Below are positions 1 to 64,000 of a stretch of 64,000 nt of DNA, one piece after another. The translations under genes and the position numbers were made by a program. Where the stretch lies: positions 99,392 to 163,391 of the forward strand of contig JAUJOY010000002.1 in NCBI GenBank assembly GCA_030447385.1, written 5' to 3'. Numbering within the stretch: position 1 is the stretch's first letter; the number at the start of each line of letters is the position of its first letter. The notes beneath the pieces are model-generated. The model saw nothing but the letters and a program-made list of their open reading frames with translations, did not search any database and was not told where the DNA came from. Source of the stretch: Mycobacteriales bacterium. GTDB taxonomy: Bacteria > Actinomycetota > Actinomycetes > Mycobacteriales > SCTD01.

Positions 1-1
1 G

Positions 2-715
2 GCGCTCGGCACGGCGCTCGACCGCGACCAGTTCGTGGACCGGGTGCTGTTCGGCCAGGGCAGGGTGGCCGAGGCCCCGATCTCCAGCGGCATCCCGTTC
101 GCCCACGCCAGCGGCCTGAAGGGCATGCCCGAGTTCGACCGGGCGGAGGCCGAGCGGCTGCTCGACGAGGCCGGGTGGAAGCGCCAGGGCGGCGGCACCC
201 GCACCTCCGCCGGGGTGGCGGGCGTCCCCGACGGCACGCCACTGGCCTTCGGGTTCACCCACTTCCCGACCTTCTCGGCCTACGCCCAGCTGCTGCGCGC
301 GCAGCTGACCTCGGTCGGTGCCGACGTCATGCTTCAGCCGCTCGAGCCGCCGGTCTTCGCCGACACGGTCTTCAAGGCGCGCAACTTCGACACCAACATC
401 ATCAGCTACTGCAACGGAGTCGATCCGGAGATCGGGGTGAAGCGCATGTACGTCACCTCCAACATCGGGCCGGTTCCGTTCTCGAACTCCTCCGCCTACC
501 GCAACCCTGAGGTCGACAAGCTCTTCGAGGACGCCCGCACGACCGTCGACCCGAAGGCCCGCACGCAGATCTACCGGACCCTGCAGGAGAAGCTGGTCCA
601 GGACCTGCCCTACCTCTGGATCGTCGAGACCGAGGCCAACCGGGTCTTCCCCAACACGTGCAAGGGCTTCACCCCGTCCGGCCACTTCGCGGAGGCGGCC
701 TCCTGCACGACGTAG
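2..715 (+). CDS. ABC transporter family-5 substrate-binding protein, 5'-truncated by the window edge
   Basis: Frame is open from the window start. C-terminal SBP_bac_5-type motifs (AERLLDEAGW; YRNPEVDKLFEDAR...DPKARTQIY). Followed by permease genes. Confidence 0.85.
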   Translation, partial: ALGTALDRDQFVDRVLFGQGRVAEAPISSGIPFAHASGLKGMPEFDRAEAERLLDEAGWKRQGGGTRTSAGVAGVPDGTPLAFGFTHFPTFSAYAQLLRAQLTSVGADVMLQPLEPPVFADTVFKARNFDTNIISYCNGVDPEIGVKRMYVTSNIGPVPFSNSSAYRNPEVDKLFEDARTTVDPKARTQIYRTLQEKLVQDLPYLWIVETEANRVFPNTCKGFTPSGHFAEAASCTT

Positions 716-723
716 GGGTGCGG

Positions 724-1689
724 GTGACCCGCAGGTACGTCGTCCGGCGTCTCCTGCAGCTCGGGCCCACGGCGGCGGCGATCCTGCTCGTCGGGTTCCT
801 GCTGATCCACCTCGCCCCCGGGGACCCCGTGCTCGCCCTCGCCGGCGAGAACGGCGACGCCGAGTACTACGCCTTCGTGCGGGAGAAGTTCGGGCTGGAC
901 GAGCCGCTGCCGACGCAGCTCGCGACGTACGCCGGCAACGTGCTGCGGGGAGACCTCGGCACGTCGTACGTCCTCGGACGACCGGTCTCCGACGTCATCG
1001 CCGAGCGCCTGCCGGCGACGCTGCTGCTGACCGGCACCGCGCTCGTCTTCTCCACCGTGGCAGGGGTCGCGATCGGCGTGTTCAGCGCCACCCGCCGGCG
1101 GCGCTGGCCCGACGTCACCGTCACGCTGGCCACCCTGGCGATGTACTCCGCGCCCGTCTTCCTGCTCGGGCAGCTGGCCATCCTGCTGCTCGCGCTGCGG
1201 GCCGGCTGGTTCCCCGTGCAGGGCATGACCGATGCCCGCAGCTCGGCCACCGGGCTGTCCCACGTGCTCGACGTCGGCCACCACCTCGTCCTGCCCGCGC
1301 TCGCCCTGGCGGCACAGGAGGTCGCCGCCGTCTCCCGGCTGTCCCGGGTGGGGCTGCTCGACGAGCTCCGGCGCGACCACATCCGCACGGCCAGGGCCAA
1401 GGGCGTCCCTGAGCGCACGGTCGTCCTGTCGCACGCCCTGCGCCGTGCGCTGCTCCCGGTGGTCACCGTCCTCGGCGGGCGCACCGGGCAGCTGGTGGCC
1501 GGAGCCGTCGTGGTCGAGGTGGTCTTCGGCTGGCCGGGCATCGGGCGCCTGCTGGTGACCGCGATGCAGGCGCGCGACGCTCCGGTCGTGCTCGGCGTCT
1601 TCCTGCTGGTGGCCGTCACCGTGGTCGTCGCCAACCTGCTGACCGATCTCCTCTACGCCTGGCTGGATCCGCGTGTCCGCTACCGCTGA
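724..1689 (+). CDS. Peptide/nickel ABC permease (DppB/NikB-like)
   Basis: GTG at 724 gives TRRYVVRRLLQ; LAPGDP, GDLGTS and EAA loop TARAKGV motifs. Confidence 0.9.
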   Translation: MTRRYVVRRLLQLGPTAAAILLVGFLLIHLAPGDPVLALAGENGDAEYYAFVREKFGLDEPLPTQLATYAGNVLRGDLGTSYVLGRPVSDVIAERLPATLLLTGTALVFSTVAGVAIGVFSATRRRRWPDVTVTLATLAMYSAPVFLLGQLAILLLALRAGWFPVQGMTDARSSATGLSHVLDVGHHLVLPALALAAQEVAAVSRLSRVGLLDELRRDHIRTARAKGVPERTVVLSHALRRALLPVVTVLGGRTGQLVAGAVVVEVVFGWPGIGRLLVTAMQARDAPVVLGVFLLVAVTVVVANLLTDLLYAWLDPRVRYR

Positions 1690-2548
1690 GCTCGCGGGCG
1701 CGCAGCCGGCCGCCACCCCGGTCGGCCGCCGGCCACGGCTGCTGGTGCGGAGCCTGCGTACCCCCGGCGGAGCTGTCGGGGCGGGACTGTCGCTGCTGCT
1801 GGTCGCGGCGGGGCTGCTGGCGCCGCTGCTGGCGCCGACCGACCCGTTCGCCGTGGACGGACCGCCGCTGACAGCGCCCTCCGGGGCCTACCCCTTCGGC
1901 ACCGACGCCCTGGGCCGGGACCTGCTCAGCGGGGTGATCTACGGCGCCCGCACGTCCCTGATCGTCGCGGCCAGCGTCGCGGCGATGGTCATCGTCATCG
2001 GGACGACGGTCGGCCTGTGGGCCGGCTACTTCGGCGGCTGGGTGGACGACGCGCTGATGCGCATCACCGAGCTGTTCCAGGTCCTGCCCAGGTTCTTCAT
2101 GGCGCTGGTCGTCATCGCCTTCTTCGGCCCCGGACTCGACCGGCTGGTGCTGCTGCTGGGCGTCACCTCCTGGCCGCTGCTCGCCCGCGTCATCCGGGTC
2201 GAGGTGCTCGCCCTGCGGCACCGGGAGTTCGTGGAGGCGGCACGGGTGCACGGGGCCTCCCGGACGCGGATCCTGCTGCGGGAGATCCTCCCCAACGCCC
2301 TGCCCCCCGGGATCGCCCTGCTCGGCCTGGTGGTCGCGCAGGTGATCCTGATCGAGGCGAGCCTGGGCTTCCTCGGGCTCGGCGACCCGAACGTCACGAG
2401 CTGGGGCACCCTCGCCAGCGAGGCGCAGCGCTTCCTGCGCGTCGCGTGGTGGCTGTCGCTGTTCCCTGGGCTCGCGATCCTGCTGGCCGTGCTCGGGCTC
2501 AACCTCCTGGGCGACGCGGTCACCGACGCCCTCACCGGGCGCCGGTGA
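1673..2548 (+). CDS. Peptide/nickel ABC permease (DppC/NikC-like)
   Basis: PFGTDALGRDLLS, FVEAARVHGAS, NLLGDAV motifs. Confidence 0.9.
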   Translation: MSATAELAGAQPAATPVGRRPRLLVRSLRTPGGAVGAGLSLLLVAAGLLAPLLAPTDPFAVDGPPLTAPSGAYPFGTDALGRDLLSGVIYGARTSLIVAASVAAMVIVIGTTVGLWAGYFGGWVDDALMRITELFQVLPRFFMALVVIAFFGPGLDRLVLLLGVTSWPLLARVIRVEVLALRHREFVEAARVHGASRTRILLREILPNALPPGIALLGLVVAQVILIEASLGFLGLGDPNVTSWGTLASEAQRFLRVAWWLSLFPGLAILLAVLGLNLLGDAVTDALTGRR

Positions 2549-4389
2549 GAGCGGCGGGGGCGACACCGCTGCTCTCGGTGCGCGACCTGGTGGTCGAGTT
2601 CCACGCGAGAAGCGGAGTCGTACGCGCGGTCGACGGCATCGACCTCGATGTCCATCCGGGCGAGACCCTCGGCGTGGTGGGGGAGTCGGGCTCGGGCAAG
2701 ACGGTCTCGATGCTCGCAGCGGTCGGGCTCCTGCCGGCCGCGCCCTACTGCACCGTGCGCGGTCAGGTCCTGCTGAACGGGCGGGACCTGCTCACCCTGT
2801 CGACGCGGGACCTGCGGGCGCTGCGCGGGCGGGAGATCGGCATGATCTTCCAGGACCCCATGACCTCGCTGCACCCCTCCTTCCGGGTCGTCGACCAGGT
2901 GGCAGAGGCCCTCCTGGTGCACGACTCAGCCCTGGCGGACCGGCAGGCGCGGACCCGGGCGCTGGAGCTGCTCGAACGGGTCGGGGTGGCGCGCCCCGAC
3001 CGGCGGGTGCGGGACTACCCGCACCAGTGGTCCGGGGGGATGCGCCAGCGCGCAATGATCGCGATCGCCATCGCGAACGACCCGCCCCTGCTCATCGCCG
3101 ACGAGCCCACCACCGCGCTGGACGTGACCATCCAGGCTCAGATCCTCGACGTGCTGCGCCGCGCCAGGGACGAGCTCGGCGCGGCAGCGGTCCTCATCAC
3201 CCATGACCTGGGCGTGGTCGCCGAGCTCGCTGACCGCGTGAGCGTCCTGCAGTCCGGCCGCGTGGTGGAGTCGGCGACGGTGGAGGAGGTGTTCGCCGCT
3301 CCTCGCCACCCGCACACGATCACCCTGCTGGACGCGCTTCCCCGGCTGGACCGGCCACTGGCCGAGCGCCGCCCGGTTGCCGAGGCGCCCCCGGTCCTGG
3401 AGGTCGAGGACGTCGCCGTCCACTACGCCAACCCGGGCGGGGGAGTGGTGCGGGCTGTGGACGGGGTGAGCCTCAGCCTGCTTCCCGGGGAGACCCTCGG
3501 GCTGGTCGGCGAGTCCGGTTGTGGCAAGTCGACGCTCGCCCGCACGATCGTCCGGCTCGTCGATCCGCAGGCCGGGCGGGTGCGCTTCGGGGGGCGTGAC
3601 ATCACCAGGGCCCGGGGCCGGGCTCTGCGCGGCGTCCGCCGTGCGCTGGCGATGGTCTTCCAGGACCCCTACGCCTCGCTGAACCCGCGAATGACGGTCG
3701 GGGAGATCGTGGCTGCTCCCCTGCGCATCGCCGGGTGCTACCGGTCCTCCGGTGGCAGGCGCCGCGTCGCCGAGCTGCTGGACATGGTGCGCCTTGACCC
3801 GGCCTCCGCCGACCGGCTGCCGTCCGACTTCTCCGGCGGGCAGCGTCAGCGCGTCGGGATCGCCCGAGCCCTCGCCCTCTCCCCCCGGGTGCTCGTCCTG
3901 GACGAGCCGGTCTCGAGCCTGGACGTGTCCATCCAGGCCCAGGTCGTGGGGCTGCTCGATCAACTGCAGCGCGAGCTGGGCCTGACCTACCTGTTCATCT
4001 CGCACGACCTGTCGCTCGTCCGGCAGATCAGCGACCGGGTCGCCGTGATGTACCTCGGGAAGATCGTGGAGCTCGGGACCCGGGAGCAGGTCTACGAGCG
4101 CCCCACCCACCCCTACACGCAGTCGCTGCTGGCGGCCGTGCCATCCCCCCACCCGGAACGGCGCAGCTCGCGGACCCTGCTGGTCGGCGAGGTGGCCGAT
4201 CCCACCGACCCGCCGTCGGGCTGCCGGTTTCGCACCCGCTGCGCGAAGGCGGCACCGGAGTGCGCCGAGGAGGTGCCGGCGCTCGTGGTCCGCGAAGGCA
4301 GCGACCACCCCTCCGCCTGCCACTTCGCCAGCACCGCCCCGCCCGGCTCGCCGGCCGGGACCTCCGGGTCCACCCCGGACGCCGGGTAG
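2545..4389 (+). CDS. Fused double-domain ABC ATPase (DppD+DppF-like)
   Basis: Two Walker A motifs ([16 protein letters not shown]), two signatures (SGGMRQR, SGGQRQR), C-terminal [11 protein letters not shown] at 2545 overlaps the upstream TGA. Confidence 0.9.
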
Positions 4390-4406
4390 GTGCGGTGCGC
4401 ACTTAC
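4386..4406. promoter_or_regulatory. 21-bp pseudo-palindrome GTAGGTGCG-GTG-CGCACTTAC, candidate operator
   Basis: Near-perfect inverted repeat upstream of the second SBP gene. Similar sequences at 9867, 17721 and 21339. Confidence 0.5.
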
Positions 4407-4491
4407 CTAGTGGTGAACCCCTGATTACATTCCGGGCATTCTGCCGCCAGCCCACATCGACTGAGCCGCCGCCCCGAGGAGACCCGACCCT

Positions 4492-6096
4492 GTGTCCATC
4501 CGCCCCGCCCACCTGACGAGTCGCCGCTCCCGAGCCCTCACCACCTGCCTGGTGCTCGGCCTCGCCGCCACGGCCTGCGGCGGGGGCGGTGGGAGCTCAG
4601 GAGGCTCGGCGGAGCCCGCGGCCAAGCAGGAGCTGCGGGTGGGCGTCGCCGCCGACCCCTGGATCGACGACGAGGGCGACCGCAAGCGGCGGCCGAACTA
4701 CCCGCTGAACGCCGACGTCTGCGAGACGCTGGTGCGCCTGGGCACCGACTACTCGCTGGAGCCGATGGTGGCGAAGTCGTGGGAGCTCGTCGGTGACAAC
4801 ACCTACCGGTTCACCTTGGACAAGGCGAGGACCTTCAGCGACGGGTCGCCGGTCACGGCCGAGGCCGTCAAGGCATCCATCGACTACACCGTCGCCAAGC
4901 CCTCGATCGGCTTCAGCTTCCTCGGACCCGAGTCGGCGAAGGTCGTGGACGACCAGACGGTGGACGTGACCCCCACCAAGCCCAACCTGCGGCTCGTCGA
5001 GCAGATCAACCACCCCACCTACGCCGTTCTGCCGCCCGGTGAGGATCCGCTGAACGACCCGAAGCCCACCTGCACCGGGCCCTTCCAGGTGGCCGACTAC
5101 GCGGCTCAGCAGCAGCTCGTCGTCACGCGCAACGACAACTACTGGGGTGAGAAGCCGAAGCTCGACAAGATCACCTTCCGCTTCTTCCCCGACGACGCGA
5201 CCCGCCTGCTGGCGCTGCAGAACGGCGAGGTCGACCTCGTCACCGACGTCCCGCAGGGGGTCCTGTCGACGCTGGAGGGCCGCCCCGGCACCAAGATCGA
5301 GAAGTCGCCGGTCGGCAGCGTCCTGATGGCCTACGTCGCCCGGCGCACTGACGCGGGTGTGCCCAAGCTGCTGGACGACGTACGCCTGCGGCGCGCCGTG
5401 GCCGCCTCCATCGACACCAAGACCTTCGTCGGGGGCGTCCTGGCCGGGAACGCCGAGAAGGTCAGCACCGTCGCGCCGCCGGCCATCCTCGGCGACTTCG
5501 CCGACATGGTGAAGGGCGTGCCGTACGACAAGGCGGAGGCCGGACGGCTCCTGGACGAAGCCGGCTGGACCCGACAGGGCGAGGGCGTCCGCACCAAGGA
5601 CGGCGCTCCGCTCGAGGTGTCGATCATCTTCTCCCGCGTGGACCTCAGCAATGTCGAGTTCGTCCAGGCCCAGCTGCGTGCCGTGGGCATCGACGCCAAG
5701 ATCAAGCAGCTGGACGCGGGGGCCTATCGCAAGGCGCTCGACACCGGCGACTACGACCTCGACATCTCCCAGCCCAACCAGAATGACGCCAACCCGGCCT
5801 TCCTCATGGCCCTGCGGTGGTACTCCCAGGCGACCAGCAAGAACGCCAAGATCATCGCGCCGGGAGCCGGCACGAAGTTCGACGACCTCATCACCCAGAC
5901 CTTGTCGGCCAAGGACGACACGACGCTGCGCCGCACCGCCGCGGAGGCGATGCACGAGCTGGTCGACGTAGAGGTGGGGGGCATCCCGCTCTCGGGCAAC
6001 TACCGGATCTACGCCATGAACGACAAGGTGCGCGGCGTCCAGATCCACCCGTCGGGGACCAACCAGCGCTGGGCATCGGCCTTCATGGCCAAGTGA
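4492..6096 (+). CDS. ABC family-5 substrate-binding lipoprotein (possibly nickel or nickel-chelate binding)
   Basis: Lipobox-like LAATAC, FSDGSPVTAEAVKAS, TGPF, RNDNYWG. Nickel role is inferred from context only. Confidence 0.85.
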   Translation: MSIRPAHLTSRRSRALTTCLVLGLAATACGGGGGSSGGSAEPAAKQELRVGVAADPWIDDEGDRKRRPNYPLNADVCETLVRLGTDYSLEPMVAKSWELVGDNTYRFTLDKARTFSDGSPVTAEAVKASIDYTVAKPSIGFSFLGPESAKVVDDQTVDVTPTKPNLRLVEQINHPTYAVLPPGEDPLNDPKPTCTGPFQVADYAAQQQLVVTRNDNYWGEKPKLDKITFRFFPDDATRLLALQNGEVDLVTDVPQGVLSTLEGRPGTKIEKSPVGSVLMAYVARRTDAGVPKLLDDVRLRRAVAASIDTKTFVGGVLAGNAEKVSTVAPPAILGDFADMVKGVPYDKAEAGRLLDEAGWTRQGEGVRTKDGAPLEVSIIFSRVDLSNVEFVQAQLRAVGIDAKIKQLDAGAYRKALDTGDYDLDISQPNQNDANPAFLMALRWYSQATSKNAKIIAPGAGTKFDDLITQTLSAKDDTTLRRTAAEAMHELVDVEVGGIPLSGNYRIYAMNDKVRGVQIHPSGTNQRWASAFMAK

Positions 6097-6124
6097 CGCG
6101 GGCTGCGGGTCGGGCGCCGACGCC

Positions 6125-7063
6125 GTGACGCGGTACGTCCTGCGGCGCCTGCTCGCGCTGGTGCCCACCTGGCTGGGCATCTCGCTGGCCGCCTTCGTGC
6201 TCGCCGGGCTCGCACCGGGTGACCCGGCGCAGCTCATCCTGGATCGGCAGTTCGACGAGCCGCCGACCGAGGCGCAGCTGCAGGAGTTCCGCGAGGCGAA
6301 CGGCCTGGACGACCCCAAGGCGGTGCAGTACGGCCGGTTCGTGCTGGGGCTGTTCCAGGGCCAGCTCGGTACGTCGTTCCGCAGCGGGGAGCCCGTGCTG
6401 AACGAGCTCGTGGAGCGGGTCCCCACGACCCTGACGATCGCTTTGCCGGCCTTCGCGCTCGCCCTGACGATCGCGGTGACGATCGGCGTGCTCTCGGCGG
6501 TGCGCCGCAACTCCTTCATGGACCACGGGTCGCGGTTGGCCGCCCTGATGAGCGACTCGGTCCCGACCTTCGTCCTGGCGTACGCACTGATCATCGTGCT
6601 CGCGGTCCAGGCCGGGCTGCTTCCCGTCGCCGGGAGGGGCACCTGGCAGCACCTCGTCCTGCCCGTGCTCACGCTGGCGCTCGGGACCACGGCGAGCCTC
6701 ATGCGCCTGACGCGGTCGAGCATGCTGGAGATCCTGGGCGAGGACTACGTGCGCACCGCGCGGGCGATGGGTTTCCCGTCCTGGTCGGTCATCCTGCGCC
6801 ACGCCTTGCGCAACGCCCTGCTCCCCGTGGTGACCGTGGCCGGCATCGTGCTCGCCGGCTTCGTCACCGGCACGGTGATCGTGGAGACGATCTTCGCGCT
6901 GCCGGGCGTAGGCACCTTCGTGGTGGACGCCATCTTCGCCCGCGACTACCCCGTCATCCAGGGCTTCGTGGTGTTCACCGGAACCGTGTTCCTCCTGGTC
7001 AACCTCGTCGTTGACCTCCTGCAGGCCGCACTGGACCCGCGGATCCGGCTGGATGCCGCATGA
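6125..7063 (+). CDS. Peptide/nickel ABC permease (NikB/DppB-like)
   Basis: APGDPA, EDYVRTARAMG, RDYPVIQG, LDPRIR. Confidence 0.9.
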   Translation: MTRYVLRRLLALVPTWLGISLAAFVLAGLAPGDPAQLILDRQFDEPPTEAQLQEFREANGLDDPKAVQYGRFVLGLFQGQLGTSFRSGEPVLNELVERVPTTLTIALPAFALALTIAVTIGVLSAVRRNSFMDHGSRLAALMSDSVPTFVLAYALIIVLAVQAGLLPVAGRGTWQHLVLPVLTLALGTTASLMRLTRSSMLEILGEDYVRTARAMGFPSWSVILRHALRNALLPVVTVAGIVLAGFVTGTVIVETIFALPGVGTFVVDAIFARDYPVIQGFVVFTGTVFLLVNLVVDLLQAALDPRIRLDAA

Positions 7064-7977
7064 CCGCTCTGCCGGCCGCCACAGCGCTCCCGCTGGACCT
7101 GCCCGGAGGGCCGGGCGTCGCGCAGGACCTCGTCGGACCGGTGCACCGGCCGGTGCGGACGCTGCTGCGTGACCCGCTGGCTGCCTCAGGGCTCGCCATC
7201 GTCGTGATCCTCGGGCTCGCGGCGGTGTTCGCCCCGCTGCTCGCTCCGCACGACCCGACGGTCGTCGACGCGACCGGCCGGCTGGCCGGCTCGAGCCGGG
7301 ACCACCCCCTCGGCACCGACGAGCTCGGGCGCGACGTGCTCAGCCGACTGCTGTTCGGAGCCCGCTGGTCCCTCGGCATCGCCTGCCTGGCGACAGCCGT
7401 GGTGACGGTGGTGGGCATCGCTGTGGGCCTGCTCGCCGGCTTCTACGGCGGCCTGGTCGACAGCATCCTCATGCGCATCGTCGACGTGCTGCTGGCGTTC
7501 CCGCCGCTGCTGCTCTACCTGGCGGTCGTCGGCACCCTGGGGCCGGGGATCCGCAACGTCTTCCTTGCGCTGATCGCCATCTCCTGGGCGCAGTACGCCC
7601 GGGTGGTGCGCGGGCTGGTGGTGTCGGCCCGGCGGCGCGACTACGTGACGGCGGCAGTCGCGCTGGGTGCCAGCGGACGACGGCTGATGCTCCGGCACAT
7701 CCTGCCCAACGTCGTGTCGCCGGTCGTCGTGCTGGCGAGCCTGCAGGTGGGGGGGATGATCCTGGCGCTCGCAGCGCTCGGCTTCTTCGGCCTGGGAGCC
7801 CAGCCGCCCACCCCGGAGTGGGGCACCATGATCAACCAGAGCCGGCTGTTCCTGCAGAGCGAGCCGACGCTGATGGCCTACCCCGGGCTGGCCATCAGCC
7901 TGGCCGTGCTCGGCTTCAACCTGCTGGGGGACGGCCTGCGCGACGCGCTGGACCCGCGCAGCCGCAAGGCCCGCTGA
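7060..7977 (+). CDS. Peptide/nickel ABC permease (NikC/DppC-like)
   Basis: HPLGTDELGRDVLSRL, PPTPEWG, NLLGDGLRDALDP. Confidence 0.9.
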   Translation: MTALPAATALPLDLPGGPGVAQDLVGPVHRPVRTLLRDPLAASGLAIVVILGLAAVFAPLLAPHDPTVVDATGRLAGSSRDHPLGTDELGRDVLSRLLFGARWSLGIACLATAVVTVVGIAVGLLAGFYGGLVDSILMRIVDVLLAFPPLLLYLAVVGTLGPGIRNVFLALIAISWAQYARVVRGLVVSARRRDYVTAAVALGASGRRLMLRHILPNVVSPVVVLASLQVGGMILALAALGFFGLGAQPPTPEWGTMINQSRLFLQSEPTLMAYPGLAISLAVLGFNLLGDGLRDALDPRSRKAR

Positions 7978-8055
7978 CGCCGGCAGGCCCCCGCCGGAGC
8001 GAGGGCCTGCCGGGACGTCGGGTGCAGGCGCACGGGCAGCGCGCCCGCCGCCCTG

Positions 8056-8820
8056 CTAGCGGGAGCTCGCGACGACGCCGAACTGCTCGGCCAGCTCGTT
8101 CACCGCGCGGACGTACTCCTTGGCCCCTGGCCAGTCCACGACCGGAACCCGGGCGCGGTCCGCCGCCCCGACCTCGTCGCTCCACGGGACCACCCCCGCG
8201 ATGGTGAGGTCGTGCCGGTCGCAGAACTCCCGGATCGCCTGCTCGTCCGCCGCCGACCGCACCTTGTTGGCCACGACGGCCACCCGCGCCACCGGAAGCT
8301 CGCTGATCAGCGCGTTCATGCGCCGCAGCGTCTCGAGCGAGCGGTAGTAGGGCTCGGCCACCAGGCAGATCGCATCGACGTGGCGCACCGTGCCACGGCT
8401 CAGGTGCTCGGGGGAGGCCTCCATGTCGACCACGACGAAGCGCTCGGGCGCCCCGAGGTCCTCGAGCAGGGAGGAGACCACCGCGTGGGCCGAGCACAGG
8501 CAGCCCTCGTTGGCGTGCGCCGGGGAGCCCATGCCGAGCAGGCGCACGCCGTCAGGCGCCCGGAGGGAGAACCGGTCCAGGACGTCGTCGATCGGCTCAG
8601 TCAGGCCTGCTCCCCCGACCTTCCGCGACACCAGCGTCGAGGGCACCGGACCCAGCTGCGCCGAGGCCTCGAGCGGCATGCCGAGCGCGACCGACAGGTT
8701 GGGGTTCGCGTCGGCATCGAGGGCGACCACGCCGAGTCCCGACCGGGCAGCCAGGCGGGCGAGCGTGGCGCTGAGGGTGGTCTTGCCCGCCCCGCCCTTG
8801 CCGGCGATGGCGAGCCTCAA
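8056..8820 (-). CDS. CooC-like nickel-insertion ATPase (paralog 1)
   Basis: TTG start overlaps the padR stop. GKGGAGKTT, DADANPNL, GCLCSAH (CxC), DMEASPEHLSRGT. Confidence 0.85.
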   Translation of the reverse strand: MRLAIAGKGGAGKTTLSATLARLAARSGLGVVALDADANPNLSVALGMPLEASAQLGPVPSTLVSRKVGGAGLTEPIDDVLDRFSLRAPDGVRLLGMGSPAHANEGCLCSAHAVVSSLLEDLGAPERFVVVDMEASPEHLSRGTVRHVDAICLVAEPYYRSLETLRRMNALISELPVARVAVVANKVRSAADEQAIREFCDRHDLTIAGVVPWSDEVGAADRARVPVVDWPGAKEYVRAVNELAEQFGVVASSR

Positions 8821-9185
8821 CGCACGGCCTCCGCGGCGCCGACGACCTGCTGGTAGCGGCGGCGGTAGGTCGTGAGCGAGCGCGCGACCTCGGCCAGGGA
8901 GCCGGCGACGACATGCAGCCACTCACGACCCTCGTCGGTCAGCTCATAGGTGCGACGAGCCGGGCCGGAGGTGGACGGCTCCCACGTCGAGCGGACCAGC
9001 CCCTCGCTGTCCATCGCGCGAAGGCACCGGTAGAGGCCACCCGGGTCGACGTGGTCGAAGCCGAGCGCGGCGACCTGCTCGAGCAGCTCGTAGCCGTGGG
9101 AGGTGCCCTCGGCCAGCACCAGGAGCAGGCACGGCCGCAGGTAGTTGCGGGGAAGGTCGACGAGGGCGCTCTCCGGGGCGGTCAT
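8817..9185 (-). CDS. PadR-family transcriptional regulator
   Basis: HGYEL, GGLYRCLRAM..EGLV, GPARRTYELTDEG. Confidence 0.9.
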   Translation of the reverse strand: MTAPESALVDLPRNYLRPCLLLVLAEGTSHGYELLEQVAALGFDHVDPGGLYRCLRAMDSEGLVRSTWEPSTSGPARRTYELTDEGREWLHVVAGSLAEVARSLTTYRRRYQQVVGAAEAVR

Positions 9186-9559
9186 CCCTTGTGCCTCTCT
9201 GCTGCGCACGCGGCGGCTTCCTCGAGCGAGTTCTGGCACCAGCAGTCGGCGCTGCACTCGCCGTGGGTGGGACGGGTGAGGTCGGCGAAGCTGAGAGCGA
9301 ACTCGGTCTTGCCCTCCGCGAGTCCGATCTCCGACATCGCGTAGCCGCCCCGGGCCATGTCGAGATAGCCGTCCAGCACGAGGCGGTCGAGGTAGGTGAC
9401 CCCGACGGCGGCGTCGACACCGAGGAACCGCTCCAGCAGCGGGGCGTCGACGACGTCCCCGAGCCCCTCGCCCTTCAGCCAGTACATGACCTGGAGGATC
9501 TCGCTGCGCCAGTACAGATCGCGCAGCGCCTCGGACTTGGGTGGATGGAGCTGCTCCAT
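9182..9559 (-). CDS. Hypothetical hydrogenase-linked protein with a Cys-rich C-terminus
   Basis: ATG at 9559 with RBS-like GAAGG. 125 aa ending HGECSADCWC...AAC. Stop overlaps the padR start. Confidence 0.7.
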   Translation of the reverse strand: MEQLHPPKSEALRDLYWRSEILQVMYWLKGEGLGDVVDAPLLERFLGVDAAVGVTYLDRLVLDGYLDMARGGYAMSEIGLAEGKTEFALSFADLTRPTHGECSADCWCQNSLEEAAACAAERHKG

Positions 9560-9866
9560 GTTCGCGCCTTCTTGTCGTCGGTGCAGGGACGGTGGGCTGA
9601 GAGCGGCCTGTGCCTGACCCGCCTCAGCCTGCGCGGTCCCTGCGGTGTGCTCGTCCGGATCGGGAACCCGTGGTCGGTCCACGCCCCACAGGCGAAGGCT
9701 ACCCCGGTGGAGGCGTCTGTGGCGGTCCGGCCGCCGGCGCGCACGTGTGTCCAGTGACGGATCGGGGCAGTGCCGCGGCGAGGGCCGTAGCCAGAATCGC
9801 GCGAACCCCATAACCTCCAGAAGCGGAACAAACCGAGGCCCCCGTGGGGTGCGCTACAAGGCCCAA

Positions 9867-9887
9867 CTATGTGTATGGTGCATCTAC
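9867..9887. promoter_or_regulatory. Candidate operator/promoter upstream of the hydrogenase genes (CTATGTGTA-TGG-TGCATCTAC)
   Basis: Matches the 4386 motif and contains a TATGGT -10-like hexamer. Confidence 0.45.
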
Positions 9888-9936
9888 GACCAGCTGTGAC
9901 CGACCGCACACTCGTCCTGACCCGTAGGAGCGACAG

Positions 9937-11349
9937 ATGATCGACTACCACAACCAGCACCGGGACCTCATTCCGGGCAGCCCCGCTCAGAAGCTGCTCG
10001 AGGGTCTCGGCCGTGCGGTGGGCTTCCACGACCTCGACCACATCGGCGCCTTCGGGATGCCGACCGGGGCCTACATGGAGGACATGCTGGCCCCGGCTGC
10101 CATCGCGACCGCGGCTACCCGGTTCGGTCCGCTGGAGAAGGTGCACGCCTTCTGGTTCGCGGGGGCGAGCTGCGACGGCTGCAGCGTCGCCGCCACGGGC
10201 GCGACCAACCCGACCGTCGAGAGCATGATGCTCGGTGCCCACCCCGGCATTCCGCGGGTCATCCTGCACCACCCCGTCATCAACATGGAGTCCGGCGCCC
10301 ACTACATGCGGGCGGCCGAGCAGGCGATGGAGGGCACCCTCAACGCGCCCTACGTGGTCATCCTTGAGGGCTCGATCATGGACGAGCTGCTCGCCTTCGA
10401 CCAGGGCGGCTACTGGTCCGCCGCCGGCGAGGAGCCGTGGGGCAAGGGCGGCGAGCTGCGCCCGGTCAGCACGACCGAGTGGGTGGCCCGGCTGTCCATC
10501 AACGCCGCCGCGATGGTCGCCATCGGCACCTGCGCGACGTGGGGCGGCATCCCGTCGGCGGAGGGCAACCCCACCGGCGCCATGAGCCTCATGGACTTCC
10601 TCGGCAAGGACTACCGCTCGGTCCTCGGTGTACCGATCGTCAACATCCCGGGCTGCCCGCCCATCGGGGACAACTTCACCGAGACGATCGCGGCGGTCTG
10701 CTACTTCCTCCAGGGCTTCGGCCCCCTCCCCGAGTTCGATGAGCTCGGCCGGCCGGCCTGGCTGTTCGGCGAGACTGTCCACCGTCGCTGCGTGCGTGGC
10801 GCCTACTACGAGGAAGGCCAGTTCGCCCACGAGTTCGGCGACCCGGAGTGCCTCGTGGAGCTCGGCTGCTGGGGCCCCGTCGTCAACTGCAACATCACCT
10901 CACGCGGCGCCGTCCGCGGCATCGGTGGCTGCATGAACGCCGGCGCGGCCTGCATCGGCTGCACGATGCCCGGCTTCCCGGACAAGTTCACCCCCTTCTA
11001 CAAGCGTCCCCCCGGCTCCCTGGCGTCGACGACGGTCTCCCGGATGACCGGCAGCCTGATCCGCCCGCTGCGCAAGTTCAGCAACAACAACCTCAACCGC
11101 GAGGTGCGCTGGGACAAGACCGGCGAGGTCACGTCCGGGTTCGGTCGCGAGAAGTCCGACCCCGGCATGCTGGCTGAGGTGACCCACCACTTCTACGACA
11201 AGATGCGCCGCTTCAACGACAACGCGACCAACGACGGCGCGGCCTGGGGCAAGATCGGCGACGACGGCGGCGACGGTCGCCACCCCGAGCAGGCGCGTGG
11301 TTTCAAGTCCGGCGAGAGCTCGAAGAAGGCCATGCCAGGACGTCGCTAG
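9937..11349 (+). CDS. [NiFe]-hydrogenase small subunit (group 1h/1l-like)
   Basis: SCDGCS, EGSI, GTCA.WGG, PGCPP, HRRC, ECLVELGCWGPVVNCN, GGCMNAGAACIGC. RBS AGGAG. No twin-arginine signal. Confidence 0.93.
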   Translation: MIDYHNQHRDLIPGSPAQKLLEGLGRAVGFHDLDHIGAFGMPTGAYMEDMLAPAAIATAATRFGPLEKVHAFWFAGASCDGCSVAATGATNPTVESMMLGAHPGIPRVILHHPVINMESGAHYMRAAEQAMEGTLNAPYVVILEGSIMDELLAFDQGGYWSAAGEEPWGKGGELRPVSTTEWVARLSINAAAMVAIGTCATWGGIPSAEGNPTGAMSLMDFLGKDYRSVLGVPIVNIPGCPPIGDNFTETIAAVCYFLQGFGPLPEFDELGRPAWLFGETVHRRCVRGAYYEEGQFAHEFGDPECLVELGCWGPVVNCNITSRGAVRGIGGCMNAGAACIGCTMPGFPDKFTPFYKRPPGSLASTTVSRMTGSLIRPLRKFSNNNLNREVRWDKTGEVTSGFGREKSDPGMLAEVTHHFYDKMRRFNDNATNDGAAWGKIGDDGGDGRHPEQARGFKSGESSKKAMPGRR

Positions 11350-11433
11350 CGTCCGCGCACTCCTCCCTGCCCCTGATCGTGAGCACCTCTTCTTCCCCTG
11401 CGCTGCGCAGGGCCTGACTCCAGGAGTTCCTGT

Positions 11434-13335
11434 ATGTGCTTCAAGACCCTGCCGGTCTCGTTCGACGGTCGCGGCAACGCGACGTTGCGGGGCGGCGCCA
11501 ACCCGTACGGCTACACCAACTCCACCCCCAACCACGTCGAGGTGACGGAGACCGAGCGCGAGGAGCGCATCAAGCGGCTGGTCGCGCGCAACGGGCACAT
11601 CAAGGACCTCAACATGGACCCGATCACCCGCATCGCGGGTGCTCTGGCGCTCCACGTCCAGGCAGACCTGGACAACGGTGAGTACCTCGACGCCCACGCG
11701 CAGGCCACGCTCTTCCGCGGCTACGAGCTCATCCTCATGGGCCGCGACCCGCGCGATGCCATCTTCGTGTCCTCGCGGGCCTGCGGCGTGTGCGGTGGCG
11801 TGCACGCGCACTGCGCCGCCTACGCCATCGAGATGGCGATGGGGATCAAGCCGCCGCCGCTCGGCACGGTGGTGCGCAACATGGAGCAGGCCGCCGAGAT
11901 GGGCTACGACAACCCGCTGCACCTCTACCTGCTGGCCGGACCGGACTACTCGGAGTCGGTCATCAAGGCGTCCAACCCGGAGCTGTGGCCGCTGGCGGAG
12001 TCGTGGCCGTGCCCCAACGCGCACATCCACGGCTTCAAGAAGATGTCCGACCTGATGGTCGCGCTCAACCCGCTGACCGGTTCGCTCTACCGCGAGGGCC
12101 TGGACTTCACCCGCCTGTCCCGCGAGATCGTCGTCATCCTCACCGGCAAGTACCCCCACCCGCAGAACGTCGTGCCCGGTGGGGTCTCGACGACGCTCAC
12201 GCTGCAGACGCTCAACGAGTTCCACTCCAAGCTGGGTCGCATCTTCGACTACGCCCAGCGGATGATGGCCGTCTGGGACGACATCCCGGCCTTCTTCTAC
12301 GAGGCCGACGAGCGCTACATGCAGGTCGGCTCGCGTCCGATGACCATGATCGACGCCGGCTACTGGGACGACCCGTACGCCTACGACGGCACCTACGAGA
12401 ACTGCAACGAGTGGGGCGACAAGCGCTGGTCGACTCCCGGAGCGGTCATCGACGGCAAGCTGGTGACGACCCGCCTCACCGACATCAACATCGGGCTCGA
12501 GGAGTTCGTCGAGCACGCCTACTACGAGCCCTCGCACACCACGCGCCACGCGACCGACCCGCTGGGCAACCCGCTCTCGCCCTGGCACCCGTGGAACAAG
12601 CGGACGCTGCCCAAGCCCGGCGCCCGGGACTGGAAGGACAAGTACACCTGGTCCACCTCCGTACGGTGGGACCGGCGCGCGGTCGAGGCAGGCTGCTACG
12701 CGCGCATGATCATCAACGCCCAGTCCAGGAAGATCCCGACCAGCGACTTCATCGAGTCCACCGGCCACAGCGTGCGCATGCTCGTCCCCAAGGGCGAGGT
12801 CGGCGAGCGGGAGGTCGAGTGGCACATGCCGGACGTGTGGAACGCCTTCGAGCGCAACCGCGCCCGCGCGCACCACTACCTCTACAGCCAGCTGGTCGGG
12901 CTCGAGAGCCTCTTCGAGGCCTACAAGCTCTTCCAGCAGGGTGAGCGCCAGGTTGCGAGCCTGACCCCGGAGGAGCTGGAGAAGGCGATCCCGCAGGACA
13001 ACCGCCTGGGTGTCGGCTTCTGGGGCGCCGGCCGCGGCTGGCTGGTGCACCACCTGGAGATGGACAAGGGCAAGCTCACCAACTACCAGATCACGACGCC
13101 CTCGACGCTCAACGCGTCGCCGCGCGACCCGTGGGGCAACCCTGGTCCCTACGAGGAAGCCGTCATGAACACGCCGATGATCGAGGACCTCTCCAACCCG
13201 GAGAGCTTCACGAGCATCGACATGATGCGCGCCATCCGCAGCTTCGACCCGTGCATGCCGTGCACCACGCACGCCTACACCGGCGACGGCGAGATCGTGC
13301 GTGAGGTCAACACGTGCTCGTGCGGCGGTGACTGA
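11434..13335 (+). CDS. [NiFe]-hydrogenase large subunit (group 1h/1l-like)
   Basis: L1 motif SRACGVCGGVH, L2 motif SFDPCMPCTTH, DPITRI, GAGRGWLVH. Confidence 0.95.
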   Translation: MCFKTLPVSFDGRGNATLRGGANPYGYTNSTPNHVEVTETEREERIKRLVARNGHIKDLNMDPITRIAGALALHVQADLDNGEYLDAHAQATLFRGYELILMGRDPRDAIFVSSRACGVCGGVHAHCAAYAIEMAMGIKPPPLGTVVRNMEQAAEMGYDNPLHLYLLAGPDYSESVIKASNPELWPLAESWPCPNAHIHGFKKMSDLMVALNPLTGSLYREGLDFTRLSREIVVILTGKYPHPQNVVPGGVSTTLTLQTLNEFHSKLGRIFDYAQRMMAVWDDIPAFFYEADERYMQVGSRPMTMIDAGYWDDPYAYDGTYENCNEWGDKRWSTPGAVIDGKLVTTRLTDINIGLEEFVEHAYYEPSHTTRHATDPLGNPLSPWHPWNKRTLPKPGARDWKDKYTWSTSVRWDRRAVEAGCYARMIINAQSRKIPTSDFIESTGHSVRMLVPKGEVGEREVEWHMPDVWNAFERNRARAHHYLYSQLVGLESLFEAYKLFQQGERQVASLTPEELEKAIPQDNRLGVGFWGAGRGWLVHHLEMDKGKLTNYQITTPSTLNASPRDPWGNPGPYEEAVMNTPMIEDLSNPESFTSIDMMRAIRSFDPCMPCTTHAYTGDGEIVREVNTCSCGGD

Positions 13336-14107
13336 CGCCGCAGGCGGACGCGTCTCTGTCTTCGTCGGCGGCGTCAGCGAGCTCTACCAGTCCGACCTCG
13401 ACGTCGGGCGGTACGTGGTCGAGCGGTTGCTGACGGAGGACCTCGGTCCTGGTGTCGTCGTGGAGGACCTCTACTACGGCGCCATCATGGTCGCGCAGCG
13501 GTTGGAGGACCTGCGGCCGGCGTCGCTCATCCTGGTGAGCGGCGTCGTCCGTGGGCGTCCGCCCGGCACGGTGCAGCGCCGCTATCTCGAGGTGACCGAG
13601 CAGAGCCCGGCCGAAGCGCAGGGCGCGGTGGGTGATGCCGTCACCGGCTACGTCCACCCCGACCTGGTCGTGGAGATCGCCGCGGCGCTGAAGTGCCTTC
13701 CGGCGCGTTCCATCGCCATCGAGGTCGAGCCGGAGGTGTCCACGACCGGTGACGGACTCAGCCCGTCCGTCGCCGAGGCACTCGACGTCGCGCTCGACAT
13801 GGTCCGCACGGAGGTGCGGCGTGCGCCACTGCTCGCGCTCGCGGACGAGCTTCGGCCCCTGCTCGAGGGCGACCGGCTGGAGGAGTCCGCTCCGACGGCC
13901 GCTGCCCGCGAGCTGCTGGACGAGCTGGGGCTCTTGGAGCGGGAAGGCCGGTGGGGGCGCACGTTCGCCCTCAAGGACCGGCTGCAGCTCGGCATCGCCG
14001 GCAGTGACAGCAGCGAGGGGATGAGCCACCTCGACTGGGCGCTGTGGTGGACGCTCATCGAAGAGGTGGCCCGGCTCGAGGTCGTGGAGAGCTCGTACAA
14101 GCGCTGA
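13328..14107 (+). CDS. Divergent hydrogenase maturation protease-like protein with a C-terminal extension
   Basis: GGVSELYQSDLDVG resembles the HybD GxGN..xDDGxG motif; GRPPGTV; GLSPSVAEAL. Overlaps the large-subunit stop. Confidence 0.7.
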   Translation: MTDAAGGRVSVFVGGVSELYQSDLDVGRYVVERLLTEDLGPGVVVEDLYYGAIMVAQRLEDLRPASLILVSGVVRGRPPGTVQRRYLEVTEQSPAEAQGAVGDAVTGYVHPDLVVEIAAALKCLPARSIAIEVEPEVSTTGDGLSPSVAEALDVALDMVRTEVRRAPLLALADELRPLLEGDRLEESAPTAAARELLDELGLLEREGRWGRTFALKDRLQLGIAGSDSSEGMSHLDWALWWTLIEEVARLEVVESSYKR

Positions 14108-14139
14108 GCGACATGCACGGAGCCGTCTGATCGCGGCCG

Positions 14140-14181
14140 AGGAGCTGCGGGGTCACGACGACCCGCAGCTCCTGTGCTTTT
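14140..14181 (+). terminator. Rho-independent terminator of the hydrogenase operon
   Basis: AGGAGCTGCGGG / CCCGCAGCTCCT 12-bp stem followed by GTGCTTTT. Confidence 0.75.
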
Positions 14182-14205
14182 CCGGCCGGCCGATGCTGGC
14201 GGCGG

Positions 14206-15027
14206 CTACGTCGTCGACTTGCCGAAGAGCTCGGCGGGTGGGGTTATCTCGCCCGCGGGCTTGTCCAGGTAGCCGAGGTTGTGCGGTGGGATGGCCACGC
14301 GGTTGCCTTTCGGGGTCAGCAGCACCAGGGCCCCGTCCGCGAGCACGTCGACCCCCTCACCGGTCACCTCTGGACCGCCGACTCCGCCGGCCCCCATCGG
14401 GATCAGGAAGGCCCGGTGGCTGCGCCGCAGGGTGGTGCAGCGGGCGAGGTAGTCCGACAGCACCTGGCCGGGCGGCGCGTCGACGCGCTTCTCCAGCGCG
14501 TCGCAGAGCCGGGCCAGCAGCTCGGGCCGGGGGGAGTCGGGGCGCTCGATCAGCACGGTCACGCTCAGCCACTCGGTACGCGAGGGACCGAGCTCGACGT
14601 AGACCCCGACCCGGGCCCGGACCTCTCCGTTCGGGTCGCGCACCTCGTCCGGCCACTCCAGGCCGCCACCGGGCGTCCCCACGACGTCGTGCAGCGCGAG
14701 CAGGCAGGAGACGTAGGGCCATCCCTCCCGCTCCGGAGCCAGGACTGGCCGCAGGAGCAGGGTGAACCCGAGGTCGCGTCCCTGCTGGACGATCCAGGGC
14801 AGGCCGCCACGTCCTCGCGGGGACGCCTGGTAGTCGGCGACGACGACGGCGCCCTCAGGCGCGCCTTCGCGGGCCCAGGCATGAGCCACCGCCTCGGTGG
14901 AGAGCAGGGCAGGATAGGTGCGGAACGGGCGGTCGCCCAGCGCCGCGGCGAGGCTCGCCTCGCTCAGGTCGCTCTGGCTCCCCTCACTTCCGGTCGCGGC
15001 TCCCGCAGCCTGATCGTTGCCGGTCAT
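14206..15027 (-). CDS. Biotin-protein-ligase (BirA)-like protein with a degenerate active site
   Basis: ST....A.AWAREGAPEGAVVVADYQASPRGRGG.PW, EWPDEV, C-terminal DVLADGALVL. ATG overlaps the TPR gene stop. Confidence 0.7.
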   Translation of the reverse strand: MTGNDQAAGAATGSEGSQSDLSEASLAAALGDRPFRTYPALLSTEAVAHAWAREGAPEGAVVVADYQASPRGRGGLPWIVQQGRDLGFTLLLRPVLAPEREGWPYVSCLLALHDVVGTPGGGLEWPDEVRDPNGEVRARVGVYVELGPSRTEWLSVTVLIERPDSPRPELLARLCDALEKRVDAPPGQVLSDYLARCTTLRRSHRAFLIPMGAGGVGGPEVTGEGVDVLADGALVLLTPKGNRVAIPPHNLGYLDKPAGEITPPAELFGKSTT

Positions 15028-16256
15028 CTCCACCCACCTTCCAGACCCGCGGCTTCGGCCGCGGTGTTGAGGCTGGCCGCCAGCCGTTGCCACTGCGGGA
15101 TGGCGAACCGTGCCATCGCCGAGCCGAAGACCGCGCGCAGCCGTTCCGCTTCGGCCTCCGGGCGGCCGGCGGCCGCCTGGACGAACGACGCCATCACCAT
15201 CTCGTAGCTGCGCGGCGGCAGCTCCAGCACGACGTTGAGCAGGTGCTCGGCGAGGTCGTAGGCGATGCTGGGCCGGCCCAGCACGCCGTCGAGGAACCAC
15301 CGGACCACCTCGGTCCGGCCGGCGGCCGGGAGCTCGAGGGCGCGCAGCAGCTCGGAGCGGATCACCCCGTCCCACTGGTCCTTGTCGTCCTCCGAGTCGA
15401 GCACGGTCATGAGGTCGTCGGCCACTCGCCCGGGCAGCCGGTCGAGGACCTCCTGCGACTGGGCGCGCACCGGCGGCGCCGCACTCGGGATCGCCAGCGC
15501 CTGGCCGGCGGCCAGGCGCGCCCGGGGCGCGTCACCGGTCTGCTCGTAGGCCAGGGCGAGGTTGGCCTTGACCATGGCGTGCTCGGCAGGGCGCAGCGTG
15601 CGCGGGAACGCCGCGAGGGCACGCTGCAGCGCGAGCACGGCCTCCGCCGGCTTCTCGGCGGCCAGCAGGGCCAGGCCCAGCGCGTTGCCTGCGGCGCCGG
15701 TGTTGGCGCTGTCCGTCGCCTTCTCCGCCAGCTCCAACGCCTGCGCCAGCAGCCGAACTGCGGCCTCCACGTCGCCCTCGGTGAGCAGCGAGGCCCCGGC
15801 CTCGCGGGCCGCTGCAGAGGCCTGGGAGGGAAAGCCCGCCTTCACGAAGAGCTCGCGGGCGCGGTCCCAGGCCTCCCGAGCGCCCTTCAGGTCCCCGGTG
15901 TCCTGCAGGACCAGCCCGAGGTTGAACGAGGCCGCCGCCTGCTCCGCCGGCTGGTCGAGGGTCGCGAGCTCCTCATACGCCGTGGAGAAGGCCTCCTTGG
16001 CCTTCTCGCGCTGCCCCGCCGTGCGCAGGGCGGCCCCCAGCATGACGCTGGTCTTCGCGTGCTCGAGCGTCATCCCGGCCTTGCCGAAGACCTCGCGCGC
16101 CGTGGTCAGCGACGTCAGGGCCTTGCGGGTCTCGCCGGTCTGCAGCTGCATCGTCCCGAGGTGGAACTGCGTCGTCGCGTGCTGCACCGGGTAGCGGTCG
16201 ACCGGGTAGCGGCCGAGCTTCGCGATGAGGTCTTGCGCCGAATCGGCCACGAGCAC
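15024..16256 (-). CDS. Tetratricopeptide-repeat protein
   Basis: Repeated helical units (FHLG, FNLGLV, NALGLA, ANLALA). RBS-like GGAAAGG before GTG. Confidence 0.8.
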   Translation of the reverse strand: MLVADSAQDLIAKLGRYPVDRYPVQHATTQFHLGTMQLQTGETRKALTSLTTAREVFGKAGMTLEHAKTSVMLGAALRTAGQREKAKEAFSTAYEELATLDQPAEQAAASFNLGLVLQDTGDLKGAREAWDRARELFVKAGFPSQASAAAREAGASLLTEGDVEAAVRLLAQALELAEKATDSANTGAAGNALGLALLAAEKPAEAVLALQRALAAFPRTLRPAEHAMVKANLALAYEQTGDAPRARLAAGQALAIPSAAPPVRAQSQEVLDRLPGRVADDLMTVLDSEDDKDQWDGVIRSELLRALELPAAGRTEVVRWFLDGVLGRPSIAYDLAEHLLNVVLELPPRSYEMVMASFVQAAAGRPEAEAERLRAVFGSAMARFAIPQWQRLAASLNTAAEAAGLEGGWR

Positions 16257-16269
16257 CTACCCTTTCCCT

Positions 16270-16770
16270 ATGAATGCTGTGGTGGCGTGCTTCGGCAACG
16301 TGCTCAAGGCCGACGACGGCGTCGGTCCCGCTGTGGCGCACGCTCTGCACGAGGAGGGGCTGCCCGACGGCGTCCGCGTGATGGAGGTCGGCATCGGTGG
16401 CATCCACCTGCTGCAGGAGCTGATGCGCGCACCCGCGGACGTGCTGCTGATCGTGGACGCCGTCGACCTCGGCCGCCCCGCCGGCAGCGTCGTGGTGCAG
16501 CGTCCCGAGGTGCTCGACGTCAACAAGCTCCCGGTGCACCAGCGGCGCGACCAGCTCTGCGACATGCACCTGGCCACGCCGGCGAAGACCATGACGTTCG
16601 CGCTGGGCATGGGCGTCCTGCCGCCGACGACACTGGTCGTCGGGGTGCAGACGACCGACACCTCCGAGCCGCGGGTGGGGCTGTCGGAGGTGACGGCGCG
16701 GACGGTGCCCGTCGTCGTGAGCGAGGTGCTGCGCCTGCTGGCCCAGCACGCCCCCGCCCCCCTGCCCTGA
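16270..16770 (+). CDS. Hydrogenase maturation endopeptidase (HybD/HupD family)
   Basis: CFGNVLKADDGVG, LIVDAVD, DMH.A.P, GLSEV. Confidence 0.88.
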   Translation: MNAVVACFGNVLKADDGVGPAVAHALHEEGLPDGVRVMEVGIGGIHLLQELMRAPADVLLIVDAVDLGRPAGSVVVQRPEVLDVNKLPVHQRRDQLCDMHLATPAKTMTFALGMGVLPPTTLVVGVQTTDTSEPRVGLSEVTARTVPVVVSEVLRLLAQHAPAPLP

Positions 16771-16803
16771 CCCCGGAGCGGGTAAGCCTGATCGGCCAAC
16801 GCG

Positions 16804-17400
16804 TCAGTCCGGCGGGCGGGTCGTGATCTGGAGCAGCACGGTGCTGCCCGAGGGCGGTGCGTGCGCCGCCGCCCCGTCGTCGGGCGCGACGTCCATGGAC
16901 ACGAAACCGGGCAGGTTCTCCCGCAGCGCCTCCTCGACGCCGTGCCGGAGCGTCTCACCGGCCGACGTGCACCCCGAGCAGGCGCCGACGAGGCGTACGC
17001 GCACCACGCCGTGCTCCACACCCAGCACCTCGACCTCACCGCCGTGCTCGTGCAGGTAGGGCCGGATCTGCTCGAGCGCGTCGTTGGCCGCCTCGGGGTC
17101 GTTGACCCCCACGCCGTAGGCCTCGAAGAGCCAGTCGATCGCCGGGTCGGACCGGCGGAGGGCTTCCAAGTCGAGCCCAGGGGAGTCGGCGAGCCTGGTG
17201 ACCGCCAGCCGGTGCACGGCGTCGACGCCGTCGAGCAGCTCGAAGACCCGGTTGCGCACGTCCTCGTCCAGGCCCTCGATGTCGCCCAGCAGCTCCTCGA
17301 GCCGGTCGAGCAGCGGCCCCATCGCGGCCAGTGAGGCGTCCGCGAGCTGCTCAGGGGACCTCGCCTCAGGCTCGGTCTCTGCCTCGGACTTCACGGTCAT
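16804..17400 (-). CDS. NifU/NfuA-like Fe-S protein
   Basis: IRPYLHEHGGEVEV...GACSGC NifU C-terminal motif. ATG at 17400 with RBS AGGAG. Confidence 0.85.
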   Translation of the reverse strand: MTVKSEAETEPEARSPEQLADASLAAMGPLLDRLEELLGDIEGLDEDVRNRVFELLDGVDAVHRLAVTRLADSPGLDLEALRRSDPAIDWLFEAYGVGVNDPEAANDALEQIRPYLHEHGGEVEVLGVEHGVVRVRLVGACSGCTSAGETLRHGVEEALRENLPGFVSMDVAPDDGAAAHAPPSGSTVLLQITTRPPD

Positions 17401-17720
17401 CTGTGTGCTCCTGTGGGGGGGTCGTCGTGCAGGTGATGCGCGGGCGGCTGTGCGGAGGTGGAGCGGAGAGGCGACGTCCCGCAGCGAGATCTCCGAGACG
17501 TCGCAGACGCCGGTCAGGTCACCGTTGCCGGGGCAGTGCACCGTGCCCCAGAATGTCCTGAGCGTAGCGCGCACAGCCCGAGGAGGCCGGTTACCGTAGT
17601 GGCCGAGCACCGTCACGAGCGGCGCCAGCAGCAGCAACCCGAGGGCCGTCCGACCCGGAGGACGACAACTTCACCAGCTTCCTGCTGCTCGAGGTCTGCG
17701 TGCCACGAGTGTCACCTGCA

Positions 17721-17741
17721 GTAGGTGTTCCGCGCTAGTAC
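17721..17741. promoter_or_regulatory. Candidate operator GTAGGTGTT-CCG-CGCTAGTAC
   Basis: Same length and same GTAG...TAC ends as the 4386 motif; 24 bp before a cooC-like start. Confidence 0.4.
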
Positions 17742-17765
17742 CGTCCGCCGACGAGAGGACCTCGC

Positions 17766-18554
17766 ATGACCACAGTGGCAAGCCAACTTCAGCTGAAGCT
17801 CGGTGTCGTGGGCAAGGGCGGCGTCGGCAAGACGACGGTCTCCGGCCTGGTGGCCCGCCGCTACGCCGAGCGCGGGCGACAGGTCGTCGCGGTGGACACC
17901 GACTCCAACCCCAACCTCGGGCTCTCGCTCGGCCTGTCCCTCGAGGAGATGGAAGCCGTGCCGGTGCTGCCCCGCGCCACCATCGTCGGCATCGGCGGGT
18001 CGGCCTCCTCCGCCGACCTGCTCGCGGAGTACGGCCGCTCCACGCCGGCGGGTCCGACCCTGCTGTCGGCCATCAAGGTGGCCCAGGCGGGCGCCGGCTG
18101 CACCTGCAGCGGCCATGCGACCGTCCGCAGCCTGCTGTCCGACGCGCTGGAGAACGTCGACCTGACCCTGGTCGACATGGAGGCTGGTCTGGAGCACCTG
18201 AGCCGGTCCGGCGGGACCCTCGCCTACGCCGACCTGCTGCTGGTCGTCTGCGAGCCCACGCGCAAGTCGGTCCTCACCGCCTCGCGTACGGCGTCCCTCG
18301 CCGCCGAGCTGGGCATCCCGGGGGTGCTGGCCGTGGGCAACAAGGCCAAGTCGCCCGAGGACGTCGCCTTCTTCCGCGACACCCTGACCTCCGAGGGAAT
18401 CGAGATCGCCGGCATCCTGCCCTACGACCCGGAGGTGGCAGCAGCAGACCGGGTAGGGGAAGTGGGCCTTCAGCCGGTCGCCCCGGCCGTCCAGGCTGCG
18501 CTGGACGAGGTGCTGGACGCGCTGGACAAGGCGCGGGCGCGCATCGAGACGTGA
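17766..18554 (+). CDS. CooC-like nickel-insertion ATPase (paralog 2)
   Basis: GKGGVGKTT, DTDSNPNL, GCTCSGH, DMEAGLEHLSR, CEPT.KS, GNK, PYDP. Confidence 0.88.
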   Translation: MTTVASQLQLKLGVVGKGGVGKTTVSGLVARRYAERGRQVVAVDTDSNPNLGLSLGLSLEEMEAVPVLPRATIVGIGGSASSADLLAEYGRSTPAGPTLLSAIKVAQAGAGCTCSGHATVRSLLSDALENVDLTLVDMEAGLEHLSRSGGTLAYADLLLVVCEPTRKSVLTASRTASLAAELGIPGVLAVGNKAKSPEDVAFFRDTLTSEGIEIAGILPYDPEVAAADRVGEVGLQPVAPAVQAALDEVLDALDKARARIET

Positions 18555-18564
18555 GCGGGCCGGG

Positions 18565-19806
18565 TCACTGCTCGCGTGCGATCGAGCGCACGGTGACCAG
18601 GCCGTAGGCGGCTGCTGCCAGCAGGAGCACACCGCCGAGCAGGTACACCGCCGTGATCCCGGCGACCTCGGCCAGCGCGCCGCCGAGCCCGAGCGAGACC
18701 AGTCGCCCGCTCTGCCACAGCAGGTCCATGGAGGCGAGCACGCGCCCGCGCAGGCGCTCGGGGGTCTCCGCCTGCAGCAGCGAGGTGAAGGTGACCGCCC
18801 CGCTCGACGTCGCCAGGCCGTACGCCGTGAGCGACCCTGCTGCCACCGGAAGCCGGGAGGTGCCGGCGAGGACCAGGTCGACGCCTCCCCGCAAGGCGAA
18901 CGGGCCGAAGACGAACAGGGGCCGTCGAGGCGTGCGGACCAGGCGCAGGAGCAGCAGTGGCCCCAGCACGGCGCCCACCCCGATCGCTGCGAGCAGCAGG
19001 CCGTACCCGGTTCCGCCGACCTGCAGCTGCTCGCGCGCGTAGACGACCAGCAGCGCGCTGGTGGCCCCGCTGGACAGAGCGGCCAGCAGCTGGGCCACCG
19101 CCAGTGCCCGCAGGAGCCGGTCGGCGAGCAGGGCTCGCGCACCCTCGCGCGCGTCGGCGAGGAGGCGGCCGCGGGGCGGCGTCGGCAGGGCAGCAGGGAC
19201 GCGCAGCCCGCGGAGGGAGGCGGCGCTCGCGAGGTAGCTCGCCGCGTTGACCGCGAAGCCCCAGCCGAACCCGAACGTGACCACGACCAGCCCCGCGAGC
19301 GGCGCGAGGGCGATCTGCGACAGCACCGCGGCGGTCCAGATGCCGCTGTTCGCGGCCACCAGGGCGTCCTTGTGCACCAGAGCGGGCAGCACCGACCCGG
19401 CAGCCGGGGAGAAGAACACCGCGCCGCAGGACAACCCGAACGCGACCGCCAGGAGGACCGCGAGGCTGTCGTGCTCCACGACCAGCACCCCGGCGAGGCC
19501 TGCGCGGACGACGTCGGCGGCCACCATCACCTGCACCCGCGGGAGCCGGTCCACCAGGGCTCCCGCGAAGGGGGCGAGGAGCAGGACCGGCAGGATCTCC
19601 GCGCCGACCACGGCGGTGACGCCGAGCCCCGAGCCGGTCAGCTCATAAGCCAGGAGGGCGAGCGTGACCGCATGCACGATGTCGCCCCACTGCGAGGCGG
19701 TCCGCGCACCCCACAGCCGGCGGTAACCCGGTGCGGCGAAGACCGCTCGCAGCCGCGGACGTGGGGCGAGGGGAGGCAGGCCGGAGGCCGCCGCAGGCTC
19801 CTCGAT
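18565..19806 (-). CDS. MFS transporter (DHA3/NreB-like; possible nickel exporter); start codon uncertain
   Basis: About 12 hydrophobic segments; GALVDRLPR, PERLRGRV. MFS-like sequence (PGYRRLWGARTASQWGD) extends upstream of the first GTG at 19677. Confidence 0.75.
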   Translation of the reverse strand: MEEPAAASGLPPLAPRPRLRAVFAAPGYRRLWGARTASQWGDIVHAVTLALLAYELTGSGLGVTAVVGAEILPVLLLAPFAGALVDRLPRVQVMVAADVVRAGLAGVLVVEHDSLAVLLAVAFGLSCGAVFFSPAAGSVLPALVHKDALVAANSGIWTAAVLSQIALAPLAGLVVVTFGFGWGFAVNAASYLASAASLRGLRVPAALPTPPRGRLLADAREGARALLADRLLRALAVAQLLAALSSGATSALLVVYAREQLQVGGTGYGLLLAAIGVGAVLGPLLLLRLVRTPRRPLFVFGPFALRGGVDLVLAGTSRLPVAAGSLTAYGLATSSGAVTFTSLLQAETPERLRGRVLASMDLLWQSGRLVSLGLGGALAEVAGITAVYLLGGVLLLAAAAYGLVTVRSIAREQ

Positions 19807-19811
19807 GCGCG

Positions 19812-20546
19812 CTAGCCGGTGGTCAGCAGGCGGTTCGCGAGATCGACCAGCACGCGGACGGCGGGTGCGTCCGGGGAGGCGTCGAGCGGAGAGACGCCGC
19901 TGCGTTCCGCCGCGACGATCGCCGGGTCGTCCGGGACGAGGACGACCTCGACGTCCGGGAAGGTCTCTCGGATGCGCTGCTCGTCTGCGGCATCGCGCAC
20001 GCGGTTGGCCGCGACCACGATGTGCCCCAGCTTGTTCTCGCGCACCGTCTCCGCGGCGCGGCGGCCCACCTCGAGCGACTTGGCCGTGGGCTCGACGACG
20101 ACGACGACCACGTCGACGGGATTGCCTTCCAGGCGCAGGACCGTGCCGATGCCGGCCTCGAAGTCGGCGACGACCACGCGGTCGGGACGTGCGAGCTGCC
20201 CGAGCAACTGCTCAGGTGAGATGCCACATCATGGACAGCCTGGTTCGGGATTCTGGATCGCGGTCACCACGGCGAGTCGCACACCGTCAGGCGCGTCGAC
20301 GCCGAAGTTGGTCACGAGCTCGTCGGCGGTTGCCGGGTGCTGCTCCTCGCCCGCGTCGACGGCGTCACGCACCGAGATCAGCCGCTCGGTCTCCAGCTCG
20401 CCGATGCCGAGGGAGATCCCGAGGTTGGGGTTGCTGTCGCAGTCCAGCGCCAGCGTGGTGCGGCCGGAGCGCGCAATGGTGCGAGCCAGGATCGCGGAGG
20501 TCGTCGTCTTGCCCGACCCGCCCTTGCCTACGATGGCGATCTTCAT
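19812..20546 (-). CDS. CooC-like ATPase (paralog 3) with in-frame UGA at codon 106; candidate selenoprotein
   Basis: ORFs 20229..20546 and 19812..20207 are in the same frame. Read-through gives GKGGSGKTT...PGCP(U)CG...ADFEAG...VEPTAKS...ANR...PDDP, 244 aa, similar in length to the paralogs. Confidence 0.75.
20199..20216 (-). other. Putative bacterial SECIS hairpin CCUGAGC-AGUU-GCUCGGG
   Basis: 7-bp stem, 4-nt loop with G at position 2, loop 19 nt 3' of the UGA at 20231..20229. Confidence 0.55.
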
Positions 20547-21301
20547 ACGCGCTCCGTCTCCTTCTGCAGGGTTGCGACCAGCGAACGAACCGCCGTGGCG
20601 GTGGGGCCTTGTGGGTCGTGGTCCAGAACGGCGAGGCCCAGCCGGTCCGCCTCGCCGACAGCCGGGTCGAAGGGAACCGCCCCCAGCAGGGGCAGTCCGG
20701 TGCGCGCCGAGACCTGCTCGGCGTCCTGGGGCTCGCGCACCTTGTTGGCGATGACCAGCACCCGCGGCGCGCCCTGCATGCCGGCCAGCCTGGCAAGCCG
20801 GCGCCCAGTCAGCAGGGAGGCCGGGGTCGGCTCGACGACCACGAGGTAGGTCTCGGCGTAACGGCCCCAGGTGGCGAACGGCTGGCGGGTGCCCCCTGGA
20901 AGGTCACCCACGATGCTCCAGCCCGAATCGGGCAGGTCGTCCATCAGGCGCTGGAAGCCGAAGTGCTGGCGGGAGTTGTTCCACCGGCCGCCCCGCGCCT
21001 TGCCCAGCTGCAGGAAGTAGACGCCCTCGGCGCTGCGCACGGCGTACTGCTCGACTGCGTCGGAGCCGGTCAGGCCGGCCCGCAGCCGGTAGCGCCGTCG
21101 GCCCTCCTCCTCGTACTCCTCCACGGCCTCGTCGGGCAGCCCGACGTCGCTCTGCGGCAGCCCGAGGGAGAACGCCATGCCCGGCATCGGGTCGGAGTCC
21201 AGCGCGAGGACCCGCTCTCCGGTGCCCGCCAGGACGCGGGCGAACGTCCCGGACAGCGAGGATTTTCCGGCTCCACCCTTGCCCACGAAAGCGACACGCA
21301 T
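20543..21301 (-). CDS. CooC-like ATPase (paralog 4) lacking the CxC motif
   Basis: GKGGAGKSS, DSDPMP, VEPT, ANK, PFDP; no Cys at the motif position. Stop overlaps the paralog-3 start (ATGA). Confidence 0.8.
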   Translation of the reverse strand: MRVAFVGKGGAGKSSLSGTFARVLAGTGERVLALDSDPMPGMAFSLGLPQSDVGLPDEAVEEYEEEGRRRYRLRAGLTGSDAVEQYAVRSAEGVYFLQLGKARGGRWNNSRQHFGFQRLMDDLPDSGWSIVGDLPGGTRQPFATWGRYAETYLVVVEPTPASLLTGRRLARLAGMQGAPRVLVIANKVREPQDAEQVSARTGLPLLGAVPFDPAVGEADRLGLAVLDHDPQGPTATAVRSLVATLQKETERV

Positions 21302-21338
21302 GCCGTGACTGTAGGCCGGAAGCGCACGAGCCGTCTCG

Positions 21339-21359
21339 CTAGAGTCGCCACACATCTAC
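21339..21359. promoter_or_regulatory. Candidate operator CTAGAGTCG-CCA-CACATCTAC in the divergent cooC/hypC promoter region
   Basis: Right half matches the 9867 motif; a TACACT -10-like hexamer lies about 10 bp downstream. Confidence 0.4.
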
Positions 21360-21409
21360 CGGAAAGGCTTACACTTGGGACATCCCCCCCGCAGCAAGGA
21401 GAGCTCGAC

Positions 21410-21727
21410 ATGTGCCTCGGCATCCCCGGCCAGATCGTGGAGATCAACGACCCCGGGCAGCAGCGCGTGAAGGTCGACGTCGAGGGCGTGCGGCGTGAGG
21501 TCTCCGTCTCCCTGATCGGCCTCGACGGTCCGGACGGCGCGCAGGTGGGGGACTGGGTCCTGGTCCACGTCGGCTTCGCGATGGCCAAGATCGACGAGGC
21601 GGAGGCCAAGGAGACGCTCAACGCCCTCAAGTCCCTCGGCGACCTCTACGAGCAGGAGCTGTCCGACTACTCCGCGGATGTCGAAGGGCTCGAGGACCAC
21701 TGGCCTGCGGTAGTAGGCAAGTCGTGA
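21410..21727 (+). CDS. hypC: Hydrogenase maturation chaperone HypC
   Basis: MCLGIPGQIVE, VGDWVLVHVGFA; RBS AAGGAG. Confidence 0.95.
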   Translation: MCLGIPGQIVEINDPGQQRVKVDVEGVRREVSVSLIGLDGPDGAQVGDWVLVHVGFAMAKIDEAEAKETLNALKSLGDLYEQELSDYSADVEGLEDHWPAVVGKS

Positions 21728-22458
21728 CCGTCACGCACCCGGCAGCCACCTCCCAGCCGGTTGCGGACGACGGCCTTCCGGAGGGCCTCGCGGACGGTCT
21801 CGCGGCCGCCTCACTGGTGCTGGCTCGCCGGCTGCACGCCGGCGGGACCCTGTGGTGCGCCTCGCCGTCCTGGCCGCACCACGCCCAGCACGTCGCGGTG
21901 GAGTTCGTCCACCCCGTCATCGTCGGCAAGCCTGCCCTGCCCGCGGTGGCCCTGCCGACGCACGAGCTGACGGCGAACGCGCGGGCGAACGTCCGTCCCG
22001 GCGACGTCCTGGTCGTGATCGGCGCGGCTGACGACCCGGTCGTCCGCGACCTCGTCCGCCGTGCACCCGCGTGGGACCTCGTGACCCTCTGGGTGGGGGC
22101 CGGGACGCCGCCGGCGGCGGGCGCCGCTGACCACGTCCTCTGGCTGCCCGAAGACGAGATGGCCGCGCACGATGGACGCTTCATCCTGCTCTACCACCTG
22201 CTCTGGGAGCTGGCGCACGTGTGCCTCGAGCACGGCGGCGTCCTCGAGCCGGAGCCGGAGTGCGACGGCCCCGTGTGCATCACCTGCTCCGACGAGGGCC
22301 GCCTCGTGGAGGTCGTACGCTCCTCGGGCAGCACCGCGCGGGTGCGCTCCGGCGACGGCCTCGAGGACGTGGATCTGAGCCTGGTCGGGCCGGCCGGGCC
22401 CTACGACCTGCTGGTCGTGCACGCCGGCATGGCGATCACCCGCCTGGGCGCGCCGTGA
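21724..22458 (+). CDS. SIS-domain / HypC(HupF)-like fusion protein
   Basis: AQHVAVEFVHPVIVGKPALPA (SIS-like), then CDGPVCITCSDEG and LVVHAGMAI (HypC-like). Confidence 0.75.
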   Translation: MTVTHPAATSQPVADDGLPEGLADGLAAASLVLARRLHAGGTLWCASPSWPHHAQHVAVEFVHPVIVGKPALPAVALPTHELTANARANVRPGDVLVVIGAADDPVVRDLVRRAPAWDLVTLWVGAGTPPAAGAADHVLWLPEDEMAAHDGRFILLYHLLWELAHVCLEHGGVLEPEPECDGPVCITCSDEGRLVEVVRSSGSTARVRSGDGLEDVDLSLVGPAGPYDLLVVHAGMAITRLGAP

Positions 22459-23111
22459 CGTCGTCCGGGAGCTTCCTCTACCCCATGCTCGACGCTCCGG
22501 AGCGGGACGCCTCCGCGCTGCTGGCGGACCTGGCCCGCTCGGCGCAGGCCAAGGCCATGGAGAGCACCACGGTCCGCACGACGACCATGACGTCCCAGGC
22601 AGCGGGGCTCGACCGGGCCGCGGAGGCCATGGCGGCGGCGTTCTCTGCGGGGGGCCGGCTGTTCTGCTTCGGCAACGGCGGATCGGCCACCGACGCGGCC
22701 GGCCTGGCGGCGCTGTTCGCGTCCCCGTCCACCGGCCGATCACTGCCGGCGCGGTCGCTGGTGGCCGACAGCTCCGTGCTCACCGCGCTCGCCAACGACA
22801 TCGGCGTCGACGTCATCTTCGCCCGGCAGCTCATCGCGCACGCGCAGCCCGGTGACATCGCGCTCGGGTTGTCGACCAGCGGTGGCTCGGTCAACGTCCT
22901 CAAGGCGTTCGCCGAGGCCCGGCGGCGGGGGCTGCTGACCGTCGGCCTCGCCGGCTACCGCGGCGGCGCGATGGGCACGAGCAGCGACCTCGAGCACTGC
23001 CTCGCCGTCGATGCCCAGAGCGTGCACCGCACGCAGGAAGCGCAGTCCGCGCTGGCCTATGCCCTGTGGGAGCGCGTCCAGGAACGTCTAGAGCACGAGG
23101 AGATCCGGTGA
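22455..23111 (+). CDS. Phosphoheptose isomerase (GmhA)-like SIS protein
   Basis: GNGGSATDA, LTALAND, FARQL, STSGGS.NV, HRTQE. Confidence 0.85.
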   Translation: MTSSGSFLYPMLDAPERDASALLADLARSAQAKAMESTTVRTTTMTSQAAGLDRAAEAMAAAFSAGGRLFCFGNGGSATDAAGLAALFASPSTGRSLPARSLVADSSVLTALANDIGVDVIFARQLIAHAQPGDIALGLSTSGGSVNVLKAFAEARRRGLLTVGLAGYRGGAMGTSSDLEHCLAVDAQSVHRTQEAQSALAYALWERVQERLEHEEIR

Positions 23112-24247
23112 AGTACGTCGACGAGTACCGCGATCCCGCAGCCGCCCGGCTCGCGGTCCGGCGCATTACCGAGCTGGCCGAGGGTGGGCGCAACGGCGTG
23201 CCGTACGCCTTCATGGAGGTCTGCGGCGGGCACACGCACACGATCTACCGGCACGGGATCGAGCAGCTGCTGCCCGAGACCGTCGAGCTGGTGCACGGCC
23301 CCGGCTGCCCGGTCTGCGTGATCCCGATGGGGCGCGTCGACGACGCGATCTCACTGGCCGAGCAGCCCGGCGTCATCTTCACCTCCTTCGGCGACATGAT
23401 GCGCGTGCCCGGCAGCACCTCGAGCCTGCTCGAGGCCAAGGCGCGGGGCGCCGACGTGCGGATGGTCTACAGCCCGCTCGACGCGCTGAAGATCGCCATG
23501 GCTAACCCGGACCGCCGGGTGGTGTTCTTCGCCGTCGGCTTCGAGACGACCGCGCCATCCACTGCGGTCACGCTCCTTCGCGCCCGCGAGGCCGGCGTCA
23601 CCAACTTCAGCGTGTTCTCCAACCACGTCACGATCGTGCCGCCGCTCAAGGCGATCCTCGACTCCCCGGACCTGCGCCTGGACGGCTTCCTCGGCCCGGG
23701 TCACGTCAGCACCGTCATCGGCAACCGGCCGTACGACTTCGTGCCGCAGCGCTACGGGCTGCCGCTGGTGACCGCCGGCTTCGAGCCGCTCGACATCCTG
23801 CAGTCCGTCGTGATGCTGCTGCAGCAGTACGCCGACGGACGCTGCGAGGTCGAGAACCAGTACAGCCGCATCGTGACCGACGAGGGCAACCCGATCGCGA
23901 TGCGGATCCTCCAGCAGGTCTTCACGCTGCGTCCGCACTTCGAGTGGCGTGGCCTCGGCTTCATCGCCCAGAGCGCGCTCGCGCTCAACGAGGACTTCGC
24001 GGCCTACGACGCGGAGCGGCTGTTCGCGCTGCCGGGCGTGCGCGTGGCCGACCCGAAGTCCTGCCAGTGCGGCGAGGTCCTCAAGGGCGTCATCAAGCCC
24101 TGGGAGTGCAAGGTCTTCGGGACGGCCTGCACCCCCGAGACGCCCATCGGCACGTGCATGGTCTCCTCCGAGGGTGCCTGCGCGGCCTACTACACCTTCG
24201 GCCGGCTCCACAAGACCGCCGCCGGCCTCGCCGCGGCGTCGGCGTGA
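23108..24247 (+). CDS. hypD: Hydrogenase maturation protein HypD
   Basis: MEVCGGHTH, GPGCPVC, GFETT, PGHVS, CMVSSEGAC. Confidence 0.97.
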   Translation: MKYVDEYRDPAAARLAVRRITELAEGGRNGVPYAFMEVCGGHTHTIYRHGIEQLLPETVELVHGPGCPVCVIPMGRVDDAISLAEQPGVIFTSFGDMMRVPGSTSSLLEAKARGADVRMVYSPLDALKIAMANPDRRVVFFAVGFETTAPSTAVTLLRAREAGVTNFSVFSNHVTIVPPLKAILDSPDLRLDGFLGPGHVSTVIGNRPYDFVPQRYGLPLVTAGFEPLDILQSVVMLLQQYADGRCEVENQYSRIVTDEGNPIAMRILQQVFTLRPHFEWRGLGFIAQSALALNEDFAAYDAERLFALPGVRVADPKSCQCGEVLKGVIKPWECKVFGTACTPETPIGTCMVSSEGACAAYYTFGRLHKTAAGLAAASA

Positions 24248-25335
24248 CCGCCGTCCAACCCGAGGGACGACAGGAGCTCGTCCTCGAGCGGGTCGAGACC
24301 TTCCGCCGGCGCCGGCCGCGGCTGACCGACAAGGTCGTCACGCTGGCGCACGGCGCCGGGGGCAAGTCCTCCGCCGCCCTGATCGACAAGGTGTTCCTCG
24401 AGGCCTTCCGCAACGACGCCCTCGAGCAGCTGGGCGACGGTGCGCTGCTCGAGCTCCCCTCCGGTGAGCGGCTCGCCTTCGCCACCGACTCCTACGTCGT
24501 GCGCCCGCGCCGGTTCCCCGGCGGGTCGATCGGCCACCTGGCGGTGCACGGCACGGTGAACGACCTCGCGATGTGCGGTGCCCAGGCGACGTGGCTGTCG
24601 GCGGCGTTCGTCATCGAGGAGGGGTTCCCGATCGACGAGCTGACCGCGATCGTCGCCGACATGGCGGAGGCGGCAGCGACGGCGGGCGTGCAGATCGTCA
24701 CCGGCGACACCAAGGTGGTCGACACCGGCGCGGCGGACGGGTGCTACATCACGACCGCCGGCATCGGCATCGTGCCCGAGGGACGGCGCTTCGGCGCCGA
24801 CCTGGTGCAGCCGGGCGACGTCGTGCTCGTCAGCGGGACCCTCGGCGACCACGGGGTCGCCGTCCTGCTCGCGCGCGGTGACCTCGACCTCGAGGCCGAC
24901 GTCCAGTCCGACACCGCGCCGCTGCACGAGCTCATGGAGGTCCTCCTCGCAGCGGCTCCAGGGACCCGCTGGCTGCGCGACCCGACCCGCGGCGGGGTCG
25001 GGACGGTCTGCAACGAGCTGGCCGCCGACGCCGAGGTCGCGGTGGTCCTGCAGGAGTCGGCGCTGCCGATCCGCCGGCCCGTGCTCGGTGCCTGCGACCT
25101 GCTCGGCATCGACCCGCTCTACGTGGCCAACGAGGGCAAGCTGCTGGCGGTGGTGCCCGCGGAGCAGGCCGAGGCCGCCCTGAAGGCGATGGTGGTGCAC
25201 CCGCTCGGGACCGACTCGGCGATCATCGGGCGGATCGCCGCCGAGCCGGAGCGGATCGTGCTGCTCGAGACCTCGTTCGGCGGCACCCGCATCGTGGACA
25301 TGCTCGTCGGGGACCCGCTGCCTCGCATCTGCTGA
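24244..25335 (+). CDS. hypE: Carbamoyl dehydratase HypE
   Basis: LAHGAGG, GTVNDLA, RDPTRGG, ANEG, C-terminal LPRIC. Confidence 0.97.
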   Translation: MTAVQPEGRQELVLERVETFRRRRPRLTDKVVTLAHGAGGKSSAALIDKVFLEAFRNDALEQLGDGALLELPSGERLAFATDSYVVRPRRFPGGSIGHLAVHGTVNDLAMCGAQATWLSAAFVIEEGFPIDELTAIVADMAEAAATAGVQIVTGDTKVVDTGAADGCYITTAGIGIVPEGRRFGADLVQPGDVVLVSGTLGDHGVAVLLARGDLDLEADVQSDTAPLHELMEVLLAAAPGTRWLRDPTRGGVGTVCNELAADAEVAVVLQESALPIRRPVLGACDLLGIDPLYVANEGKLLAVVPAEQAEAALKAMVVHPLGTDSAIIGRIAAEPERIVLLETSFGGTRIVDMLVGDPLPRIC

Positions 25336-25366
25336 GCCCCGCCGTCCCGGCCCGGCGCGGACTGGC

Positions 25367-27430
25367 CTATCGCAGCAGGAAGCGGTCGAGGCGGATGCCG
25401 GAGTAGGAGTCCAGCACCTGCGCCGCGCGCCGCTCCGCCTGCTCCGCCGCCTCGAGCTCCTCCTGGGCGATCTGGCGGGCCGTCTTCTCAGGCTGCCGAG
25501 GGGGCGCGGGGGGGCGCCGGGCGCCGCCGCCGGCGTGCCGCATCCGCAGCTGCTCGGCCTGCTGGCGCTTCTTGATCGCCCGGGTCTCGATCGAGATGCG
25601 CCGCAGGAGCTGGGCCTGCTGCGCCTTGAGCTGCTGGCGCTCCTGCTCGGCGGCCTTCCGGATGGCCTCGACGTCCTCCGGCGGAAGCGTGCTCGGGGCG
25701 GTCTTCATCGCCTTGTTGACCTCGCCGCGGTGCCAGGCCTTCAACGCCTGCACACCCGCTCCGTCCAGGCCGTCGATGAGGTAGCGCTGACCCCGCCGGT
25801 CCACGATGAGGCCGACCTTCCGCTTGCCGGCAGCGGGGCCGACCGTCACCGAGCCGATGTCGGCGGCGGTCACGATGCCGACCTGCGCCATGTGGCGGGT
25901 GATTCGGGGATGGATGCCCCACAGGATCGAGCGGGTGATGACGAGGGGCTTCAGCTGCTGGACGACGTGCGCCTCCTGCACGGCTTCCAGTGCCTCACGC
26001 AGACGGCCCGCCTCGGTCTGCTGCAGCTCGGCGAGGGCCTGCGTCACCTGCGCCTTCTCCTCCTGCGCCTGCGCGGTCACCCGCTCGATCTCGATCTGCT
26101 CGCGGCTCGCGCCGGGCGTCCCGCCCGCTGGCGTCGCCGCGGCGGGGGGTGCGCGGTGAGGCGACGGCCGTCCGGTGCGCAGGCGTTCTGCCGCAGCGAA
26201 CCGCTCCTCGCGGGCTGACTGCAAGGCGTACGCCGCCCGCTGCCGGTCGGCGAGCTCGGGCTGCGCGCGGTAGGCGGGCACGGCGATGGCCACCGCCGCG
26301 AGGAGCGACAGGGCAACCACCGGGATGCCCACGACGGGGAGCAGCACGGCGACCGGCATCGCGAGCAGCCCGAGGACGGCCAGCGCGAGGCACAGCCGCG
26401 AGCTGCCGAGGCCGCCCGAGAAGGTGACGGGCCGCACCTGCTGCGGGCGCCCTGTCGGGATGGCGGGTGGGTCCTGGACCGTCCTGGCGGAGGGAAGCGG
26501 GTCGTAGCCGCCACCGGTCAGGATCTCGTCCGGCGAGGGCAGACCTGCGGGCTCGAACTCCGGGACAAAGGACAGGGCCCTGGCGCTCCAGCACGTCTCG
26601 AGCGCGGCAAGAGCGGTGGAGAACTGCGGCATCCCGGCGAGAGCGGAGAGCACCTGCCGGTCCTCGAAGTCCTCGCGCCCGAACAGGAGCTTCTCCTCGC
26701 CCTCGGCGTGGAACTCCGTCCACAAGCCCGGGTCCTCGATCAGCAGGAGCAGGCTGACGTAGATGAGCCAGGCCGAGAAGTCGTCCAGCTTGTCGTCGTA
26801 GTCGTTCATGGTGCGCAGCGGCGACTGGTAGTTGATGTGGCCCATCTCGGCCGCGCCGTGCTCGATCAGGCTCTTGGAGAACATCCCGTCGTAGTCGATC
26901 AGCCGCAGCCGGCCGGCCCGGTCCACGATCAGGTTGCCGTGCTGCAGGTCCCCGTGTGCGAGCCCGGCGTCCTGCAGGTCGTTCACCATGTCGGCGAAGT
27001 CGAGCGCGAGATCGGCGATGGCGCCCGACTGCTCGAGGTTGCGCTCCAGCCACGGGATCAGGCCGGAGGCCTCGATCCACTCCATCTTCAGGATGGGGTA
27101 CCAGCTGCCCCGCACGAGGATGCCGGACTGCTGGTAGTCGAAGCCGATCTGCCAGGAGGTGTTCAGGTCGGCCAGGCCCGCCGACACCGCCTCGTAGCGG
27201 ACCTGCTGGTCGGGCACGTGCCGGGTGAAGCACTTCACCGCGTAGCGCTTGCCGTTTCCCCCCACCACGCTGAAGACGCTCGCGAAGTTGCCCGAGATGG
27301 CCCTCGGCATGCCGAGCGGGGTCGTCTGGACGTCGCCGCCCCGCAGGTCCTTGTCCCGAAAGCAGCTGCCGGTGTTCTGCAGCGCCTCGGCGTAGTCGCT
27401 GCTGCTGGGGTACTTCTTCGGGCTCGCCAT
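25367..27430 (-). CDS. Membrane Ser/Thr protein kinase (YegI/TerY-P type)
   Basis: SGNFASVF, AVKCF, HGDLQHGN, LIDYDG; two TM helices; coiled-coil C-terminus. Confidence 0.85.
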   Translation of the reverse strand: MASPKKYPSSSDYAEALQNTGSCFRDKDLRGGDVQTTPLGMPRAISGNFASVFSVVGGNGKRYAVKCFTRHVPDQQVRYEAVSAGLADLNTSWQIGFDYQQSGILVRGSWYPILKMEWIEASGLIPWLERNLEQSGAIADLALDFADMVNDLQDAGLAHGDLQHGNLIVDRAGRLRLIDYDGMFSKSLIEHGAAEMGHINYQSPLRTMNDYDDKLDDFSAWLIYVSLLLLIEDPGLWTEFHAEGEEKLLFGREDFEDRQVLSALAGMPQFSTALAALETCWSARALSFVPEFEPAGLPSPDEILTGGGYDPLPSARTVQDPPAIPTGRPQQVRPVTFSGGLGSSRLCLALAVLGLLAMPVAVLLPVVGIPVVALSLLAAVAIAVPAYRAQPELADRQRAAYALQSAREERFAAAERLRTGRPSPHRAPPAAATPAGGTPGASREQIEIERVTAQAQEEKAQVTQALAELQQTEAGRLREALEAVQEAHVVQQLKPLVITRSILWGIHPRITRHMAQVGIVTAADIGSVTVGPAAGKRKVGLIVDRRGQRYLIDGLDGAGVQALKAWHRGEVNKAMKTAPSTLPPEDVEAIRKAAEQERQQLKAQQAQLLRRISIETRAIKKRQQAEQLRMRHAGGGARRPPAPPRQPEKTARQIAQEELEAAEQAERRAAQVLDSYSGIRLDRFLLR

Positions 27431-27431
27431 G

Positions 27432-28241
27432 CTAGGGAAGCCGAACGCTGAGCAGGGTGACGTCGTCGTTCTTCAGGCGGCCGCTGGCCCGCTCGCCCGC
27501 GATCCACTCGGCGAAGCCCTGCTGGGAGAGCCCGTCGGTGAGTGCACGCCAGAGCAGCCACGGCTGGGTGCCCTGCTCGTCCTGCGTCAGGAACCAGGCA
27601 GCCAGGGCGTCGGTGCACAGGAAGAACTGGTCACCGCTGAGGAAGGTGCCGGAGGCGTACGCGCGGTGCTTGTCGAGCAGGCGCCGGCTGCGCAGCCCCG
27701 TGTGGACCAGTGCGGGGGAGCTGTCGAACTGTGCGGCGTGCGAGAGCGGGAACGCCTGCTTCATGCCGTTGTCAGTCACGTGGAACAGGCAGCTGTCGCC
27801 GACTGCCTCCGCCGTCCACGTGCCGGAGAAGCCCGACGGGTCCAGCCGGAACTCCGCGACCAACAGCGTCGCGTGCGCCCCGCGGTCGAGCCCGGGCTCC
27901 TCGTACCAGGCGATCGGCTTGTCGGCCTTCTCGCGCTCTGCCTTGTAGTCTCCGACGATCTGCGGCCAGGCGGCCTGGGCCCGCCGGACGCACCTGCGCA
28001 GCTGGGGCTGGGCCATGGACGTGTAGGTGTGCACGAGCGCCGAAGCCCAGTGCCCGGACAGCATGCTCTCCGTCGCCCCGTCGGCGACGGCTACCCGCAG
28101 CCGCCGTCCCTCGGAGGTCAGCGACCAGAAGCCCTCGGTTCCGGGGTCGCTGATGGAGAAGGCGTCTTCGTACTCGCGCGACTCGGAGCCGTTCTTCTGG
28201 CACCAGTACGCGTGCGCATCCCCTCGCATGGGCTTCGCCAC
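27432..28241 (-). CDS. PP2C-like protein phosphatase
   Basis: EYEDA, AVADGA, VGDS, CTDAL, NDDVT. Confidence 0.85.
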   Translation of the reverse strand: MAKPMRGDAHAYWCQKNGSESREYEDAFSISDPGTEGFWSLTSEGRRLRVAVADGATESMLSGHWASALVHTYTSMAQPQLRRCVRRAQAAWPQIVGDYKAEREKADKPIAWYEEPGLDRGAHATLLVAEFRLDPSGFSGTWTAEAVGDSCLFHVTDNGMKQAFPLSHAAQFDSSPALVHTGLRSRRLLDKHRAYASGTFLSGDQFFLCTDALAAWFLTQDEQGTQPWLLWRALTDGLSQQGFAEWIAGERASGRLKNDDVTLLSVRLP

Positions 28242-28247
28242 CCGGTC

Positions 28248-29084
28248 TCAGCGAAGGTCGGAGGCGCGGGTGCCGATGTCGAGGAACTGCACGATCGAGC
28301 TCACGTCGGCGTTGTAGACGAAGCCCCGGGTGCCCTCGCCCGTGGACAGGCCCTGGGCCCTGGCGTAGTTCTTCATGTGCTCGGGCAGGGGTGAGGAGAT
28401 CCCGAACAGCATCTTGGAGAAGCTGTCGGGCAGCTGGGTGTCGTTGTCCGGGAACGTCGCGGGAGTGCCTCCCGCGCCTGAGACGTGCAGGTTGAACAGC
28501 AGCGCGTTGCCGTCGGTCGAGAGCAGCGACATGATGCCGCGGGTCACCTCGGTCGGGTCACCGTCCGTGCTCTCCCCGTCGGTGAGGTGGAGCACGACCG
28601 GGGGGAAGCTCGAGGGGTGCTGCTCGACCCACTGCTCGACGAGGTGCCGGGCCTTGCTCAGCGCCTGGTTCATCGGGGTCCCGCCGTCCGACACCGGGTC
28701 GAGCCAGACGGGGAACTTCACAGTCTGCTCGACGAGGCCACCGGCGCCGTCGGGGGTCTTCTTCGTGCGCTCCTCGAGGCGAGCGGGCGAGCTGGCGATC
28801 TCGCTGAGCGGAACCATGTCGCGCCCTGCCAGGGGACCGGCGAACGCGCTGCCCACGGTTGCCCCGTAGCCGATCACCGCGACGTGGAAGTAGTCGCGGA
28901 CGCCTTCCTCCTTGGCGCACTTGAGGGTCAGCTCGTAGAGGAGCCGGTTCATCGCGTCGGAGACGACCTGCGACTTGCGCTGGACGAACTCACCGCCGAT
29001 CTGGTCCTCCATGCTCGTGGACTGGTCCACCACGAACACGAAGCACGCTGGGTTGGCTCTGCTGATCTCTGCGGTGTACGGCAC
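28248..29084 (-). CDS. vWA-domain protein (TerY-like)
   Basis: MIDAS motif DQSTSM, GGTPM, LTDGESTDGDP. Confidence 0.88.
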   Translation of the reverse strand: MPYTAEISRANPACFVFVVDQSTSMEDQIGGEFVQRKSQVVSDAMNRLLYELTLKCAKEEGVRDYFHVAVIGYGATVGSAFAGPLAGRDMVPLSEIASSPARLEERTKKTPDGAGGLVEQTVKFPVWLDPVSDGGTPMNQALSKARHLVEQWVEQHPSSFPPVVLHLTDGESTDGDPTEVTRGIMSLLSTDGNALLFNLHVSGAGGTPATFPDNDTQLPDSFSKMLFGISSPLPEHMKNYARAQGLSTGEGTRGFVYNADVSSIVQFLDIGTRASDLR

Positions 29085-29309
29085 AGGGTCCTTCTCCCGG
29101 GGTGGCTGGCGAACGTGGGCACGTCGGTGCGGGGGCGGTTCTGCGCTGGTGCGAACCTTGACAGGATCCGCCCGGATCGTCCACCGGTGGCGCAGCCTGC
29201 GGTGACCCCGAGTTCTACCGCGGGTCGAGGGTTACCGGCAGGTACGGGCGCTGCTGCCGGGGCGGATCCGCCACCTGCTCGAGGGAGCTGACCTGCCGCT
29301 TGTGCGATG

Positions 29310-29324
29310 TACCCTAGTGGGGTA
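29310..29324. promoter_or_regulatory. CsoR-type operator TACCC-N5-GGGTA
   Basis: Inverted repeat about 40 bp upstream of csoR, overlapping a TATAGT -10-like hexamer. Confidence 0.75.
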
Positions 29325-29363
29325 TAGTTCCTGGTAGAGCCGATCAGCGGAGAGGCGGAGCGC

Positions 29364-29645
29364 ATGCCAGGTTATGCGAGCAACAAGGACGACCAGCTCA
29401 AGCGGCTGCGTCGCGTGGAGGGGCAGGTCCGGGGCATCGCCAAGATGGTGGAGGACGACAAGTACTGCATCGACGTGCTGACCCAGGTCTCGGCGGCCAC
29501 CAAGGCGCTGCAGTCCTTCGCCCTGGGGCTGCTCGACGAGCACATGGCGCACTGCGTCGTCGACGCCGCGCGCGCCGGCGGCCCCGAGCAGGACCTCAAG
29601 CTGAAGGAGGCGTCCGAGGCGATCGCCCGCCTCGTGCGCAGCTAG
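29364..29645 (+). CDS. csoR: Copper-sensing repressor CsoR
   Basis: RLRRVEGQVRGI, YCIDVL.Q, HMAHCV. Confidence 0.92.
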   Translation: MPGYASNKDDQLKRLRRVEGQVRGIAKMVEDDKYCIDVLTQVSAATKALQSFALGLLDEHMAHCVVDAARAGGPEQDLKLKEASEAIARLVRS

Positions 29646-29713
29646 TACCGAGCCACCCCCGAGCACCACCTTCCAGACCGGCACCGTCGAGAGCCCACAC
29701 GAGGAGTTCTTCC

Positions 29714-29941
29714 ATGAGCACCGCCACCTACAACGTCGTCGGCATGACCTGCGGCCACTGCGTCGCCTCCGTGAAAGAGGAGGTCACGGCGCTTCCGGGC
29801 GTCGCCGACGTCCAGGTCGAGCTCGAGAGCGGGCAGCTGACGGTCACCGGCGACGCCGCTTCCGACGCCGACGCCGTGCGCAGGGCGGTCGAGGACGCTG
29901 GCTACCTGCTCATGCCCGACGACGACTCCCCGCCGGCGTAG
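29714..29941 (+). CDS. copZ: Copper chaperone CopZ
   Basis: GMTCGHC HMA motif, EDAGY. Confidence 0.9.
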   Translation: MSTATYNVVGMTCGHCVASVKEEVTALPGVADVQVELESGQLTVTGDAASDADAVRRAVEDAGYLLMPDDDSPPA

Positions 29942-29998
29942 CCGCAGTTCGCCTCGTCACTGCGGACGCCCACCCCCTTTCCTGCACGAGGAGCAGTC

Positions 29999-30927
29999 AT
30001 GAGCACACCTACCCGGCTCGCGGCCTTTGCCGCCGGGCTGGCAGTCACCTTCGTCGCGGCCGTCGGCGTCGGAAACGCGGTCGGCCCGGTGGGCGCCGCC
30101 GCCGAAGCCGTGCACGGCGGCGGGCACACGGGGGCAGCCCCGCAGGCGCACGGTGGCGAGCACGCCGCGGCGGGGAGCGCAGCGGCTCCCGCGGCCGGTG
30201 CGGCCCCCGTTCCCGGGCTCGCGGTGTCCGCCGAGGGCTACACGCTGCGCCTGGCGTCGGGGACGCATCCGCTGGCCACGCCCGCCCCCTTCGCCTTCTC
30301 CGTGCTGGGCCCCGCCGGACGGCCGGTCACCGCCTACACGCCGACCCACGACAAGGACCTGCACCTGATCGTCGTGCGCCGCGACACCACCGGCTTCCAG
30401 CACCTGCACCCCGAGCGGGACGCCGACGGCGGGTGGACGACCCCGCTCCTGCTCGACCGGGCGGGGACCTACAAGGTCTTCGTCGACTTCGCTCCTGACC
30501 GGCGCACGGACGCCGTGACGCTGGCCGCGGACGTGTCCGTGCCGGGGACCTACGAGCCCGAACCGCTGCCGGCTGTCTCGCCTGCCGCGTCGGTCGAGGA
30601 CTACGTGGTCACGCTGACCGGCGACCTGGTCGCCGGCCGGGAGAGCGCGCTGACGCTGTCGGTCACGCGCGGCGGCCGCCCGGTCGACGACCTGCAGCCC
30701 TACCTCGCGGCCTACGGGCATCTCGTCGCGCTGCGGGTGGGGGACCTCGCCTACCTGCACGTCCATCCCGAGGGCGAGCCGGGGAACGGGCGCACGCCTG
30801 CCGGACCCGACATCCCATTCGTCGTGGACGTGCCCACCGCCGGTGACTACCGGCTCTACCTGAACTTCCAGCACGAGGGTTCGGTCCGCACCGCGGAGTT
30901 CACAGCTGTGGCACAGGAGGAGACATC

Positions 30928-30931
<4 letters not shown>
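29999..30931 (+). CDS. Secreted His-rich heavy-metal-associated protein
   Basis: Signal peptide; [25 protein letters not shown]; located inside the cop operon. Confidence 0.75.
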
Positions 30932-33309
<2,378 letters not shown>

Positions 33310-33327
33310 GCCGATGATCGTGGCCTC

Positions 33328-35631
33328 ATGACCGCCACCGCAGGACCTGGCCGCACCCGCGTGCGCGTTTGCGTGTCGGGGCTGGTCCAGGGGGTGGGGT
33401 TCCGGCCCTTCGTCTGGCGTGAGGCGACGGCGCGCGGGCTGGCGGGCTGGGTGGGCAACAACGCCTCCGGCGTGATCCTCGAGGTGGAGGGGACGGCTGA
33501 GCAGGTGGACGGGCTGCTCGCCGCCCTGCACCGCCCCCCGCCGCTGGCGCGGGTCGACGAGGTCCGCAGCGAGCCGCTCCCGGCGACGGGAGAGCATGGC
33601 TTCGAGGTCCGCATCAGCGCCACGGCCGGCGCCCGCCGGGCCCTCGTCTCCGCGGACACCGCCACCTGCGACGAGTGCATCCGCGAGCTGCACGACCCGC
33701 TGGACCGGCGCTTCCGCTACCCGTTCATCAACTGCACCTCCTGCGGCCCGCGCTACACGATCGTGCAGTCGGTGCCGTACGACCGCTCGCGCACGACGAT
33801 GGCGCCCTTCCAGCTGTGCGGCGCCTGCCAGGCGGAGTACGACGACCCGGCCGACCGCCGGTTCCACGCCGAGCCCGTGTGCTGTCCCGCCTGCGGTCCG
33901 CGCCTGCGCCTCGTCGAGCGGCCGGGGCAGAACCCGGCCGGGGAGGCCGACCCGATCGAGCGCTGCGTGGAGCTGCTGCGCACAGGCGCGATCGTCGGCG
34001 TCAAGGGGCTGGGGGGATACCACCTCGCCGTGGACGCAGGAGACGAACAGGCCGTCGCTGCCCTGCGGGGGCGAAAGCACCGCGAGGACCGGCCCTTCGC
34101 ACTCATGGTGGCCGGCCTGGATGCGGCTCGCGAGCTCTGCGAGGTGGGACCGAAGGAGCAGGAGCTGCTGCTCAGCCCGGCTCGCCCCATCGTCGTCCTG
34201 ACCCGCCGGACGGGGGACCTGGTCGCGCCGTCCGTGGCTCCCGGGTCGTCGTCGCTCGGCGTGATGCTCCCGTACACGCCTCTGCACCTGCTGCTGCTCG
34301 AGTCCTTCGGCGGCCCGCTGGTGCTGACCAGCGGCAACCGGTCCGACGAGCCCATCGCCTTCCAGGACGACGATGCTGCCGGACGCCTGTCCGGCATCGC
34401 GGACGCCTTCCTCGTGCACGACCGGGCGATCCACACCAGGGTGGACGACTCAGTGAGCAAGGTCGTCCGGGGCCGGGTCGTTCCGCTGCGCCGCTCACGC
34501 GGCTACGTGCCGCGTCCGGTGCTCCTCCCGCAGGAGGCGCCGGCACCGGTCCTCGCCTGCGGGTCGGCCCTGAAGAACACCTTCTGCCTCGGGCGCGGCC
34601 GGCACGCGTTCCTGTCCCACCATGTGGGCGACCTCGACGAGTTCTCCACCCTGCAGTCCTACCGCGCGGGGATCTCCCACCTGACCCGGTTGCTCGACGT
34701 CGACCCGAAGGTGCTCGCGCACGACCTGCATCCGGACTACCCCTCCACCCGGTACGCCATGGACCGCGCCGAGGGGGACGGCGAGATCGAGCTGGTTGGC
34801 GTGCAGCACCACCACGCCCACATCGCCTCGTGCCTGGCCGACAACGGCGTCGTGGGGCCGGTGATCGGGGTCGCCTTCGACGGCCTGGGCCTCGGCACGG
34901 ACGGCACCGCCTGGGGCGGGGAGTTCCTGCTCGCCGACCTGACCGGCTTCTCCCGGGCAGCGGCGCTCGGCGACGTGGTGATGCCCGGGGGTGACGCGGC
35001 GGCCAGGCAGCCGTGGCGCATGGCGGCTGCGCACCTCGACGCCGCCTACGGGGGGGAGATCCCCGCGGGTCTGGGCGTCGCCCAGCGGCAGGGCCGCAGG
35101 TGGGAGCAGGTGCTGTCGGTCGCGAGGTCGGGCGTGAACGCCCCGCTCACCTCCAGCGCCGGCCGGCTGTTCGACGCCGTCTCCGCCCTGCTCGGCCTGC
35201 GCGACGTCGTCACCTACGAGGGCCAGGCCCCCATCGAGCTCGAGCAGGCAGCCGATCCCGCGGAGACCGGCAGCTATGCGGTGCCCGTCACCGGCGGGAC
35301 TCCCGCGCGGGTGGAGGTGGGGGCCCTCGTCCGCGCGGTCGTGGAGGACCAGGCCGCAGGCACCGGCGTCCCGGTCCTGGCGGCCCGCTTCCACAACACG
35401 CTCGCCGACACCGTCCTGGACGTCTGCGCGCGGCTGCGCGAGAGCTCGGGGCTCTCGACGGTCGCCCTGTCGGGCGGTGTCTTCCAGAACTCCCTTCTGC
35501 TCACGCGCTGCCTCGAGCGGCTGGAGGGCAGCGGCTTCCAGGTGCTGACCCATCGCGAGGTGCCGCCCAACGACGGCGGCGTCAGCCTGGGCCAGGCCGC
35601 CGTCGCCGCGGCGCTGCTGCACAGGCGCTGA
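33328..35631 (+). CDS. hypF: Carbamoyltransferase HypF
   Basis: VQGVGFRPFV, two Zn fingers (CDEC..CTSC, CGAC..CPAC), KGLGGYH, QHHHAH, PNDGG. Confidence 0.97.
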   Translation: MTATAGPGRTRVRVCVSGLVQGVGFRPFVWREATARGLAGWVGNNASGVILEVEGTAEQVDGLLAALHRPPPLARVDEVRSEPLPATGEHGFEVRISATAGARRALVSADTATCDECIRELHDPLDRRFRYPFINCTSCGPRYTIVQSVPYDRSRTTMAPFQLCGACQAEYDDPADRRFHAEPVCCPACGPRLRLVERPGQNPAGEADPIERCVELLRTGAIVGVKGLGGYHLAVDAGDEQAVAALRGRKHREDRPFALMVAGLDAARELCEVGPKEQELLLSPARPIVVLTRRTGDLVAPSVAPGSSSLGVMLPYTPLHLLLLESFGGPLVLTSGNRSDEPIAFQDDDAAGRLSGIADAFLVHDRAIHTRVDDSVSKVVRGRVVPLRRSRGYVPRPVLLPQEAPAPVLACGSALKNTFCLGRGRHAFLSHHVGDLDEFSTLQSYRAGISHLTRLLDVDPKVLAHDLHPDYPSTRYAMDRAEGDGEIELVGVQHHHAHIASCLADNGVVGPVIGVAFDGLGLGTDGTAWGGEFLLADLTGFSRAAALGDVVMPGGDAAARQPWRMAAAHLDAAYGGEIPAGLGVAQRQGRRWEQVLSVARSGVNAPLTSSAGRLFDAVSALLGLRDVVTYEGQAPIELEQAADPAETGSYAVPVTGGTPARVEVGALVRAVVEDQAAGTGVPVLAARFHNTLADTVLDVCARLRESSGLSTVALSGGVFQNSLLLTRCLERLEGSGFQVLTHREVPPNDGGVSLGQAAVAAALLHRR

Positions 35632-35640
35632 CGGACCTGG

Positions 35641-36084
35641 TCAGGCTCGAGCGACCAGCTTGCGGGTCGTCGGCGTGCTGGACTGCGGGTTGTGGAAGTC
35701 CGAGCACGACGCCACGGACGTGGCAGTGGCAGTGGCCCGGTAGACCCCCGCCGCCGGCAGCCGCTCGGCCACCGTGAAGGTGAAGCGGCGACCTGGCTTC
35801 GCGCCGGGAGCGCAGGTCGCCAGGGCCGAGGACGCGGTGCGGTAGCCGTCGCCCGCAACCTCGACGGTGACGCCGGTGATGATGCCGTCGGGGTCGCGGG
35901 CGGTGACCTCGAACGTGTAGACCTTCTCGCCGCCCGGCGCGGTCGTCGGTCCGGACAGCTTGCTGATCTTCACCTTGGGCAGCGTCGAGTTGTCGGCCCC
36001 CAGAGCGGGCAGCGGCGTTACCGCCACGGTCACCGCCGCCAGCACACCGGTCGCCAGCACTGCTGCTCTTGTCTTCAGAACCAT
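35641..36084 (-). CDS. Secreted hypothetical protein
   Basis: Signal-peptide-like N-terminus, beta-rich body, two Cys. Confidence 0.6.
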   Translation of the reverse strand: MVLKTRAAVLATGVLAAVTVAVTPLPALGADNSTLPKVKISKLSGPTTAPGGEKVYTFEVTARDPDGIITGVTVEVAGDGYRTASSALATCAPGAKPGRRFTFTVAERLPAAGVYRATATATSVASCSDFHNPQSSTPTTRKLVARA

Positions 36085-36208
36085 GATCGAGAACCCCCGT
36101 GTTAGATGTCGCCGCCGGTCGCCGGCGGTCGGGCTCTTGGACGGGCGACGCAGCGCAACGGTTGCGTGGCGACACGGTTTCTCTCCGAGGCCGCGGAGCG
36201 ACTGGCTC

Positions 36209-36415
36209 TCACACCAGGCGCACCTTCTCCTTCCCCACCGCGACGACGTCCCCCCGCCGCAGCTGCCGCCCCCGTCGGCTCTCTGGTCGCCCGCCGACGG
36301 TCACCACCCCCGACGCGAGCAGCGGGCGTACGTCCGAGCCGAGGGCCACGAAGTCGGCCAGCTTCAGCAGCTGGCCGAGTCGGATGCCCTCCTCGCGTAC
36401 CTCGATCTCCCGCAC
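36209..36415 (-). CDS. S4-domain RNA-binding protein (YaaA-like)
   Basis: IRLGQLLKLA...E.RRGRQL..GDVV. Confidence 0.85.
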   Translation of the reverse strand: MREIEVREEGIRLGQLLKLADFVALGSDVRPLLASGVVTVGGRPESRRGRQLRRGDVVAVGKEKVRLV

Positions 36416-36489
36416 GGCTCCATGCTGCCCGGAGGGTGGGAGGTGCCGCTGTGCGGGTCGTGCCGGTGCGGAAGGCGTAGGGTCCGAGG

Positions 36490-38396
<1,907 letters not shown>

Positions 38397-38537
38397 GCGG
38401 GGCCCGGGCCGCGGGCAGGAGGTTGTGCACGAACTCGATTTGTCCGGTTCCAGCACGTGCTGATCCGGGCATAACGTCTGCGTAGCCCCGCTGACCCTGG
38501 ACCGCTGCACACCGCCGAGACCGCTGGAAGGTGTCGC

Positions 38538-39284
38538 GTGCTGCTCAGGCAGGAGCTCGAGGACGGCGTCCACCGCGTGGCCGTGGGCGGGACGCTTAGC
38601 GCCGCGGACGCCGATCTGCTGGTGGCGCAGGTGCAGGCGGCTCTGGCGCTGGAGCCACGGGGTGTCGTGGTCGACCTGACCCAGGCCACGGACGTCGCCG
38701 ACGGCGCGTTTCGCGAGCTGAGGCGCCTGTCGAAGCAGCCCTCGGGGTGGCCGCGGGCCGCCGTCACGTTCTGCGCCCGCCAGCCTGCGGTGGTTGCCGG
38801 GCTGACGGGCCTGAGCGTGCACCCCAACCGTACGGACGCTGTCCGCCACATCGACGACAGGTCCGACGCGCCCCGGGAGCGCGTCTGCCTCCAGCACACG
38901 CTGGACTCGCCGGCCCAGGCCCGCGCCGCCGTCGCCACCTTCACCGAGCGGCTCGGCCTGCAGGAGATCGTCGACGACCTCACGCTGGTGGTCAGCGAGA
39001 TGGTCACCAACGCCGTCCGCTACGCCGCTCCGCCGGTGGTCATCGAGATGCAGGCCGATCCGGACGCCGTCCTCGTGGCCGTGGAGGACGGCAGCCCCGA
39101 GCGCCCGCGCGCTCGTGCCGCCGGTCCCGATGCCGAGGGCGGGCGGGGGCTGATGCTGGTCGACCTGCTGGCCGCGGAGCACGGTGTGCGCCCGGGACCA
39201 CCGGGCAAGACCGTGTGGGCGCTGCTGCAGCGGCGTCCGGGCACCTTCCGCGAGGGGGTGACCCCCCGGCACTACCGGACGTGA
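38538..39284 (+). CDS. STAS-like + HATPase (RsbW-type anti-sigma) fusion
   Basis: VVVDLTQATDV (STAS-like); VSEMVTNAVRY, VED, GGRGL, GKTVW. Confidence 0.75.
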   Translation: MLLRQELEDGVHRVAVGGTLSAADADLLVAQVQAALALEPRGVVVDLTQATDVADGAFRELRRLSKQPSGWPRAAVTFCARQPAVVAGLTGLSVHPNRTDAVRHIDDRSDAPRERVCLQHTLDSPAQARAAVATFTERLGLQEIVDDLTLVVSEMVTNAVRYAAPPVVIEMQADPDAVLVAVEDGSPERPRARAAGPDAEGGRGLMLVDLLAAEHGVRPGPPGKTVWALLQRRPGTFREGVTPRHYRT

Positions 39285-40267
39285 CCGAGCGTCCCGTCGC
39301 CGGACCGGCCGTCGTCGGAGTGGGCCGGGGTCGGGACGCGCGGGCCGGTGCTTTGCGGGAGCACGGGGAACGCCGCGGACTGCAGTGGGGCGGGACGTGT
39401 CCCGGCTGGGCTCAGGTCCCCGGGGGAGGTGGCTGTCCCCGACGACTCGACCCGCCGCAGCGGCGGTGGCGGAAGCGCCGGCGGCCGGCCGGTCAGCACA
39501 GGGACGACCCCGGGCGCGGCAGGGGCGAGTGTCCCCCGCAGCTGCTCGGTGAGCTCGCGGCCCTGCGCGAGCACCCCCTGCAGGGAGCCCTGATCGCTGG
39601 CAAGGATGAGGACCTCGTTGCTGTACTGCAGCAGCATCATCGCCTCGGCGGCAGTGGCGGGGTTGCCCTCGGACGCGGCGATCATCTCGACCACCCCGTC
39701 GTGCAGGACCTCGGCCGCCTGCCGCAGCTCGTCCGACGGTGCACCCTCGAGCACCAGCCTGCTCAACTCGTAGCTCGCCTCGGCCGCTCCACTCGAGGTG
39801 GCCAGGGGAGGTGGTGGGACGACCCGCTCGGGCACCACGCCCGCGGCGAAGCCCAGCAGGGCCGCAGCCGCGACGAGGAGCGGTCCGGTCGGGATCAGCC
39901 GCCGGCGCCGACGTCGGCGTCCCCGGTGCAGGGGCACGACCGAGGTGGAGGTGCCCGGCTTGGGCTCTTCCGACTCCTGCGCGGCCTCCGCCCGCGCCAT
40001 GGCGTCCAGGTGCCCCAACGCGCGGCCCTCGAAGCCCTCCAGCGCGGACAGGTCCCCCTCGATCAGCTCCTGCGCGAGGGGGGCGGCGTCCTCGTCCAGC
40101 GCTGCCGCGGCCAGGCTCAGGTCTGCTTGCAGCGCCGTGCGCAGGCTGTCGATCTCGCCGAGCAGCGCGCTCAGGTCGCCCAGTCGCGGCGGGGGCTCGG
40201 CCCGGTGCAGCCCCAGGCGGGCGAACCCCGGACGCGCGGCGAGGGGTGCGTCGTCGTCGTGCTCCAC
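39272..40267 (-). CDS. Hypothetical membrane protein
   Basis: GTG at 40267 after GGAGG; Arg cluster plus TM segment; Pro-rich tail. Confidence 0.55.
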   Translation of the reverse strand: MEHDDDAPLAARPGFARLGLHRAEPPPRLGDLSALLGEIDSLRTALQADLSLAAAALDEDAAPLAQELIEGDLSALEGFEGRALGHLDAMARAEAAQESEEPKPGTSTSVVPLHRGRRRRRRRLIPTGPLLVAAAALLGFAAGVVPERVVPPPPLATSSGAAEASYELSRLVLEGAPSDELRQAAEVLHDGVVEMIAASEGNPATAAEAMMLLQYSNEVLILASDQGSLQGVLAQGRELTEQLRGTLAPAAPGVVPVLTGRPPALPPPPLRRVESSGTATSPGDLSPAGTRPAPLQSAAFPVLPQSTGPRVPTPAHSDDGRSGDGTLGHVR

Positions 40268-40425
40268 GAGCCCCCCTCCTCCCCTGTTGAGGAGTCCTTC
40301 TCCACCAGTTAGGGAGTCCTTCGCCGCGGTGCGCCCGACTCCTGCCGCAAGAGAGTTGTCGTTCGTCACACTGCCGCACTCGAGGCAGGCCCTCTGCCAG
40401 GCCCTCTGGCAGGGCCCCTGTCAGG

Positions 40426-41118
40426 ATGCGGGACGTGAGCACCGATGCGGCCGTACCGCCTGTGGCGCCGGATGTCGCCGGGCTGGTCATCAGCGTGCTC
40501 GGCGGCACCGGTGAGCAGGGGCGGGGGCTCGCCCGCCGCCTGGCACTGACCGGGCTGCGGGTCGTCCTCGGCTCGCGGGACGCGGCCCGGGCCGCGGCTG
40601 CGGCCGACGGGCTGCCCGGGGCGGTGTCCGGGGTCGACAACCTCACCGCCGCGCGCCTCGGTGACGTGGTCGTGGTGGCCGTGCCGTGGGACGGTCACCG
40701 GGAGCTGCTGGTCTCGCTCGCGGACGCGCTGGCCGGGAAGATCGTCCTGGACTGCGTGAACCCCCTCGGCTTCGACCGGCAGGGGGCCTTCGCGCTGGAC
40801 GTGGATGAGGGCAGCGCGGCGCAGCAGGCACAGGCTCTCCTGCCCACGAGCCGGGTGGTGGCGGCCTTCCACCACGTCAGTGCCGTCCTGCTCCTCGACG
40901 AGGCGGTCGACGAGGTCACGACCGACGTGCTGGTGCTCGGGGACGACCGGACCGCGACCGACCTGGTGCAGGCCCTGGCCGACCGGATCCCCGGCATGCG
41001 CGGCGTCTACGGCGGGCGGCTGCGCAACGCCCGTCAGGTGGAGGCGCTCACCGCCAACCTGATCTCGGTCAACCGCCGCTACCGCACGCATGCGGGCCTT
41101 CGTGTCACCGGCGTGTGA
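40426..41118 (+). CDS. npdG: NADPH-dependent F420 reductase
   Basis: GGTGEQGRGLA, GSR, AVPW, DCVNPLGFD, VEALTANLI. Confidence 0.9.
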   Translation: MRDVSTDAAVPPVAPDVAGLVISVLGGTGEQGRGLARRLALTGLRVVLGSRDAARAAAAADGLPGAVSGVDNLTAARLGDVVVVAVPWDGHRELLVSLADALAGKIVLDCVNPLGFDRQGAFALDVDEGSAAQQAQALLPTSRVVAAFHHVSAVLLLDEAVDEVTTDVLVLGDDRTATDLVQALADRIPGMRGVYGGRLRNARQVEALTANLISVNRRYRTHAGLRVTGV

Positions 41119-41854
41119 CGACCTGGACCGGGAGGTCGCGGTCCCACCGGAGGTTCGCCGGGTCGTCTCCCTCGTCCCGTCGCTGACCGAGGCCGTGGCC
41201 GTGACCGCTCCAGGCCTCCTGGTGGGCGCCACCGACTGGTGCACGCATCCGGCCGACCTGTCGGTGGTCCGCGTCGGCGGGACCAAGAACCCCCGCGTAC
41301 AGGCGGTTCTGGAGCTGCAGCCGGACCTCGTCGTCGCCAACGACGAGGAGAACCGGCAGGCCGATCTCGACCTGCTCGCACAGGCGGGTGTGGCGCTGTG
41401 GGTCACGGCGCCGCGGAGTGTCCTGGGCGCGGTGAGCTCGCTGGAGCGGATGCTGGGGGCCTGCGGCCTGTCCCGCCCGTCCTGGCTGGCGCAGGCGGCG
41501 CAGATCTGGCAGGAGCCGCCGCCGCCGGAGCGCCGCACCGCCGTCGTCCCGATCTGGCGGCGCCCCTGGATGGCGGTGGGCCGGGACACCTTCACCGGTG
41601 ACGTCTTGCGCCGGCTCGGGATCGACAACGTCCTCGAGACCTCCCCGGAGCGCTATCCCAGGATCGAGCTGCCGGCGTTGCCGCCCCACGAGCTGGTCGT
41701 CCTGCCCGACGAGCCCTACCCCTTCGCCCCCGGCGACGGACCGGAGGCCTTCCCGGGAGTGCCGACGGCCCTGGTCAGCGGCCGCCACCTCACGTGGTAC
41801 GGGCCCTCGCTCCTCGCGGCGCGGCCCCTGCTGCTGCGCCAGCTGGATGTCTGA
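41090..41854 (+). CDS. Helical-backbone metal receptor (BtuF-like)
   Basis: RVVSLVPSLTE, GGTKNP, PDLVVANDEEN, LPDEPY, WYGP. Confidence 0.85.
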   Translation: MRAFVSPACDDLDREVAVPPEVRRVVSLVPSLTEAVAVTAPGLLVGATDWCTHPADLSVVRVGGTKNPRVQAVLELQPDLVVANDEENRQADLDLLAQAGVALWVTAPRSVLGAVSSLERMLGACGLSRPSWLAQAAQIWQEPPPPERRTAVVPIWRRPWMAVGRDTFTGDVLRRLGIDNVLETSPERYPRIELPALPPHELVVLPDEPYPFAPGDGPEAFPGVPTALVSGRHLTWYGPSLLAARPLLLRQLDV

Positions 41855-42482
41855 CCGCCTGCGGGCGTTGCTGGCCCTCGGCGGGGTGCTCGCCCTGACG
41901 GCCAGCTGGGTGCTGGCGGGGGTGGTGACCGACGGGTTCGACCCGGTCCGCCAGAGCATCAGCCAGCTGCAGCGCGACGGGACGGCGACGGGCCGGGCGA
42001 TGACGGCGTCGTTCCTCGCCTTCTCCGTCGGTGCCCTGGCGCTGGCTCCGGTGCTGGGCCGCCGCATCGGGCGGGCCCCTCAGGTCGCGCTGACCGTGGC
42101 CGCGCTGGCCACGGCGGGCGCCGCCGCCTCGCCGCTCGGCGAGGTGCGCGGGGGGATGCAGGACGCGGTCCACCTCACCTTTGGCACGGCCGGCTACGCG
42201 TCGCTGTCGGTTCTGCCCCTGCTCGCGGGCTGGGCCCTGCGCCGCGAAGCGCCCCGCGCCTCCTCGATGTCGCTGATGCTCGGCGCGCTCACCGCGGCGT
42301 CCCTGCTCGGCACCGTGCCGGCTGAGGCCGTGTCAGGAGCTCTCCAGCGGGTCGGCTTCCTGGCCGGGCACCTGTGGATCGCAGGGTTCGCGGTGGCGGT
42401 GCTGCTCAGAGAAAGCCGTGCTCCGGGCCAGGAAAGCGTCCCTCCCGCACGTCCTCGGCGTAGGTCCGGGCCGCCTGGGTGA
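41847..42482 (+). CDS. DUF998-like membrane protein
   Basis: [18 protein letters not shown]; multiple TM segments. Confidence 0.7.
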
Positions 42483-43242
42483 GGACGCCGCGCAGGTCGG
42501 CGTAGCGCTTGACGAAGGTCAACGGGGCGCCGGCGGTGAGCCCGGCCATGTCGGTCCACACCAGCACCTGGGCGTCACAGCCCGGGCCGGCACCGATGCC
42601 GATGGTGGGGACGGACAGCTCCTTGGTCACCCGCTCGGCGAGCTCGGCGGGAACGGCCTCCAGCACCACCGCGAACACGCCGGCGGCCTGCAGCGCCAGG
42701 GCATCGGCCAGCAGCACCTCGCCGGCCTCGCCCCGCCCCTGCACGCGCAGGCCGGTCACGAGCTCGGACTGCGGCGTCAGCCCAACATGGCCCATGACCG
42801 GGATGCCCGCCGACACGAGCAGCTCGACCTGCGGGACGACGCGGCGCCCACCCTCGAGCTTGACCGCATGCGCGCCTGCCTGCTGCAGGAAGCGCACGGC
42901 AGTGGCGAAGGCCTGCTCCGGCGAGGCCTGGTAGCTGCCGAACGGCAGGTCGGCCACCACGAGCGGCCGGGTCGTCGCACGCACGACAGCGCGTACGAGC
43001 GGCAGCAGGTCCTCCACCGTCACCGGCACGGTCGAGGAGTAGCCGAGCACGTTGTTGCCGGCCGAGTCGCCCACGAGCAGGACGGGGATCCCGGCGGCCT
43101 CGAAGATCCCGGCGCTGAGCATGTCGTAGGACGTCAGCATCGCCCAGCGCTCGCCGCGGTCCTTGGCCCTCTGCAGGTCCCGGCCGGTGACCCGGCGGTC
43201 GGGAGCGCCGCCGTGCAGGGGTGGCGGGCCGTCGGTGCTCAT
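42406..43242 (-). CDS. panB: 3-methyl-2-oxobutanoate hydroxymethyltransferase
   Basis: [38 protein letters not shown]. Confidence 0.97.
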
Positions 43243-43337
43243 GCGCGGCCGGTCGTCATGCGCCCAGGGTGCCACCCCTTGCCGTTGCGACCACTGTGGC
43301 GCGTGTCACGCGCCCTCCGCCGCCGTCGGGTATCAGA

Positions 43338-43394
43338 ACGGTTGCGTCTCGCAACCAGCGGTCCTAGTGTCGAGCACTTGCGATACGGCTGCGT
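43338..43394. promoter_or_regulatory. Two copies of ACGGYTGCGT, candidate TetR operators
   Basis: 43338..43347 and 43385..43394, each an imperfect palindrome, upstream of the MFS-TetR-MFS operon. Confidence 0.5.
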
Positions 43395-43413
43395 ACAGCA
43401 AGGAGCTGAGAGC

Positions 43414-44967
43414 ATGGGGCAGCGCTCTGTCCACGACCGGCGATGGTGGATCCTCGCGACGCTGGTGCTGAGCCTGATCGTGGTCGTGATCGACAACACG
43501 ATCCTCAACGTGGCGCTCAAGACCATCCAGCAGGACCTCGGCGCCACCCAGAGCGAGCTGGCCTGGGCGGTCAACGCCTACACGCTGGTCTTCGCCGGAC
43601 TCCTGTTCACCTACGGCGTGCTCGGCGACCGCTACGGGCGGCGGCTCGCGCTCGTCGTGGGGCTGGTGCTGTTCGGCCTGTCCTCGCTGCTCGCGGCGTT
43701 CGCCTCCAGCCCCGAGACGCTCATCGCCGCTCGCGCGCTCATGGGCATCGGCGGGGCGGCGATCATGCCGTCGACGCTGAGCATCCTCAACTCCGTGTTC
43801 GACGCGGAGGAGCGCGCCAAGGCGGTGGGCGTGTGGTCGGGCTTCGTGGGGATGGCGGTGGCCGTCGGGCCGATCACGGGAGGTCTGCTGCTCGAGCACT
43901 TCTGGTGGGGCTCGGTCTTCCTGGTCAACGTGCCGGTCGTGCTCCTCGCGCTCGGTGCGATCGTGTGGGTCGTTCCGGAGTCCCGGGACCCCAGCCCGCA
44001 GCGCGTCGATGCGCTGGGGGTGGTCCTGTCGATCGTCGGGCTCACCCTGGTGGTCTACGCCGTCGTCCGCGGCGGCGAGACCACCCGGTGGGGGAGCCCG
44101 GCGGTGCTGGGGGCCCTGCTCGGCGGCGTGGCCGTGCTGGCACTGTTCACCGTCCTGCAGCGGCGCACGCCCGCGCCCATGCTCGACGTGCGGCTGTTCC
44201 GCAACCCCTCCTTCTCGGCGGCGTGCGGCGCGGTGACCCTCGCGTTGTTCGCGCTGTTCGGGACGTTGTTCTTCCTGACCTTCTACCTGCAGTACGCGAG
44301 GGGGCTCTCCCCTCTGCAGGCAGGCCTCACCTTCCTCGCGGTCGCCCTGTCGATGAGCGTCTTCGCGCCACGCAGCGCCCGGCTCGTGCGCCGCTACGGT
44401 GCGAAGGCCGTCTGCGCCACCGGCCTCGCCCTGCTGACCGCGTCGTTCTCCGGCTACCAGTTCGTCACGGCGCAGACGCCGCTCGCTCTCGTCGTCGTCC
44501 TGCTCTTCCTGCAGGGTGCGGGGATGGCGCACGTGGTCGCGCCGGCCACCGAGTCGATCCTGTCGACCCTGCCCCGAGAGCGCGCCGGTGCCGGCTCGGC
44601 CGTCAACACCACGCTGCGCCAGGTCGGGGGCACCCTCGGCGTGGCTGTGCTCGGCTCCATCCTCGCCGTCAGCTATCGCTCGGCCATCACGCCTGCCCTC
44701 GGTGGGCTGCCGCCCGAGGCGCGCGAGCTGGCAGGGGAGTCCATCGGCGGGACGCAGCTCGCGGCCGAACAGCTCGCCGGACCGGCCCGGGAGGCGCTCA
44801 CGGCCGCCGCCACCTCCGCGTTCGTCGACGCGATGCACACCACCGCCCTCGGGTCGGCGGTGATCGCCGCGCTCGGGGTGCTGGTCGTCCTGCGCTGGCT
44901 GCCCGGCCGCGCGGACGGCGGCCAGGGCATTCCCGTACCCGACCGGAGGAAGGTGGCCGTGTCATGA
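43414..44967 (+). CDS. MFS drug-efflux transporter (DHA2, 14 TMS)
   Basis: DNTILNVAL, GDRYGRR, GPITGG, NVPV; RBS AAGGAG. Confidence 0.9.
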   Translation: MGQRSVHDRRWWILATLVLSLIVVVIDNTILNVALKTIQQDLGATQSELAWAVNAYTLVFAGLLFTYGVLGDRYGRRLALVVGLVLFGLSSLLAAFASSPETLIAARALMGIGGAAIMPSTLSILNSVFDAEERAKAVGVWSGFVGMAVAVGPITGGLLLEHFWWGSVFLVNVPVVLLALGAIVWVVPESRDPSPQRVDALGVVLSIVGLTLVVYAVVRGGETTRWGSPAVLGALLGGVAVLALFTVLQRRTPAPMLDVRLFRNPSFSAACGAVTLALFALFGTLFFLTFYLQYARGLSPLQAGLTFLAVALSMSVFAPRSARLVRRYGAKAVCATGLALLTASFSGYQFVTAQTPLALVVVLLFLQGAGMAHVVAPATESILSTLPRERAGAGSAVNTTLRQVGGTLGVAVLGSILAVSYRSAITPALGGLPPEARELAGESIGGTQLAAEQLAGPAREALTAAATSAFVDAMHTTALGSAVIAALGVLVVLRWLPGRADGGQGIPVPDRRKVAVS

Positions 44968-45599
44968 CGATCACGCCCGACACGTGCGCGACGCGACAGC
45001 TGGGCCGCCCCCGCGACCCCAGGCTCGACGCCGCCATCCTCGACGCGACCCTGCGCCTGCTGGCCGCCGGCGGCTACACGGCCCTGACGATGGAGGCGGT
45101 GGCCGCCTCGGCGGGGGTCGGCAAGGCCACGCTCTACCGCCGCTTCCCGGGCAAGGAGCAGCTGGTCATCGAGGCCGTGGCCTCCCTCGGCGAGCCGCCG
45201 GAGCGCGTCAGCGGCGCCGGCGTGCGCGACGAGCTGGTCGCGCTGCTCGAGGCGATCCGCCGCAAGAGCGACTCCTCGATCGCCGGGAAGATCTTCCCCC
45301 GGCTGCTCAGTGCCGCGGCGGACAACCCGGAGCTGATGCGGCGCTACCGCGAGCAGGTGATCGATCCACGGCGGGCGCGTTTCGTCGGCGTGCTGCATCG
45401 TGGCGTGCAGGAGGGGCTGGTCCGGTCCGACGTCGACCTGGCCTACGCGGTCGATCTGCTGGTGGGGCCGATGGTCTACCGCAACCTGATCCGCAACGAT
45501 CCGCCCCCGGGCCCGCAGCTCGCGGGCCAGATCGTCGACGACGTCCTTGCGGCCCTCGGCCCCCGCGCCCCCACGACCCTTCCGGAGCAGCAGTCATGA
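44964..45599 (+). CDS. TetR-family regulator
   Basis: GRPRDP, TMEAVAASAGVGKATLYRRFPGKEQL. Confidence 0.92.
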   Translation: MTITPDTCATRQLGRPRDPRLDAAILDATLRLLAAGGYTALTMEAVAASAGVGKATLYRRFPGKEQLVIEAVASLGEPPERVSGAGVRDELVALLEAIRRKSDSSIAGKIFPRLLSAAADNPELMRRYREQVIDPRRARFVGVLHRGVQEGLVRSDVDLAYAVDLLVGPMVYRNLIRNDPPPGPQLAGQIVDDVLAALGPRAPTTLPEQQS

Positions 45600-47236
45600 C
45601 CGGCACGGCAGGCCGTACCCCGGAGACCGACGAGCCGCCGGATCGCACCCACCGGCAGATCCTGGTTCTCCTGTCCGGCCTCCTGCTCGGGATGTTCCTC
45701 GCCGCGCTCGACCAGACCGTCGTGTCGACGGCGATGCGCACCATCGCCGACCAGCTCGAGGGGCAGACGGCGCAGGCGGGGGTCACCACCGCCTACCTCG
45801 TCACCTCGACCATCACGACCCCGCTGTACGGCAAGCTCAGCGACCAGTACGGGCGCAAGCCCTTCTACGTGTTCGCCATCGCGATCTTCATCGTGGGATC
45901 GATGCTGTGCGGGCTCGCCACGAACATCTACGAGCTCGCCGCGTACCGGGCGGTGCAGGGCATCGGGGCCGGCGGACTGCTGTCGCTGGCCTTCGCCATC
46001 GTGGGCGACCTGGTCCCGCCGCGCGAGCGGGGCCGCTACCAGGGCTGGTTCATTGCGGTGTTCGGCCTCAGCAGCGTGCTGGGGCCGATCGTGGGCGGGA
46101 CGCTTGCCGGGCAGAGCACGCTGCTGGGCATCGACGGCTGGCGGTGGATCTTCTACCTCAACGTGCCGCTCGGCCTGCTCGCGCTCACCGTCGTGCTGCG
46201 TCACCTGTCCCTCCCGCGCAAGCGGTCGTCGGCGCGCATCGACTTCCTGGGCGCCGGGCTGCTCACCTCCGCCGTCGTCCCGGTGCTTCTGCTGGCCGAG
46301 AAGGGCCGTGACGTGGGCTGGGGGTCTGCCCTCAGCCTGGGCCTGCTCGTCCTGTCGGTGGCGTCGCTGGTGTCCTTCGTGGCCTGGGAGCGGCGGATGG
46401 GGGAGACGGCGATCCTGCCGCTGCGGGTGTTCTCCAGCAGCGTCTTCAGCATCACCAGCGTGACCGCTCTTCTGGTGGGAGCCGGGATGTTCGGCGGCAT
46501 CGTCGTCCTACCGCTCTACCTGCAGATCGTGCGCGGGGCCTCGCCCACGGCGGCCGGGCTGCAGCTGATCCCGTTCATGGTGGGCATCCTGATCACGTCC
46601 ATGGTCTCGGGCCGGGTCATGAGCCGCACCGGCCGCTACAAGGTGCTGCCCACCATCGGCACGTCGTTCATGTTCACCGCCCTGCTGCTGATGTCGACGC
46701 TCGACGTCGACACGCCGCTGTGGCAGGCGATGCTCTTCATGGTCGTCATGGGGGCCGGCCTGGGACTGTCCATGCAGACCCTCGTGATCAGCGTGCAGAA
46801 CGCCCTGCCGGCCCGGGACATGGGCATCGCCACGTCGTCGGTCTCGTTCTTCCGCTCGCTCGGGGGGACGCTCGGCGCGGCCGTGGCGCTGGCCATCCTG
46901 TTCGGCTCGCTGGCGGGCAACATCCAGGACCGCGCGCGCGCAGCGGGGCTGCCGGCCGACGTGGTCGACCGCTTCTCCAGCGCCACCGCGCTGGACGACA
47001 GCTCCATCATCCCGAACCTGCCCGATGCCATCGAGCGCGCGGTGCGGGACGGCTTCGCCGACTCGATGTCGACGGTGTTCCTGGTGTTCGCGATGCTGCT
47101 CGTGCCCGCCTTCGTCCTGACCCTGCTGGTCAAGGAGATCCCGTTGCGGGCGAAGGGCGGTCTGGCCTCGGCGCACGCCGACGCCAAGACCGAGGAGGCG
47201 CTGTCAGCGACCCGCTCCGAGACGGCGGTGCTCTGA
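45596..47236 (+). CDS. MFS drug-efflux transporter (MDR/DHA2)
   Basis: ALDQTVVSTA, YGKLSDQYGRK, PPRERGRYQG, WRWIFYLNVP. Confidence 0.9.
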   Translation: MTGTAGRTPETDEPPDRTHRQILVLLSGLLLGMFLAALDQTVVSTAMRTIADQLEGQTAQAGVTTAYLVTSTITTPLYGKLSDQYGRKPFYVFAIAIFIVGSMLCGLATNIYELAAYRAVQGIGAGGLLSLAFAIVGDLVPPRERGRYQGWFIAVFGLSSVLGPIVGGTLAGQSTLLGIDGWRWIFYLNVPLGLLALTVVLRHLSLPRKRSSARIDFLGAGLLTSAVVPVLLLAEKGRDVGWGSALSLGLLVLSVASLVSFVAWERRMGETAILPLRVFSSSVFSITSVTALLVGAGMFGGIVVLPLYLQIVRGASPTAAGLQLIPFMVGILITSMVSGRVMSRTGRYKVLPTIGTSFMFTALLLMSTLDVDTPLWQAMLFMVVMGAGLGLSMQTLVISVQNALPARDMGIATSSVSFFRSLGGTLGAAVALAILFGSLAGNIQDRARAAGLPADVVDRFSSATALDDSSIIPNLPDAIERAVRDGFADSMSTVFLVFAMLLVPAFVLTLLVKEIPLRAKGGLASAHADAKTEEALSATRSETAVL

Positions 47237-47247
47237 CGCTTCCCGGC

Positions 47248-47499
47248 TCAGCGCAACGGGCAGCGGCACAGGCAGAGCCGGGACAGCCCCGGCGCGTTCC
47301 GGCTGGCGACCAGTACCCGCTGAAGGCCCAGCTCGTCCGGCACGGCCACCTGGACGACGGCGTCGAAGGCCCCCGTCGTGCTGCTGGCGTCGGTCACCCC
47401 TGGCACGCGCTCGAGGTAGTCGCGGACGGCGAAGGCCGCCCCCGGGTCGGTCTGGATCAGCAGGTGGGCGCGCAGGCGTGGGTCGAGGACCGCTGTCAT
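47248..47499 (-). CDS. Stand-alone Lrp/AsnC ligand-binding domain protein
   Basis: LLIQTDPG, TTGAFDAVV. Confidence 0.65.
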   Translation of the reverse strand: MTAVLDPRLRAHLLIQTDPGAAFAVRDYLERVPGVTDASSTTGAFDAVVQVAVPDELGLQRVLVASRNAPGLSRLCLCRCPLR

Positions 47500-47630
47500 C
47501 GGGCCCGCCCCCAGGACCAGGGCCAGCGATTTGCTCCCGTGCGGCATGTGCCCCACCTCCGCAGCCAGCCTGCCCGCGGCATGTTCCGTACAGATGACGC
47601 GCCGGTTCAGGTGTCGTGTCGCAGCGAGGC

Positions 47631-49421
47631 TCAGGCAGGGTCCGGATGCACCGTCCCGGGGCCGGGCGGTGACACGACCTCCCGCCACCGCGAGGTGATG
47701 GGCAGCCGCCGGTCCCGGCCGAACGCCCTGCCGGTGATCTTCGGCCCCGGCGGCGACTGGCGCCGCTTGTACTCCGCGGCGTCCACGAGCCGGACCACCC
47801 GGTCGACGAGCTCGGGCTCGAATCCGGCCGCCACCAGCTGCGCAGGCCCCTGGTCCTGCTCCACGTAGGCGTCGAGCAGCGGGTCGAGCAGCTCGTACGG
47901 CGGCAGCCGGTCGCTGTCCATCTGCCCCGGCGCGAGCTCGGCCGAGGGCGGCTTGTCGATGCTGCTCTGCGGGATCGGGGGCTGCTCGCCGCGCTCGACC
48001 GCGACCGCGTTGCGCCACCGGGCGAGCTGCCACACCAGGGTCTTGGGAACGTCCTTGATGGGCGCGAACCCGCCCGCCGAGTCGCCGTACAGGGTGGAGA
48101 AGCCGGTCGCCAGCTCGCTCTTGTTGCCGGTCGTGAGCACGAGGTGGCCGTGCTGGTTCGACAGCGCCATGAGGGTGGTGCCGCGTACCCGCGCCTGGAG
48201 GTTCTCCGCCGCCAGGCCAGTCAGCTCGCCGAGCCCCTGCCACGCGTCGACCACGGCGCCGATCGGCACCAGCGACCAGTGCAGCCCCTGCCGCTTCGCG
48301 AGGTCCTCGGCGTCCCGGATCGAGTGGTCGGACGACCACGCGCTCGGCATCCCCACGACGTGCACGGCGTCCGGGCCGAGCGCGTCGCAGGCGATCGTGG
48401 CGACCAGCGCCGAGTCGATCCCGCCGGAGAGCCCGACCACCACCGAGTCGAAGCGGTTCTTGCGTACGTAGTCCCGGGTGGCGGTCACGAGCGCCCCCCA
48501 CACCTCCTCCTCCGCGCCGAGCGCCGCCGCCACCCGTGCCGGCTCCGGCTCGTAGGGCGGGAGCGGTTCGGCCGACAGCACGGTCCGCTCGATCGTCATC
48601 GAGCTGCCCGCCGCGGTGCCGGTGCGCTCGCAGGTCCCGGCCGGCAGGTCGAGGTCGACGACGAGCAGCTCCTCGTGCCACAGGCGCGCCCTGGCGGTCA
48701 GCGTCCCGGCGGCGTCCACGACGAGGGAGTCGCCGTCGAAGACCAGCTCGTCCTGGCCGCCCACAGCGTTGACGTAGAGGAGGGCGGCCGCGGCCTCGAC
48801 CGCCCGGCGACCGGCCAGGGGTGCGCGCAGGTCGTCCTTGTCCTGCTCGTAGGGCGAGCCGTTGATGCACACGACCAGCCCCACCCCCGCCTCGTGCGCG
48901 ACCGCGATGGGGCCGCCGTCCTGCCACAGGTCCTCGCAGACGACGGTGGTGACGTCCACCCCGTGCAGCCGGAGGATCGGCAACCGGTCGCCGCGTACGA
49001 AGTAGCGGAACTCGTCGAACACGCCGTAGTTCGGCAGGTGGTGCTTGGCGTAGCGGGACACCACGCGACCGCCGACGAGTACGGCCGCGGAGTTCTGCGG
49101 CTCTCCCGCGGGGCGACCCAGAGCCGGCGCCGGCTGCTCACTGCGCCCGCAGTAGCCGACGACGACGGCGACGTCGCCCAGGCCGTCGGAGGCGAGCCGG
49201 ACGGCGAGTGCCTCGAGCGCGTCCAGGCTCGCCTGGACGAACGACGAGCGCAGCACCAGGTCCTCGGCCGGGTAGCCGGTGAGCACCATCTCGGGGAAGG
49301 CGACGAGGTGGCAGCCCCGCTCGGCCGCCCGGCGGGTCCACGCGCACACGATCTCGGCGTTGCCGGCGAGGTCGCCGACGGTGCTGTCGACCTGGGCGAG
49401 TCCGACCCTCAGCTGAGGCAT
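47631..49421 (-). CDS. nadE: Glutamine-dependent NAD+ synthetase
   Basis: Nitrilase domain (FPE, KHHLPNYGVFDE, CEDLW) plus SGGIDS, NLQARVRG, TGNKSE, PSAEL. Confidence 0.96.
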   Translation of the reverse strand: MPQLRVGLAQVDSTVGDLAGNAEIVCAWTRRAAERGCHLVAFPEMVLTGYPAEDLVLRSSFVQASLDALEALAVRLASDGLGDVAVVVGYCGRSEQPAPALGRPAGEPQNSAAVLVGGRVVSRYAKHHLPNYGVFDEFRYFVRGDRLPILRLHGVDVTTVVCEDLWQDGGPIAVAHEAGVGLVVCINGSPYEQDKDDLRAPLAGRRAVEAAAALLYVNAVGGQDELVFDGDSLVVDAAGTLTARARLWHEELLVVDLDLPAGTCERTGTAAGSSMTIERTVLSAEPLPPYEPEPARVAAALGAEEEVWGALVTATRDYVRKNRFDSVVVGLSGGIDSALVATIACDALGPDAVHVVGMPSAWSSDHSIRDAEDLAKRQGLHWSLVPIGAVVDAWQGLGELTGLAAENLQARVRGTTLMALSNQHGHLVLTTGNKSELATGFSTLYGDSAGGFAPIKDVPKTLVWQLARWRNAVAVERGEQPPIPQSSIDKPPSAELAPGQMDSDRLPPYELLDPLLDAYVEQDQGPAQLVAAGFEPELVDRVVRLVDAAEYKRRQSPPGPKITGRAFGRDRRLPITSRWREVVSPPGPGTVHPDPA

Positions 49422-49453
49422 GCGCCCAGGCTACGAGCGCCGGCACCGGCGAC

Positions 49454-50323
49454 CTACGCGCCGGGGACCTCGAGCGAGGCGTACTCCGCGTTGGTCAGCT
49501 CGAGCTCCGCTGCCGCGCAGTTCTCCTCCAGATGGCCGATCGAACCCGTTCCCGGTATCGGCAGCATCACCGGCGAGCGCCGCAGGAGCCAGGCGAGCGC
49601 GATCTGCGCCTGGGTCGCGCCGTGCGCGGCGGCGATCACGTCGAGCGTCCCACCCGGCTCGGACGGCTCACCGCCGGCCACCGGCAGCCACGGGATGAAG
49701 CCGATGCCCTCACGCTCGCAGTACTGCAGCACCTGCTCGGAGCGGCGGTTCCTGACGTTGTAGAGGTTCTGCACGGACACGACGTCGACCACCTCGCGGG
49801 CCGCCTCGATCTCGGCGACCGTCACCTCCGACAGCCCCACATGGCGGATCTTGCCAGCGTCCTGCAGCTCCTTGAGGGCGCCGAGGGACTCCTCCACCGG
49901 GACCTGAGGGTCGATGCGGTGCAGCTGGTAGAGCCCGATCTGCTCGACCCCGAGCCGTCGAAGGCTCATCTCGACGCACTGCCGCAGGTACTCCGGCCGT
50001 CCGACCGCCTCCCAGATCCCCGGTCCGCTGCGGGCGAGACCGCCCTTCGTGGCGATCAGGACCCCGTCGTAGGGGTGCAGCGCCTCGCGGATCAGCTCTT
50101 CGGAGACGTGCGGACCGTAGCTGTCAGCGGTGTCGACGAAGTCGACCCCCAGCTCGACGGCCCGCCGCAGCACGCCGATCGCGGTGTCGCGATCAGCCGG
50201 TGTGCCCCAGATCCCCTCGCCGGTGATGCGCATCGCCCCGTAGCCGAGGCGGTTGATCAGCAGGTCCCGTCCGAGCGAGAAGGTGCCGCTTGCGGTGACG
50301 GGCCGAGCGCTGATCGTGGTCAT
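49454..50323 (-). CDS. Aldo/keto reductase
   Basis: LGYGAM, DTADSYG, IATKGG, LYQLHR, GLSEV, VQNLYN, PIPGT. Confidence 0.92.
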
Positions 50324-50445
50324 GTGTCCTCCGGACTCGTGTGGCGGCTCGGCTGCGCGACGGGCGACTGCTCGTGTGGGCCGCTGCCGGTCCCCTTCCC
50401 TGCGGCGCCGGGTTGACCCGCCGGTCCGCGCTAGCTGCCGGCCCG

Positions 50446-51213
50446 TCACGGACCCGGTACGAAGTCCTTCAGCCGCGCCGCGAGGTCGCGGTTCCCCCTG
50501 ACGGTCAGGAGACCCTCGTCGAGAGCGAGCCGACCGTACGCGTAGAGCAGCACAGCGTCATCGCCGCCCTCGATCACGACGGCCGGCTCGCCCAGCGGCG
50601 GTCCCCAAGAGGCCCCGTCGTATCCCGCCTCGAGACGCGTCGTCGGGCCGGCGAGGCGGATCGTCGTGCCCGCAGGGGGCCGGTCCGCAGCTCCCGCCGC
50701 CAGCACGGGCCAGAAGGCCTGCATCACGGCGGCGACTGGTGCGTGGGATCCCTGCGGCAGACGGTCCGGTGCCGCGGTGTCCCCGGACGGAGCCGCCACG
50801 GCGTGGGCCAGGTCACTGCTGTGCAGCGCGGCCTCCATCACGAACACCGACACCGCGAAGGCCATCGGCAGCTCCCCGTAGGGCATGGGGACGCCACCTG
50901 ACAACGGCTCCGACAGCTCCTCCATGCGTCCGACCAGGCCCGTCACGGCAATGCGGAGGGCAGGCACGATCTGCTCGCGCGGGAGCCGCAGCTGCGTACC
51001 GGCCGCGGGACCCTCCCCGCCCTCCCGAGCGACGGCGAGGCCGTCCTCCTCCAGCGTGACCCCCCAGTGCACGTGCCGCGCGAGGTCCTCGACGGTCCAG
51101 TCGGCCAGCCGGGTCGGTCGGTCCCACGCGTCAGGCCCGGCGGCCGCCAGCGTGTCGACGAACCAGGACCACTGGCGGCGTACCAGGTCGGTGGCGGCCG
51201 CGAGCTCGATCAT
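50446..51213 (-). CDS. Mycothiol-dependent maleylpyruvate isomerase (MDMPI/DinB-like) family protein
   Basis: [28 protein letters not shown]. Confidence 0.8.
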
Positions 51214-52673
51214 GATCTCTCCCTGGGCGCGCTCGACAGGGTGCGCACCAGGCAGCTCATCCCCAGCTCGGTGGCCAGGCACGCCGCCCGGTCAGCAATC
51301 GCGCGGGCGGCAGAGTCCTCGCCGTGCAGCCGCAGCGTGCTGGCGAGCTCCACCATGGATCGGGCGGCGAGCCCGCGGGCCCCGGCCCGCTCGTTCGCCG
51401 CCACCGCCGAGGTGAGCTCGTCCACCGTACCGGGTAGGTCACCGAGGGGTGCGCAGGCACAGGCCCAGGTAGTGGGCGCCGGACCCGAGGTAGAGGGCAC
51501 CCGAACTCACGACGATCGCCTGGTGCGCCCAGGGGGCCAGGTGCCGGCGCAAGGCCCGGGCGGAGTCGGCGTCCGCCAGCAGCGCGGCCACCTCCGCGAG
51601 CTGGGCCATGACGTAGGCCCAGCTCAGGGTTCGCGGAACGTGCGCGAAGTCGTCCGCGGCGCTGACCGCGAAGTGGCGGCGAGACTCCTCCTGTCTGCCT
51701 TCCAGCGCGTGGAGGAGTGCCGGAGCGGACGACCAGGACTGCGGCAGCTGCTCCGCCCAGTGCTCGGCGAAGGGGAGCACCGACTCCGCCCCGTCGGTGT
51801 CGAGCTGCAGGCGCATCCGCTGAGCCAGCCAGACCTGGTCGACGGCGCCGTAGTTGGCCCGCCGGGCGTCCGACCGGAACCGCTCGATCAGCGGATCCGC
51901 AGCGCCGTAGTCGCCGACCGCCAGCGCGTGCATGGCACGCCACATCGGGGGATAGCAGAAGTACAGCGGTCGACCGAGACGGCCGACGAGGTCCTCGGCC
52001 TGCTGCTCGGCCTCGGCGGCTGCGGCCAGGTCTCCCGACTCGAGCACGTCGACGACGTGCAGCCGGGCTGCCTCCAGCTGCAGCTCCAGGTCATCGGTCT
52101 TCCCGGCTGCCTCGGCAGTGCGCGCGCCGTCCTTGCACCTGACGCGCAGCTGGTCGGGTCCGGTGCGCGCGGAGCGTCGCGCGAGCAGGGCCCGGGCGAG
52201 CGCTCCCATCGGCGCTCTGCTCGGCGAGGCGGACCGCGAACTCACAGGCACGCGTCCCCGCGGCCGTGTCACCGGCGTACAGCAGGGCCTGCCCGAGTGC
52301 CGCCAGCACCGAGCTGACCGCCGCGGGAGCGGAGGACGGCAGGGCGAGTTCGGCGGCACGCAGCAGCTCCACCGAGGTCGGTCCCCACTCGTCCCGCGGC
52401 AGGCGCGAGGCGAACAGCGCGCTCTCGTAGCCGAGCGCCGCGGTGACCAGCGCGTCCACGTCCCCCCCGGCCCTGGCTGCGTCCCTGGCGGCAGCGAACG
52501 ACTCCATCGCCCGCTGGAGGTGCCCGGATCGCCGCCCGCCTCTGCGCCGCCAGCGCGAAGTAGGACTCCTGGATGTGCGCGACGTCCTCGACGTCGAGCT
52601 GCTCGGACAGTGTGGTGAAGGCGACAAGATCAGCGAACACGACGCTGACGACGCGACGCTCGGTAGTGCTCAT
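51210..52673 (-). pseudogene. Fragmented adenylate/guanylate-cyclase + TPR signalling gene
   Basis: Starts ERRVVSVVFADLVAFTTLSEQLD (class III cyclase N-terminus). Helical TPR-like segments then continue across ORFs 52091..52627, 51439..52359 and 51210..51500 in different frames. Confidence 0.7.
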
Positions 52674-52916
52674 GTCCGCGCTCAAGGGTAATGCCGCCGG
52701 CTCCGCCGCCACCGGAGCGCAGGCTGGGGGAAGGGCCGGGGCGGCCTCCGCGTCCGGTGTCGGCGTGTCGGATTTCCCCCCGGACGAGGGCCATCCGCTC
52801 GGACACCTCGGGTGCATCGATGTCTACGGGGTGAACGCGGAGCCGCCAAGGGCCGTATGGACCAGCGAACCGCCACCCAGCGCCCCCACCGGGGGCCCTT
52901 GATCCAGGAGAGCACT

Positions 52917-53555
52917 GTGCGCGTCACCTCCAGAAGCCTTGTCGTCCTCGCCATCACCGGGGGGGCCCTTGCCGCCACCAGCACCGGCGCCTTCGCCGGC
53001 CACGGCAGCGACAGCGGGTACGACCGCGGGGATGACCTGCGCGTCGTCTCCTACATCAACGGCGACGGCGGCAAGAACGCCGACGTCGACCCGAACAGCA
53101 GCTGCTTCAACCCGGACCAGTACGACATGCAGAAGTTCAGCAGCCCCGCCTCGGGCAACCCCGGCGACAACAACGTGCACAACGACGCGTGCTTCCTGGA
53201 CAACGACGGCAACAAGGTCGGCAAGAACATCGGCGCCAGCTTCGTGGCCTCCGGCACCGGCTACATCAGCGCCTGCCCCGACCCGGACGGCGCCGGCCCG
53301 GCGGTGGCGCGCCTGCGCGACCTGAACGGCGACGGCCGCAACGACAGCTGCTTCCAGAGCAGCTACCAGGAGAAGGGCGTCGCGGGGGACTTCGAGTACC
53401 ACGTGCGCGTCAACAACACCGGCATGGAGGGTGAGCAGCAGGTCAAGTGGGGTCGCGACGACGACGCCGACGGCCGGATCGACGACCGCAACGACGACGA
53501 CGTCAAGGTCGACTGGTCCGCCACCGGCCTGACCGGCTCCTCGTACAGCTGGTAG
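52917..53555 (+). CDS. Secreted Asp/Asn-rich protein with Ca-binding-like DxNGDG/DxDG motifs
   Basis: RBS AGGAG; signal peptide ending AFA; DLNGDGRND, DDDADGRID; 4 Cys; strong GC3 bias. Confidence 0.75.
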   Translation: MRVTSRSLVVLAITGGALAATSTGAFAGHGSDSGYDRGDDLRVVSYINGDGGKNADVDPNSSCFNPDQYDMQKFSSPASGNPGDNNVHNDACFLDNDGNKVGKNIGASFVASGTGYISACPDPDGAGPAVARLRDLNGDGRNDSCFQSSYQEKGVAGDFEYHVRVNNTGMEGEQQVKWGRDDDADGRIDDRNDDDVKVDWSATGLTGSSYSW

Positions 53556-53574
53556 TCCCGGTCATCCTCAGCGG

Positions 53575-54360
53575 ATGAGCACGACGTCGATGGCTGCGGT
53601 GCGATCGCGCACCGCAGCCATCGGCGTGCTGTGCGGGGGGTTGCTGCTCGCCGGCCCGGCCGGGGCGCACCCCGAGGGACAGACCCCCTACCGCTACGTC
53701 GTCGCGCCTGCGGGCGTGACGTCGGCAGGTCCGCCCGAGCCCGGGGCGAGCACGCAGCCGATCGGCCGTCCGGGGTTCGCCGGCACGACCGACAACCAGA
53801 TGCAGCTCACGCTGCCGGCCGGCGCGCTGCCACCGCGGGCGGGCGAGCAGGGTGTCCGGGTTGCGCTCGACCAGCAGGACCCGGCGCTGCTCCCGGCACT
53901 GCCGCGAGGGTTCGAGCCCGAGGGCAACGTCTACCGCGTCAGTCTCACCTACGCGGCCTCAGGTGCCGAGGTGACGCGGCTGGCGGTGCCCGCCCCGTTG
54001 GGCCTGACGGCCCCTGCCGCACCCACCGGCGTCCTGCAGCTCGTCGGCGAGCGCTGGCAGCCGGTCCCGTACACGCCGGTGGCGGCCGACGAGGGCTTCA
54101 GCAGCGTCGTGCTGCTGCAGACGGGCACCGCCACGTTCCTGCAGGTGTACGACCCTGCGTCCGCGCAGTCCGCCCCGGCAGCCGCCGGCGCGTCCCCACC
54201 GCCGCAGCCGTCGTCCGCTCTGGCCCCCACGGCGCAGGCGGCGCCGCGCCCCGGGCCCGGGGGGGTGCTCACGTACGCGGCGGCCCTCGTCCTCGTCACG
54301 CTGCTCGGGCAGGGCATCGTCCGCCGGCGGCGGCGCAAGGCCCTTCCTGCCGCACCATGA
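53575..54360 (+). CDS. Exported protein with a C-terminal membrane anchor
   Basis: N-terminal signal (AGA-H), Pro/Ala linker, TM segment followed by RRRRRK. Confidence 0.65.
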   Translation: MSTTSMAAVRSRTAAIGVLCGGLLLAGPAGAHPEGQTPYRYVVAPAGVTSAGPPEPGASTQPIGRPGFAGTTDNQMQLTLPAGALPPRAGEQGVRVALDQQDPALLPALPRGFEPEGNVYRVSLTYAASGAEVTRLAVPAPLGLTAPAAPTGVLQLVGERWQPVPYTPVAADEGFSSVVLLQTGTATFLQVYDPASAQSAPAAAGASPPPQPSSALAPTAQAAPRPGPGGVLTYAAALVLVTLLGQGIVRRRRRKALPAAP

Positions 54361-54598
54361 CGCGTCCGGGCGCGCGAGGCGGCGGCAGCTGAGCTACGTC
54401 CCGAGCAGGCTGCCGTTCCGGGGTAGGGCCTCAGCGCGCTTCAGCCGAGGAACACCGGGGATCTACGCTCAGCTCATGCCGAGCGGCGAGCAGCGGACAC
54501 GTTCCGGAGTTCCCGTGGCTCGGATGGTTGAGCAAGATCCAACCGACGAGGGACTTCTGAGGGACTTCCCGGACGCCCGACCCCTCTGACCGGCGGAG

Positions 54599-55954
54599 AT
54601 GAGTGCAATCGACAAGCAGCAGGAGTACGTGCTCCGCACCCTCGAGGAAAGGGACATCCGGTTCGTCCGGCTGTGGTTCACCGACGTGCTCGGAACCCTC
54701 AAGTCGGTGGCCATCGCGCCGGCCGAGCTCGAGGGCGCCTTCGCCGAGGGCATCGGCTTCGACGGCAGCGCCATCGAGGGCTTCGCCCGGGTGCACGAGA
54801 GCGACATGCTGGCCCGCCCGGACCCCGCCACCTTCCAGGTGCTGCCCTGGCGCAGCGAGAGCCCCGACGGCGTCGGCACCGCCCGGATGTTCTGCGACAT
54901 CTCCATGCCCGACGGCACGGCGTCCTGGGCCGATCCGCGGCACGTCCTGCGACGGGCTCTGGGGCGGGCGGCCGAAGCGGGGTTCACCTTCTACACCCAC
55001 CCCGAGATCGAGTTCTTCCTGCTGAAGGGGCAGCCCGCTCCCGGCGAGCAGCCCGTACCCGTGGACAGCGCGGGCTACTTCGACCTCACGCCGCACGGGG
55101 TGAGCCAGGACTTCCGGCGGGACGCCATCACGATGCTGGAGCGCATGGGCATCTCGGTGGAGTTCAGCCACCACGAGGTTGCGCCTGGGCAGCAGGAGAT
55201 CGACCTGCGCTACGCGGACGCCCTCTCGACCGCGGACAACATCCTCACGACGCGGCACGTCATCAAGGAGGTCGCCCTGAGTCAGGGCGTCTACGCGACC
55301 TTCATGCCCAAGCCGTTCAGCGACCAGCCCGGCAGCGGGATGCACACGCACCTGTCGCTGTTCGAGGGCGACACCAACGCCTTCTACGACGGCTCGGACC
55401 CGCTGCACCTGTCGAAGGTCGCCCGGCACTTCATCGCGGGCCTGCTTCAGCACGCGGCGGAGATCACCGCGGTGACCAACCAGTGGGTCAACTCCTACAA
55501 GCGGCTCGTCTCCGGTGGGGAGGCGCCGCCCTACGTGTGCTGGGGCTCGAACAACCGCAGCGCGCTGGTGCGGGTGCCGATGTACAAGCCGCGCAAGAGC
55601 GGCTCTACCCGCGTCGAGGTGCGCAGCCCGGACAGCGCGGCCAACCCGTACCTGTGCTTCGCGGTTCTGCTCGCAGCCGGCCTGAAGGGGATCGAGCAGG
55701 CGTACGAGCTGCCGCAGGGCGCCGAGGACGACGTGTGGACCCTCACCGACGGCGAACGACGCGCCATGGGCATGACGCCGCTGCCGGCCAGCCTCGCGGA
55801 GGCCGTCGACGTCATGGAGCGCAGCGAGCTGGTGGCCGAGACGCTGGGGGAGCAGGTCTTCGACTTCTTCCTGCGCAACAAGCGGGCGGAGTGGCAGGCC
55901 TACCGCTCGCAGGTCACGCCGTTCGAGCTTCGCCGCTACCTGCCCGTGCTGTGA
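54599..55954 (+). CDS. glnA: Type I glutamine synthetase (GlnA2-like)
   Basis: FDGSAIEG, HHEVAPGQQEI, TFMPKP, GSGMHTH, NRSALVRVP, RSPDSAANPYL. Confidence 0.93.
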   Translation: MSAIDKQQEYVLRTLEERDIRFVRLWFTDVLGTLKSVAIAPAELEGAFAEGIGFDGSAIEGFARVHESDMLARPDPATFQVLPWRSESPDGVGTARMFCDISMPDGTASWADPRHVLRRALGRAAEAGFTFYTHPEIEFFLLKGQPAPGEQPVPVDSAGYFDLTPHGVSQDFRRDAITMLERMGISVEFSHHEVAPGQQEIDLRYADALSTADNILTTRHVIKEVALSQGVYATFMPKPFSDQPGSGMHTHLSLFEGDTNAFYDGSDPLHLSKVARHFIAGLLQHAAEITAVTNQWVNSYKRLVSGGEAPPYVCWGSNNRSALVRVPMYKPRKSGSTRVEVRSPDSAANPYLCFAVLLAAGLKGIEQAYELPQGAEDDVWTLTDGERRAMGMTPLPASLAEAVDVMERSELVAETLGEQVFDFFLRNKRAEWQAYRSQVTPFELRRYLPVL

Positions 55955-56697
55955 CCGCCCGCGCCCTGGTCGTCACCCACTCCGCGGGGGAGAGCCCTGG
56001 GACGCTGGCGGACTGGCTGCCCGCCGCGGGCCTGGAGCTCGAGGTCGTCGCGCCATGGCAGGGCCAGCAGCTGCCGGCGGGCCTGGGGGGTTACGACGCC
56101 CTCGTGGTCATGGGCGGCCCGCAGCAGGCCTACGACGACAGCTCGGCGCCGTGGCTGCGCGCCACCAAGGAGCTCCTGCGTGAGGCGGTCGCCGGGCAGG
56201 TGCCGACCCTCGCCATCTGTCTCGGCGCGCAGCTGCTGGCCGAGGCCTGCGGTGGCCGGGTCGAGAAGGGCGCCGACGGTGTCGAGGCCGGTGCGCGGCT
56301 CGTGGCCAAGCGCGACATCGCCTGGGACGACGAGCTGTTCCGCGACGTGCCGTTCACCCCGACCGTCGTGCAGTGGCACGAGGACGCCATCGTGGACCTG
56401 CCGCCCGGGGCGGTGCTCCTGGCCAGCAGCAGCCGCTACGCGCATCAGGCGTTCCGGGTCGGGGCGTGCGCGTGGGGCCTGCAGTTCCACATCGAGACGC
56501 CACCGGAGATGGTGCGGCGCTGGGGCGAGGAGTACGCCGGCGCGGTGCTCGCGGCCGGCCTCGACCCGCAGGCGCTCGCCGAGCGAGCCGTCGAGGAGCT
56601 GCCCGAGGTCGAGGCGTGCTGGCATCCACTGGTCACCCGCTTCGCGCAGATCGCGAAGGGATCCGGCCGCACCGTGCTGCCGGTCGTCACGCCCTGA
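55951..56697 (+). CDS. Class I glutamine amidotransferase
   Basis: MGGP, ICLGAQLL, WHED, GLQFHIE. Confidence 0.9.
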   Translation: MTARALVVTHSAGESPGTLADWLPAAGLELEVVAPWQGQQLPAGLGGYDALVVMGGPQQAYDDSSAPWLRATKELLREAVAGQVPTLAICLGAQLLAEACGGRVEKGADGVEAGARLVAKRDIAWDDELFRDVPFTPTVVQWHEDAIVDLPPGAVLLASSSRYAHQAFRVGACAWGLQFHIETPPEMVRRWGEEYAGAVLAAGLDPQALAERAVEELPEVEACWHPLVTRFAQIAKGSGRTVLPVVTP

Positions 56698-56722
56698 GCG
56701 GCGCGCCGCCCCCGGATCGCCG

Positions 56723-59700
56723 ATGACCGTCTTCGACTCCCGCGGCACGGGCGCCGGGCTGCTGGTGCGCCTGGGCTTTCGCGACCGGGCAGCGGCAGAG
56801 CAGACCCTGGACCGGCTCGGCCTCTGGGGAGACGGCCGGCCGCTGGACGAGGCGGCGACGGTGCTCCTGACCGATGCCGCTGACGCCGCGGACCCCGACC
56901 TCGCGCTGTCGTCGCTGGCGGGGCTGCTCGACACCGCCGCCGACGGCGACCGGCTGCGGACCGCACTGCTGGAGCGGGCGGGGCTGCGCCGCAGGTTGTT
57001 CGGCGTGCTGGGTGCCAGCGTCGCCCTTGGTGAGCACCTGCTCGCACACCCGCAGGACTGGCACGTGCTGCGGGACGACGACCGGGCGGCGGCGCGGCCG
57101 AGCTGCGCGCAGCTGCAGCACGAGCTGCTGGCCGCCGTGGACGCGCCTGCGGGTGCCGAGCTCCCGACGGGTACTGGTGGTGCCCGTGCCGGGCTGACCG
57201 GAGCCGATGCGGTGCCGGCCATGCGCGCTGCCTACCGGCGCTGCCTGCTCTCCCTGGCCGCACGGGACCTGTCCGGCGCCCTGCCGGTCGAGGAGGTCTC
57301 GGGGGAGCTGGCCGACCTCGCCGGAGCCACGCTCGTGGCCGGCCTGGCGGTCGCCGCCGCGGGACTGCCCGACGACGCGCCCGGCTGCCGCCTGGCCGTC
57401 GTGGCGATGGGGAAGACAGGCGGCTCGGAGCTCAACTACGTCAGCGACGTCGATGTCGTCTTCGTCGGGGAGCCGCTGAGCGAGAACGGCGTGGACGCCC
57501 CCACCGACGGGGCGCTGCGCACGGCGACCCGCCTGGCGAGCGAGCTGATGCGGGTGTGTGCGGACGTGGCCTGGCCGGTGGACGCCGGCCTGCGGCCCGA
57601 GGGCGGCTCCGGACCGCTGGTCCGGACCCTCGCCAGCCATGAGGCCTACTACTCGCGGTGGGCCCAGACCTGGGAGTTCCAGGCGCTGCTCAAGGCCCGG
57701 CCGGTCGCCGGGGACCTGGAGCTCGGCCAGCGCTACGTCGACGCGATCGCGCCCAAGGTCTGGTCCGCCGGTGAGCGGCCCGGCTTCGTGGAGGACGTGC
57801 AGGCGATGCGCCGTCGGGTGGAGCGCACGCTTCCCGGCGACCGGGCGGAGCGGGAGGTCAAGCTCGGTCCGGGCGGGCTGCGCGACATCGAGTTCGCCGT
57901 CCAGCTGCTGCAGCTGGTGCACGGCCGCACCGACGAGCAGGTGCGCAGCGGCAACACCCTGGTGGCGCTGGACTCGCTCGCGGCCGGGGGCTACGTCGGC
58001 AGGGAGGACGCGCGGCACCTTCGGGAGGCCTACCGCTGGCTGCGCACCGTCGAGCACCGCCTCCAGCTGCACCGGCTGCGGCGTACGCATCTGCTCCCTG
58101 CCGCCGACGACGACGCGGCACTGCACCGGCTGGCCCGCTCGGTCGGCTACCGCAAGGACGCGCTGCCGACCTTCCGCCGCGAGCGCGCGGGATACGGCCG
58201 CGAGGTGCGCCGTCTGCACGAGAAGCTCTTCTACCGGCCACTGCTGTCGGCAGTGGCTCGGCTGCCGACCGAGCAGGCCCGGCTCACTCCCGAGGCGGCG
58301 CGGGCGCGGCTGGAGGCGCTGGGCTTCGAGGAGCCGGCGGTCGCGCTGCGGCACCTCGAGGCGCTGACGGAGGGGGTCTCGCGCCGGGCGGCCATCCAGC
58401 AGACGCTGCTCCCGGCGATGCTCGGCTGGTTCGCGGACGCGGCCGATCCCGATGCGGGCCTGCTGGCCTTCCGGCAGGTGTCGGACCGGCTGGGCTCTAC
58501 GCCCTGGTTCCTCCGGCTGCTGCGTGACGAGGGCCGCGCGGCGGAGCGGCTCGCACACCTGCTGGCCTCCTCGCGATTCGTGACCGACCTGCTGGGGCGG
58601 GCGCCCGAGGCGATCCGGCTGCTGGCCTCCGACAGCGAGCTCGAGCCGCGTCCGCGTGCCGCCCTCGAAAGCGCCTTAGTGGCCACGGTGCGCCGACGGG
58701 AGGACTGGGAGGGCTCCGTCGTCGCCGTACGCGGGCTTCGGCGCGAGGAGCTGCTGAGGGTCGCGTGCGCCGACCTGCTCGGCCTGATCGACCAGCAGGT
58801 CGTCGGTCGGGCGCTGTCCGACGTGGCCGCCGCCGTGCTGGCCGCGGCCCTGACGACGGCGACCCGCAAGCTGGAGGCGGAGCGTCGCCGTCCCTTGCCG
58901 ATCCGCTTCGCCGTCCTCGCCATGGGCCGGCTCGGCGGGGGAGAGCAGGGGTACGGGAGCGACGCGGACGTCCTGTTCGTGCACGTCCCGCTCGCGGGCG
59001 TCCCGGACAGCGAGGCGGCGAGCGCCGCCAACGACCTCGCCCACGAGATGCGCCGGCTGCTGGCGCTGCCCGCCGCCGATCCGCCGCTGCAGCTCGACGC
59101 CGATCTGCGCCCCGAGGGCAAGCAGGGCCCGCTCAGCCGCAGCCTCGCCTCCTACACGGCCTACTACGCCCGCTGGTCGCACGTCTGGGAGTCGCACGCG
59201 CTGCTTCGGGCGGCGCCGCTCGTCGGGGACGAGGCGCTGACGACGCAGTTCCTGGCGCTGGTCGAGCCGCTGCGCTACCCGGAGAACGGCCTGAGCGACC
59301 AGCAGGTACGCGAGATCCGCCGACTGAAGGCCCGCATGGAGGCTGAGCGGCTTCCCCGCGGGGTCGACCCGAAGCTCGCGCTGAAGCTGGGGCCGGGTGG
59401 GCTGGCCGACGTGGAGTGGGTCGTGCAGCTGCTGCAGCTGCAGCACGCCCGTGCGGTGCACGCACTGCGCACCCCCGCGACCCTGCCGGCGCTCGCGGCG
59501 GCGCAGGACGCGGGGCTGCTCGACGCGGCCGACGCGGACGTGCTGCGGACGGCCTGGCAGCTGGCGGTGCACGTGCGCAACGCCCTGGTCCTGGTCCGCG
59601 GCAAGCCCGCCGTCAGCCTGCCGACAGGCGGGCGGGACCTCGACGGTGTGGCGCGCGCGCTCGGTTATCCTGCGGGCTCGCAGGGAGACTTCCTGGACGA

Positions 59701-59758
59701 CTACCGGCGGGCCACTCGTCGCGCGAGGGCCGTCGTCGAAAGGGTGTTCTACGCATGA
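56723..59758 (+). CDS. glnE: Glutamine synthetase adenylyltransferase/deadenylase
   Basis: Two nucleotidyltransferase domains (MGKTGGSELNYVSDVD; MGRLGGGEQGYGSDAD), LRPEG, KLGPGG. Confidence 0.95.
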   Translation: MTVFDSRGTGAGLLVRLGFRDRAAAEQTLDRLGLWGDGRPLDEAATVLLTDAADAADPDLALSSLAGLLDTAADGDRLRTALLERAGLRRRLFGVLGASVALGEHLLAHPQDWHVLRDDDRAAARPSCAQLQHELLAAVDAPAGAELPTGTGGARAGLTGADAVPAMRAAYRRCLLSLAARDLSGALPVEEVSGELADLAGATLVAGLAVAAAGLPDDAPGCRLAVVAMGKTGGSELNYVSDVDVVFVGEPLSENGVDAPTDGALRTATRLASELMRVCADVAWPVDAGLRPEGGSGPLVRTLASHEAYYSRWAQTWEFQALLKARPVAGDLELGQRYVDAIAPKVWSAGERPGFVEDVQAMRRRVERTLPGDRAEREVKLGPGGLRDIEFAVQLLQLVHGRTDEQVRSGNTLVALDSLAAGGYVGREDARHLREAYRWLRTVEHRLQLHRLRRTHLLPAADDDAALHRLARSVGYRKDALPTFRRERAGYGREVRRLHEKLFYRPLLSAVARLPTEQARLTPEAARARLEALGFEEPAVALRHLEALTEGVSRRAAIQQTLLPAMLGWFADAADPDAGLLAFRQVSDRLGSTPWFLRLLRDEGRAAERLAHLLASSRFVTDLLGRAPEAIRLLASDSELEPRPRAALESALVATVRRREDWEGSVVAVRGLRREELLRVACADLLGLIDQQVVGRALSDVAAAVLAAALTTATRKLEAERRRPLPIRFAVLAMGRLGGGEQGYGSDADVLFVHVPLAGVPDSEAASAANDLAHEMRRLLALPAADPPLQLDADLRPEGKQGPLSRSLASYTAYYARWSHVWESHALLRAAPLVGDEALTTQFLALVEPLRYPENGLSDQQVREIRRLKARMEAERLPRGVDPKLALKLGPGGLADVEWVVQLLQLQHARAVHALRTPATLPALAAAQDAGLLDAADADVLRTAWQLAVHVRNALVLVRGKPAVSLPTGGRDLDGVARALGYPAGSQGDFLDDYRRATRRARAVVERVFYA

Positions 59759-61329
59759 ACAACTCGTCCCAGGTACGCACGGTCCAGGCAGCGCAGACCA
59801 GCTTCCTGCTGCGTGAGCACCCCGACGGCTCCACAGCTTCGACCCCGGTGCTGCTGCTGCACGGCGTACCCGAGACCGCATCGTGCTGGAAGCAGGTCGC
59901 TCCACACCTGGCCGCCGGTCGGCGGGTGCTCGCTCCCGACCTGCCCGGGCTCGGCGGCTCGTCCTACCCCGGTCCGTTCGACGTGGCGTCCCTGGTGTCG
60001 CAGCTCGCGGCGCTCGTCGAGAACGAGGTGCCCGGCGGTCGGGTGGACGTCGTCGGCCACGACTGGGGTGGATCCCTCGCCCTGGCTCTGGCGGGCGCCC
60101 GCCCCGAGCTGGTGCGCCGCCTGGTCGTGGTCAACGCGCCCTACCGCCAGGTGCCGCTCCTGCGGGCGGCGTACATCCCGTTCCTGGCCCTTCCCGTGGC
60201 GCCCGAGCTGTTGTTCAAGCTGGGCGGTCGGCGGGTCGTGGACGCGGTGTTCGCGACGGTGTGGAAGTCCTCGACGTCACTGGACGAGGAGAGCCGGGCG
60301 GAGTACTGGGCGGCGTACACCGACCCGGTCAAGATCGCGGCGATGCTCGGCTACTACCGCGCCGCCACGCGGCCCCGGCTGGCCCGGCTCGTCCTGCGGG
60401 AGGGCGTCCCGGTGCCGAAGCGGAGGCGGGTCCAGGCCGAGAAGGCGCTCGTGCTGTGGGGGGCCGCGGATCCCATCCTGCCGGTGAGCCTTGGCGAGGG
60501 GGTGGTGCGCGACCTCGGGGCCGACTGCGTCATGGTGACCGTGCCGGGGGCCGGGCACTTCGTGATCGAGGAGGCGCCCGAGGTCGTCACGCGCGTCCTG
60601 CTCGACTTCCTCGCGGACGAGACCACGCCGGCGGTGGCGCCTGCGGCGCCACCGGAGAAGGCGGCGAAGGAGCACGAGCCGATCGAGCCGCCGCCAGGAG
60701 TGGTGGACGAGCCGGCGAAGCCGGCCAGGAAGGCGCCCGCCCGCAGGGCGACGCGCGCGTCGGCGGACGCGGGCACGTCCGGCAGCAGCACCGCCGTCAC
60801 CTCTCCCGCGCAACCGCCTGGGGCTCAGAAGGCCCCAGCCAGGGGAGCCGCCGCGAAGAAGACCGCGCAGGCTCCGCCGAGGAGGACCGCTCGGGCGGCT
60901 GCTCCGGTCACTTCGGCGGACGCCCAGCAGGGCGTGCCTCCCGCGAAGGCGCTCGGGAGGAAGACCGCGCCGGCGAGAGTGCCTGCTGTCAGAGCACCTG
61001 CCCCGGGAGAGGCGCAGGCAGCGGCGAAGGCGCCCGCTGCGGGAAAGGCACCGGCTGCGCGAAGGGCGCCGGCCGCGGCGAAGGCACCGGCTGCGGGAAA
61101 GGCACCGGCCGCGGCGAAGGCACCCGCCGGGGCGAAGAAGGCCCCGGCAGCCAAGGTCCCCGCAAGAAGGGCTGCTCCGCGCACGGCGCCCGTCGCTCAG
61201 GCACCCGCCGCAGAGCCTCCGGCGATCACGGCGCCGGCGAAGAAGGCATCCGCCAGGAGCGTCCCGGCCAACAACCCGCCGGCGAAGAAGAAGGCGGCGG
61301 TCAGCCGGCCTCGTCGGAACCAGCCGTAG
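59755..61329 (+). CDS. Alpha/beta hydrolase with a Lys/Ala/Pro-rich histone-H1-like tail
   Basis: LLHGVPE, DLPGLGGS, GHDWGG, WGAADP, GAGHF; roughly 230-aa low-complexity tail. Confidence 0.85.
   Translation: MNNSSQVRTVQAAQTSFLLREHPDGSTASTPVLLLHGVPETASCWKQVAPHLAAGRRVLAPDLPGLGGSSYPGPFDVASLVSQLAALVENEVPGGRVDVVGHDWGGSLALALAGARPELVRRLVVVNAPYRQVPLLRAAYIPFLALPVAPELLFKLGGRRVVDAVFATVWKSSTSLDEESRAEYWAAYTDPVKIAAMLGYYRAATRPRLARLVLREGVPVPKRRRVQAEKALVLWGAADPILPVSLGEGVVRDLGADCVMVTVPGAGHFVIEEAPEVVTRVLLDFLADETTPAVAPAAPPEKAAKEHEPIEPPPGVVDEPAKPARKAPARRATRASADAGTSGSSTAVTSPAQPPGAQKAPARGAAAKKTAQAPPRRTARAAAPVTSADAQQGVPPAKALGRKTAPARVPAVRAPAPGEAQAAAKAPAAGKAPAARRAPAAAKAPAAGKAPAAAKAPAGAKKAPAAKVPARRAAPRTAPVAQAPAAEPPAITAPAKKASARSVPANNPPAKKKAAVSRPRRNQP
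61021..61156 (+). repeat. Imperfect 18-bp tandem repeat encoding (A/G)KAPAA units
   Basis: About 7 units such as gcgaaggcaccggctgcg / ggaaaggcaccggccgcg. Confidence 0.8.
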
Positions 61330-61651
61330 CGTCGGCTCGCCGGCGAGCCAGCGTGACGCTCAGCAGCGCCGCGCTGGGCGCGAACAGCAGCCCGACGAAG
61401 TCCGCCGGCAGCGCGAAGAGCACGAGCAGCCACTCGAGCAAGGCGGCTGCCTGCAGCGGCCGCCGCTCGGCGGGTCGCAGGACGGCCGCGGCCAGGGCTG
61501 CGCCGACCAGCAGCGTCGGCAGCACCGTCACGAGAACCTCGAAGGCCCGGTCCGGGGGGAGGTAGTCGAGCCGGGAGCAGGCGGCTACGTGCAGGCCGAG
61601 CGCCGCGAGGGGCAGCAGCAGATGGAGCGGCGCGGGTCGACGGGAGTCCAC
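61301..61651 (-). CDS. Small hypothetical membrane protein
   Basis: 116 aa with 3-4 hydrophobic stretches. Confidence 0.5.
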   Translation of the reverse strand: MDSRRPAPLHLLLPLAALGLHVAACSRLDYLPPDRAFEVLVTVLPTLLVGAALAAAVLRPAERRPLQAAALLEWLLVLFALPADFVGLLFAPSAALLSVTLARRRADATAGSDEAG

Positions 61652-61680
61652 AGCGACAGTCTCGCCCTAGCCTTGACGGA

Positions 61681-61830
61681 GTGACCCTGAAGGTGCTGGT
61701 CCTGCTGCTGGCGGTGGCGTTCGTCGCGTGGCGGCTCCTGCCCCGCCGACGGCTGCCCTGGATGGTGCCGCTGGTCCTCGTGGCCGTCGTGCTCGTCGTG
61801 CGCACGGTCACCTACCTCACCGAGGGATAG
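61681..61830 (+). CDS. 49-aa two-helix membrane peptide (below the ORF-track cut-off)
   Basis: GTG...TAG translates to MTLKVLVLLLAVAFVAWRLLPRRRLPWMVPLVLVAVVLVVRTVTYLTEG; nearly all third positions G/C. Confidence 0.55.
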   Translation: MTLKVLVLLLAVAFVAWRLLPRRRLPWMVPLVLVAVVLVVRTVTYLTEG

Positions 61831-61842
61831 CGACGCGCTTGG

Positions 61843-62991
61843 TCACGTGCCCTTCGCGAGGTGTCGCGCGATGACGAGCCGCTGGATCTGGTTGGTGCCC
61901 TCGAAGATCTGCATGACCTTCGCCTCCCGCATGTAGCGCTCGACCCGGAAGTCGCGGGTGTAGCCGTAACCCCCCAGCACCTGCACCGCATCGGTCGTCA
62001 CCTTCATGGCGCCGTCCGTCGCGACGAGCTTGGCGATGCTGGCGGCACGGGAGTACGGCTGACCGTGGTCCTTGCGCCGGGCGGCATCGAGGTAGGTGGC
62101 TCGCGCGGACTCCACCGCCGCGGCCATGTCGGCCAGCAGGAAGCCGAGCCCCTGATGGTCGACGATCGCCTTGCCAAAGGTCTGGCGCTCCCGGGCGTAC
62201 GCCACCGCGTCGTCCAGAGCGGCCTGCGCCAGCCCGGTGGCGATCGCGGCGATGCCGAGCCGGCCGGAGTCCAGCGCAGCCAGGGCGATCGGGAGCCCCT
62301 GGCCGCGGGCCCCGATCAGGCGGTCGGCGTCCACGCGTACGCCGTCGAAGCGCATCGTCGCGGTCGCCGAGCCGGTCAGGCCCATCTTGTCCTCGGGTGG
62401 ATCCGCCGTCAGGCCGGGGACGCCGGCGGGGACCAGGAAGCAGGAGACCCCGCCCGAGCGGCTCGGGTCCGTACGCGCCATCGTCGTGTAGAAGTCCGCG
62501 AAGCCGCCGTGCGTGACCCACGCCTTGACGCCGTCGAGCCGGTAGCGGCCGTTGGCGAGCTCGGCCCTCGTGCGCATCGCGGCCGGGTCTGATCCGGCGT
62601 CCTGCTCGGACAGGCAGTAGGCGCCGAGCAGCTCACCCTCGAGCATGTCCGGCAGCCAGCGCTGCTGCTGCTCGGCGGAGCCGAAGTGCGCGAGCGGGAA
62701 GCAGGTCAGCGCGTGCACGCTCACCCCGACCGCAACGCTCGCCCAGCGCGCGCCGAGCTCTTCGAGGACCTGCAGCCACACCTCGTAAGGCACTCCGCCG
62801 CCGCCGACGTCCTGCGGATAGGGCAGGCCCAGCAGGCCGACCCGGCCGAGGGTGCGGAAGACCTCCCGCGGGAAGATCGAGCTCCGTTCGTGCTCGGCGG
62901 CCACCGGTGCGAGCTCCCGATCCGCCAGCTGGCGTACGAGCGCCATCAGCTCGTCCGCCTCGGCGCTGGGCAGCAGGCGGCGTACAGGCAT
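61843..62991 (-). CDS. Acyl-CoA dehydrogenase
   Basis: YCLSEQDAGSD, GVKAWVT, KMG, RQTFGK, QVLGGYGY, IFEGTNQIQR. Confidence 0.95.
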   Translation of the reverse strand: MPVRRLLPSAEADELMALVRQLADRELAPVAAEHERSSIFPREVFRTLGRVGLLGLPYPQDVGGGGVPYEVWLQVLEELGARWASVAVGVSVHALTCFPLAHFGSAEQQQRWLPDMLEGELLGAYCLSEQDAGSDPAAMRTRAELANGRYRLDGVKAWVTHGGFADFYTTMARTDPSRSGGVSCFLVPAGVPGLTADPPEDKMGLTGSATATMRFDGVRVDADRLIGARGQGLPIALAALDSGRLGIAAIATGLAQAALDDAVAYARERQTFGKAIVDHQGLGFLLADMAAAVESARATYLDAARRKDHGQPYSRAASIAKLVATDGAMKVTTDAVQVLGGYGYTRDFRVERYMREAKVMQIFEGTNQIQRLVIARHLAKGT

Positions 62992-63197
62992 GGGACTCCT
63001 CGCGGCGGCAGGTGGAAGGATGCGGCTCGGGCGCTACGGTCGGCTGCCGAGCTTGTCCGGCCCGGTCCTAGGGAAGACTGCTGCTGGTGGATCAACAGGC
63101 CGAGAGGTGGCTGTGACGGGGGTGGTGCTGTGGGCGATGCCAGAGGCACGTCCTCCCAGTATCGCTGGCGCTCGGTGCTGACCTGCGCAGGTCTGTC

Positions 63198-64000
63198 ATG
63201 AGCCGTGGGCGCAGCGAGAGCGTGCTGGCTCGGTGCGCAGCCACCTTCCATCCTGAGCTGTCCAGCGCCGGCCGCGCCCGGCGACTGCTGGAGGGCGCAC
63301 TGGGTGCGGCGGACCGGATGGTCTGGGCGGACGCCGGAGCACTGGCCCTCAGCGAGGTGGTCACCAACGCCGCGTTGCACGCGCACACCGACATCGAGGT
63401 GCTCATCGAGGTGTTCGAGGAGCGGCTGCGGGTGGAGGTCCACGACGGCAACCCCGCGCTGCCCCGTCCCCGGGGTTACGGCGAGCAGGCCACCACCGGT
63501 CGTGGGATGGATCTCGTGGCGGCGCTCACCGACTCCTGCGGGGTCTACAGCCTGGGACATCGGGGCAAGGTCGTCTGGTTCTGCCTGACCGGCCGGGCAG
63601 AGGCGTCTGCCGAGGACCTGCTGGCGGACTGGGACGTGGACGGTGACTGGGACCGCATCGAGTTCAGCGCCCCGACGACCGTGACGATCCGACTCCCGTC
63701 GATGCCGGTGGCCTTGTGGCTGGCCGCACGTCAGCACCACGACGCGATCCTGAGAGAGCTCGTGCTCTACCTGGCTGAGCATCCCGACGTCGACGTGGAC
63801 CTCGCACAGACCGACCGGGCCCGCGGCCTGGTGAGCCGGGCCGTGGTGGCTGCGGTGGAGGCGGCGCAGCAGGCCGGATCCGACCTGCCGGAGGGGCGCT
63901 CCACGGAGCCGCCCGCCGTGCCGGAGACGCTGACGCTCGAGGTCGAGATGCCGCCGGACATCGGGCCTGCCTATCAGGCGCTGCAGCAGACCCTCGACGT
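63198..64000 (+). CDS. HATPase_c (anti-sigma-like) domain protein, 3'-truncated by the window edge
   Basis: Read from sequence: ATG 63198 ...LSEVVTNAALHA...VEVHDG...TTGRGMDLV...GKVVWF. Confidence 0.8.
   Translation, partial: MSRGRSESVLARCAATFHPELSSAGRARRLLEGALGAADRMVWADAGALALSEVVTNAALHAHTDIEVLIEVFEERLRVEVHDGNPALPRPRGYGEQATTGRGMDLVAALTDSCGVYSLGHRGKVVWFCLTGRAEASAEDLLADWDVDGDWDRIEFSAPTTVTIRLPSMPVALWLAARQHHDAILRELVLYLAEHPDVDVDLAQTDRARGLVSRAVVAAVEAAQQAGSDLPEGRSTEPPAVPETLTLEVEMPPDIGPAYQALQQTLD

What the first reader, a model, noticed from the sequence alone, without database searches (positions are those of the whole stretch)
8056..35631. Hydrogenase maturation set with hypC/D/E/F, no hypA/hypB, and four CooC paralogs: possible alternative nickel-insertion route
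Seen: hypC, hypD, hypE, hypF and proteases are present, but no HypA (MHE...CxxC) or HypB GTPase occurs in the 64 kb. Four CooC-like ATPases (8056, 17766, 19812, 20543) are interleaved with the hydrogenase genes, and no Ni-CODH (cooS) or acetyl-CoA synthase is in the window. Established: HypAB inserts Ni into [NiFe]-hydrogenases, while CooC/AcsF does so for CODH/ACS. Inference: CooC-type ATPases may replace or supplement HypAB here.
Basis: partly seen in the sequence, partly recalled or inferred. Interest (0 to 1): 0.82.

Follow-up and report, generated by a model that had tools for sequence, protein, structure and literature searches.

The report
Hydrogenase matured by CooC-type ATPases, one selenoprotein
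This soil actinobacterium has a hydrogen-scavenging nickel enzyme but lacks the two usual nickel-loading proteins; in their place its gene cluster keeps four ATPases of the kind that load nickel into CO dehydrogenase, one of which carries selenocysteine at its metal site, which points to an undescribed way of putting nickel into a hydrogenase.

Summary
The window has hydS/hydL, hypC, hypD, hypE, hypF, two protease-like genes and four CooC-like ATPases. HypA, HypB, CooS and AcsB give no match anywhere in the genome, which is 100% complete by marker genes.

The hydrogenase ("type A") is about 39% identical to the group 1h type of relatives ("type B"). It is 54-56% identical to a cluster with the published group 1l layout.

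Across five phyla, 0 of 18 genomes with type A only have HypA. All 5 genomes with both types have HypA, each copy 2-5 kb from the type B large subunit. In a 301-genome class sample, 59 of 60 type B genomes have HypA, and 0 of 59 type-B-only genomes have any CooC-like gene.

The four CooC paralogs are four conserved orthologous groups.

The gene at 19812-20546 is not broken. Its in-frame TGA sits on the second Cys of the CooC CxC metal motif. It is TGA in 44 of 54 ortholog rows, Cys in 6 and TAG in 4. The four TAG genomes have a tRNA-Sec with anticodon CUA. A conserved SECIS-like hairpin follows the codon.

Function is inferred, not shown. The scan has met this selenoprotein family before on other DNA.

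The parts
8056..8922 (-). CooC-like ATPase 1. Deviant Walker A 'GKGGAGKT'; metal motif 'EGCLCSAH'. The ORF's 5' end overlaps padR, so the true start is probably near codon 33.
   Evidence: Pfam CbiA. Best PDB match is CooC1 3kje, E 1.8e-26. CxC is kept in 6 of 7 orthologs; the seventh has TGA at the first Cys.
8817..9257 (-). PadR-family regulator, conserved beside CooC1 in relatives.
   Evidence: Pfam PadR 2.8e-18; synteny.
9182..9811 (-). Conserved protein of unknown family between padR and hydS. Start uncertain.
   Evidence: No Pfam or NCBIfam hit. 57-81% identical in G003, G002 and G030.
9937..11349 (+). [NiFe]-hydrogenase small subunit.
   Evidence: Pfam NiFe_hyd_SSU_C and Oxidored_q6.
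11434..13335 (+). [NiFe]-hydrogenase large subunit, 'type A' (group-1l-like). All four Ni-Fe cysteines are present.
   Evidence: Pfam NiFeSe_Hases. Best PDB match 5aa5_C, E 1.2e-134. Sequence. 39% identical to type B; 54-56% to L096/G350.
13273..13332 (+). C-terminal extension of the large subunit, 'AYTGDGEIVREVNTCSCGGD', ending in a C-x-C.
   Evidence: C-x-C is present in the window and in 13 of 13 type A orthologs, and absent in 3 of 3 type B tails.
13301..14107 (+). Second, weak hydrogenase-protease-like protein, always directly downstream of hydL.
   Evidence: TIGR00072 4.8e-9, below its cut-off; synteny.
15024..16256 (-). TPR-repeat protein, conserved in the cluster.
   Evidence: Pfam TPR families; synteny.
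16225..16770 (+). HupD/HycI-type maturation endopeptidase.
   Evidence: TIGR00072 2.2e-26, above its cut-off.
16804..17637 (-). NifU-domain protein.
   Evidence: Pfam NifU 4.3e-22; synteny.
17766..18554 (+). CooC-like ATPase 2. Metal motif 'AGCTCSGH'.
   Evidence: Best PDB match 3kje, E 1.1e-22. G-C-T-C in 29 of 30 orthologs and GCWC in one.
18565..19677 (-). MFS transporter downstream of CooC3. Not conserved at this place in most relatives.
   Evidence: Pfam MFS_1 and MFS_3. Absent between CooC3 and CooC2 in G003 and G002.
19812..20546 (-). CooC-like ATPase 3, a predicted selenoprotein. Metal motif G-C-P-U-C-G.
   Evidence: AlphaFold2 model: pLDDT 87.5, MinD/CooC/NifH-type fold.
20229..20231 (-). 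In-frame TGA read as selenocysteine. It aligns with Cys114 of CooC1.
   Evidence: The codon is TGA in 44, TAG in 4 and Cys in 6 of 54 ortholog rows.
20199..20216 (-). SECIS-like hairpin CCUGAGC-AGUU-GCUCGGG, 12 nt after the TGA.
   Evidence: 97.7% of cells paired over 44 distinct rows. C-G/G-C swap in 12 rows. 0 of 500 shuffles reach the covariation score.
20543..21355 (-). CooC-like ATPase 4. Walker A is intact and there is no Cys at the metal site. Its stop overlaps the start of CooC3 (ATGA).
   Evidence: Best PDB match 3kje, E 1.6e-11. No Cys at the site in 40 of 40 orthologs. Directly upstream of CooC3 in 41 of 46 loci.
21410..21727 (+). HypC, canonical N-terminus 'MCLGIPGQ'.
   Evidence: tblastn with a relative's HypC, E 2.7e-19.
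21724..22458 (+). 244-aa protein with a C-terminal HupF/HypC-like domain.
   Evidence: Pfam HupF_HypC 26.4 bits, below the 28.5 cut-off. Whole length conserved in relatives. Sequence.
22221..23111 (+). SIS-domain (GmhA-like) protein. The true start is probably near 22536.
   Evidence: Pfam SIS_2 1.6e-18.
23066..24247 (+). HypD.
   Evidence: TIGR00075 7.5e-149.
24340..25335 (+). HypE. Start approximate.
   Evidence: TIGR02124 1.1e-124 over residues 132-463 of ORF 23944-25335.
33328..35631 (+). HypF carbamoyltransferase.
   Evidence: TIGR00143 3.4e-228.
4492..7977 (+). Nik/Opp2-like ABC importer (binding protein and two permeases) directly upstream of CooC1. A possible nickel supply; not shown to be conserved with the cluster.
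   Evidence: Best NCBIfam names are the nickel transporters NikA (185 bits, below cut-off), Opp2B (347.7, cut-off 350) and Opp2C (309.7, above its cut-off of 300).

Best explanation
The window encodes an oxygen-tolerant, group-1l-like uptake [NiFe]-hydrogenase together with the iron-side maturation proteins HypC, HypD, HypE and HypF and a HupD protease. The organism has no HypA and no HypB.

I propose that the nickel step is done by the four CooC-type SIMIBI ATPases that are co-inherited with this hydrogenase type.

Shown:
- All four have the deviant Walker A of dimer-forming MinD/CooC ATPases.
- CooC1 and CooC2 carry the C-x-C motif that binds Ni or Zn at the CooC1 dimer interface.
- CooC3 carries C-x-U-C, with selenocysteine encoded by a recoded TGA and a SECIS hairpin.
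- CooC4 has no metal ligand. It is translationally coupled to CooC3 and almost always adjacent to it.

Inferred:
- CooC4 and CooC3 form a heterodimer with a single Cys/Sec metal site.
- ATP-driven dimer cycling binds Ni(II) and releases it to the large-subunit precursor.
- The type-specific C-x-C at the end of the precursor's C-terminal extension is the docking or hand-over site.
- HupD then removes the extension.
- Selenocysteine would give a more nucleophilic and more readily re-reduced ligand, which suits an aerobe.
For: Missing canonical proteins and missing canonical CooC clients:
- HypA, HypB, CooS and AcsB were not found in a genome that is 100% complete by markers.

Family assignment:
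- All four paralogs hit CooC1 3kje best.
- The alignment puts C104-P105-U106 of CooC3 on C112-Y113-C114 of CooC1.

Conserved linkage:
- The four paralogs form four orthologous groups, 55-83% identical to their orthologs and 28-45% to each other, next to the type A hyd and hyp genes in G003, G002, G018 and G030.
- The same holds in public genomes of Geodermatophilus, Modestobacter, Blastococcus, Nocardioidaceae, Acidimicrobiales, Chloroflexota and Dormiibacterota.

Profile:
- Type-A-only genomes with HypA: 0 of 18. These are G000, G003, G005, G008, G021, G050, G079, G177, G041, G043, G343-G347, G348, G350 and G352.
- Genomes with both types with HypA: 5 of 5 (G002, G030, G075, G042, G349). Each HypA lies 2-5 kb from the type B large subunit.
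- In the 301-genome class sample, 59 of 60 type B genomes have HypA, and 0 of 59 type-B-only genomes have a CooC-like hit at E<=1e-15.
- All 5 genomes whose CooC4-CooC3 pair is not beside hydrogenase genes still encode a type A large subunit.

Selenocysteine:
- SelA, SelB, SelD and tRNA-Sec(UCA) are present.
- The TGA is at the same codon in 8 of 8 relatives. Over 54 ortholog rows the codon is TGA 44, TAG 4, Cys 6.
- The 4 TAG genomes have tRNA-Sec with anticodon CUA, 4 of 4.
- Hairpin covariation.
- The AGUU loop is kept in 47 of 48 Sec forms but in only 2 of 6 Cys forms.
- Sec forms are the deepest branches of the clade, and Cys forms arose at least 3 times.

Large-subunit tail:
- The C-x-C tail is present in the window and in 13 of 13 type A orthologs, and in 0 of 3 type B.

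Nickel supply:
- A Nik/Opp2-like importer abuts the cluster.
Against: - No experiment or binding prediction supports nickel transfer. The complex prediction never ran because the queue was full.
- Lack of HypB does not by itself call for a substitute. 31 of 60 type B genomes in the class sample lack HypB, and none of those 31 has a CooC-like gene.
- 21 of 46 ortholog loci show no hydrogenase or hyp gene in the stretch fetched. In 7 of them (each 14-21 kb) the neighbours of the CooC4-CooC3 pair are BNR beta-propeller, EAL, MerR, P-type ATPase or ABC transporter genes.
- The genome has further CooC-like paralogs in contexts unrelated to the hydrogenase.
- Exceptions in the profile:
  - G079 has type A but no CooC3 was found (85% complete).
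  - G066, G081 and G139 have CooC3 but no type A large subunit was found (72-85% complete).
  - G018 (96% complete) has the CooC/hyp cluster but no large subunit above the Pfam cut-off; its contig ends there.
  - In L053 the CooC genes lie beside a type B enzyme with a HypA-like gene.
- The fold alone does not separate CooC from MinD, FleN or NifH. 3kje ranks 7th by Foldseek E-value.
- CxC-type sites in related ATPases could hold Zn or an Fe-S cluster rather than Ni.
Confidence: 0.55

Rival explanations
1. The CooC-like ATPases are dedicated to this hydrogenase but handle something other than nickel. Examples are an Fe-S cluster for the small subunit or the NifU-domain protein (as Mrp/NBP35/ApbC-type relatives do), or zinc or iron. 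Nickel would then enter unaided or through an unknown factor.
For: - The SIMIBI fold is shared with the Fe-S carriers and with NifH, which score as well by fold as CooC1 does.
- A NifU-domain protein is part of the conserved cluster.
- HypB-less group-1h-type genomes exist without any CooC, so nickel insertion with fewer helpers is possible in this class.
Against: - By sequence, all four paralogs are closest to CooC1 rather than to Mrp/NBP35 entries.
- The metal motif is C-x-C at the CooC position, not the C-x-x-C of Mrp/NBP35 (the Mrp motif is recalled from knowledge).
- The CooC set is exclusive with HypA, the nickel chaperone, not with any Fe-S factor.
Confidence: 0.2
2. The CooC-like proteins, at least the CooC4-CooC3 pair, serve a target other than the hydrogenase, such as general metal homeostasis or an unknown client. 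Their place in this cluster would then be hitch-hiking.
For: - In Acidimicrobiales-type loci the pair sits beside BNR beta-propeller, EAL, MerR and P-type ATPase genes and not beside hydrogenase genes.
- A paralogous pair in this genome lies beside BNR_2, MFS, DM13 and DUF305 genes. Other paralogs lie beside FtsH-like and hydrolase genes.
Against: - All 5 such genomes encode the type A large subunit elsewhere.
- 0 of 59 type-B-only genomes, and 3 of the 237 sampled genomes with no hit to either type, have any CooC-like hit beyond the ortholog set.
- The four groups are kept together with the hyd and hyp genes down to 55% identity.
Confidence: 0.12
3. HypA and HypB exist but were missed, either because they are too divergent for PF01155 and TIGR00073 or because they lie in unassembled sequence.
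For: - The genome is in 13 contigs.
- HypA is short.
- Many related genomes are incomplete MAGs.
Against: - Completeness is 100%.
- The same search finds HypA in 59 of 60 type B genomes of the class, and in 0 of 18 type-A-only genomes from four phyla. Two of the 18 are cultured isolates.
- tblastn with a relative's HypA gave E 0.22 at best.
Confidence: 0.06
4. The TGA at 20229-20231 is a nonsense mutation, and gene 19812-20546 is a pseudogene split in two.
For: Read with the standard code, the frame is cut into pieces of 105 and 131 codons.
Against: - A stop codon sits at the same codon in 48 of 54 ortholog rows, down to 52% identity.
- Both halves keep their frame and their coding signature.
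- Cys is found at the site in 6 rows.
- TAG is found exactly in the 4 genomes whose tRNA-Sec reads UAG.
- The hairpin is conserved and covaries.
- The full Sec machinery is present.
Confidence: 0.02

Closest known systems
CooC1 of Carboxydothermus hydrogenoformans (PDB 3kje, 3kjg-3kji) and the CooC/AcsF family of ATP-dependent nickel-insertion factors for Ni,Fe-CO dehydrogenase and acetyl-CoA synthase
   Same: - Best solved-structure match of all four paralogs.
- Deviant Walker A.
- C-x-C (or C-x-U) at the position of the CooC1 metal site in three of the four.
- Size of about 250 residues and a MinD-type fold.
   Different: - The genome has no CooS or AcsB.
- The genes are linked to a [NiFe]-hydrogenase.
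- There are four specialised paralogs. One has no metal ligands and one has selenocysteine.
- Identity to CooC1 is low; Foldseek reports 24% for CooC3.
HypA/HypB nickel-insertion pair of [NiFe]-hydrogenase maturation
   Same: The proposed job is the same: delivering Ni to the large-subunit precursor after Fe(CN)2CO insertion and before C-terminal cleavage. HypB is also a SIMIBI-class NTPase (recalled from knowledge).
   Different: There is no HypA Zn-finger protein and no G3E GTPase anywhere in the genome. In relatives HypA travels with the other hydrogenase type.
Mrp/MinD-type ATPase HypB of Thermococcus kodakarensis (PDB 3vx3, 5aun-5auq)
   Same: It is a precedent for a MinD-type ATPase replacing the GTPase HypB in hydrogenase nickel insertion. 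The function is recalled from knowledge; the entry appears.
   Different: - Sequence similarity is weak: E 7.3e-4 for CooC1 and 5.6e-6 for CooC4, against 1e-11 to 1e-26 for 3kje.
- That protein works with HypA (recalled). HypA is absent here.
Group 1l [NiFe]-hydrogenase (HylSL; Ortiz et al., preprint 10.1101/2020.08.06.239558, passages read)
   Same: - Less than 40% identical to the group 1h type.
- Best template is 5AA5.
- Found in desert-soil Actinomycetota, Chloroflexota, Bacteroidota and Dormiibacterota.
- A homologue 54-56% identical (L096/G350) has the five short transmembrane genes between hydS and hydL.
   Different: - In this window hydS and hydL are adjacent, and no HylTM homologue was found.
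- Membership was not tested against the reference HylL.
- The passages I read from that preprint (those holding 'group 1l') and the terms I searched in the 2026 paper do not mention CooC-type genes or the lack of HypA.
Known bacterial selenoproteins with Sec at a metal or redox Cys position, such as the [NiFeSe]-hydrogenase large subunit and formate dehydrogenase
   Same: An in-frame UGA with a hairpin 11-12 nt downstream, Cys-containing orthologs, and Sec as a ligand in nickel chemistry (general knowledge).
   Different: - Here Sec is in an accessory ATPase, not in a catalytic subunit.
- Some orthologs have two Sec residues (U-x-U-C, 8 rows).
- The family is not named in the 2026 review of the prokaryotic selenoproteome. 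The terms CooC, MinD, ParA, CbiA, PF01656 and P-loop each occur 0 times.

Membership tests
CooC/AcsF family (nickel-insertion ATPases of Ni-CODH/ACS) | MinD-type SIMIBI P-loop with deviant Walker A (x-K-G-G-x-G-K-T/S) | tested here: met
   All four paralogs carry GKGGxGK[TS]. It is kept in 39 of 40 CooC4 orthologs. The CooC3 model has a MinD/CooC/NifH-type fold, pLDDT 87.5.
CooC/AcsF family (nickel-insertion ATPases of Ni-CODH/ACS) | C-x-C metal-binding motif at the dimer interface (C112/C114 of CooC1) | tested here: met
   Met for CooC1 (GCLC), CooC2 (GCTC) and CooC3 (C-P-U, aligned with C112-Y-C114). Not met for CooC4, which has no Cys there in 40 of 40 orthologs.
CooC/AcsF family (nickel-insertion ATPases of Ni-CODH/ACS) | Closest characterised relative is a bona fide CooC | tested here: met
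   3kje is the top phmmer hit for all four, E 1.8e-26, 1.1e-22, 2.8e-11 and 1.6e-11. No NCBIfam model reaches its cut-off. By fold, 3kje ranks 7th and is not separated from MinD, FleN or NifH.
CooC/AcsF family (nickel-insertion ATPases of Ni-CODH/ACS) | Genomic association with cooS or acsB, the client enzymes | tested here: not met
   PF03063 0 matches and PF03598 0 matches in the whole genome.
CooC/AcsF family (nickel-insertion ATPases of Ni-CODH/ACS) | ATP-dependent Ni(II) binding and transfer | not testable with these tools
   Needs purified protein.
HypA/HypB nickel-insertion system | HypA (PF01155) and HypB (TIGR00073) present | tested here: not met
   0 matches for each in the own genome. 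tblastn with a relative's HypA gave E 0.22 at best.
Mrp/MinD-type HypB (Thermococcus type) | Close similarity to 3vx3 and a HypA partner | tested here: not met
   3vx3 scores only E 7.3e-4 (CooC1) and 5.6e-6 (CooC4), and is not listed at E<=0.001 for CooC2 or CooC3. There is no HypA.
Bacterial selenoprotein | In-frame UGA conserved at one codon, with Cys in some orthologs | tested here: met
   TGA 44, TAG 4, Cys 6 of 54 rows (two rows are duplicates). 8 of 8 relatives have it.
Bacterial selenoprotein | SECIS hairpin shortly downstream, with G-U in the apical loop | tested here: met
   A 7-bp stem and AGUU loop lie 12 nt after the UGA. 97.7% of cells are paired, 12 rows show a compensatory swap, and 0 of 500 shuffles reach the score. 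No SECIS search program was run.
Bacterial selenoprotein | Sec machinery in the genome, and codon matching the tRNA-Sec anticodon | tested here: met
   tRNA-Sec(UCA), SelA, SelB and SelD are present. The TAG forms occur in 4 genomes whose tRNA-Sec has anticodon CUA.
Bacterial selenoprotein | Selenium in the protein | not testable with these tools
   Needs 75Se labelling or mass spectrometry. No RNA or proteome data were found; no RNA holder was listed.
Group 1l [NiFe]-hydrogenase | Separate lineage, less than 40% identical to group 1h, with 5AA5 as the closest structure | tested here: met
   38-42% identical to type B. Identity is bimodal in the class sample, 74-100% versus 35-43%. The top PDB hit is 5aa5_C.
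Group 1l [NiFe]-hydrogenase | Five short transmembrane genes between hylS and hylL | tested here: not met
   The genes are adjacent here and there is no HylTM homologue. The feature is present in the homologue L096, which is 54-56% identical.
Group 1l [NiFe]-hydrogenase | Clusters with the reference HylL of Hymenobacter roseosalivarius in a tree | not tested

The most novel reading that the evidence does not exclude
Group-1l-type atmospheric-hydrogen hydrogenases are loaded with nickel by a selenium-dependent machine that has fully replaced HypA/HypB. The machine consists of CooC1 and CooC2 dimers and a CooC4-CooC3(Sec) heterodimer. They pass Ni through Cys/Sec C-x-C sites to a matching C-x-C on the cleavable C-terminal tail of the large subunit. 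If so, trace-gas H2 scavenging in many desert-soil bacteria would depend on selenium supply.
Probability: 0.3. Interest if true: 0.9.

Novelty: new variant of a known kind. Interest (0 to 1): 0.8.

Why it matters
Nickel insertion by HypA/HypB is treated as a universal step of [NiFe]-hydrogenase maturation. The 2025 review I searched (PMC12134894) has no occurrence of CooC, MinD, Mrp or SlyD.

A whole hydrogenase lineage appears to do without HypA and HypB and to use CooC-type ATPases instead. Ortiz et al. report it as the prevailing H2-scavenging enzyme family in their Antarctic soils. If confirmed, this would change how these enzymes are annotated, expressed in other hosts and engineered.

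It would also add a selenoprotein family that gene callers split in two, and tie selenium to nickel-enzyme assembly.

The idea can be tested directly. Cultured strains carry only this system: Geodermatophilus chilensis and Blastococcus saxobsidens DSM 44509 both have type A only and no HypA.

Tried and rejected
- **Complex prediction.** There is no result.
- **RNA evidence.** The look-up of sequencing runs listed 20 DNA metagenome rows and no RNA holder. I did not lay reads.
- **Fold search of the CooC3 model.** It confirms a MinD/ParA/NifH/CooC-type fold but cannot tell these families apart.
- **Mukai et al. 2016 (Angew Chem).** The paper on natural recoding of Sec is not held. I read only a review's passage on it (PMC10778597). 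That the paper names Geodermatophilus and Blastococcus is my recollection. The CUA anticodons were checked here.
- **Literature searches that found nothing on a Sec-containing CooC or on CooC in hydrogenase maturation.**
  - 'selenoprotein' with 'CooC': 44 papers, 15 listed, none relevant by title or abstract. One was opened and was irrelevant.
  - 'selenocysteine' with 'CO dehydrogenase maturation' and 'hydrogenase': 3 papers, none relevant by title.
  - 'selenocysteine' with 'Geodermatophilus' and 'UAG': 1 paper, on pyrrolysine.
  - Group 1l papers: term finds only.
  - Selenoproteome review: term finds only. Supplementary tables were not opened and could list the family.
- **HylTM homologues in the window.** None found.
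- **Pseudogene reading of the TGA.** Rejected (see rival explanations).
- **The copper (29364-33309) and kinase/PP2C/VWA (25367-29084) genes as part of the system.** Rejected. They are not between hypE and hypF in G003, G002 or G018.

Full report
**1. What is in the window**

The DNA is 72% G+C, so I called genes by codon-position G+C bias and named them with Pfam and NCBIfam. From 8 kb to 36 kb the window holds:

- CooC-like ATPase 1, 8056-8922(-), then padR and a conserved unknown gene.
- Hydrogenase small subunit 9937-11349(+) and large subunit 11434-13335(+).
- A weak protease-like gene, a TPR protein, a HupD-type protease and a NifU-domain protein.
- CooC-like 2, 17766-18554(+), and an MFS transporter.
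- CooC-like 3, 19812-20546(-), and CooC-like 4, 20543-21355(-).
- HypC, 21410-21727(+), a 244-aa protein ending in a HupF/HypC-like domain, and a SIS-domain protein.
- HypD and HypE.
- An inserted block of kinase-like, PP2C-like and VWA genes, and a CsoR-CopZ-CopA copper block.
- HypF, 33328-35631.

The large subunit has both Ni-Fe motifs and a 20-residue C-terminal extension, so it needs nickel insertion and proteolytic processing. One correction: the "19812" gene runs to 20546 and carries an in-frame TGA.

**2. The canonical nickel proteins and the canonical CooC clients were not found in the genome**

The window is C1:99392-163391 of a 3.41-Mb assembly in 13 contigs, with completeness 100% and contamination 1.33%. 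Six-frame family searches gave:

- HypA: 0 matches.
- HypB: 0 matches at E<=0.001, so not even a UreG-like relative.
- Prismane/CooS: 0.
- CdhC/AcsB: 0.

Each search rang in its control genomes. tblastn with a relative's HypA gave E 0.22 at best.

**3. What the four ATPases are**

All four have the deviant Walker A of MinD/CooC-type dimeric ATPases. For all four, the best solved-structure match is CooC1 of C. hydrogenoformans (3kje): E 1.8e-26, 1.1e-22, 2.8e-11 and 1.6e-11. The Thermococcus Mrp/MinD-type HypB (3vx3) scores far lower.

CooC1 and CooC2 carry G-C-x-C at the CooC1 metal site. CooC3 carries G-C-P-[TGA]-C-G. CooC4 has no cysteine there. These states are kept in the orthologs:

- CooC1: C-x-C in 6 of 7. 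The seventh has TGA at the first Cys.
- CooC2: G-C-T-C in 29 of 30.
- CooC4: Cys-less in 40 of 40.

An AlphaFold2 model of CooC3 (18-row alignment, pLDDT 87.5) has the MinD/ParA/NifH/CooC fold. Foldseek does not separate these families; 3kje ranks 7th with TM 0.73. No NCBIfam model reaches its cut-off.

**4. CooC3 is a selenoprotein gene**

The genome has tRNA-Sec with anticodon UCA, SelB, SelA and SelD.

In a sample of 41 related genomes, 8 carry an ortholog that is 61-100% identical, and all 8 have exactly one TGA, at the same codon. A scan of one genome per species returned 66 loci, of which 46 are orthologs at more than 52% identity. With the 8 relatives this makes 54 rows; two are duplicates of the same contigs.

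Codon at the site over the 54 rows:

- TGA in 44. In 8 of these the first Cys codon is also TGA, giving U-x-U-C.
- TAG in 4.
- A Cys codon in 6.

The four TAG rows come from Geodermatophilus chilensis, Modestobacter sp. DSM 44400, Blastococcus saxobsidens DSM 44509 and one MAG. In all four genomes the Rfam tRNA-Sec match (65-67 bits, above the cut-off) has anticodon CUA. ARAGORN labels it tRNA-Pyl only because of that anticodon. So the codon follows the tRNA-Sec anticodon.

Twelve nucleotides after the codon lies the hairpin CCUGAGC-AGUU-GCUCGGG. Over 44 distinct Sec-form rows, 97.7% of cells pair. One pair swaps C-G for G-C in 12 rows and another varies U-G/C-G/U-A. 0 of 500 shuffles reach the covariation score, and slid controls pair at 21-47%. 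The coding constraint on P-E-Q-L-L-G also contributes to this conservation.

The rare TTG codon that forms the loop is kept in 47 of 48 Sec forms but in only 2 of 6 Cys forms.

In a maximum-likelihood tree the CooC3 clade is supported at 100/99. Its deepest rows are Sec forms from Chloroflexota and Dormiibacterota. Well-supported branches force at least 3 origins of the Cys forms. Sec therefore looks ancestral.

The phmmer alignment puts C104-P105-U106 on C112-Y113-C114 of CooC1.

**5. Which hydrogenase this is**

The best PDB match of the large subunit is the group 1h enzyme 5aa5. But relatives carry two types:

- "Type A", this one.
- "Type B", 38-42% identical to it.

In a 301-genome sample of the class, identities to our protein are bimodal. 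Five genomes score 74-100% and 60 genomes score 35-43%; one genome has both.

Ortiz et al. (preprint, passages read) define group 1l as a lineage less than 40% identical to 1h, modelled on 5AA5, with five short transmembrane genes between hylS and hylL. Locus L096, whose large subunit is 54-56% identical to ours with the same N- and C-termini, has exactly five single-helix ORFs between the two genes. Our window has none.

I therefore call type A group-1l-like. It was not placed in a tree with the reference.

**6. The phylogenetic profile**

(a) Synteny. In G003, G002, G018 and G030 each of the four CooC paralogs has its own ortholog (55-83% identical, against 28-45% between paralogs) next to type A hydSL, the protease-like gene, TPR, HupD, NifU-domain, HypC, SIS, HypD, HypE and HypF. 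Among the 46 public ortholog loci:

- CooC4 lies directly upstream of CooC3 in 41.
- 25 hold hydrogenase or hyp genes within the stretch fetched.

(b) HypA.

| Genome set | With HypA | Calls |
|---|---|---|
| Type A only: G000, G003, G005, G008, G021, G050, G079, G177, G041, G043, G343-G347, G348, G350, G352 | 0 of 18 | 26, 62, 76, 77, 106 (typing: 25, 61, 75, 78, 107, 111) |
| Both types: G002, G030, G075, G042, G349 | 5 of 5, each HypA 2-5 kb from the type B large subunit | 25, 26, 61, 62, 77, 78, 106, 107 |
| Type B in the class sample | 59 of 60 | 61, 62 |

(c) CooC. In the class sample only 10 of 301 genomes have any CooC-like hit at E<=1e-15. Seven of them hold CooC3 orthologs, and none of the 59 type-B-only genomes has a hit.

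(d) Five genomes in which the CooC4-CooC3 pair is not beside hydrogenase genes all encode a type A large subunit elsewhere, and none has HypA.

Unpublished genomes. The following were flagged by the tools as unpublished and enter these counts: G021, G030, G044, G050, G075, G079, G344, G346 and G349. Without them:

- The type-A-only count is 0 of 13.
- The both-types count is 2 of 2.
- G058, G067 and G304 are among the 60 type B genomes. Without them and without G075, the HypA count there is 56 of 57.

**7. Results that cut the other way**

- HypB is missing from 31 of the 60 type B genomes in the class sample, and none of those 31 has a CooC-like gene. In the family-level sample only G035 had HypB above the cut-off. 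So the lack of HypB alone does not call for a replacement. The informative contrast is HypA against the CooC set.
- Exceptions:
  - G079 has type A but no CooC3 was found (85% complete).
  - G066, G081 and G139 have CooC3 but no type A large subunit was found (72-85% complete).
  - G018 (96% complete) has the CooC/hyp cluster on a contig that ends before hydSL, and no large subunit above the cut-off.
  - G013 has more distant CooC-like genes and no hydrogenase.
  - In L053 the CooC genes lie next to a type B enzyme and a HypA-like gene.
- The genome has other CooC-like paralogs outside the cluster:
  - One with a G-U-T-G motif beside FtsH-like, hydrolase and Rieske genes.
  - A Cys-bearing copy in a similar setting.
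  - A CooC4-like/CooC3-like pair beside BNR_2, MFS, DM13 and DUF305 genes.
  
  The family is therefore not restricted to hydrogenases.

**8. Mechanism**

Shown:
- A complete Fe(CN)2CO branch (HypC, D, E, F) and a protease.
- No HypA or HypB found.
- Four co-inherited CooC-type ATPases, three of them with a Cys or Sec metal motif.
- A type-specific C-x-C at the very end of the large subunit's cleavable tail: REVN[TS]C[SAG]C in the window and in 13 of 13 type A orthologs, and none in 3 of 3 type B.
- A Nik/Opp2-like importer next door.

Inferred:
- The CooC proteins bind Ni(II) at dimer-interface sites and release it to the precursor on ATP turnover.
- CooC4 pairs with CooC3 to give a one-sided Cys/Sec site.
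- The tail C-x-C receives or docks the chaperone.
- HupD then cuts.

I put this at 0.55. The main rivals are another cargo such as Fe-S (0.2) and another client (0.12).

**9. Novelty**

My searches found no paper on CooC-type proteins in [NiFe]-hydrogenase maturation or on a Sec-containing CooC. These were term searches and passages; supplements were not opened.

The scan's own earlier notes report the same selenoprotein family, and in one case the "CooC instead of HypAB in group 1l" idea, on other genomes. This is therefore a repeat sighting within the scan.

- The whole-genome absence tests.
- The profile of HypA against the CooC set over five phyla.
- The TAG/CUA covariation.
- The U-x-U forms.
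- The tail C-x-C.

Noticed in passing
window 13273-13332: The cleavable C-terminal extension of the large subunit ends in a conserved C-x-C (…REVNTCSCGGD). It is present in the window and in 13 of 13 type A orthologs and absent from 3 of 3 type B tails. This is the same kind of motif that CooC uses to hold metal.
   Followed up: partly
window 4492-7977: An ABC importer whose best NCBIfam names are the nickel transporters NikA, Opp2B/NikB and NikC/Opp2C lies directly upstream of CooC1. Opp2C is above its cut-off and the others are just below. Its ATPase may be the fused gene at 2548-4389 of the preceding operon.
   Followed up: partly
L058, L059, L060, L062 and L117-L120: In Geodermatophilus chilensis, Modestobacter sp. 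DSM 44400, Blastococcus saxobsidens DSM 44509 and one MAG, the Sec codon of CooC3 is TAG and the tRNA-Sec anticodon is CUA. ARAGORN labels that tRNA as tRNA-Pyl.
   Followed up: yes
L075-L079, L081, L093, L097: Eight orthologs have two in-frame TGA codons, giving a U-x-U-C metal motif.
   Followed up: partly
G000:C1:620436-621179 (L042:8437-9210): Another CooC-like gene in the same genome has an in-frame TGA at the first Cys position (motif G-U-T-G-S-A-H). It lies next to FtsH-like, Hydrolase_4 and Rieske/DUF2231 genes. A Cys-bearing copy with the same neighbours is at C3:184442.
   Followed up: partly
G000:C1:635623-637307 (L043:3623-5307); L076, L079, L081: Pairs like CooC4/CooC3 recur beside BNR_2 beta-propeller proteins and MFS transporters, both in this genome and in Acidimicrobiales-type genomes. 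The meaning is unknown.
   Followed up: partly
window 21724-22458: A 244-aa protein, conserved over its whole length, whose last 60 or so residues resemble a HupF/HypC domain ('PVCITCSDEG…'). In type B clusters the homologous domain is a free-standing 75-aa protein.
   Followed up: partly
window 25367-33309: Between hypE and hypF lie a kinase-like/PP2C-like/VWA trio and a CsoR-CopZ-unknown-CopA copper block. They are not at this place in G003, G002 or G018.
   Followed up: partly
class sample: 31 of 60 genomes with the group-1h-type hydrogenase have no HypB above the cut-off; 30 of the 31 have HypA. How nickel is delivered there is open.
   Followed up: no
L046:15020-16600 (G002:C33): SelA lies directly beside the type B small-subunit gene in a relative.
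   Followed up: no
L096:263 region: The CooC1-type ortholog in the cluster with group 1l layout has TGA at the first Cys (U-L-C).
   Followed up: no
G000:C3:198600-200000 (L045:600-2000): Near a contig end lies a CooC-like pair that reads as frameshifted or broken, with a C-V-C-C motif.
   Followed up: no
G068:C257:849-1460: A HypB match above its cut-off carries one in-frame TAG. Not examined.
   Followed up: no

What the first reader, a model, noticed from the sequence alone, without database searches (positions are those of the whole stretch)
19812..20546. Candidate selenocysteine-containing CooC-type nickel ATPase (C-P-U-C) in a [NiFe]-hydrogenase cluster
Seen: the two ORF-track fragments are one reading frame with a single UGA (20231..20229): GAA CCA GGC TGT CCA TGA TGT GGC ATC TCA CCT GAG CAG TTG = E-P-G-C-P-*-C-G-I-S-P-E-Q-L. 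The UGA falls on the second Cys of the CxC motif that is intact in the neighbouring paralogs (GCLC, GCTC). Twelve nt downstream is a hairpin, CCUGAGC-AGUU-GCUCGGG, with G in loop position 2. Codons here end in A/T unusually often for this GC3-rich genome, as expected if RNA structure is constrained. Both halves keep their CooC motifs (Walker A, DFEAG, EPT, NR, PDDP) with no other decay. Established: CooC binds Ni through CxC, and bacterial SECIS elements are hairpins just 3' of the UGA with a G in a small apical loop. Inference: this is a Sec-containing nickel chaperone that standard pipelines would split or call a pseudogene. I do not recall CooC among well-known selenoprotein families but cannot check this.
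Basis: partly seen in the sequence, partly recalled or inferred. Interest (0 to 1): 0.92.

Follow-up and report, generated by a model that had tools for sequence, protein, structure and literature searches.

The report
Selenocysteine nickel-chaperone ATPase for hydrogenase
A gene that annotation pipelines split in two is really one CooC-type metal-chaperone ATPase whose metal-binding cysteine is replaced by selenocysteine, and it sits in the maturation cluster of a soil bacterium's oxygen-tolerant hydrogenase.

Summary
Window 19812..20546 (-) is one 244-codon frame with a single UGA (20231..20229, codon 106) and a 7-bp hairpin 12 nt downstream.

The UGA is almost certainly a selenocysteine codon:
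- selA, selB, selD, tRNA-Sec(UCA) and a UGA-containing fdhA are in the genome.
- Of 60 orthologous loci, 41 have TGA, 8 have two TGAs (U-x-U-C-G), 4 have TAG and 7 have Cys.
- All four TAG genomes carry tRNA-Sec with anticodon CUA. Five of five tested TGA genomes carry UCA. None of five Cys-form genomes gave a tRNA-Sec match.
- The hairpin is kept in Sec forms, with compensatory changes, and decays in most Cys forms.
- Sec aligns with Cys114 of the Cys112-x-Cys114 metal site of CooC1.

The gene is overlap-coupled to a Cys-less paralogue inside a group-1h [NiFe]-hydrogenase maturation cluster. HypA, HypB and Ni-CODH were not found in this 100%-complete genome. I therefore infer, without proof, HypAB-independent nickel delivery to the hydrogenase.

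A May 2026 catalogue of 119 prokaryotic selenoprotein families has no CooC/MinD-type entry. Public databases hold the gene as 105-aa and ~130-aa fragments.

The parts
19812..20546 (-). Complete CDS of the Sec-containing CooC-type ATPase (244 codons, C104-P-U106-C107-G)
   Evidence: Pfam CbiA/MinD-ParA at 4.3e-12. The best solved relative is CooC1 (3kje) at 2.8e-11. The AF2 model has pLDDT 87.9.
20229..20231 (-). UGA read as selenocysteine (codon 106)
   Evidence: At this column, 49 of 60 orthologous loci have TGA, 4 have TAG and 7 have Cys (L071). The codon tracks the tRNA-Sec anticodon. It aligns with Cys114 of CooC1.
20199..20216 (-). SECIS-type hairpin: 5' arm 20216..20210, loop AGUU 20209..20206, 3' arm 20205..20199, starting 12 nt after the UGA
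   Evidence: In 48 distinct Sec-form segments, 97.9% of cells are paired. The outer pair is CG in 29 and GC in 12. The third pair is CG in 22, UG in 21 and UA in 5. None of 500 shuffles reached the observed score. The core 12-mer is kept in 45 of 48 Sec forms and 1 of 6 Cys forms.
20543..21355 (-). Cys-less CooC-like paralogue (CooCd). Its stop TGA overlaps the target's ATG (ATGA). The likely true start is the M at 21301.
   Evidence: It lies directly upstream of the target in 29 of 35 orthologous loci of 6 kb or more. Conserved GKGGAGKS, LQLGK and GDLPGGTRQ motifs, with no conserved Cys.
18565..19677 (-). MFS transporter gene downstream of the target on the same strand
   Evidence: Pfam MFS_1 at 3.7e-28.
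17766..18554 (+). CooC-like paralogue with a GCTC motif (CooCb), convergent with the target operon
   Evidence: It recurs beside the target in many loci.
16804..17637 (-). NifU-domain protein
   Evidence: Pfam NifU at 4.3e-22.
16225..16770 (+). HycI-type hydrogenase maturation protease
   Evidence: Pfam HycI at 1e-11.
9928..11349 (+). [NiFe]-hydrogenase small subunit
   Evidence: Pfam NiFe_hyd_SSU_C and Oxidored_q6.
11383..13335 (+). [NiFe]-hydrogenase large subunit, group-1h-like, with no in-frame stop
   Evidence: Pfam NiFeSe_Hases. The best solved relative is 5aa5 HofG at 1.3e-134. It is the only large subunit found in the genome.
8056..8922 (-). CooC-like paralogue with a GCLC motif (CooCa), beside a NikA-type ABC transporter
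21302..21727 (+). HypC, divergent from the target operon (start approximate)
   Evidence: Pfam HupF_HypC at 9.7e-28. Frame-specific GC3.
21724..22458 (+). Protein with a C-terminal HypC-like domain
   Evidence: 26.4 bits, just under the Pfam cut-off of 28.5..
22221..23111 (+). SIS-domain protein (start approximate, about 22455)
23066..24247 (+). HypD
   Evidence: Pfam HypD at 1.7e-155.
23944..25335 (+). HypE (AIRS/AIRS_C domains; start approximate)
33310..35631 (+). HypF

Best explanation
Window 19812..20546 (-) encodes one 244-residue deviant-Walker-A ATPase of the CooC branch of the MinD/ParA/NifH fold. Codon 106 (UGA) is decoded as selenocysteine by SelB and tRNA-Sec. Decoding is directed by a 7-bp hairpin with an AGUU loop that begins 12 nt after the UGA, inside the coding sequence. 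Sec occupies the second position of the C-x-C metal site that CooC1 uses at its dimer interface, giving C-P-U-C-G.

The gene is translationally coupled, through an ATGA overlap, to a Cys-less paralogue. Both belong to the maturation cluster of a group-1h, O2-insensitive-type [NiFe]-hydrogenase. The inferred function is ATP-dependent binding of nickel on a selenolate/thiolate site and its hand-over to the hydrogenase large subunit. This would take the place of HypA/HypB, which were not found in the genome.

What is shown:
- one reading frame;
- a conserved recoded codon that follows the tRNA-Sec anticodon;
- a conserved, covarying hairpin;
- the Sec machinery;
- Cys homologues;
- alignment to the CooC1 site;
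- conserved synteny.

What is inferred:
- actual Se incorporation;
- nickel as the metal;
- the hydrogenase as the client;
- dimer composition;
- the advantage of Sec (lower pKa, faster ligand exchange, resistance to irreversible oxidation in an aerobe).

My odds are about 0.95 that it is a genuine selenoprotein and about 0.6 that it delivers Ni to the hydrogenase. The confidence given is for both together.
For: Sec machinery in the genome (100% complete). selD scores 394.5 bits, selA 421.8 and selB 256.4, all over their cut-offs. tRNA-SeC with anticodon TCA lies among them. A canonical fdhA has an in-frame TGA, and its hairpin also starts at +15 from the U of UGA, with a GUC loop.

Conservation of the recoded codon.
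- All 8 orthologues in 41 related genomes have exactly one TGA, at the same column.
- Of 6 further orthologues in a 401-genome class sample, 5 have TGA and 1 has TGT.
- Across 60 loci, 41 have a single TGA, 8 have TGA-x-TGA, 4 have TAG, 7 have Cys and none has TAA.

Codon and anticodon change together.
- 4 of 4 TAG-form genomes have their best tRNA-Sec hit (65-67 bits) with anticodon CTA.
- 5 of 5 tested TGA-form genomes have TCA.
- 0 of 5 Cys-form genomes gave a tRNA-Sec hit at E<=1e-8.

Hairpin.
- 97.9% of cells are paired, with CG<->GC and CG/UG/UA changes, and 0 of 500 shuffles reached the observed score.
- The Leu codon in the loop is TTG in 47 of 48 Sec forms, although TTG is only 1.5% of Leu codons here.
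- The Cys form L054 keeps P-E-Q-L-L but with synonymous codons that leave 1 of 7 pairs.

Cys homologues. 120 of the best 120 full-length database homologues carry CPCCG.

Selection. No frameshift or extra stop occurs in 48 distinct Sec forms. dN/dS is 0.24 for the N-terminal half and 0.40 for the C-terminal half.

Family. CooC1 is the best solved relative, and C104/U106 align with its C112/C114. The fold is MinD/CooC/NifH-like.

Context. HhyS/L, HycI, NifU, HypC/D/E/F and three more CooC-like genes are in the window. At least one hydrogenase or hyp gene lies within the locus in 21 of 35 orthologous loci of 6 kb or more.

Missing alternatives. HypB (TIGR00073), HypA (PF01155) and CooS (PF03063) gave no match at E<=0.001 in the genome, and there is only one [NiFe] large subunit. 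HypB scored over its cut-off in only 1 of 16 orthologue-bearing genomes examined.
Against: - There is no direct evidence of Se in the protein, of Ni binding or of ATPase activity.
- The hairpin alone is not thermodynamically unusual: z = -1.63, and 11 of 200 shuffles fold as well.
- No Rfam family matches the region.
- Part of the hairpin's conservation could come from the conserved peptide P/A-E-Q-L-L-G.
- Three of 6 distinct Cys forms still show 7 of 7 pairs.
- The Cys-form genomes without a tRNA-Sec hit are incomplete MAGs. One is rated 72% complete, and only 150 candidates per genome were scored.
- One orthologue-bearing genome (G439) does have a true HypB at 276 bits. Seven hydrogenase-bearing relatives that lack the orthologue also lack HypB. 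HypB absence is therefore not specific to this gene.
- The genome holds several more CooC-like paralogues outside hydrogenase clusters, so the family has other clients.
- The extra Cys (CxUC) and the adjacent NifU-domain gene leave an Fe-S role open.
- dS is probably distorted by the extreme GC3, so the dN/dS values are rough.
Confidence: 0.6

Rival explanations
1. It is a genuine selenoprotein of the CooC fold, but its job is not nickel insertion into the hydrogenase. It might carry or repair an Fe-S cluster for the small subunit (as NifH, Mrp and NBP35-type relatives bind clusters at the dimer interface). It might handle another metal, or serve a different client.
For: - The motif has three chalcogen ligands (C-P-U-C), not CooC1's two.
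- A NifU-domain gene is conserved nearby.
- NifH-type Fe proteins score as well as CooC1 in the fold search, with TMq 0.72-0.74.
- The genome has CooC-like paralogues away from hydrogenase genes. One is a second Sec-containing form beside Rieske/DUF2231 and FtsH genes.
- Relatives that have a hydrogenase but not this orthologue also lack HypB.
Against: - By sequence, CooC1 is clearly the closest solved protein: 2.8e-11 against 3.9e-6 for MinD. The Sec column is CooC1's metal Cys.
- NifH-family NCBIfam models match far below their cut-offs.
- No HypA or HypB was found to do the nickel step.
- A NikA-type ABC transporter lies in the same cluster.
Confidence: 0.3
2. The UGA/UAG is recoded through SelB or by suppression, but to cysteine or another standard residue rather than selenocysteine. 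An example would be a Cys-accepting tRNA-Sec-like tRNA.
For: A 2026 paper I read in passages mentions selC* (tRNA-ReC) in connection with Sec/Cys hydrogenase variants. Cys is functionally acceptable at this column, as the 120 of 120 CPCCG homologues show.
Against: ARAGORN found a single tRNA-SeC among 48 tRNAs. selA and selD, which make Sec-tRNA, are present next to it. Keeping a costly recoding apparatus and a constrained hairpin in order to insert Cys, when TGC/TGT would do, has no evident rationale. Cys-form genomes use plain Cys codons.
Confidence: 0.03
3. It is a programmed split gene. Translation stops at codon 106, and the C-terminal half is made separately from the TTG in the hairpin, as gene callers predict.
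For: Public gene calls give exactly these two products. Of the best 120 short hits, 62 are 105-aa N-terminal fragments and 58 are C-terminal fragments starting at that TTG/ATG.
Against: - A plain stop should drift among TGA, TAG and TAA. Instead it is TGA wherever the tRNA-Sec is UCA and TAG only where it is CUA, and it is never TAA.
- Eight loci have two stops one codon apart, both at Cys columns.
- Cys forms are uninterrupted.
- The split would cut a single P-loop domain between its Walker A/metal loop and the conserved D-F-E-A-G block that follows.
Confidence: 0.02
4. It is a recent nonsense mutation, a pseudogene or an assembly error.
For: Standard table-11 reading breaks the frame.
Against: The same codon stands in dozens of independent assemblies from several phyla. 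Contigs of public soil runs cover 20193..20442 with no other letters, although those runs may be the source sample. The 3' half has dN/dS of 0.40 and no further stops in 48 distinct sequences.
Confidence: 0.005

Closest known systems
CooC1 of Carboxydothermus hydrogenoformans (PDB 3kje/3kjg/3kjh/3kji), the Ni-insertion ATPase for Ni,Fe-CO dehydrogenase
   Same: It is the best solved relative by sequence (E 2.8e-11). It has the same fold (TMq 0.74) and the same deviant Walker A, GKGGxGKT. The metal-site Cys112-x-Cys114 aligns with C104-P-U106.
   Different: The second Cys is selenocysteine, or both are in U-x-U forms. An extra Cys follows (CxUC). No CooS was found in the genome. The gene sits in a hydrogenase maturation cluster and is paired with a Cys-less paralogue. 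That CooC1's CxC binds Ni/Zn at the dimer interface is recalled from the literature and was not tested here.
HypA/HypB nickel-insertion module of [NiFe]-hydrogenases
   Same: It does the job I infer for the target, delivering Ni to the large subunit. HypB is also an NTPase with Cys-rich metal sites (recalled).
   Different: It is a different family: HypB is a G3E GTPase and HypA a zinc-finger protein. Neither was found in this genome. HypB scored over its cut-off in 1 of 16 orthologue-bearing genomes.
Mrp/MinD-type ATPase HypB of Thermococcales (recalled from memory; not seen in any call)
   Same: It is a precedent for a MinD-class ATPase, rather than a GTPase, serving Ni insertion into a hydrogenase.
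   Different: It is archaeal and works with HypA. It did not appear among the 9 PDB sequence hits at E<=0.001. No Sec form is known to me.
CobW-related selenoprotein (NF041053, UxxC) in the 2026 catalogue of prokaryotic selenoproteins
   Same: It is the only P-loop metallochaperone-type NTPase among the 119 listed selenoprotein families, with Sec in the Cys-rich metal motif.
   Different: It belongs to the G3E GTPase family, not the MinD/CooC family. Its motif is UxxC rather than CxUC, and it has no link to hydrogenase.
[NiFeSe] hydrogenases
   Same: They use selenocysteine as a ligand of nickel in hydrogen metabolism (review text).
   Different: There the Sec is in the enzyme's active site, in anaerobes. 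Here the large subunit has no in-frame stop and the Sec is in a putative maturation factor.
UAG-encoded selenocysteine in Geodermatophilaceae (reported by Mukai et al. 2016; confirmed by Santesmasses et al. 2017, PMC5330540)
   Same: The tRNA-Sec has a CUA anticodon and the selenoprotein genes carry TAG. I reproduced the anticodon in Modestobacter, Geodermatophilus and Blastococcus genomes.
   Different: The passage I read in PMC5330540 lists FDH, UGSC-motif and AhpC selenoproteins for these genomes, not this CooC-like gene. The Mukai paper itself is not held.

Membership tests
Bacterial SelB/SECIS-dependent selenoprotein gene | An in-frame UGA conserved among orthologues at a position where homologues have Cys | tested here: met
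   49 of 60 loci have TGA, 4 have TAG and 7 have Cys at one column. 120 of 120 full-length database homologues carry CPCCG.
Bacterial SelB/SECIS-dependent selenoprotein gene | A stem-loop just 3' of the UGA inside the ORF, with G(U) in a small apical loop, conserved with covariation | tested here: met
   A 7-bp stem starts 12 nt after the UGA, with loop AGUU in 47 of 48 Sec forms. 97.9% of cells are paired, with CG/GC and CG/UG/UA changes. The geometry matches the genome's own fdhA hairpin. The published numeric SECIS rules are recalled, and bSECISearch was not available.
Bacterial SelB/SECIS-dependent selenoprotein gene | selA, selB, selC and selD present in the genome | tested here: met
Bacterial SelB/SECIS-dependent selenoprotein gene | The codon is read by tRNA-Sec, so codon and anticodon change together | tested here: met
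   4 of 4 TAG genomes have anticodon CTA. 5 of 5 tested TGA genomes, plus G000, have TCA.
Bacterial SelB/SECIS-dependent selenoprotein gene | Selenium is actually present in the polypeptide | not testable with these tools
   This needs 75Se labelling or mass spectrometry.
CooC (Ni-CODH maturation ATPase) | MinD-class fold with the deviant Walker A GKGGxGK[ST] | tested here: met
   GKGGSGKT at residues 7-14. Pfam CbiA. The fold search matches MinD, CooC1 and NifH.
CooC (Ni-CODH maturation ATPase) | A CxC metal-binding motif at the position of CooC1 Cys112/Cys114 | tested here: met
   The HMMER alignment places C104 on C112 and U106 on C114. The second Cys is Sec.
CooC (Ni-CODH maturation ATPase) | Genomic association with Ni,Fe-CO dehydrogenase (CooS/AcsA) | tested here: not met
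   PF03063 has no match at E<=0.001 in the 100%-complete genome. The neighbours are hydrogenase and hyp genes. I therefore call it CooC-type or CooC-like, not CooC.
CooC (Ni-CODH maturation ATPase) | ATP-dependent Ni binding and transfer | not testable with these tools
   This needs biochemistry.
HypB (G3E GTPase) | A match to the HypB model | tested here: not met
   No HypB or G3E model appears among the 25 NCBIfam families listed for P0001. It is not a member, only a possible functional stand-in.

The most novel reading that the evidence does not exclude
Aerobic soil and desert Actinomycetota, with some Chloroflexota and Dormibacterota, mature their O2-insensitive high-affinity group-1h hydrogenase by a HypA/HypB-independent route built from CooC-type ATPases. 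In that route nickel is held by one or two selenolates (C-x-U-C or U-x-U-C). If so, trace-gas H2 oxidation in these lineages would depend on selenium supply. It would also be the first case of selenocysteine serving as a transient metal-transfer ligand in a metallochaperone ATPase rather than as a catalytic redox residue.
Probability: 0.4. Interest if true: 0.88.

Novelty: new variant of a known kind. Interest (0 to 1): 0.82.

Why it matters
1. It adds a selenoprotein family that I could not find in print. It is absent from the 119 families or subfamilies in Table 1 of a May 2026 review. It does not appear in the main text of four other recent selenoproteome papers searched for CooC, MinD, ATPase and nickel. 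Full-text searches did not turn it up either.

2. It is widespread and systematically mis-annotated. 1785 short database proteins match the query at E<=1e-20, and the best 120 are all half-genes cut at the Sec codon. Hydrogenase-maturation inventories of soil MAGs therefore contain two spurious ORFs in place of one gene.

3. It places Sec in a metal-trafficking site of an NTPase chaperone, in aerobes. Most known selenoproteins are redox enzymes, so this would widen what Sec is used for.

4. It offers a candidate answer to how group-1h hydrogenases acquire nickel in genomes where HypA and HypB are not found.

5. The natural series Cys / Sec / Sec-Sec / UAG-Sec in one orthologous family is a ready-made system for studying Sec-Cys exchange and SECIS evolution.

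Tried and rejected
- Rfam scan of 19700..20700 at E<=10 gave only chance-level hits and no SECIS family.
- Single-sequence folding gives no significant z-score.
- A crude genome-wide scan for TGAs with a coding signature on both sides returned 61 candidates. Nearly all are adjacent same-frame genes. It recovered fdhA and the second CooC-like gene but missed the target itself, so it says nothing about the full selenoproteome.
- NCBIfam has no specific model for the protein. The best hit is minD_arch at 44.4 bits against a cut-off of 201.75.
- The fold search does not separate CooC from MinD, FleN or NifH. Only the sequence search ranks CooC1 first.
- Sequencing runs: no RNA holder is listed, so nothing can be said on expression. 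Contigs of four soil runs were laid. Two runs of one study, possibly the source sample, cover 20193..20442 and 20202..20442 without differences. Among the differences shown, none falls on 20229..20231 in the two runs of other studies, but 52 differences were not shown.
- The Sec/Cys tree (quick method, 53 orthologues plus 2 paralogue outgroups) needs at least 3 Sec/Cys changes. It places Sec forms on the deepest branches. I do not infer the ancestral state, because the locus sample is biased by the search patterns. In addition, 25 of 52 inner branches are unsupported.
- The second Sec-bearing paralogue's neighbourhood (Rieske/DUF2231, FtsH, Kelch) gave no functional lead.
- Supplementary files of papers are closed. 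Supplementary selenoprotein tables (deep-Sep, BSepDB, earlier surveys) may list this family and I could not see them. Mukai et al. 2016 is not held. What I say of it comes from passages in PMC10778597 and PMC5330540 and from recall.
This call corrects it.
Full report
THE OBSERVATION

On the minus strand, an ATG at 20546 opens a frame that runs to TAG at 19814..19812. It has one interruption, TGA at 20231..20229. Read through, the frame gives 244 residues with U at position 106 in the context N-P-E-P-G-C-P-U-C-G-I-S-P-E-Q-L-L-G.

Its 5' arm CCUGAGC lies at 20216..20210, the loop AGUU at 20209..20206 and the 3' arm GCUCGGG at 20205..20199, and it starts 12 nt after the UGA.

The ATG overlaps the stop of the upstream paralogue (GTATGA), and GGAG lies 6 nt upstream. 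Table-11 ORF listing splits the gene into 20229..20546 and 19812..20207/20227.

The cluster of rare codons is real. GC3 is 0.946 in 823 crude long ORFs. CCA, TGT, TCA, CCT and TTG are 2.7, 3.6, 2.2, 3.7 and 1.5% of their codon families. TGA is the usual stop, ending 603 of the 823 ORFs. TGA has therefore not been reassigned genome-wide.

IS THE UGA A SELENOCYSTEINE CODON?

The genome is 3.41 Mb in 13 contigs, rated 100% complete with 1.33% contamination. It has selD (394.5 bits), selA (421.8) and selB (256.4), all above their curated cut-offs and all within C1:505-520 kb. A 96-nt tRNA-SeC with anticodon TCA lies at C1:514855-514950. It also has an fdhA with an in-frame TGA in the motif I-U-H-S. 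That gene's hairpin also begins at +15 from the U of UGA and has a GUC loop.

Six-frame searches that read through stops gave these results:
- Orthologues (61-100% identity) occur in 8 of 41 related genomes, each with exactly one TGA, always at C-P-U-C-G.
- A sample of 401 genomes of the class gave six more orthologues, five with TGA and one with TGT.
- A scan of one genome per species returned 66 loci, of which L059-L104 are orthologues at 52-80% identity. They come from Nocardioidaceae, Geodermatophilaceae, Pseudonocardiaceae, Mycobacteriales, Nitriliruptorales, Acidimicrobiales, an Anaerolineales MAG and a Dormibacterota MAG.

Pooling these gives 60 loci. Some are the same record reached twice. 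There are 54 distinct 66-nt segments plus L071. The column is a single TGA in 41, TGA with a second TGA two codons upstream (U-x-U-C-G) in 8, TAG in 4, and TGC/TGT in 7. TAA never occurs.

THE STRONGEST SINGLE ARGUMENT: CODON AND ANTICODON CHANGE TOGETHER

The four TAG loci come from Modestobacter sp. DSM 44400, Geodermatophilus chilensis, Blastococcus saxobsidens and one Actinomycetota MAG. In all four genomes the best tRNA-Sec match (65-67 bits against a gathering score of 47) has anticodon CTA. Five of five TGA-form genomes tested, three of them U-x-U forms, have tRNA-SeC with TCA, as does the window's genome.

That Geodermatophilaceae read UAG as Sec through tRNA-Sec(CUA) is already published. 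A passage in PMC5330540 cites Mukai et al. 2016. That passage lists FDH, UGSC-motif and AhpC selenoproteins for those genomes, not this gene.

Five Cys-form genomes gave no tRNA-Sec match at E<=1e-8. These are incomplete MAGs, so this is only suggestive.

A mere stop codon would not follow the anticodon of tRNA-Sec. It would not be duplicated at the neighbouring Cys column either.

THE HAIRPIN

I aligned 48 distinct Sec-form segments. In them the 7-bp helix is paired in 97.9% of cells. The outer pair is C-G in 29, G-C in 12 and unpaired in 7. The third pair is C-G in 22, U-G in 21 and U-A in 5. None of 500 shuffles reached the observed pairing or covariation score, and sliding the 3' arm by 1-3 columns drops pairing to 20-46%.

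The outer-pair swap couples an amino-acid change (Pro CCN to Ala GCN) to a synonymous or Gly-to-Ser change six codons later. The loop is AGUU and the Leu codon TTG in 47 of 48, and the core 12-mer is identical in 45 of 48.

Among six distinct Cys forms, the 12-mer survives in one (L059). Pairing is 1, 7, 3, 3, 7 and 7 of 7. L054 keeps the peptide P-E-Q-L-L but with the common codons, which destroys the stem.

Two points go the other way. The single-sequence fold is unremarkable (z = -1.63), and no Rfam family matches.

THE GENE IS INTACT AND SELECTED

All 48 distinct Sec forms run to a normal stop without frameshifts. Median pairwise dN/dS is 0.24 upstream and 0.40 downstream of the Sec codon, over 1123 and 1128 pairs. 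These values are rough, because GC3 is extreme.

The word-indexed protein database holds 1116 near-length homologues at E<=1e-20. The best 120 (61-82% identity) all carry C-P-C-C-G. It also holds 1785 short ones. Of the best 120 short ones, 62 are exactly 105 aa and end in GCP or DCP, and 58 begin at the hairpin's TTG or ATG. Their source names include 'AAA family ATPase', 'CO dehydrogenase maturation factor' and 'hypothetical protein'. Public annotation therefore splits the Sec forms.

WHAT THE PROTEIN IS

Pfam gives CbiA/MinD-ParA at 4.3e-12. No NCBIfam model reaches its cut-off. Among solved structures, CooC1 of Carboxydothermus hydrogenoformans is best at 2.8e-11, with MinD next at 3.9e-6. 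The alignment puts C104 on CooC1 Cys112 and U106 on Cys114.

An AlphaFold2 model built on 40 sequences has pLDDT 87.9. The motif sits in a less confident loop, with pLDDT of about 70. Foldseek finds MinD, FleN, CooC1 (TMq 0.74) and NifH about equally.

It is therefore CooC-type by sequence and motif. The defining association with Ni-CODH fails, because no CooS was found in the genome.

CONTEXT

The window holds the following genes:
- a NikA-type ABC transporter;
- a CooC-like gene with GCLC;
- the small and large subunits of a [NiFe]-hydrogenase;
- a TPR protein;
- a HycI-type protease;
- a NifU-domain protein;
- a CooC-like gene with GCTC;
- an MFS transporter;
- the target;
- the Cys-less paralogue;
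- divergently, HypC, a HypC-like protein, a SIS protein, HypD and HypE;
- further on, an HMA P-type ATPase and HypF.

The hydrogenase's nearest solved relative is the group-1h 'actinobacterial' enzyme 5aa5 at 1.3e-134.

Using the window's proteins as tblastn queries on 35 orthologous loci of 6 kb or more, the Cys-less paralogue lies just upstream of the target in 29. At least one hydrogenase or hyp gene is in the locus in 21.

The genome has a single [NiFe] large subunit. It gave no match to HypB (TIGR00073) or HypA (PF01155) at E<=0.001. Of 16 orthologue-bearing genomes examined, only one has HypB above its cut-off.

Against a tight link: seven related genomes with a hydrogenase but without this orthologue also lack HypB. 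Of the 8 related genomes that carry the orthologue, one (G018) gave only a weak large-subunit hit in a fragmented assembly.

MECHANISM PROPOSED

Shown: a recoded, SECIS-dependent Sec (or two) in the metal loop of a CooC-type ATPase, encoded in and conserved with a group-1h hydrogenase maturation cluster.

Inferred: the ATPase dimerises on ATP, either with itself or with the overlap-coupled Cys-less partner. It binds Ni(II) on Cys/Sec ligands and passes it to the large subunit before HycI-type processing. This would replace HypA/HypB.

My reasoning for why Sec is used, from general chemistry and from the review's remark on [NiFeSe] enzymes: a selenolate is deprotonated at neutral pH, exchanges ligands faster, and is not irreversibly over-oxidised. 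These properties would suit a nickel site that must work in air.

The main rival is another cargo (an Fe-S cluster or another metal) or another client. I give it 0.3.

COMPARISON AND NOVELTY

I read Table 1 of the May 2026 review PMC13188914 in full (section 7, parts 1-2). It lists 119 families or subfamilies. None is a CooC, MinD, ParA or CbiA-type ATPase, and term searches for these names gave no hits. The nearest entry is a CobW-related G3E GTPase with UxxC.

Term searches in the main text of deep-Sep, BSepDB, SelCysML and the mycobacterial Sec paper found no mention. Full-text library searches for CooC with selenocysteine or selenoprotein found nothing relevant. I examined the listings, and read passages of one hit, where 'cooc' matched only words such as 'cooccurrence'.

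Supplements are closed and Mukai 2016 is not held, so earlier mention in a table cannot be excluded.

I rate this a new variant of a known kind: a known chaperone fold and a known recoding mechanism, combined in a way not catalogued, with double-Sec and UAG-Sec versions.

OTHER EVIDENCE

Contigs of soil metagenome runs reproduce the TGA region without differences. Two of these runs may be the source sample. No RNA run is listed.

A second CooC-like subfamily also has a conserved TGA with its own hairpin. It is G-S-G-U-T-G at G000 C1:620436-621179 and in two other genomes. Its Cys paralogue lacks the hairpin.

VERDICT

The Sec interpretation is supported at about 0.95. The nickel-for-hydrogenase role is plausible at about 0.6. 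Interest is 0.82.

Six of the 60 loci come from genomes flagged unpublished (G021, G030, G046, G071, G442, G445). No conclusion depends on them.

Noticed in passing
G000 C1:620436-621179 (+), outside the window (L043); also L137 (G003) and L138 (G013): A second CooC-like subfamily has a conserved in-frame TGA in G-S-G-U-T-G-S-A-H. This is the first Cys of the CxC, and the second is Gly. A conserved hairpin GUCACG-GUC-CGUGAC lies 15 nt downstream. The Cys paralogue at C3:184442-185176 (GSGCTG) lacks the hairpin. The neighbours are a Rieske/DUF2231 protein and FtsH, not hydrogenase genes.
   Followed up: partly
L083-L088, L096, L101 (orthologous loci): Eight orthologues have two TGAs one codon apart (G-U-x-U-C-G). 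Both Cys of the CxC are therefore Sec, served by one downstream hairpin. They arise at least twice on the tree.
   Followed up: partly
L063, L067, L068, L070 with L125-L128: Orthologues in Modestobacter, Geodermatophilus, Blastococcus and one MAG use TAG at the Sec column and keep the hairpin. Their tRNA-Sec genes have anticodon CTA, which ARAGORN labels tRNA-Pyl.
   Followed up: yes
L059 (Nocardioidaceae MAG): This is a Cys form (TGC) whose hairpin is still identical to that of Sec forms. No tRNA-Sec match was found in its genome. It looks like a recent Sec-to-Cys conversion.
   Followed up: partly
whole genome G000: No HypA, HypB or CooS match was found in a genome rated 100% complete. The genome does have one group-1h-like hydrogenase, HypC/D/E/F and at least nine CooC-like loci.
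   Followed up: partly
G000 C1:497676-500804 and C1:505-520 kb: There is a canonical selenoprotein fdhA, with TGA at C1:498177 in the motif I-U-H-S. It lies next to the selD, tRNA-Sec, selA, selB cluster.
   Followed up: partly
G000 C3:199038-199825: Two CooC-like pieces lie in permuted order, with the C-terminal half upstream of an N-terminal half that contains a TGA. They sit near a contig end and may be a rearranged or decayed copy.
   Followed up: no
window 20206..20208 (-) and database fragments P0123-P0242: Gene callers start the spurious C-terminal ORF at the TTG that forms part of the SECIS loop. This explains the uniform 'LLGQLARP/MLGQLARP' N-termini of 58 database fragments.
   Followed up: yes
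window 25367..29231 (-) and 30847..33309 (+): A Ser/Thr-kinase-like protein, a PP2C-like phosphatase, a vWA protein and an HMA-domain P-type ATPase lie between hypE and hypF. Whether they belong to the hydrogenase cluster is unknown.
   Followed up: no
window 20174..20255, runs X5 and X6: Summed contig depth peaks sharply over the Sec-codon and hairpin segment in soil metagenomes of other studies. This is as expected if many related organisms share this nearly invariant stretch.
   Followed up: no
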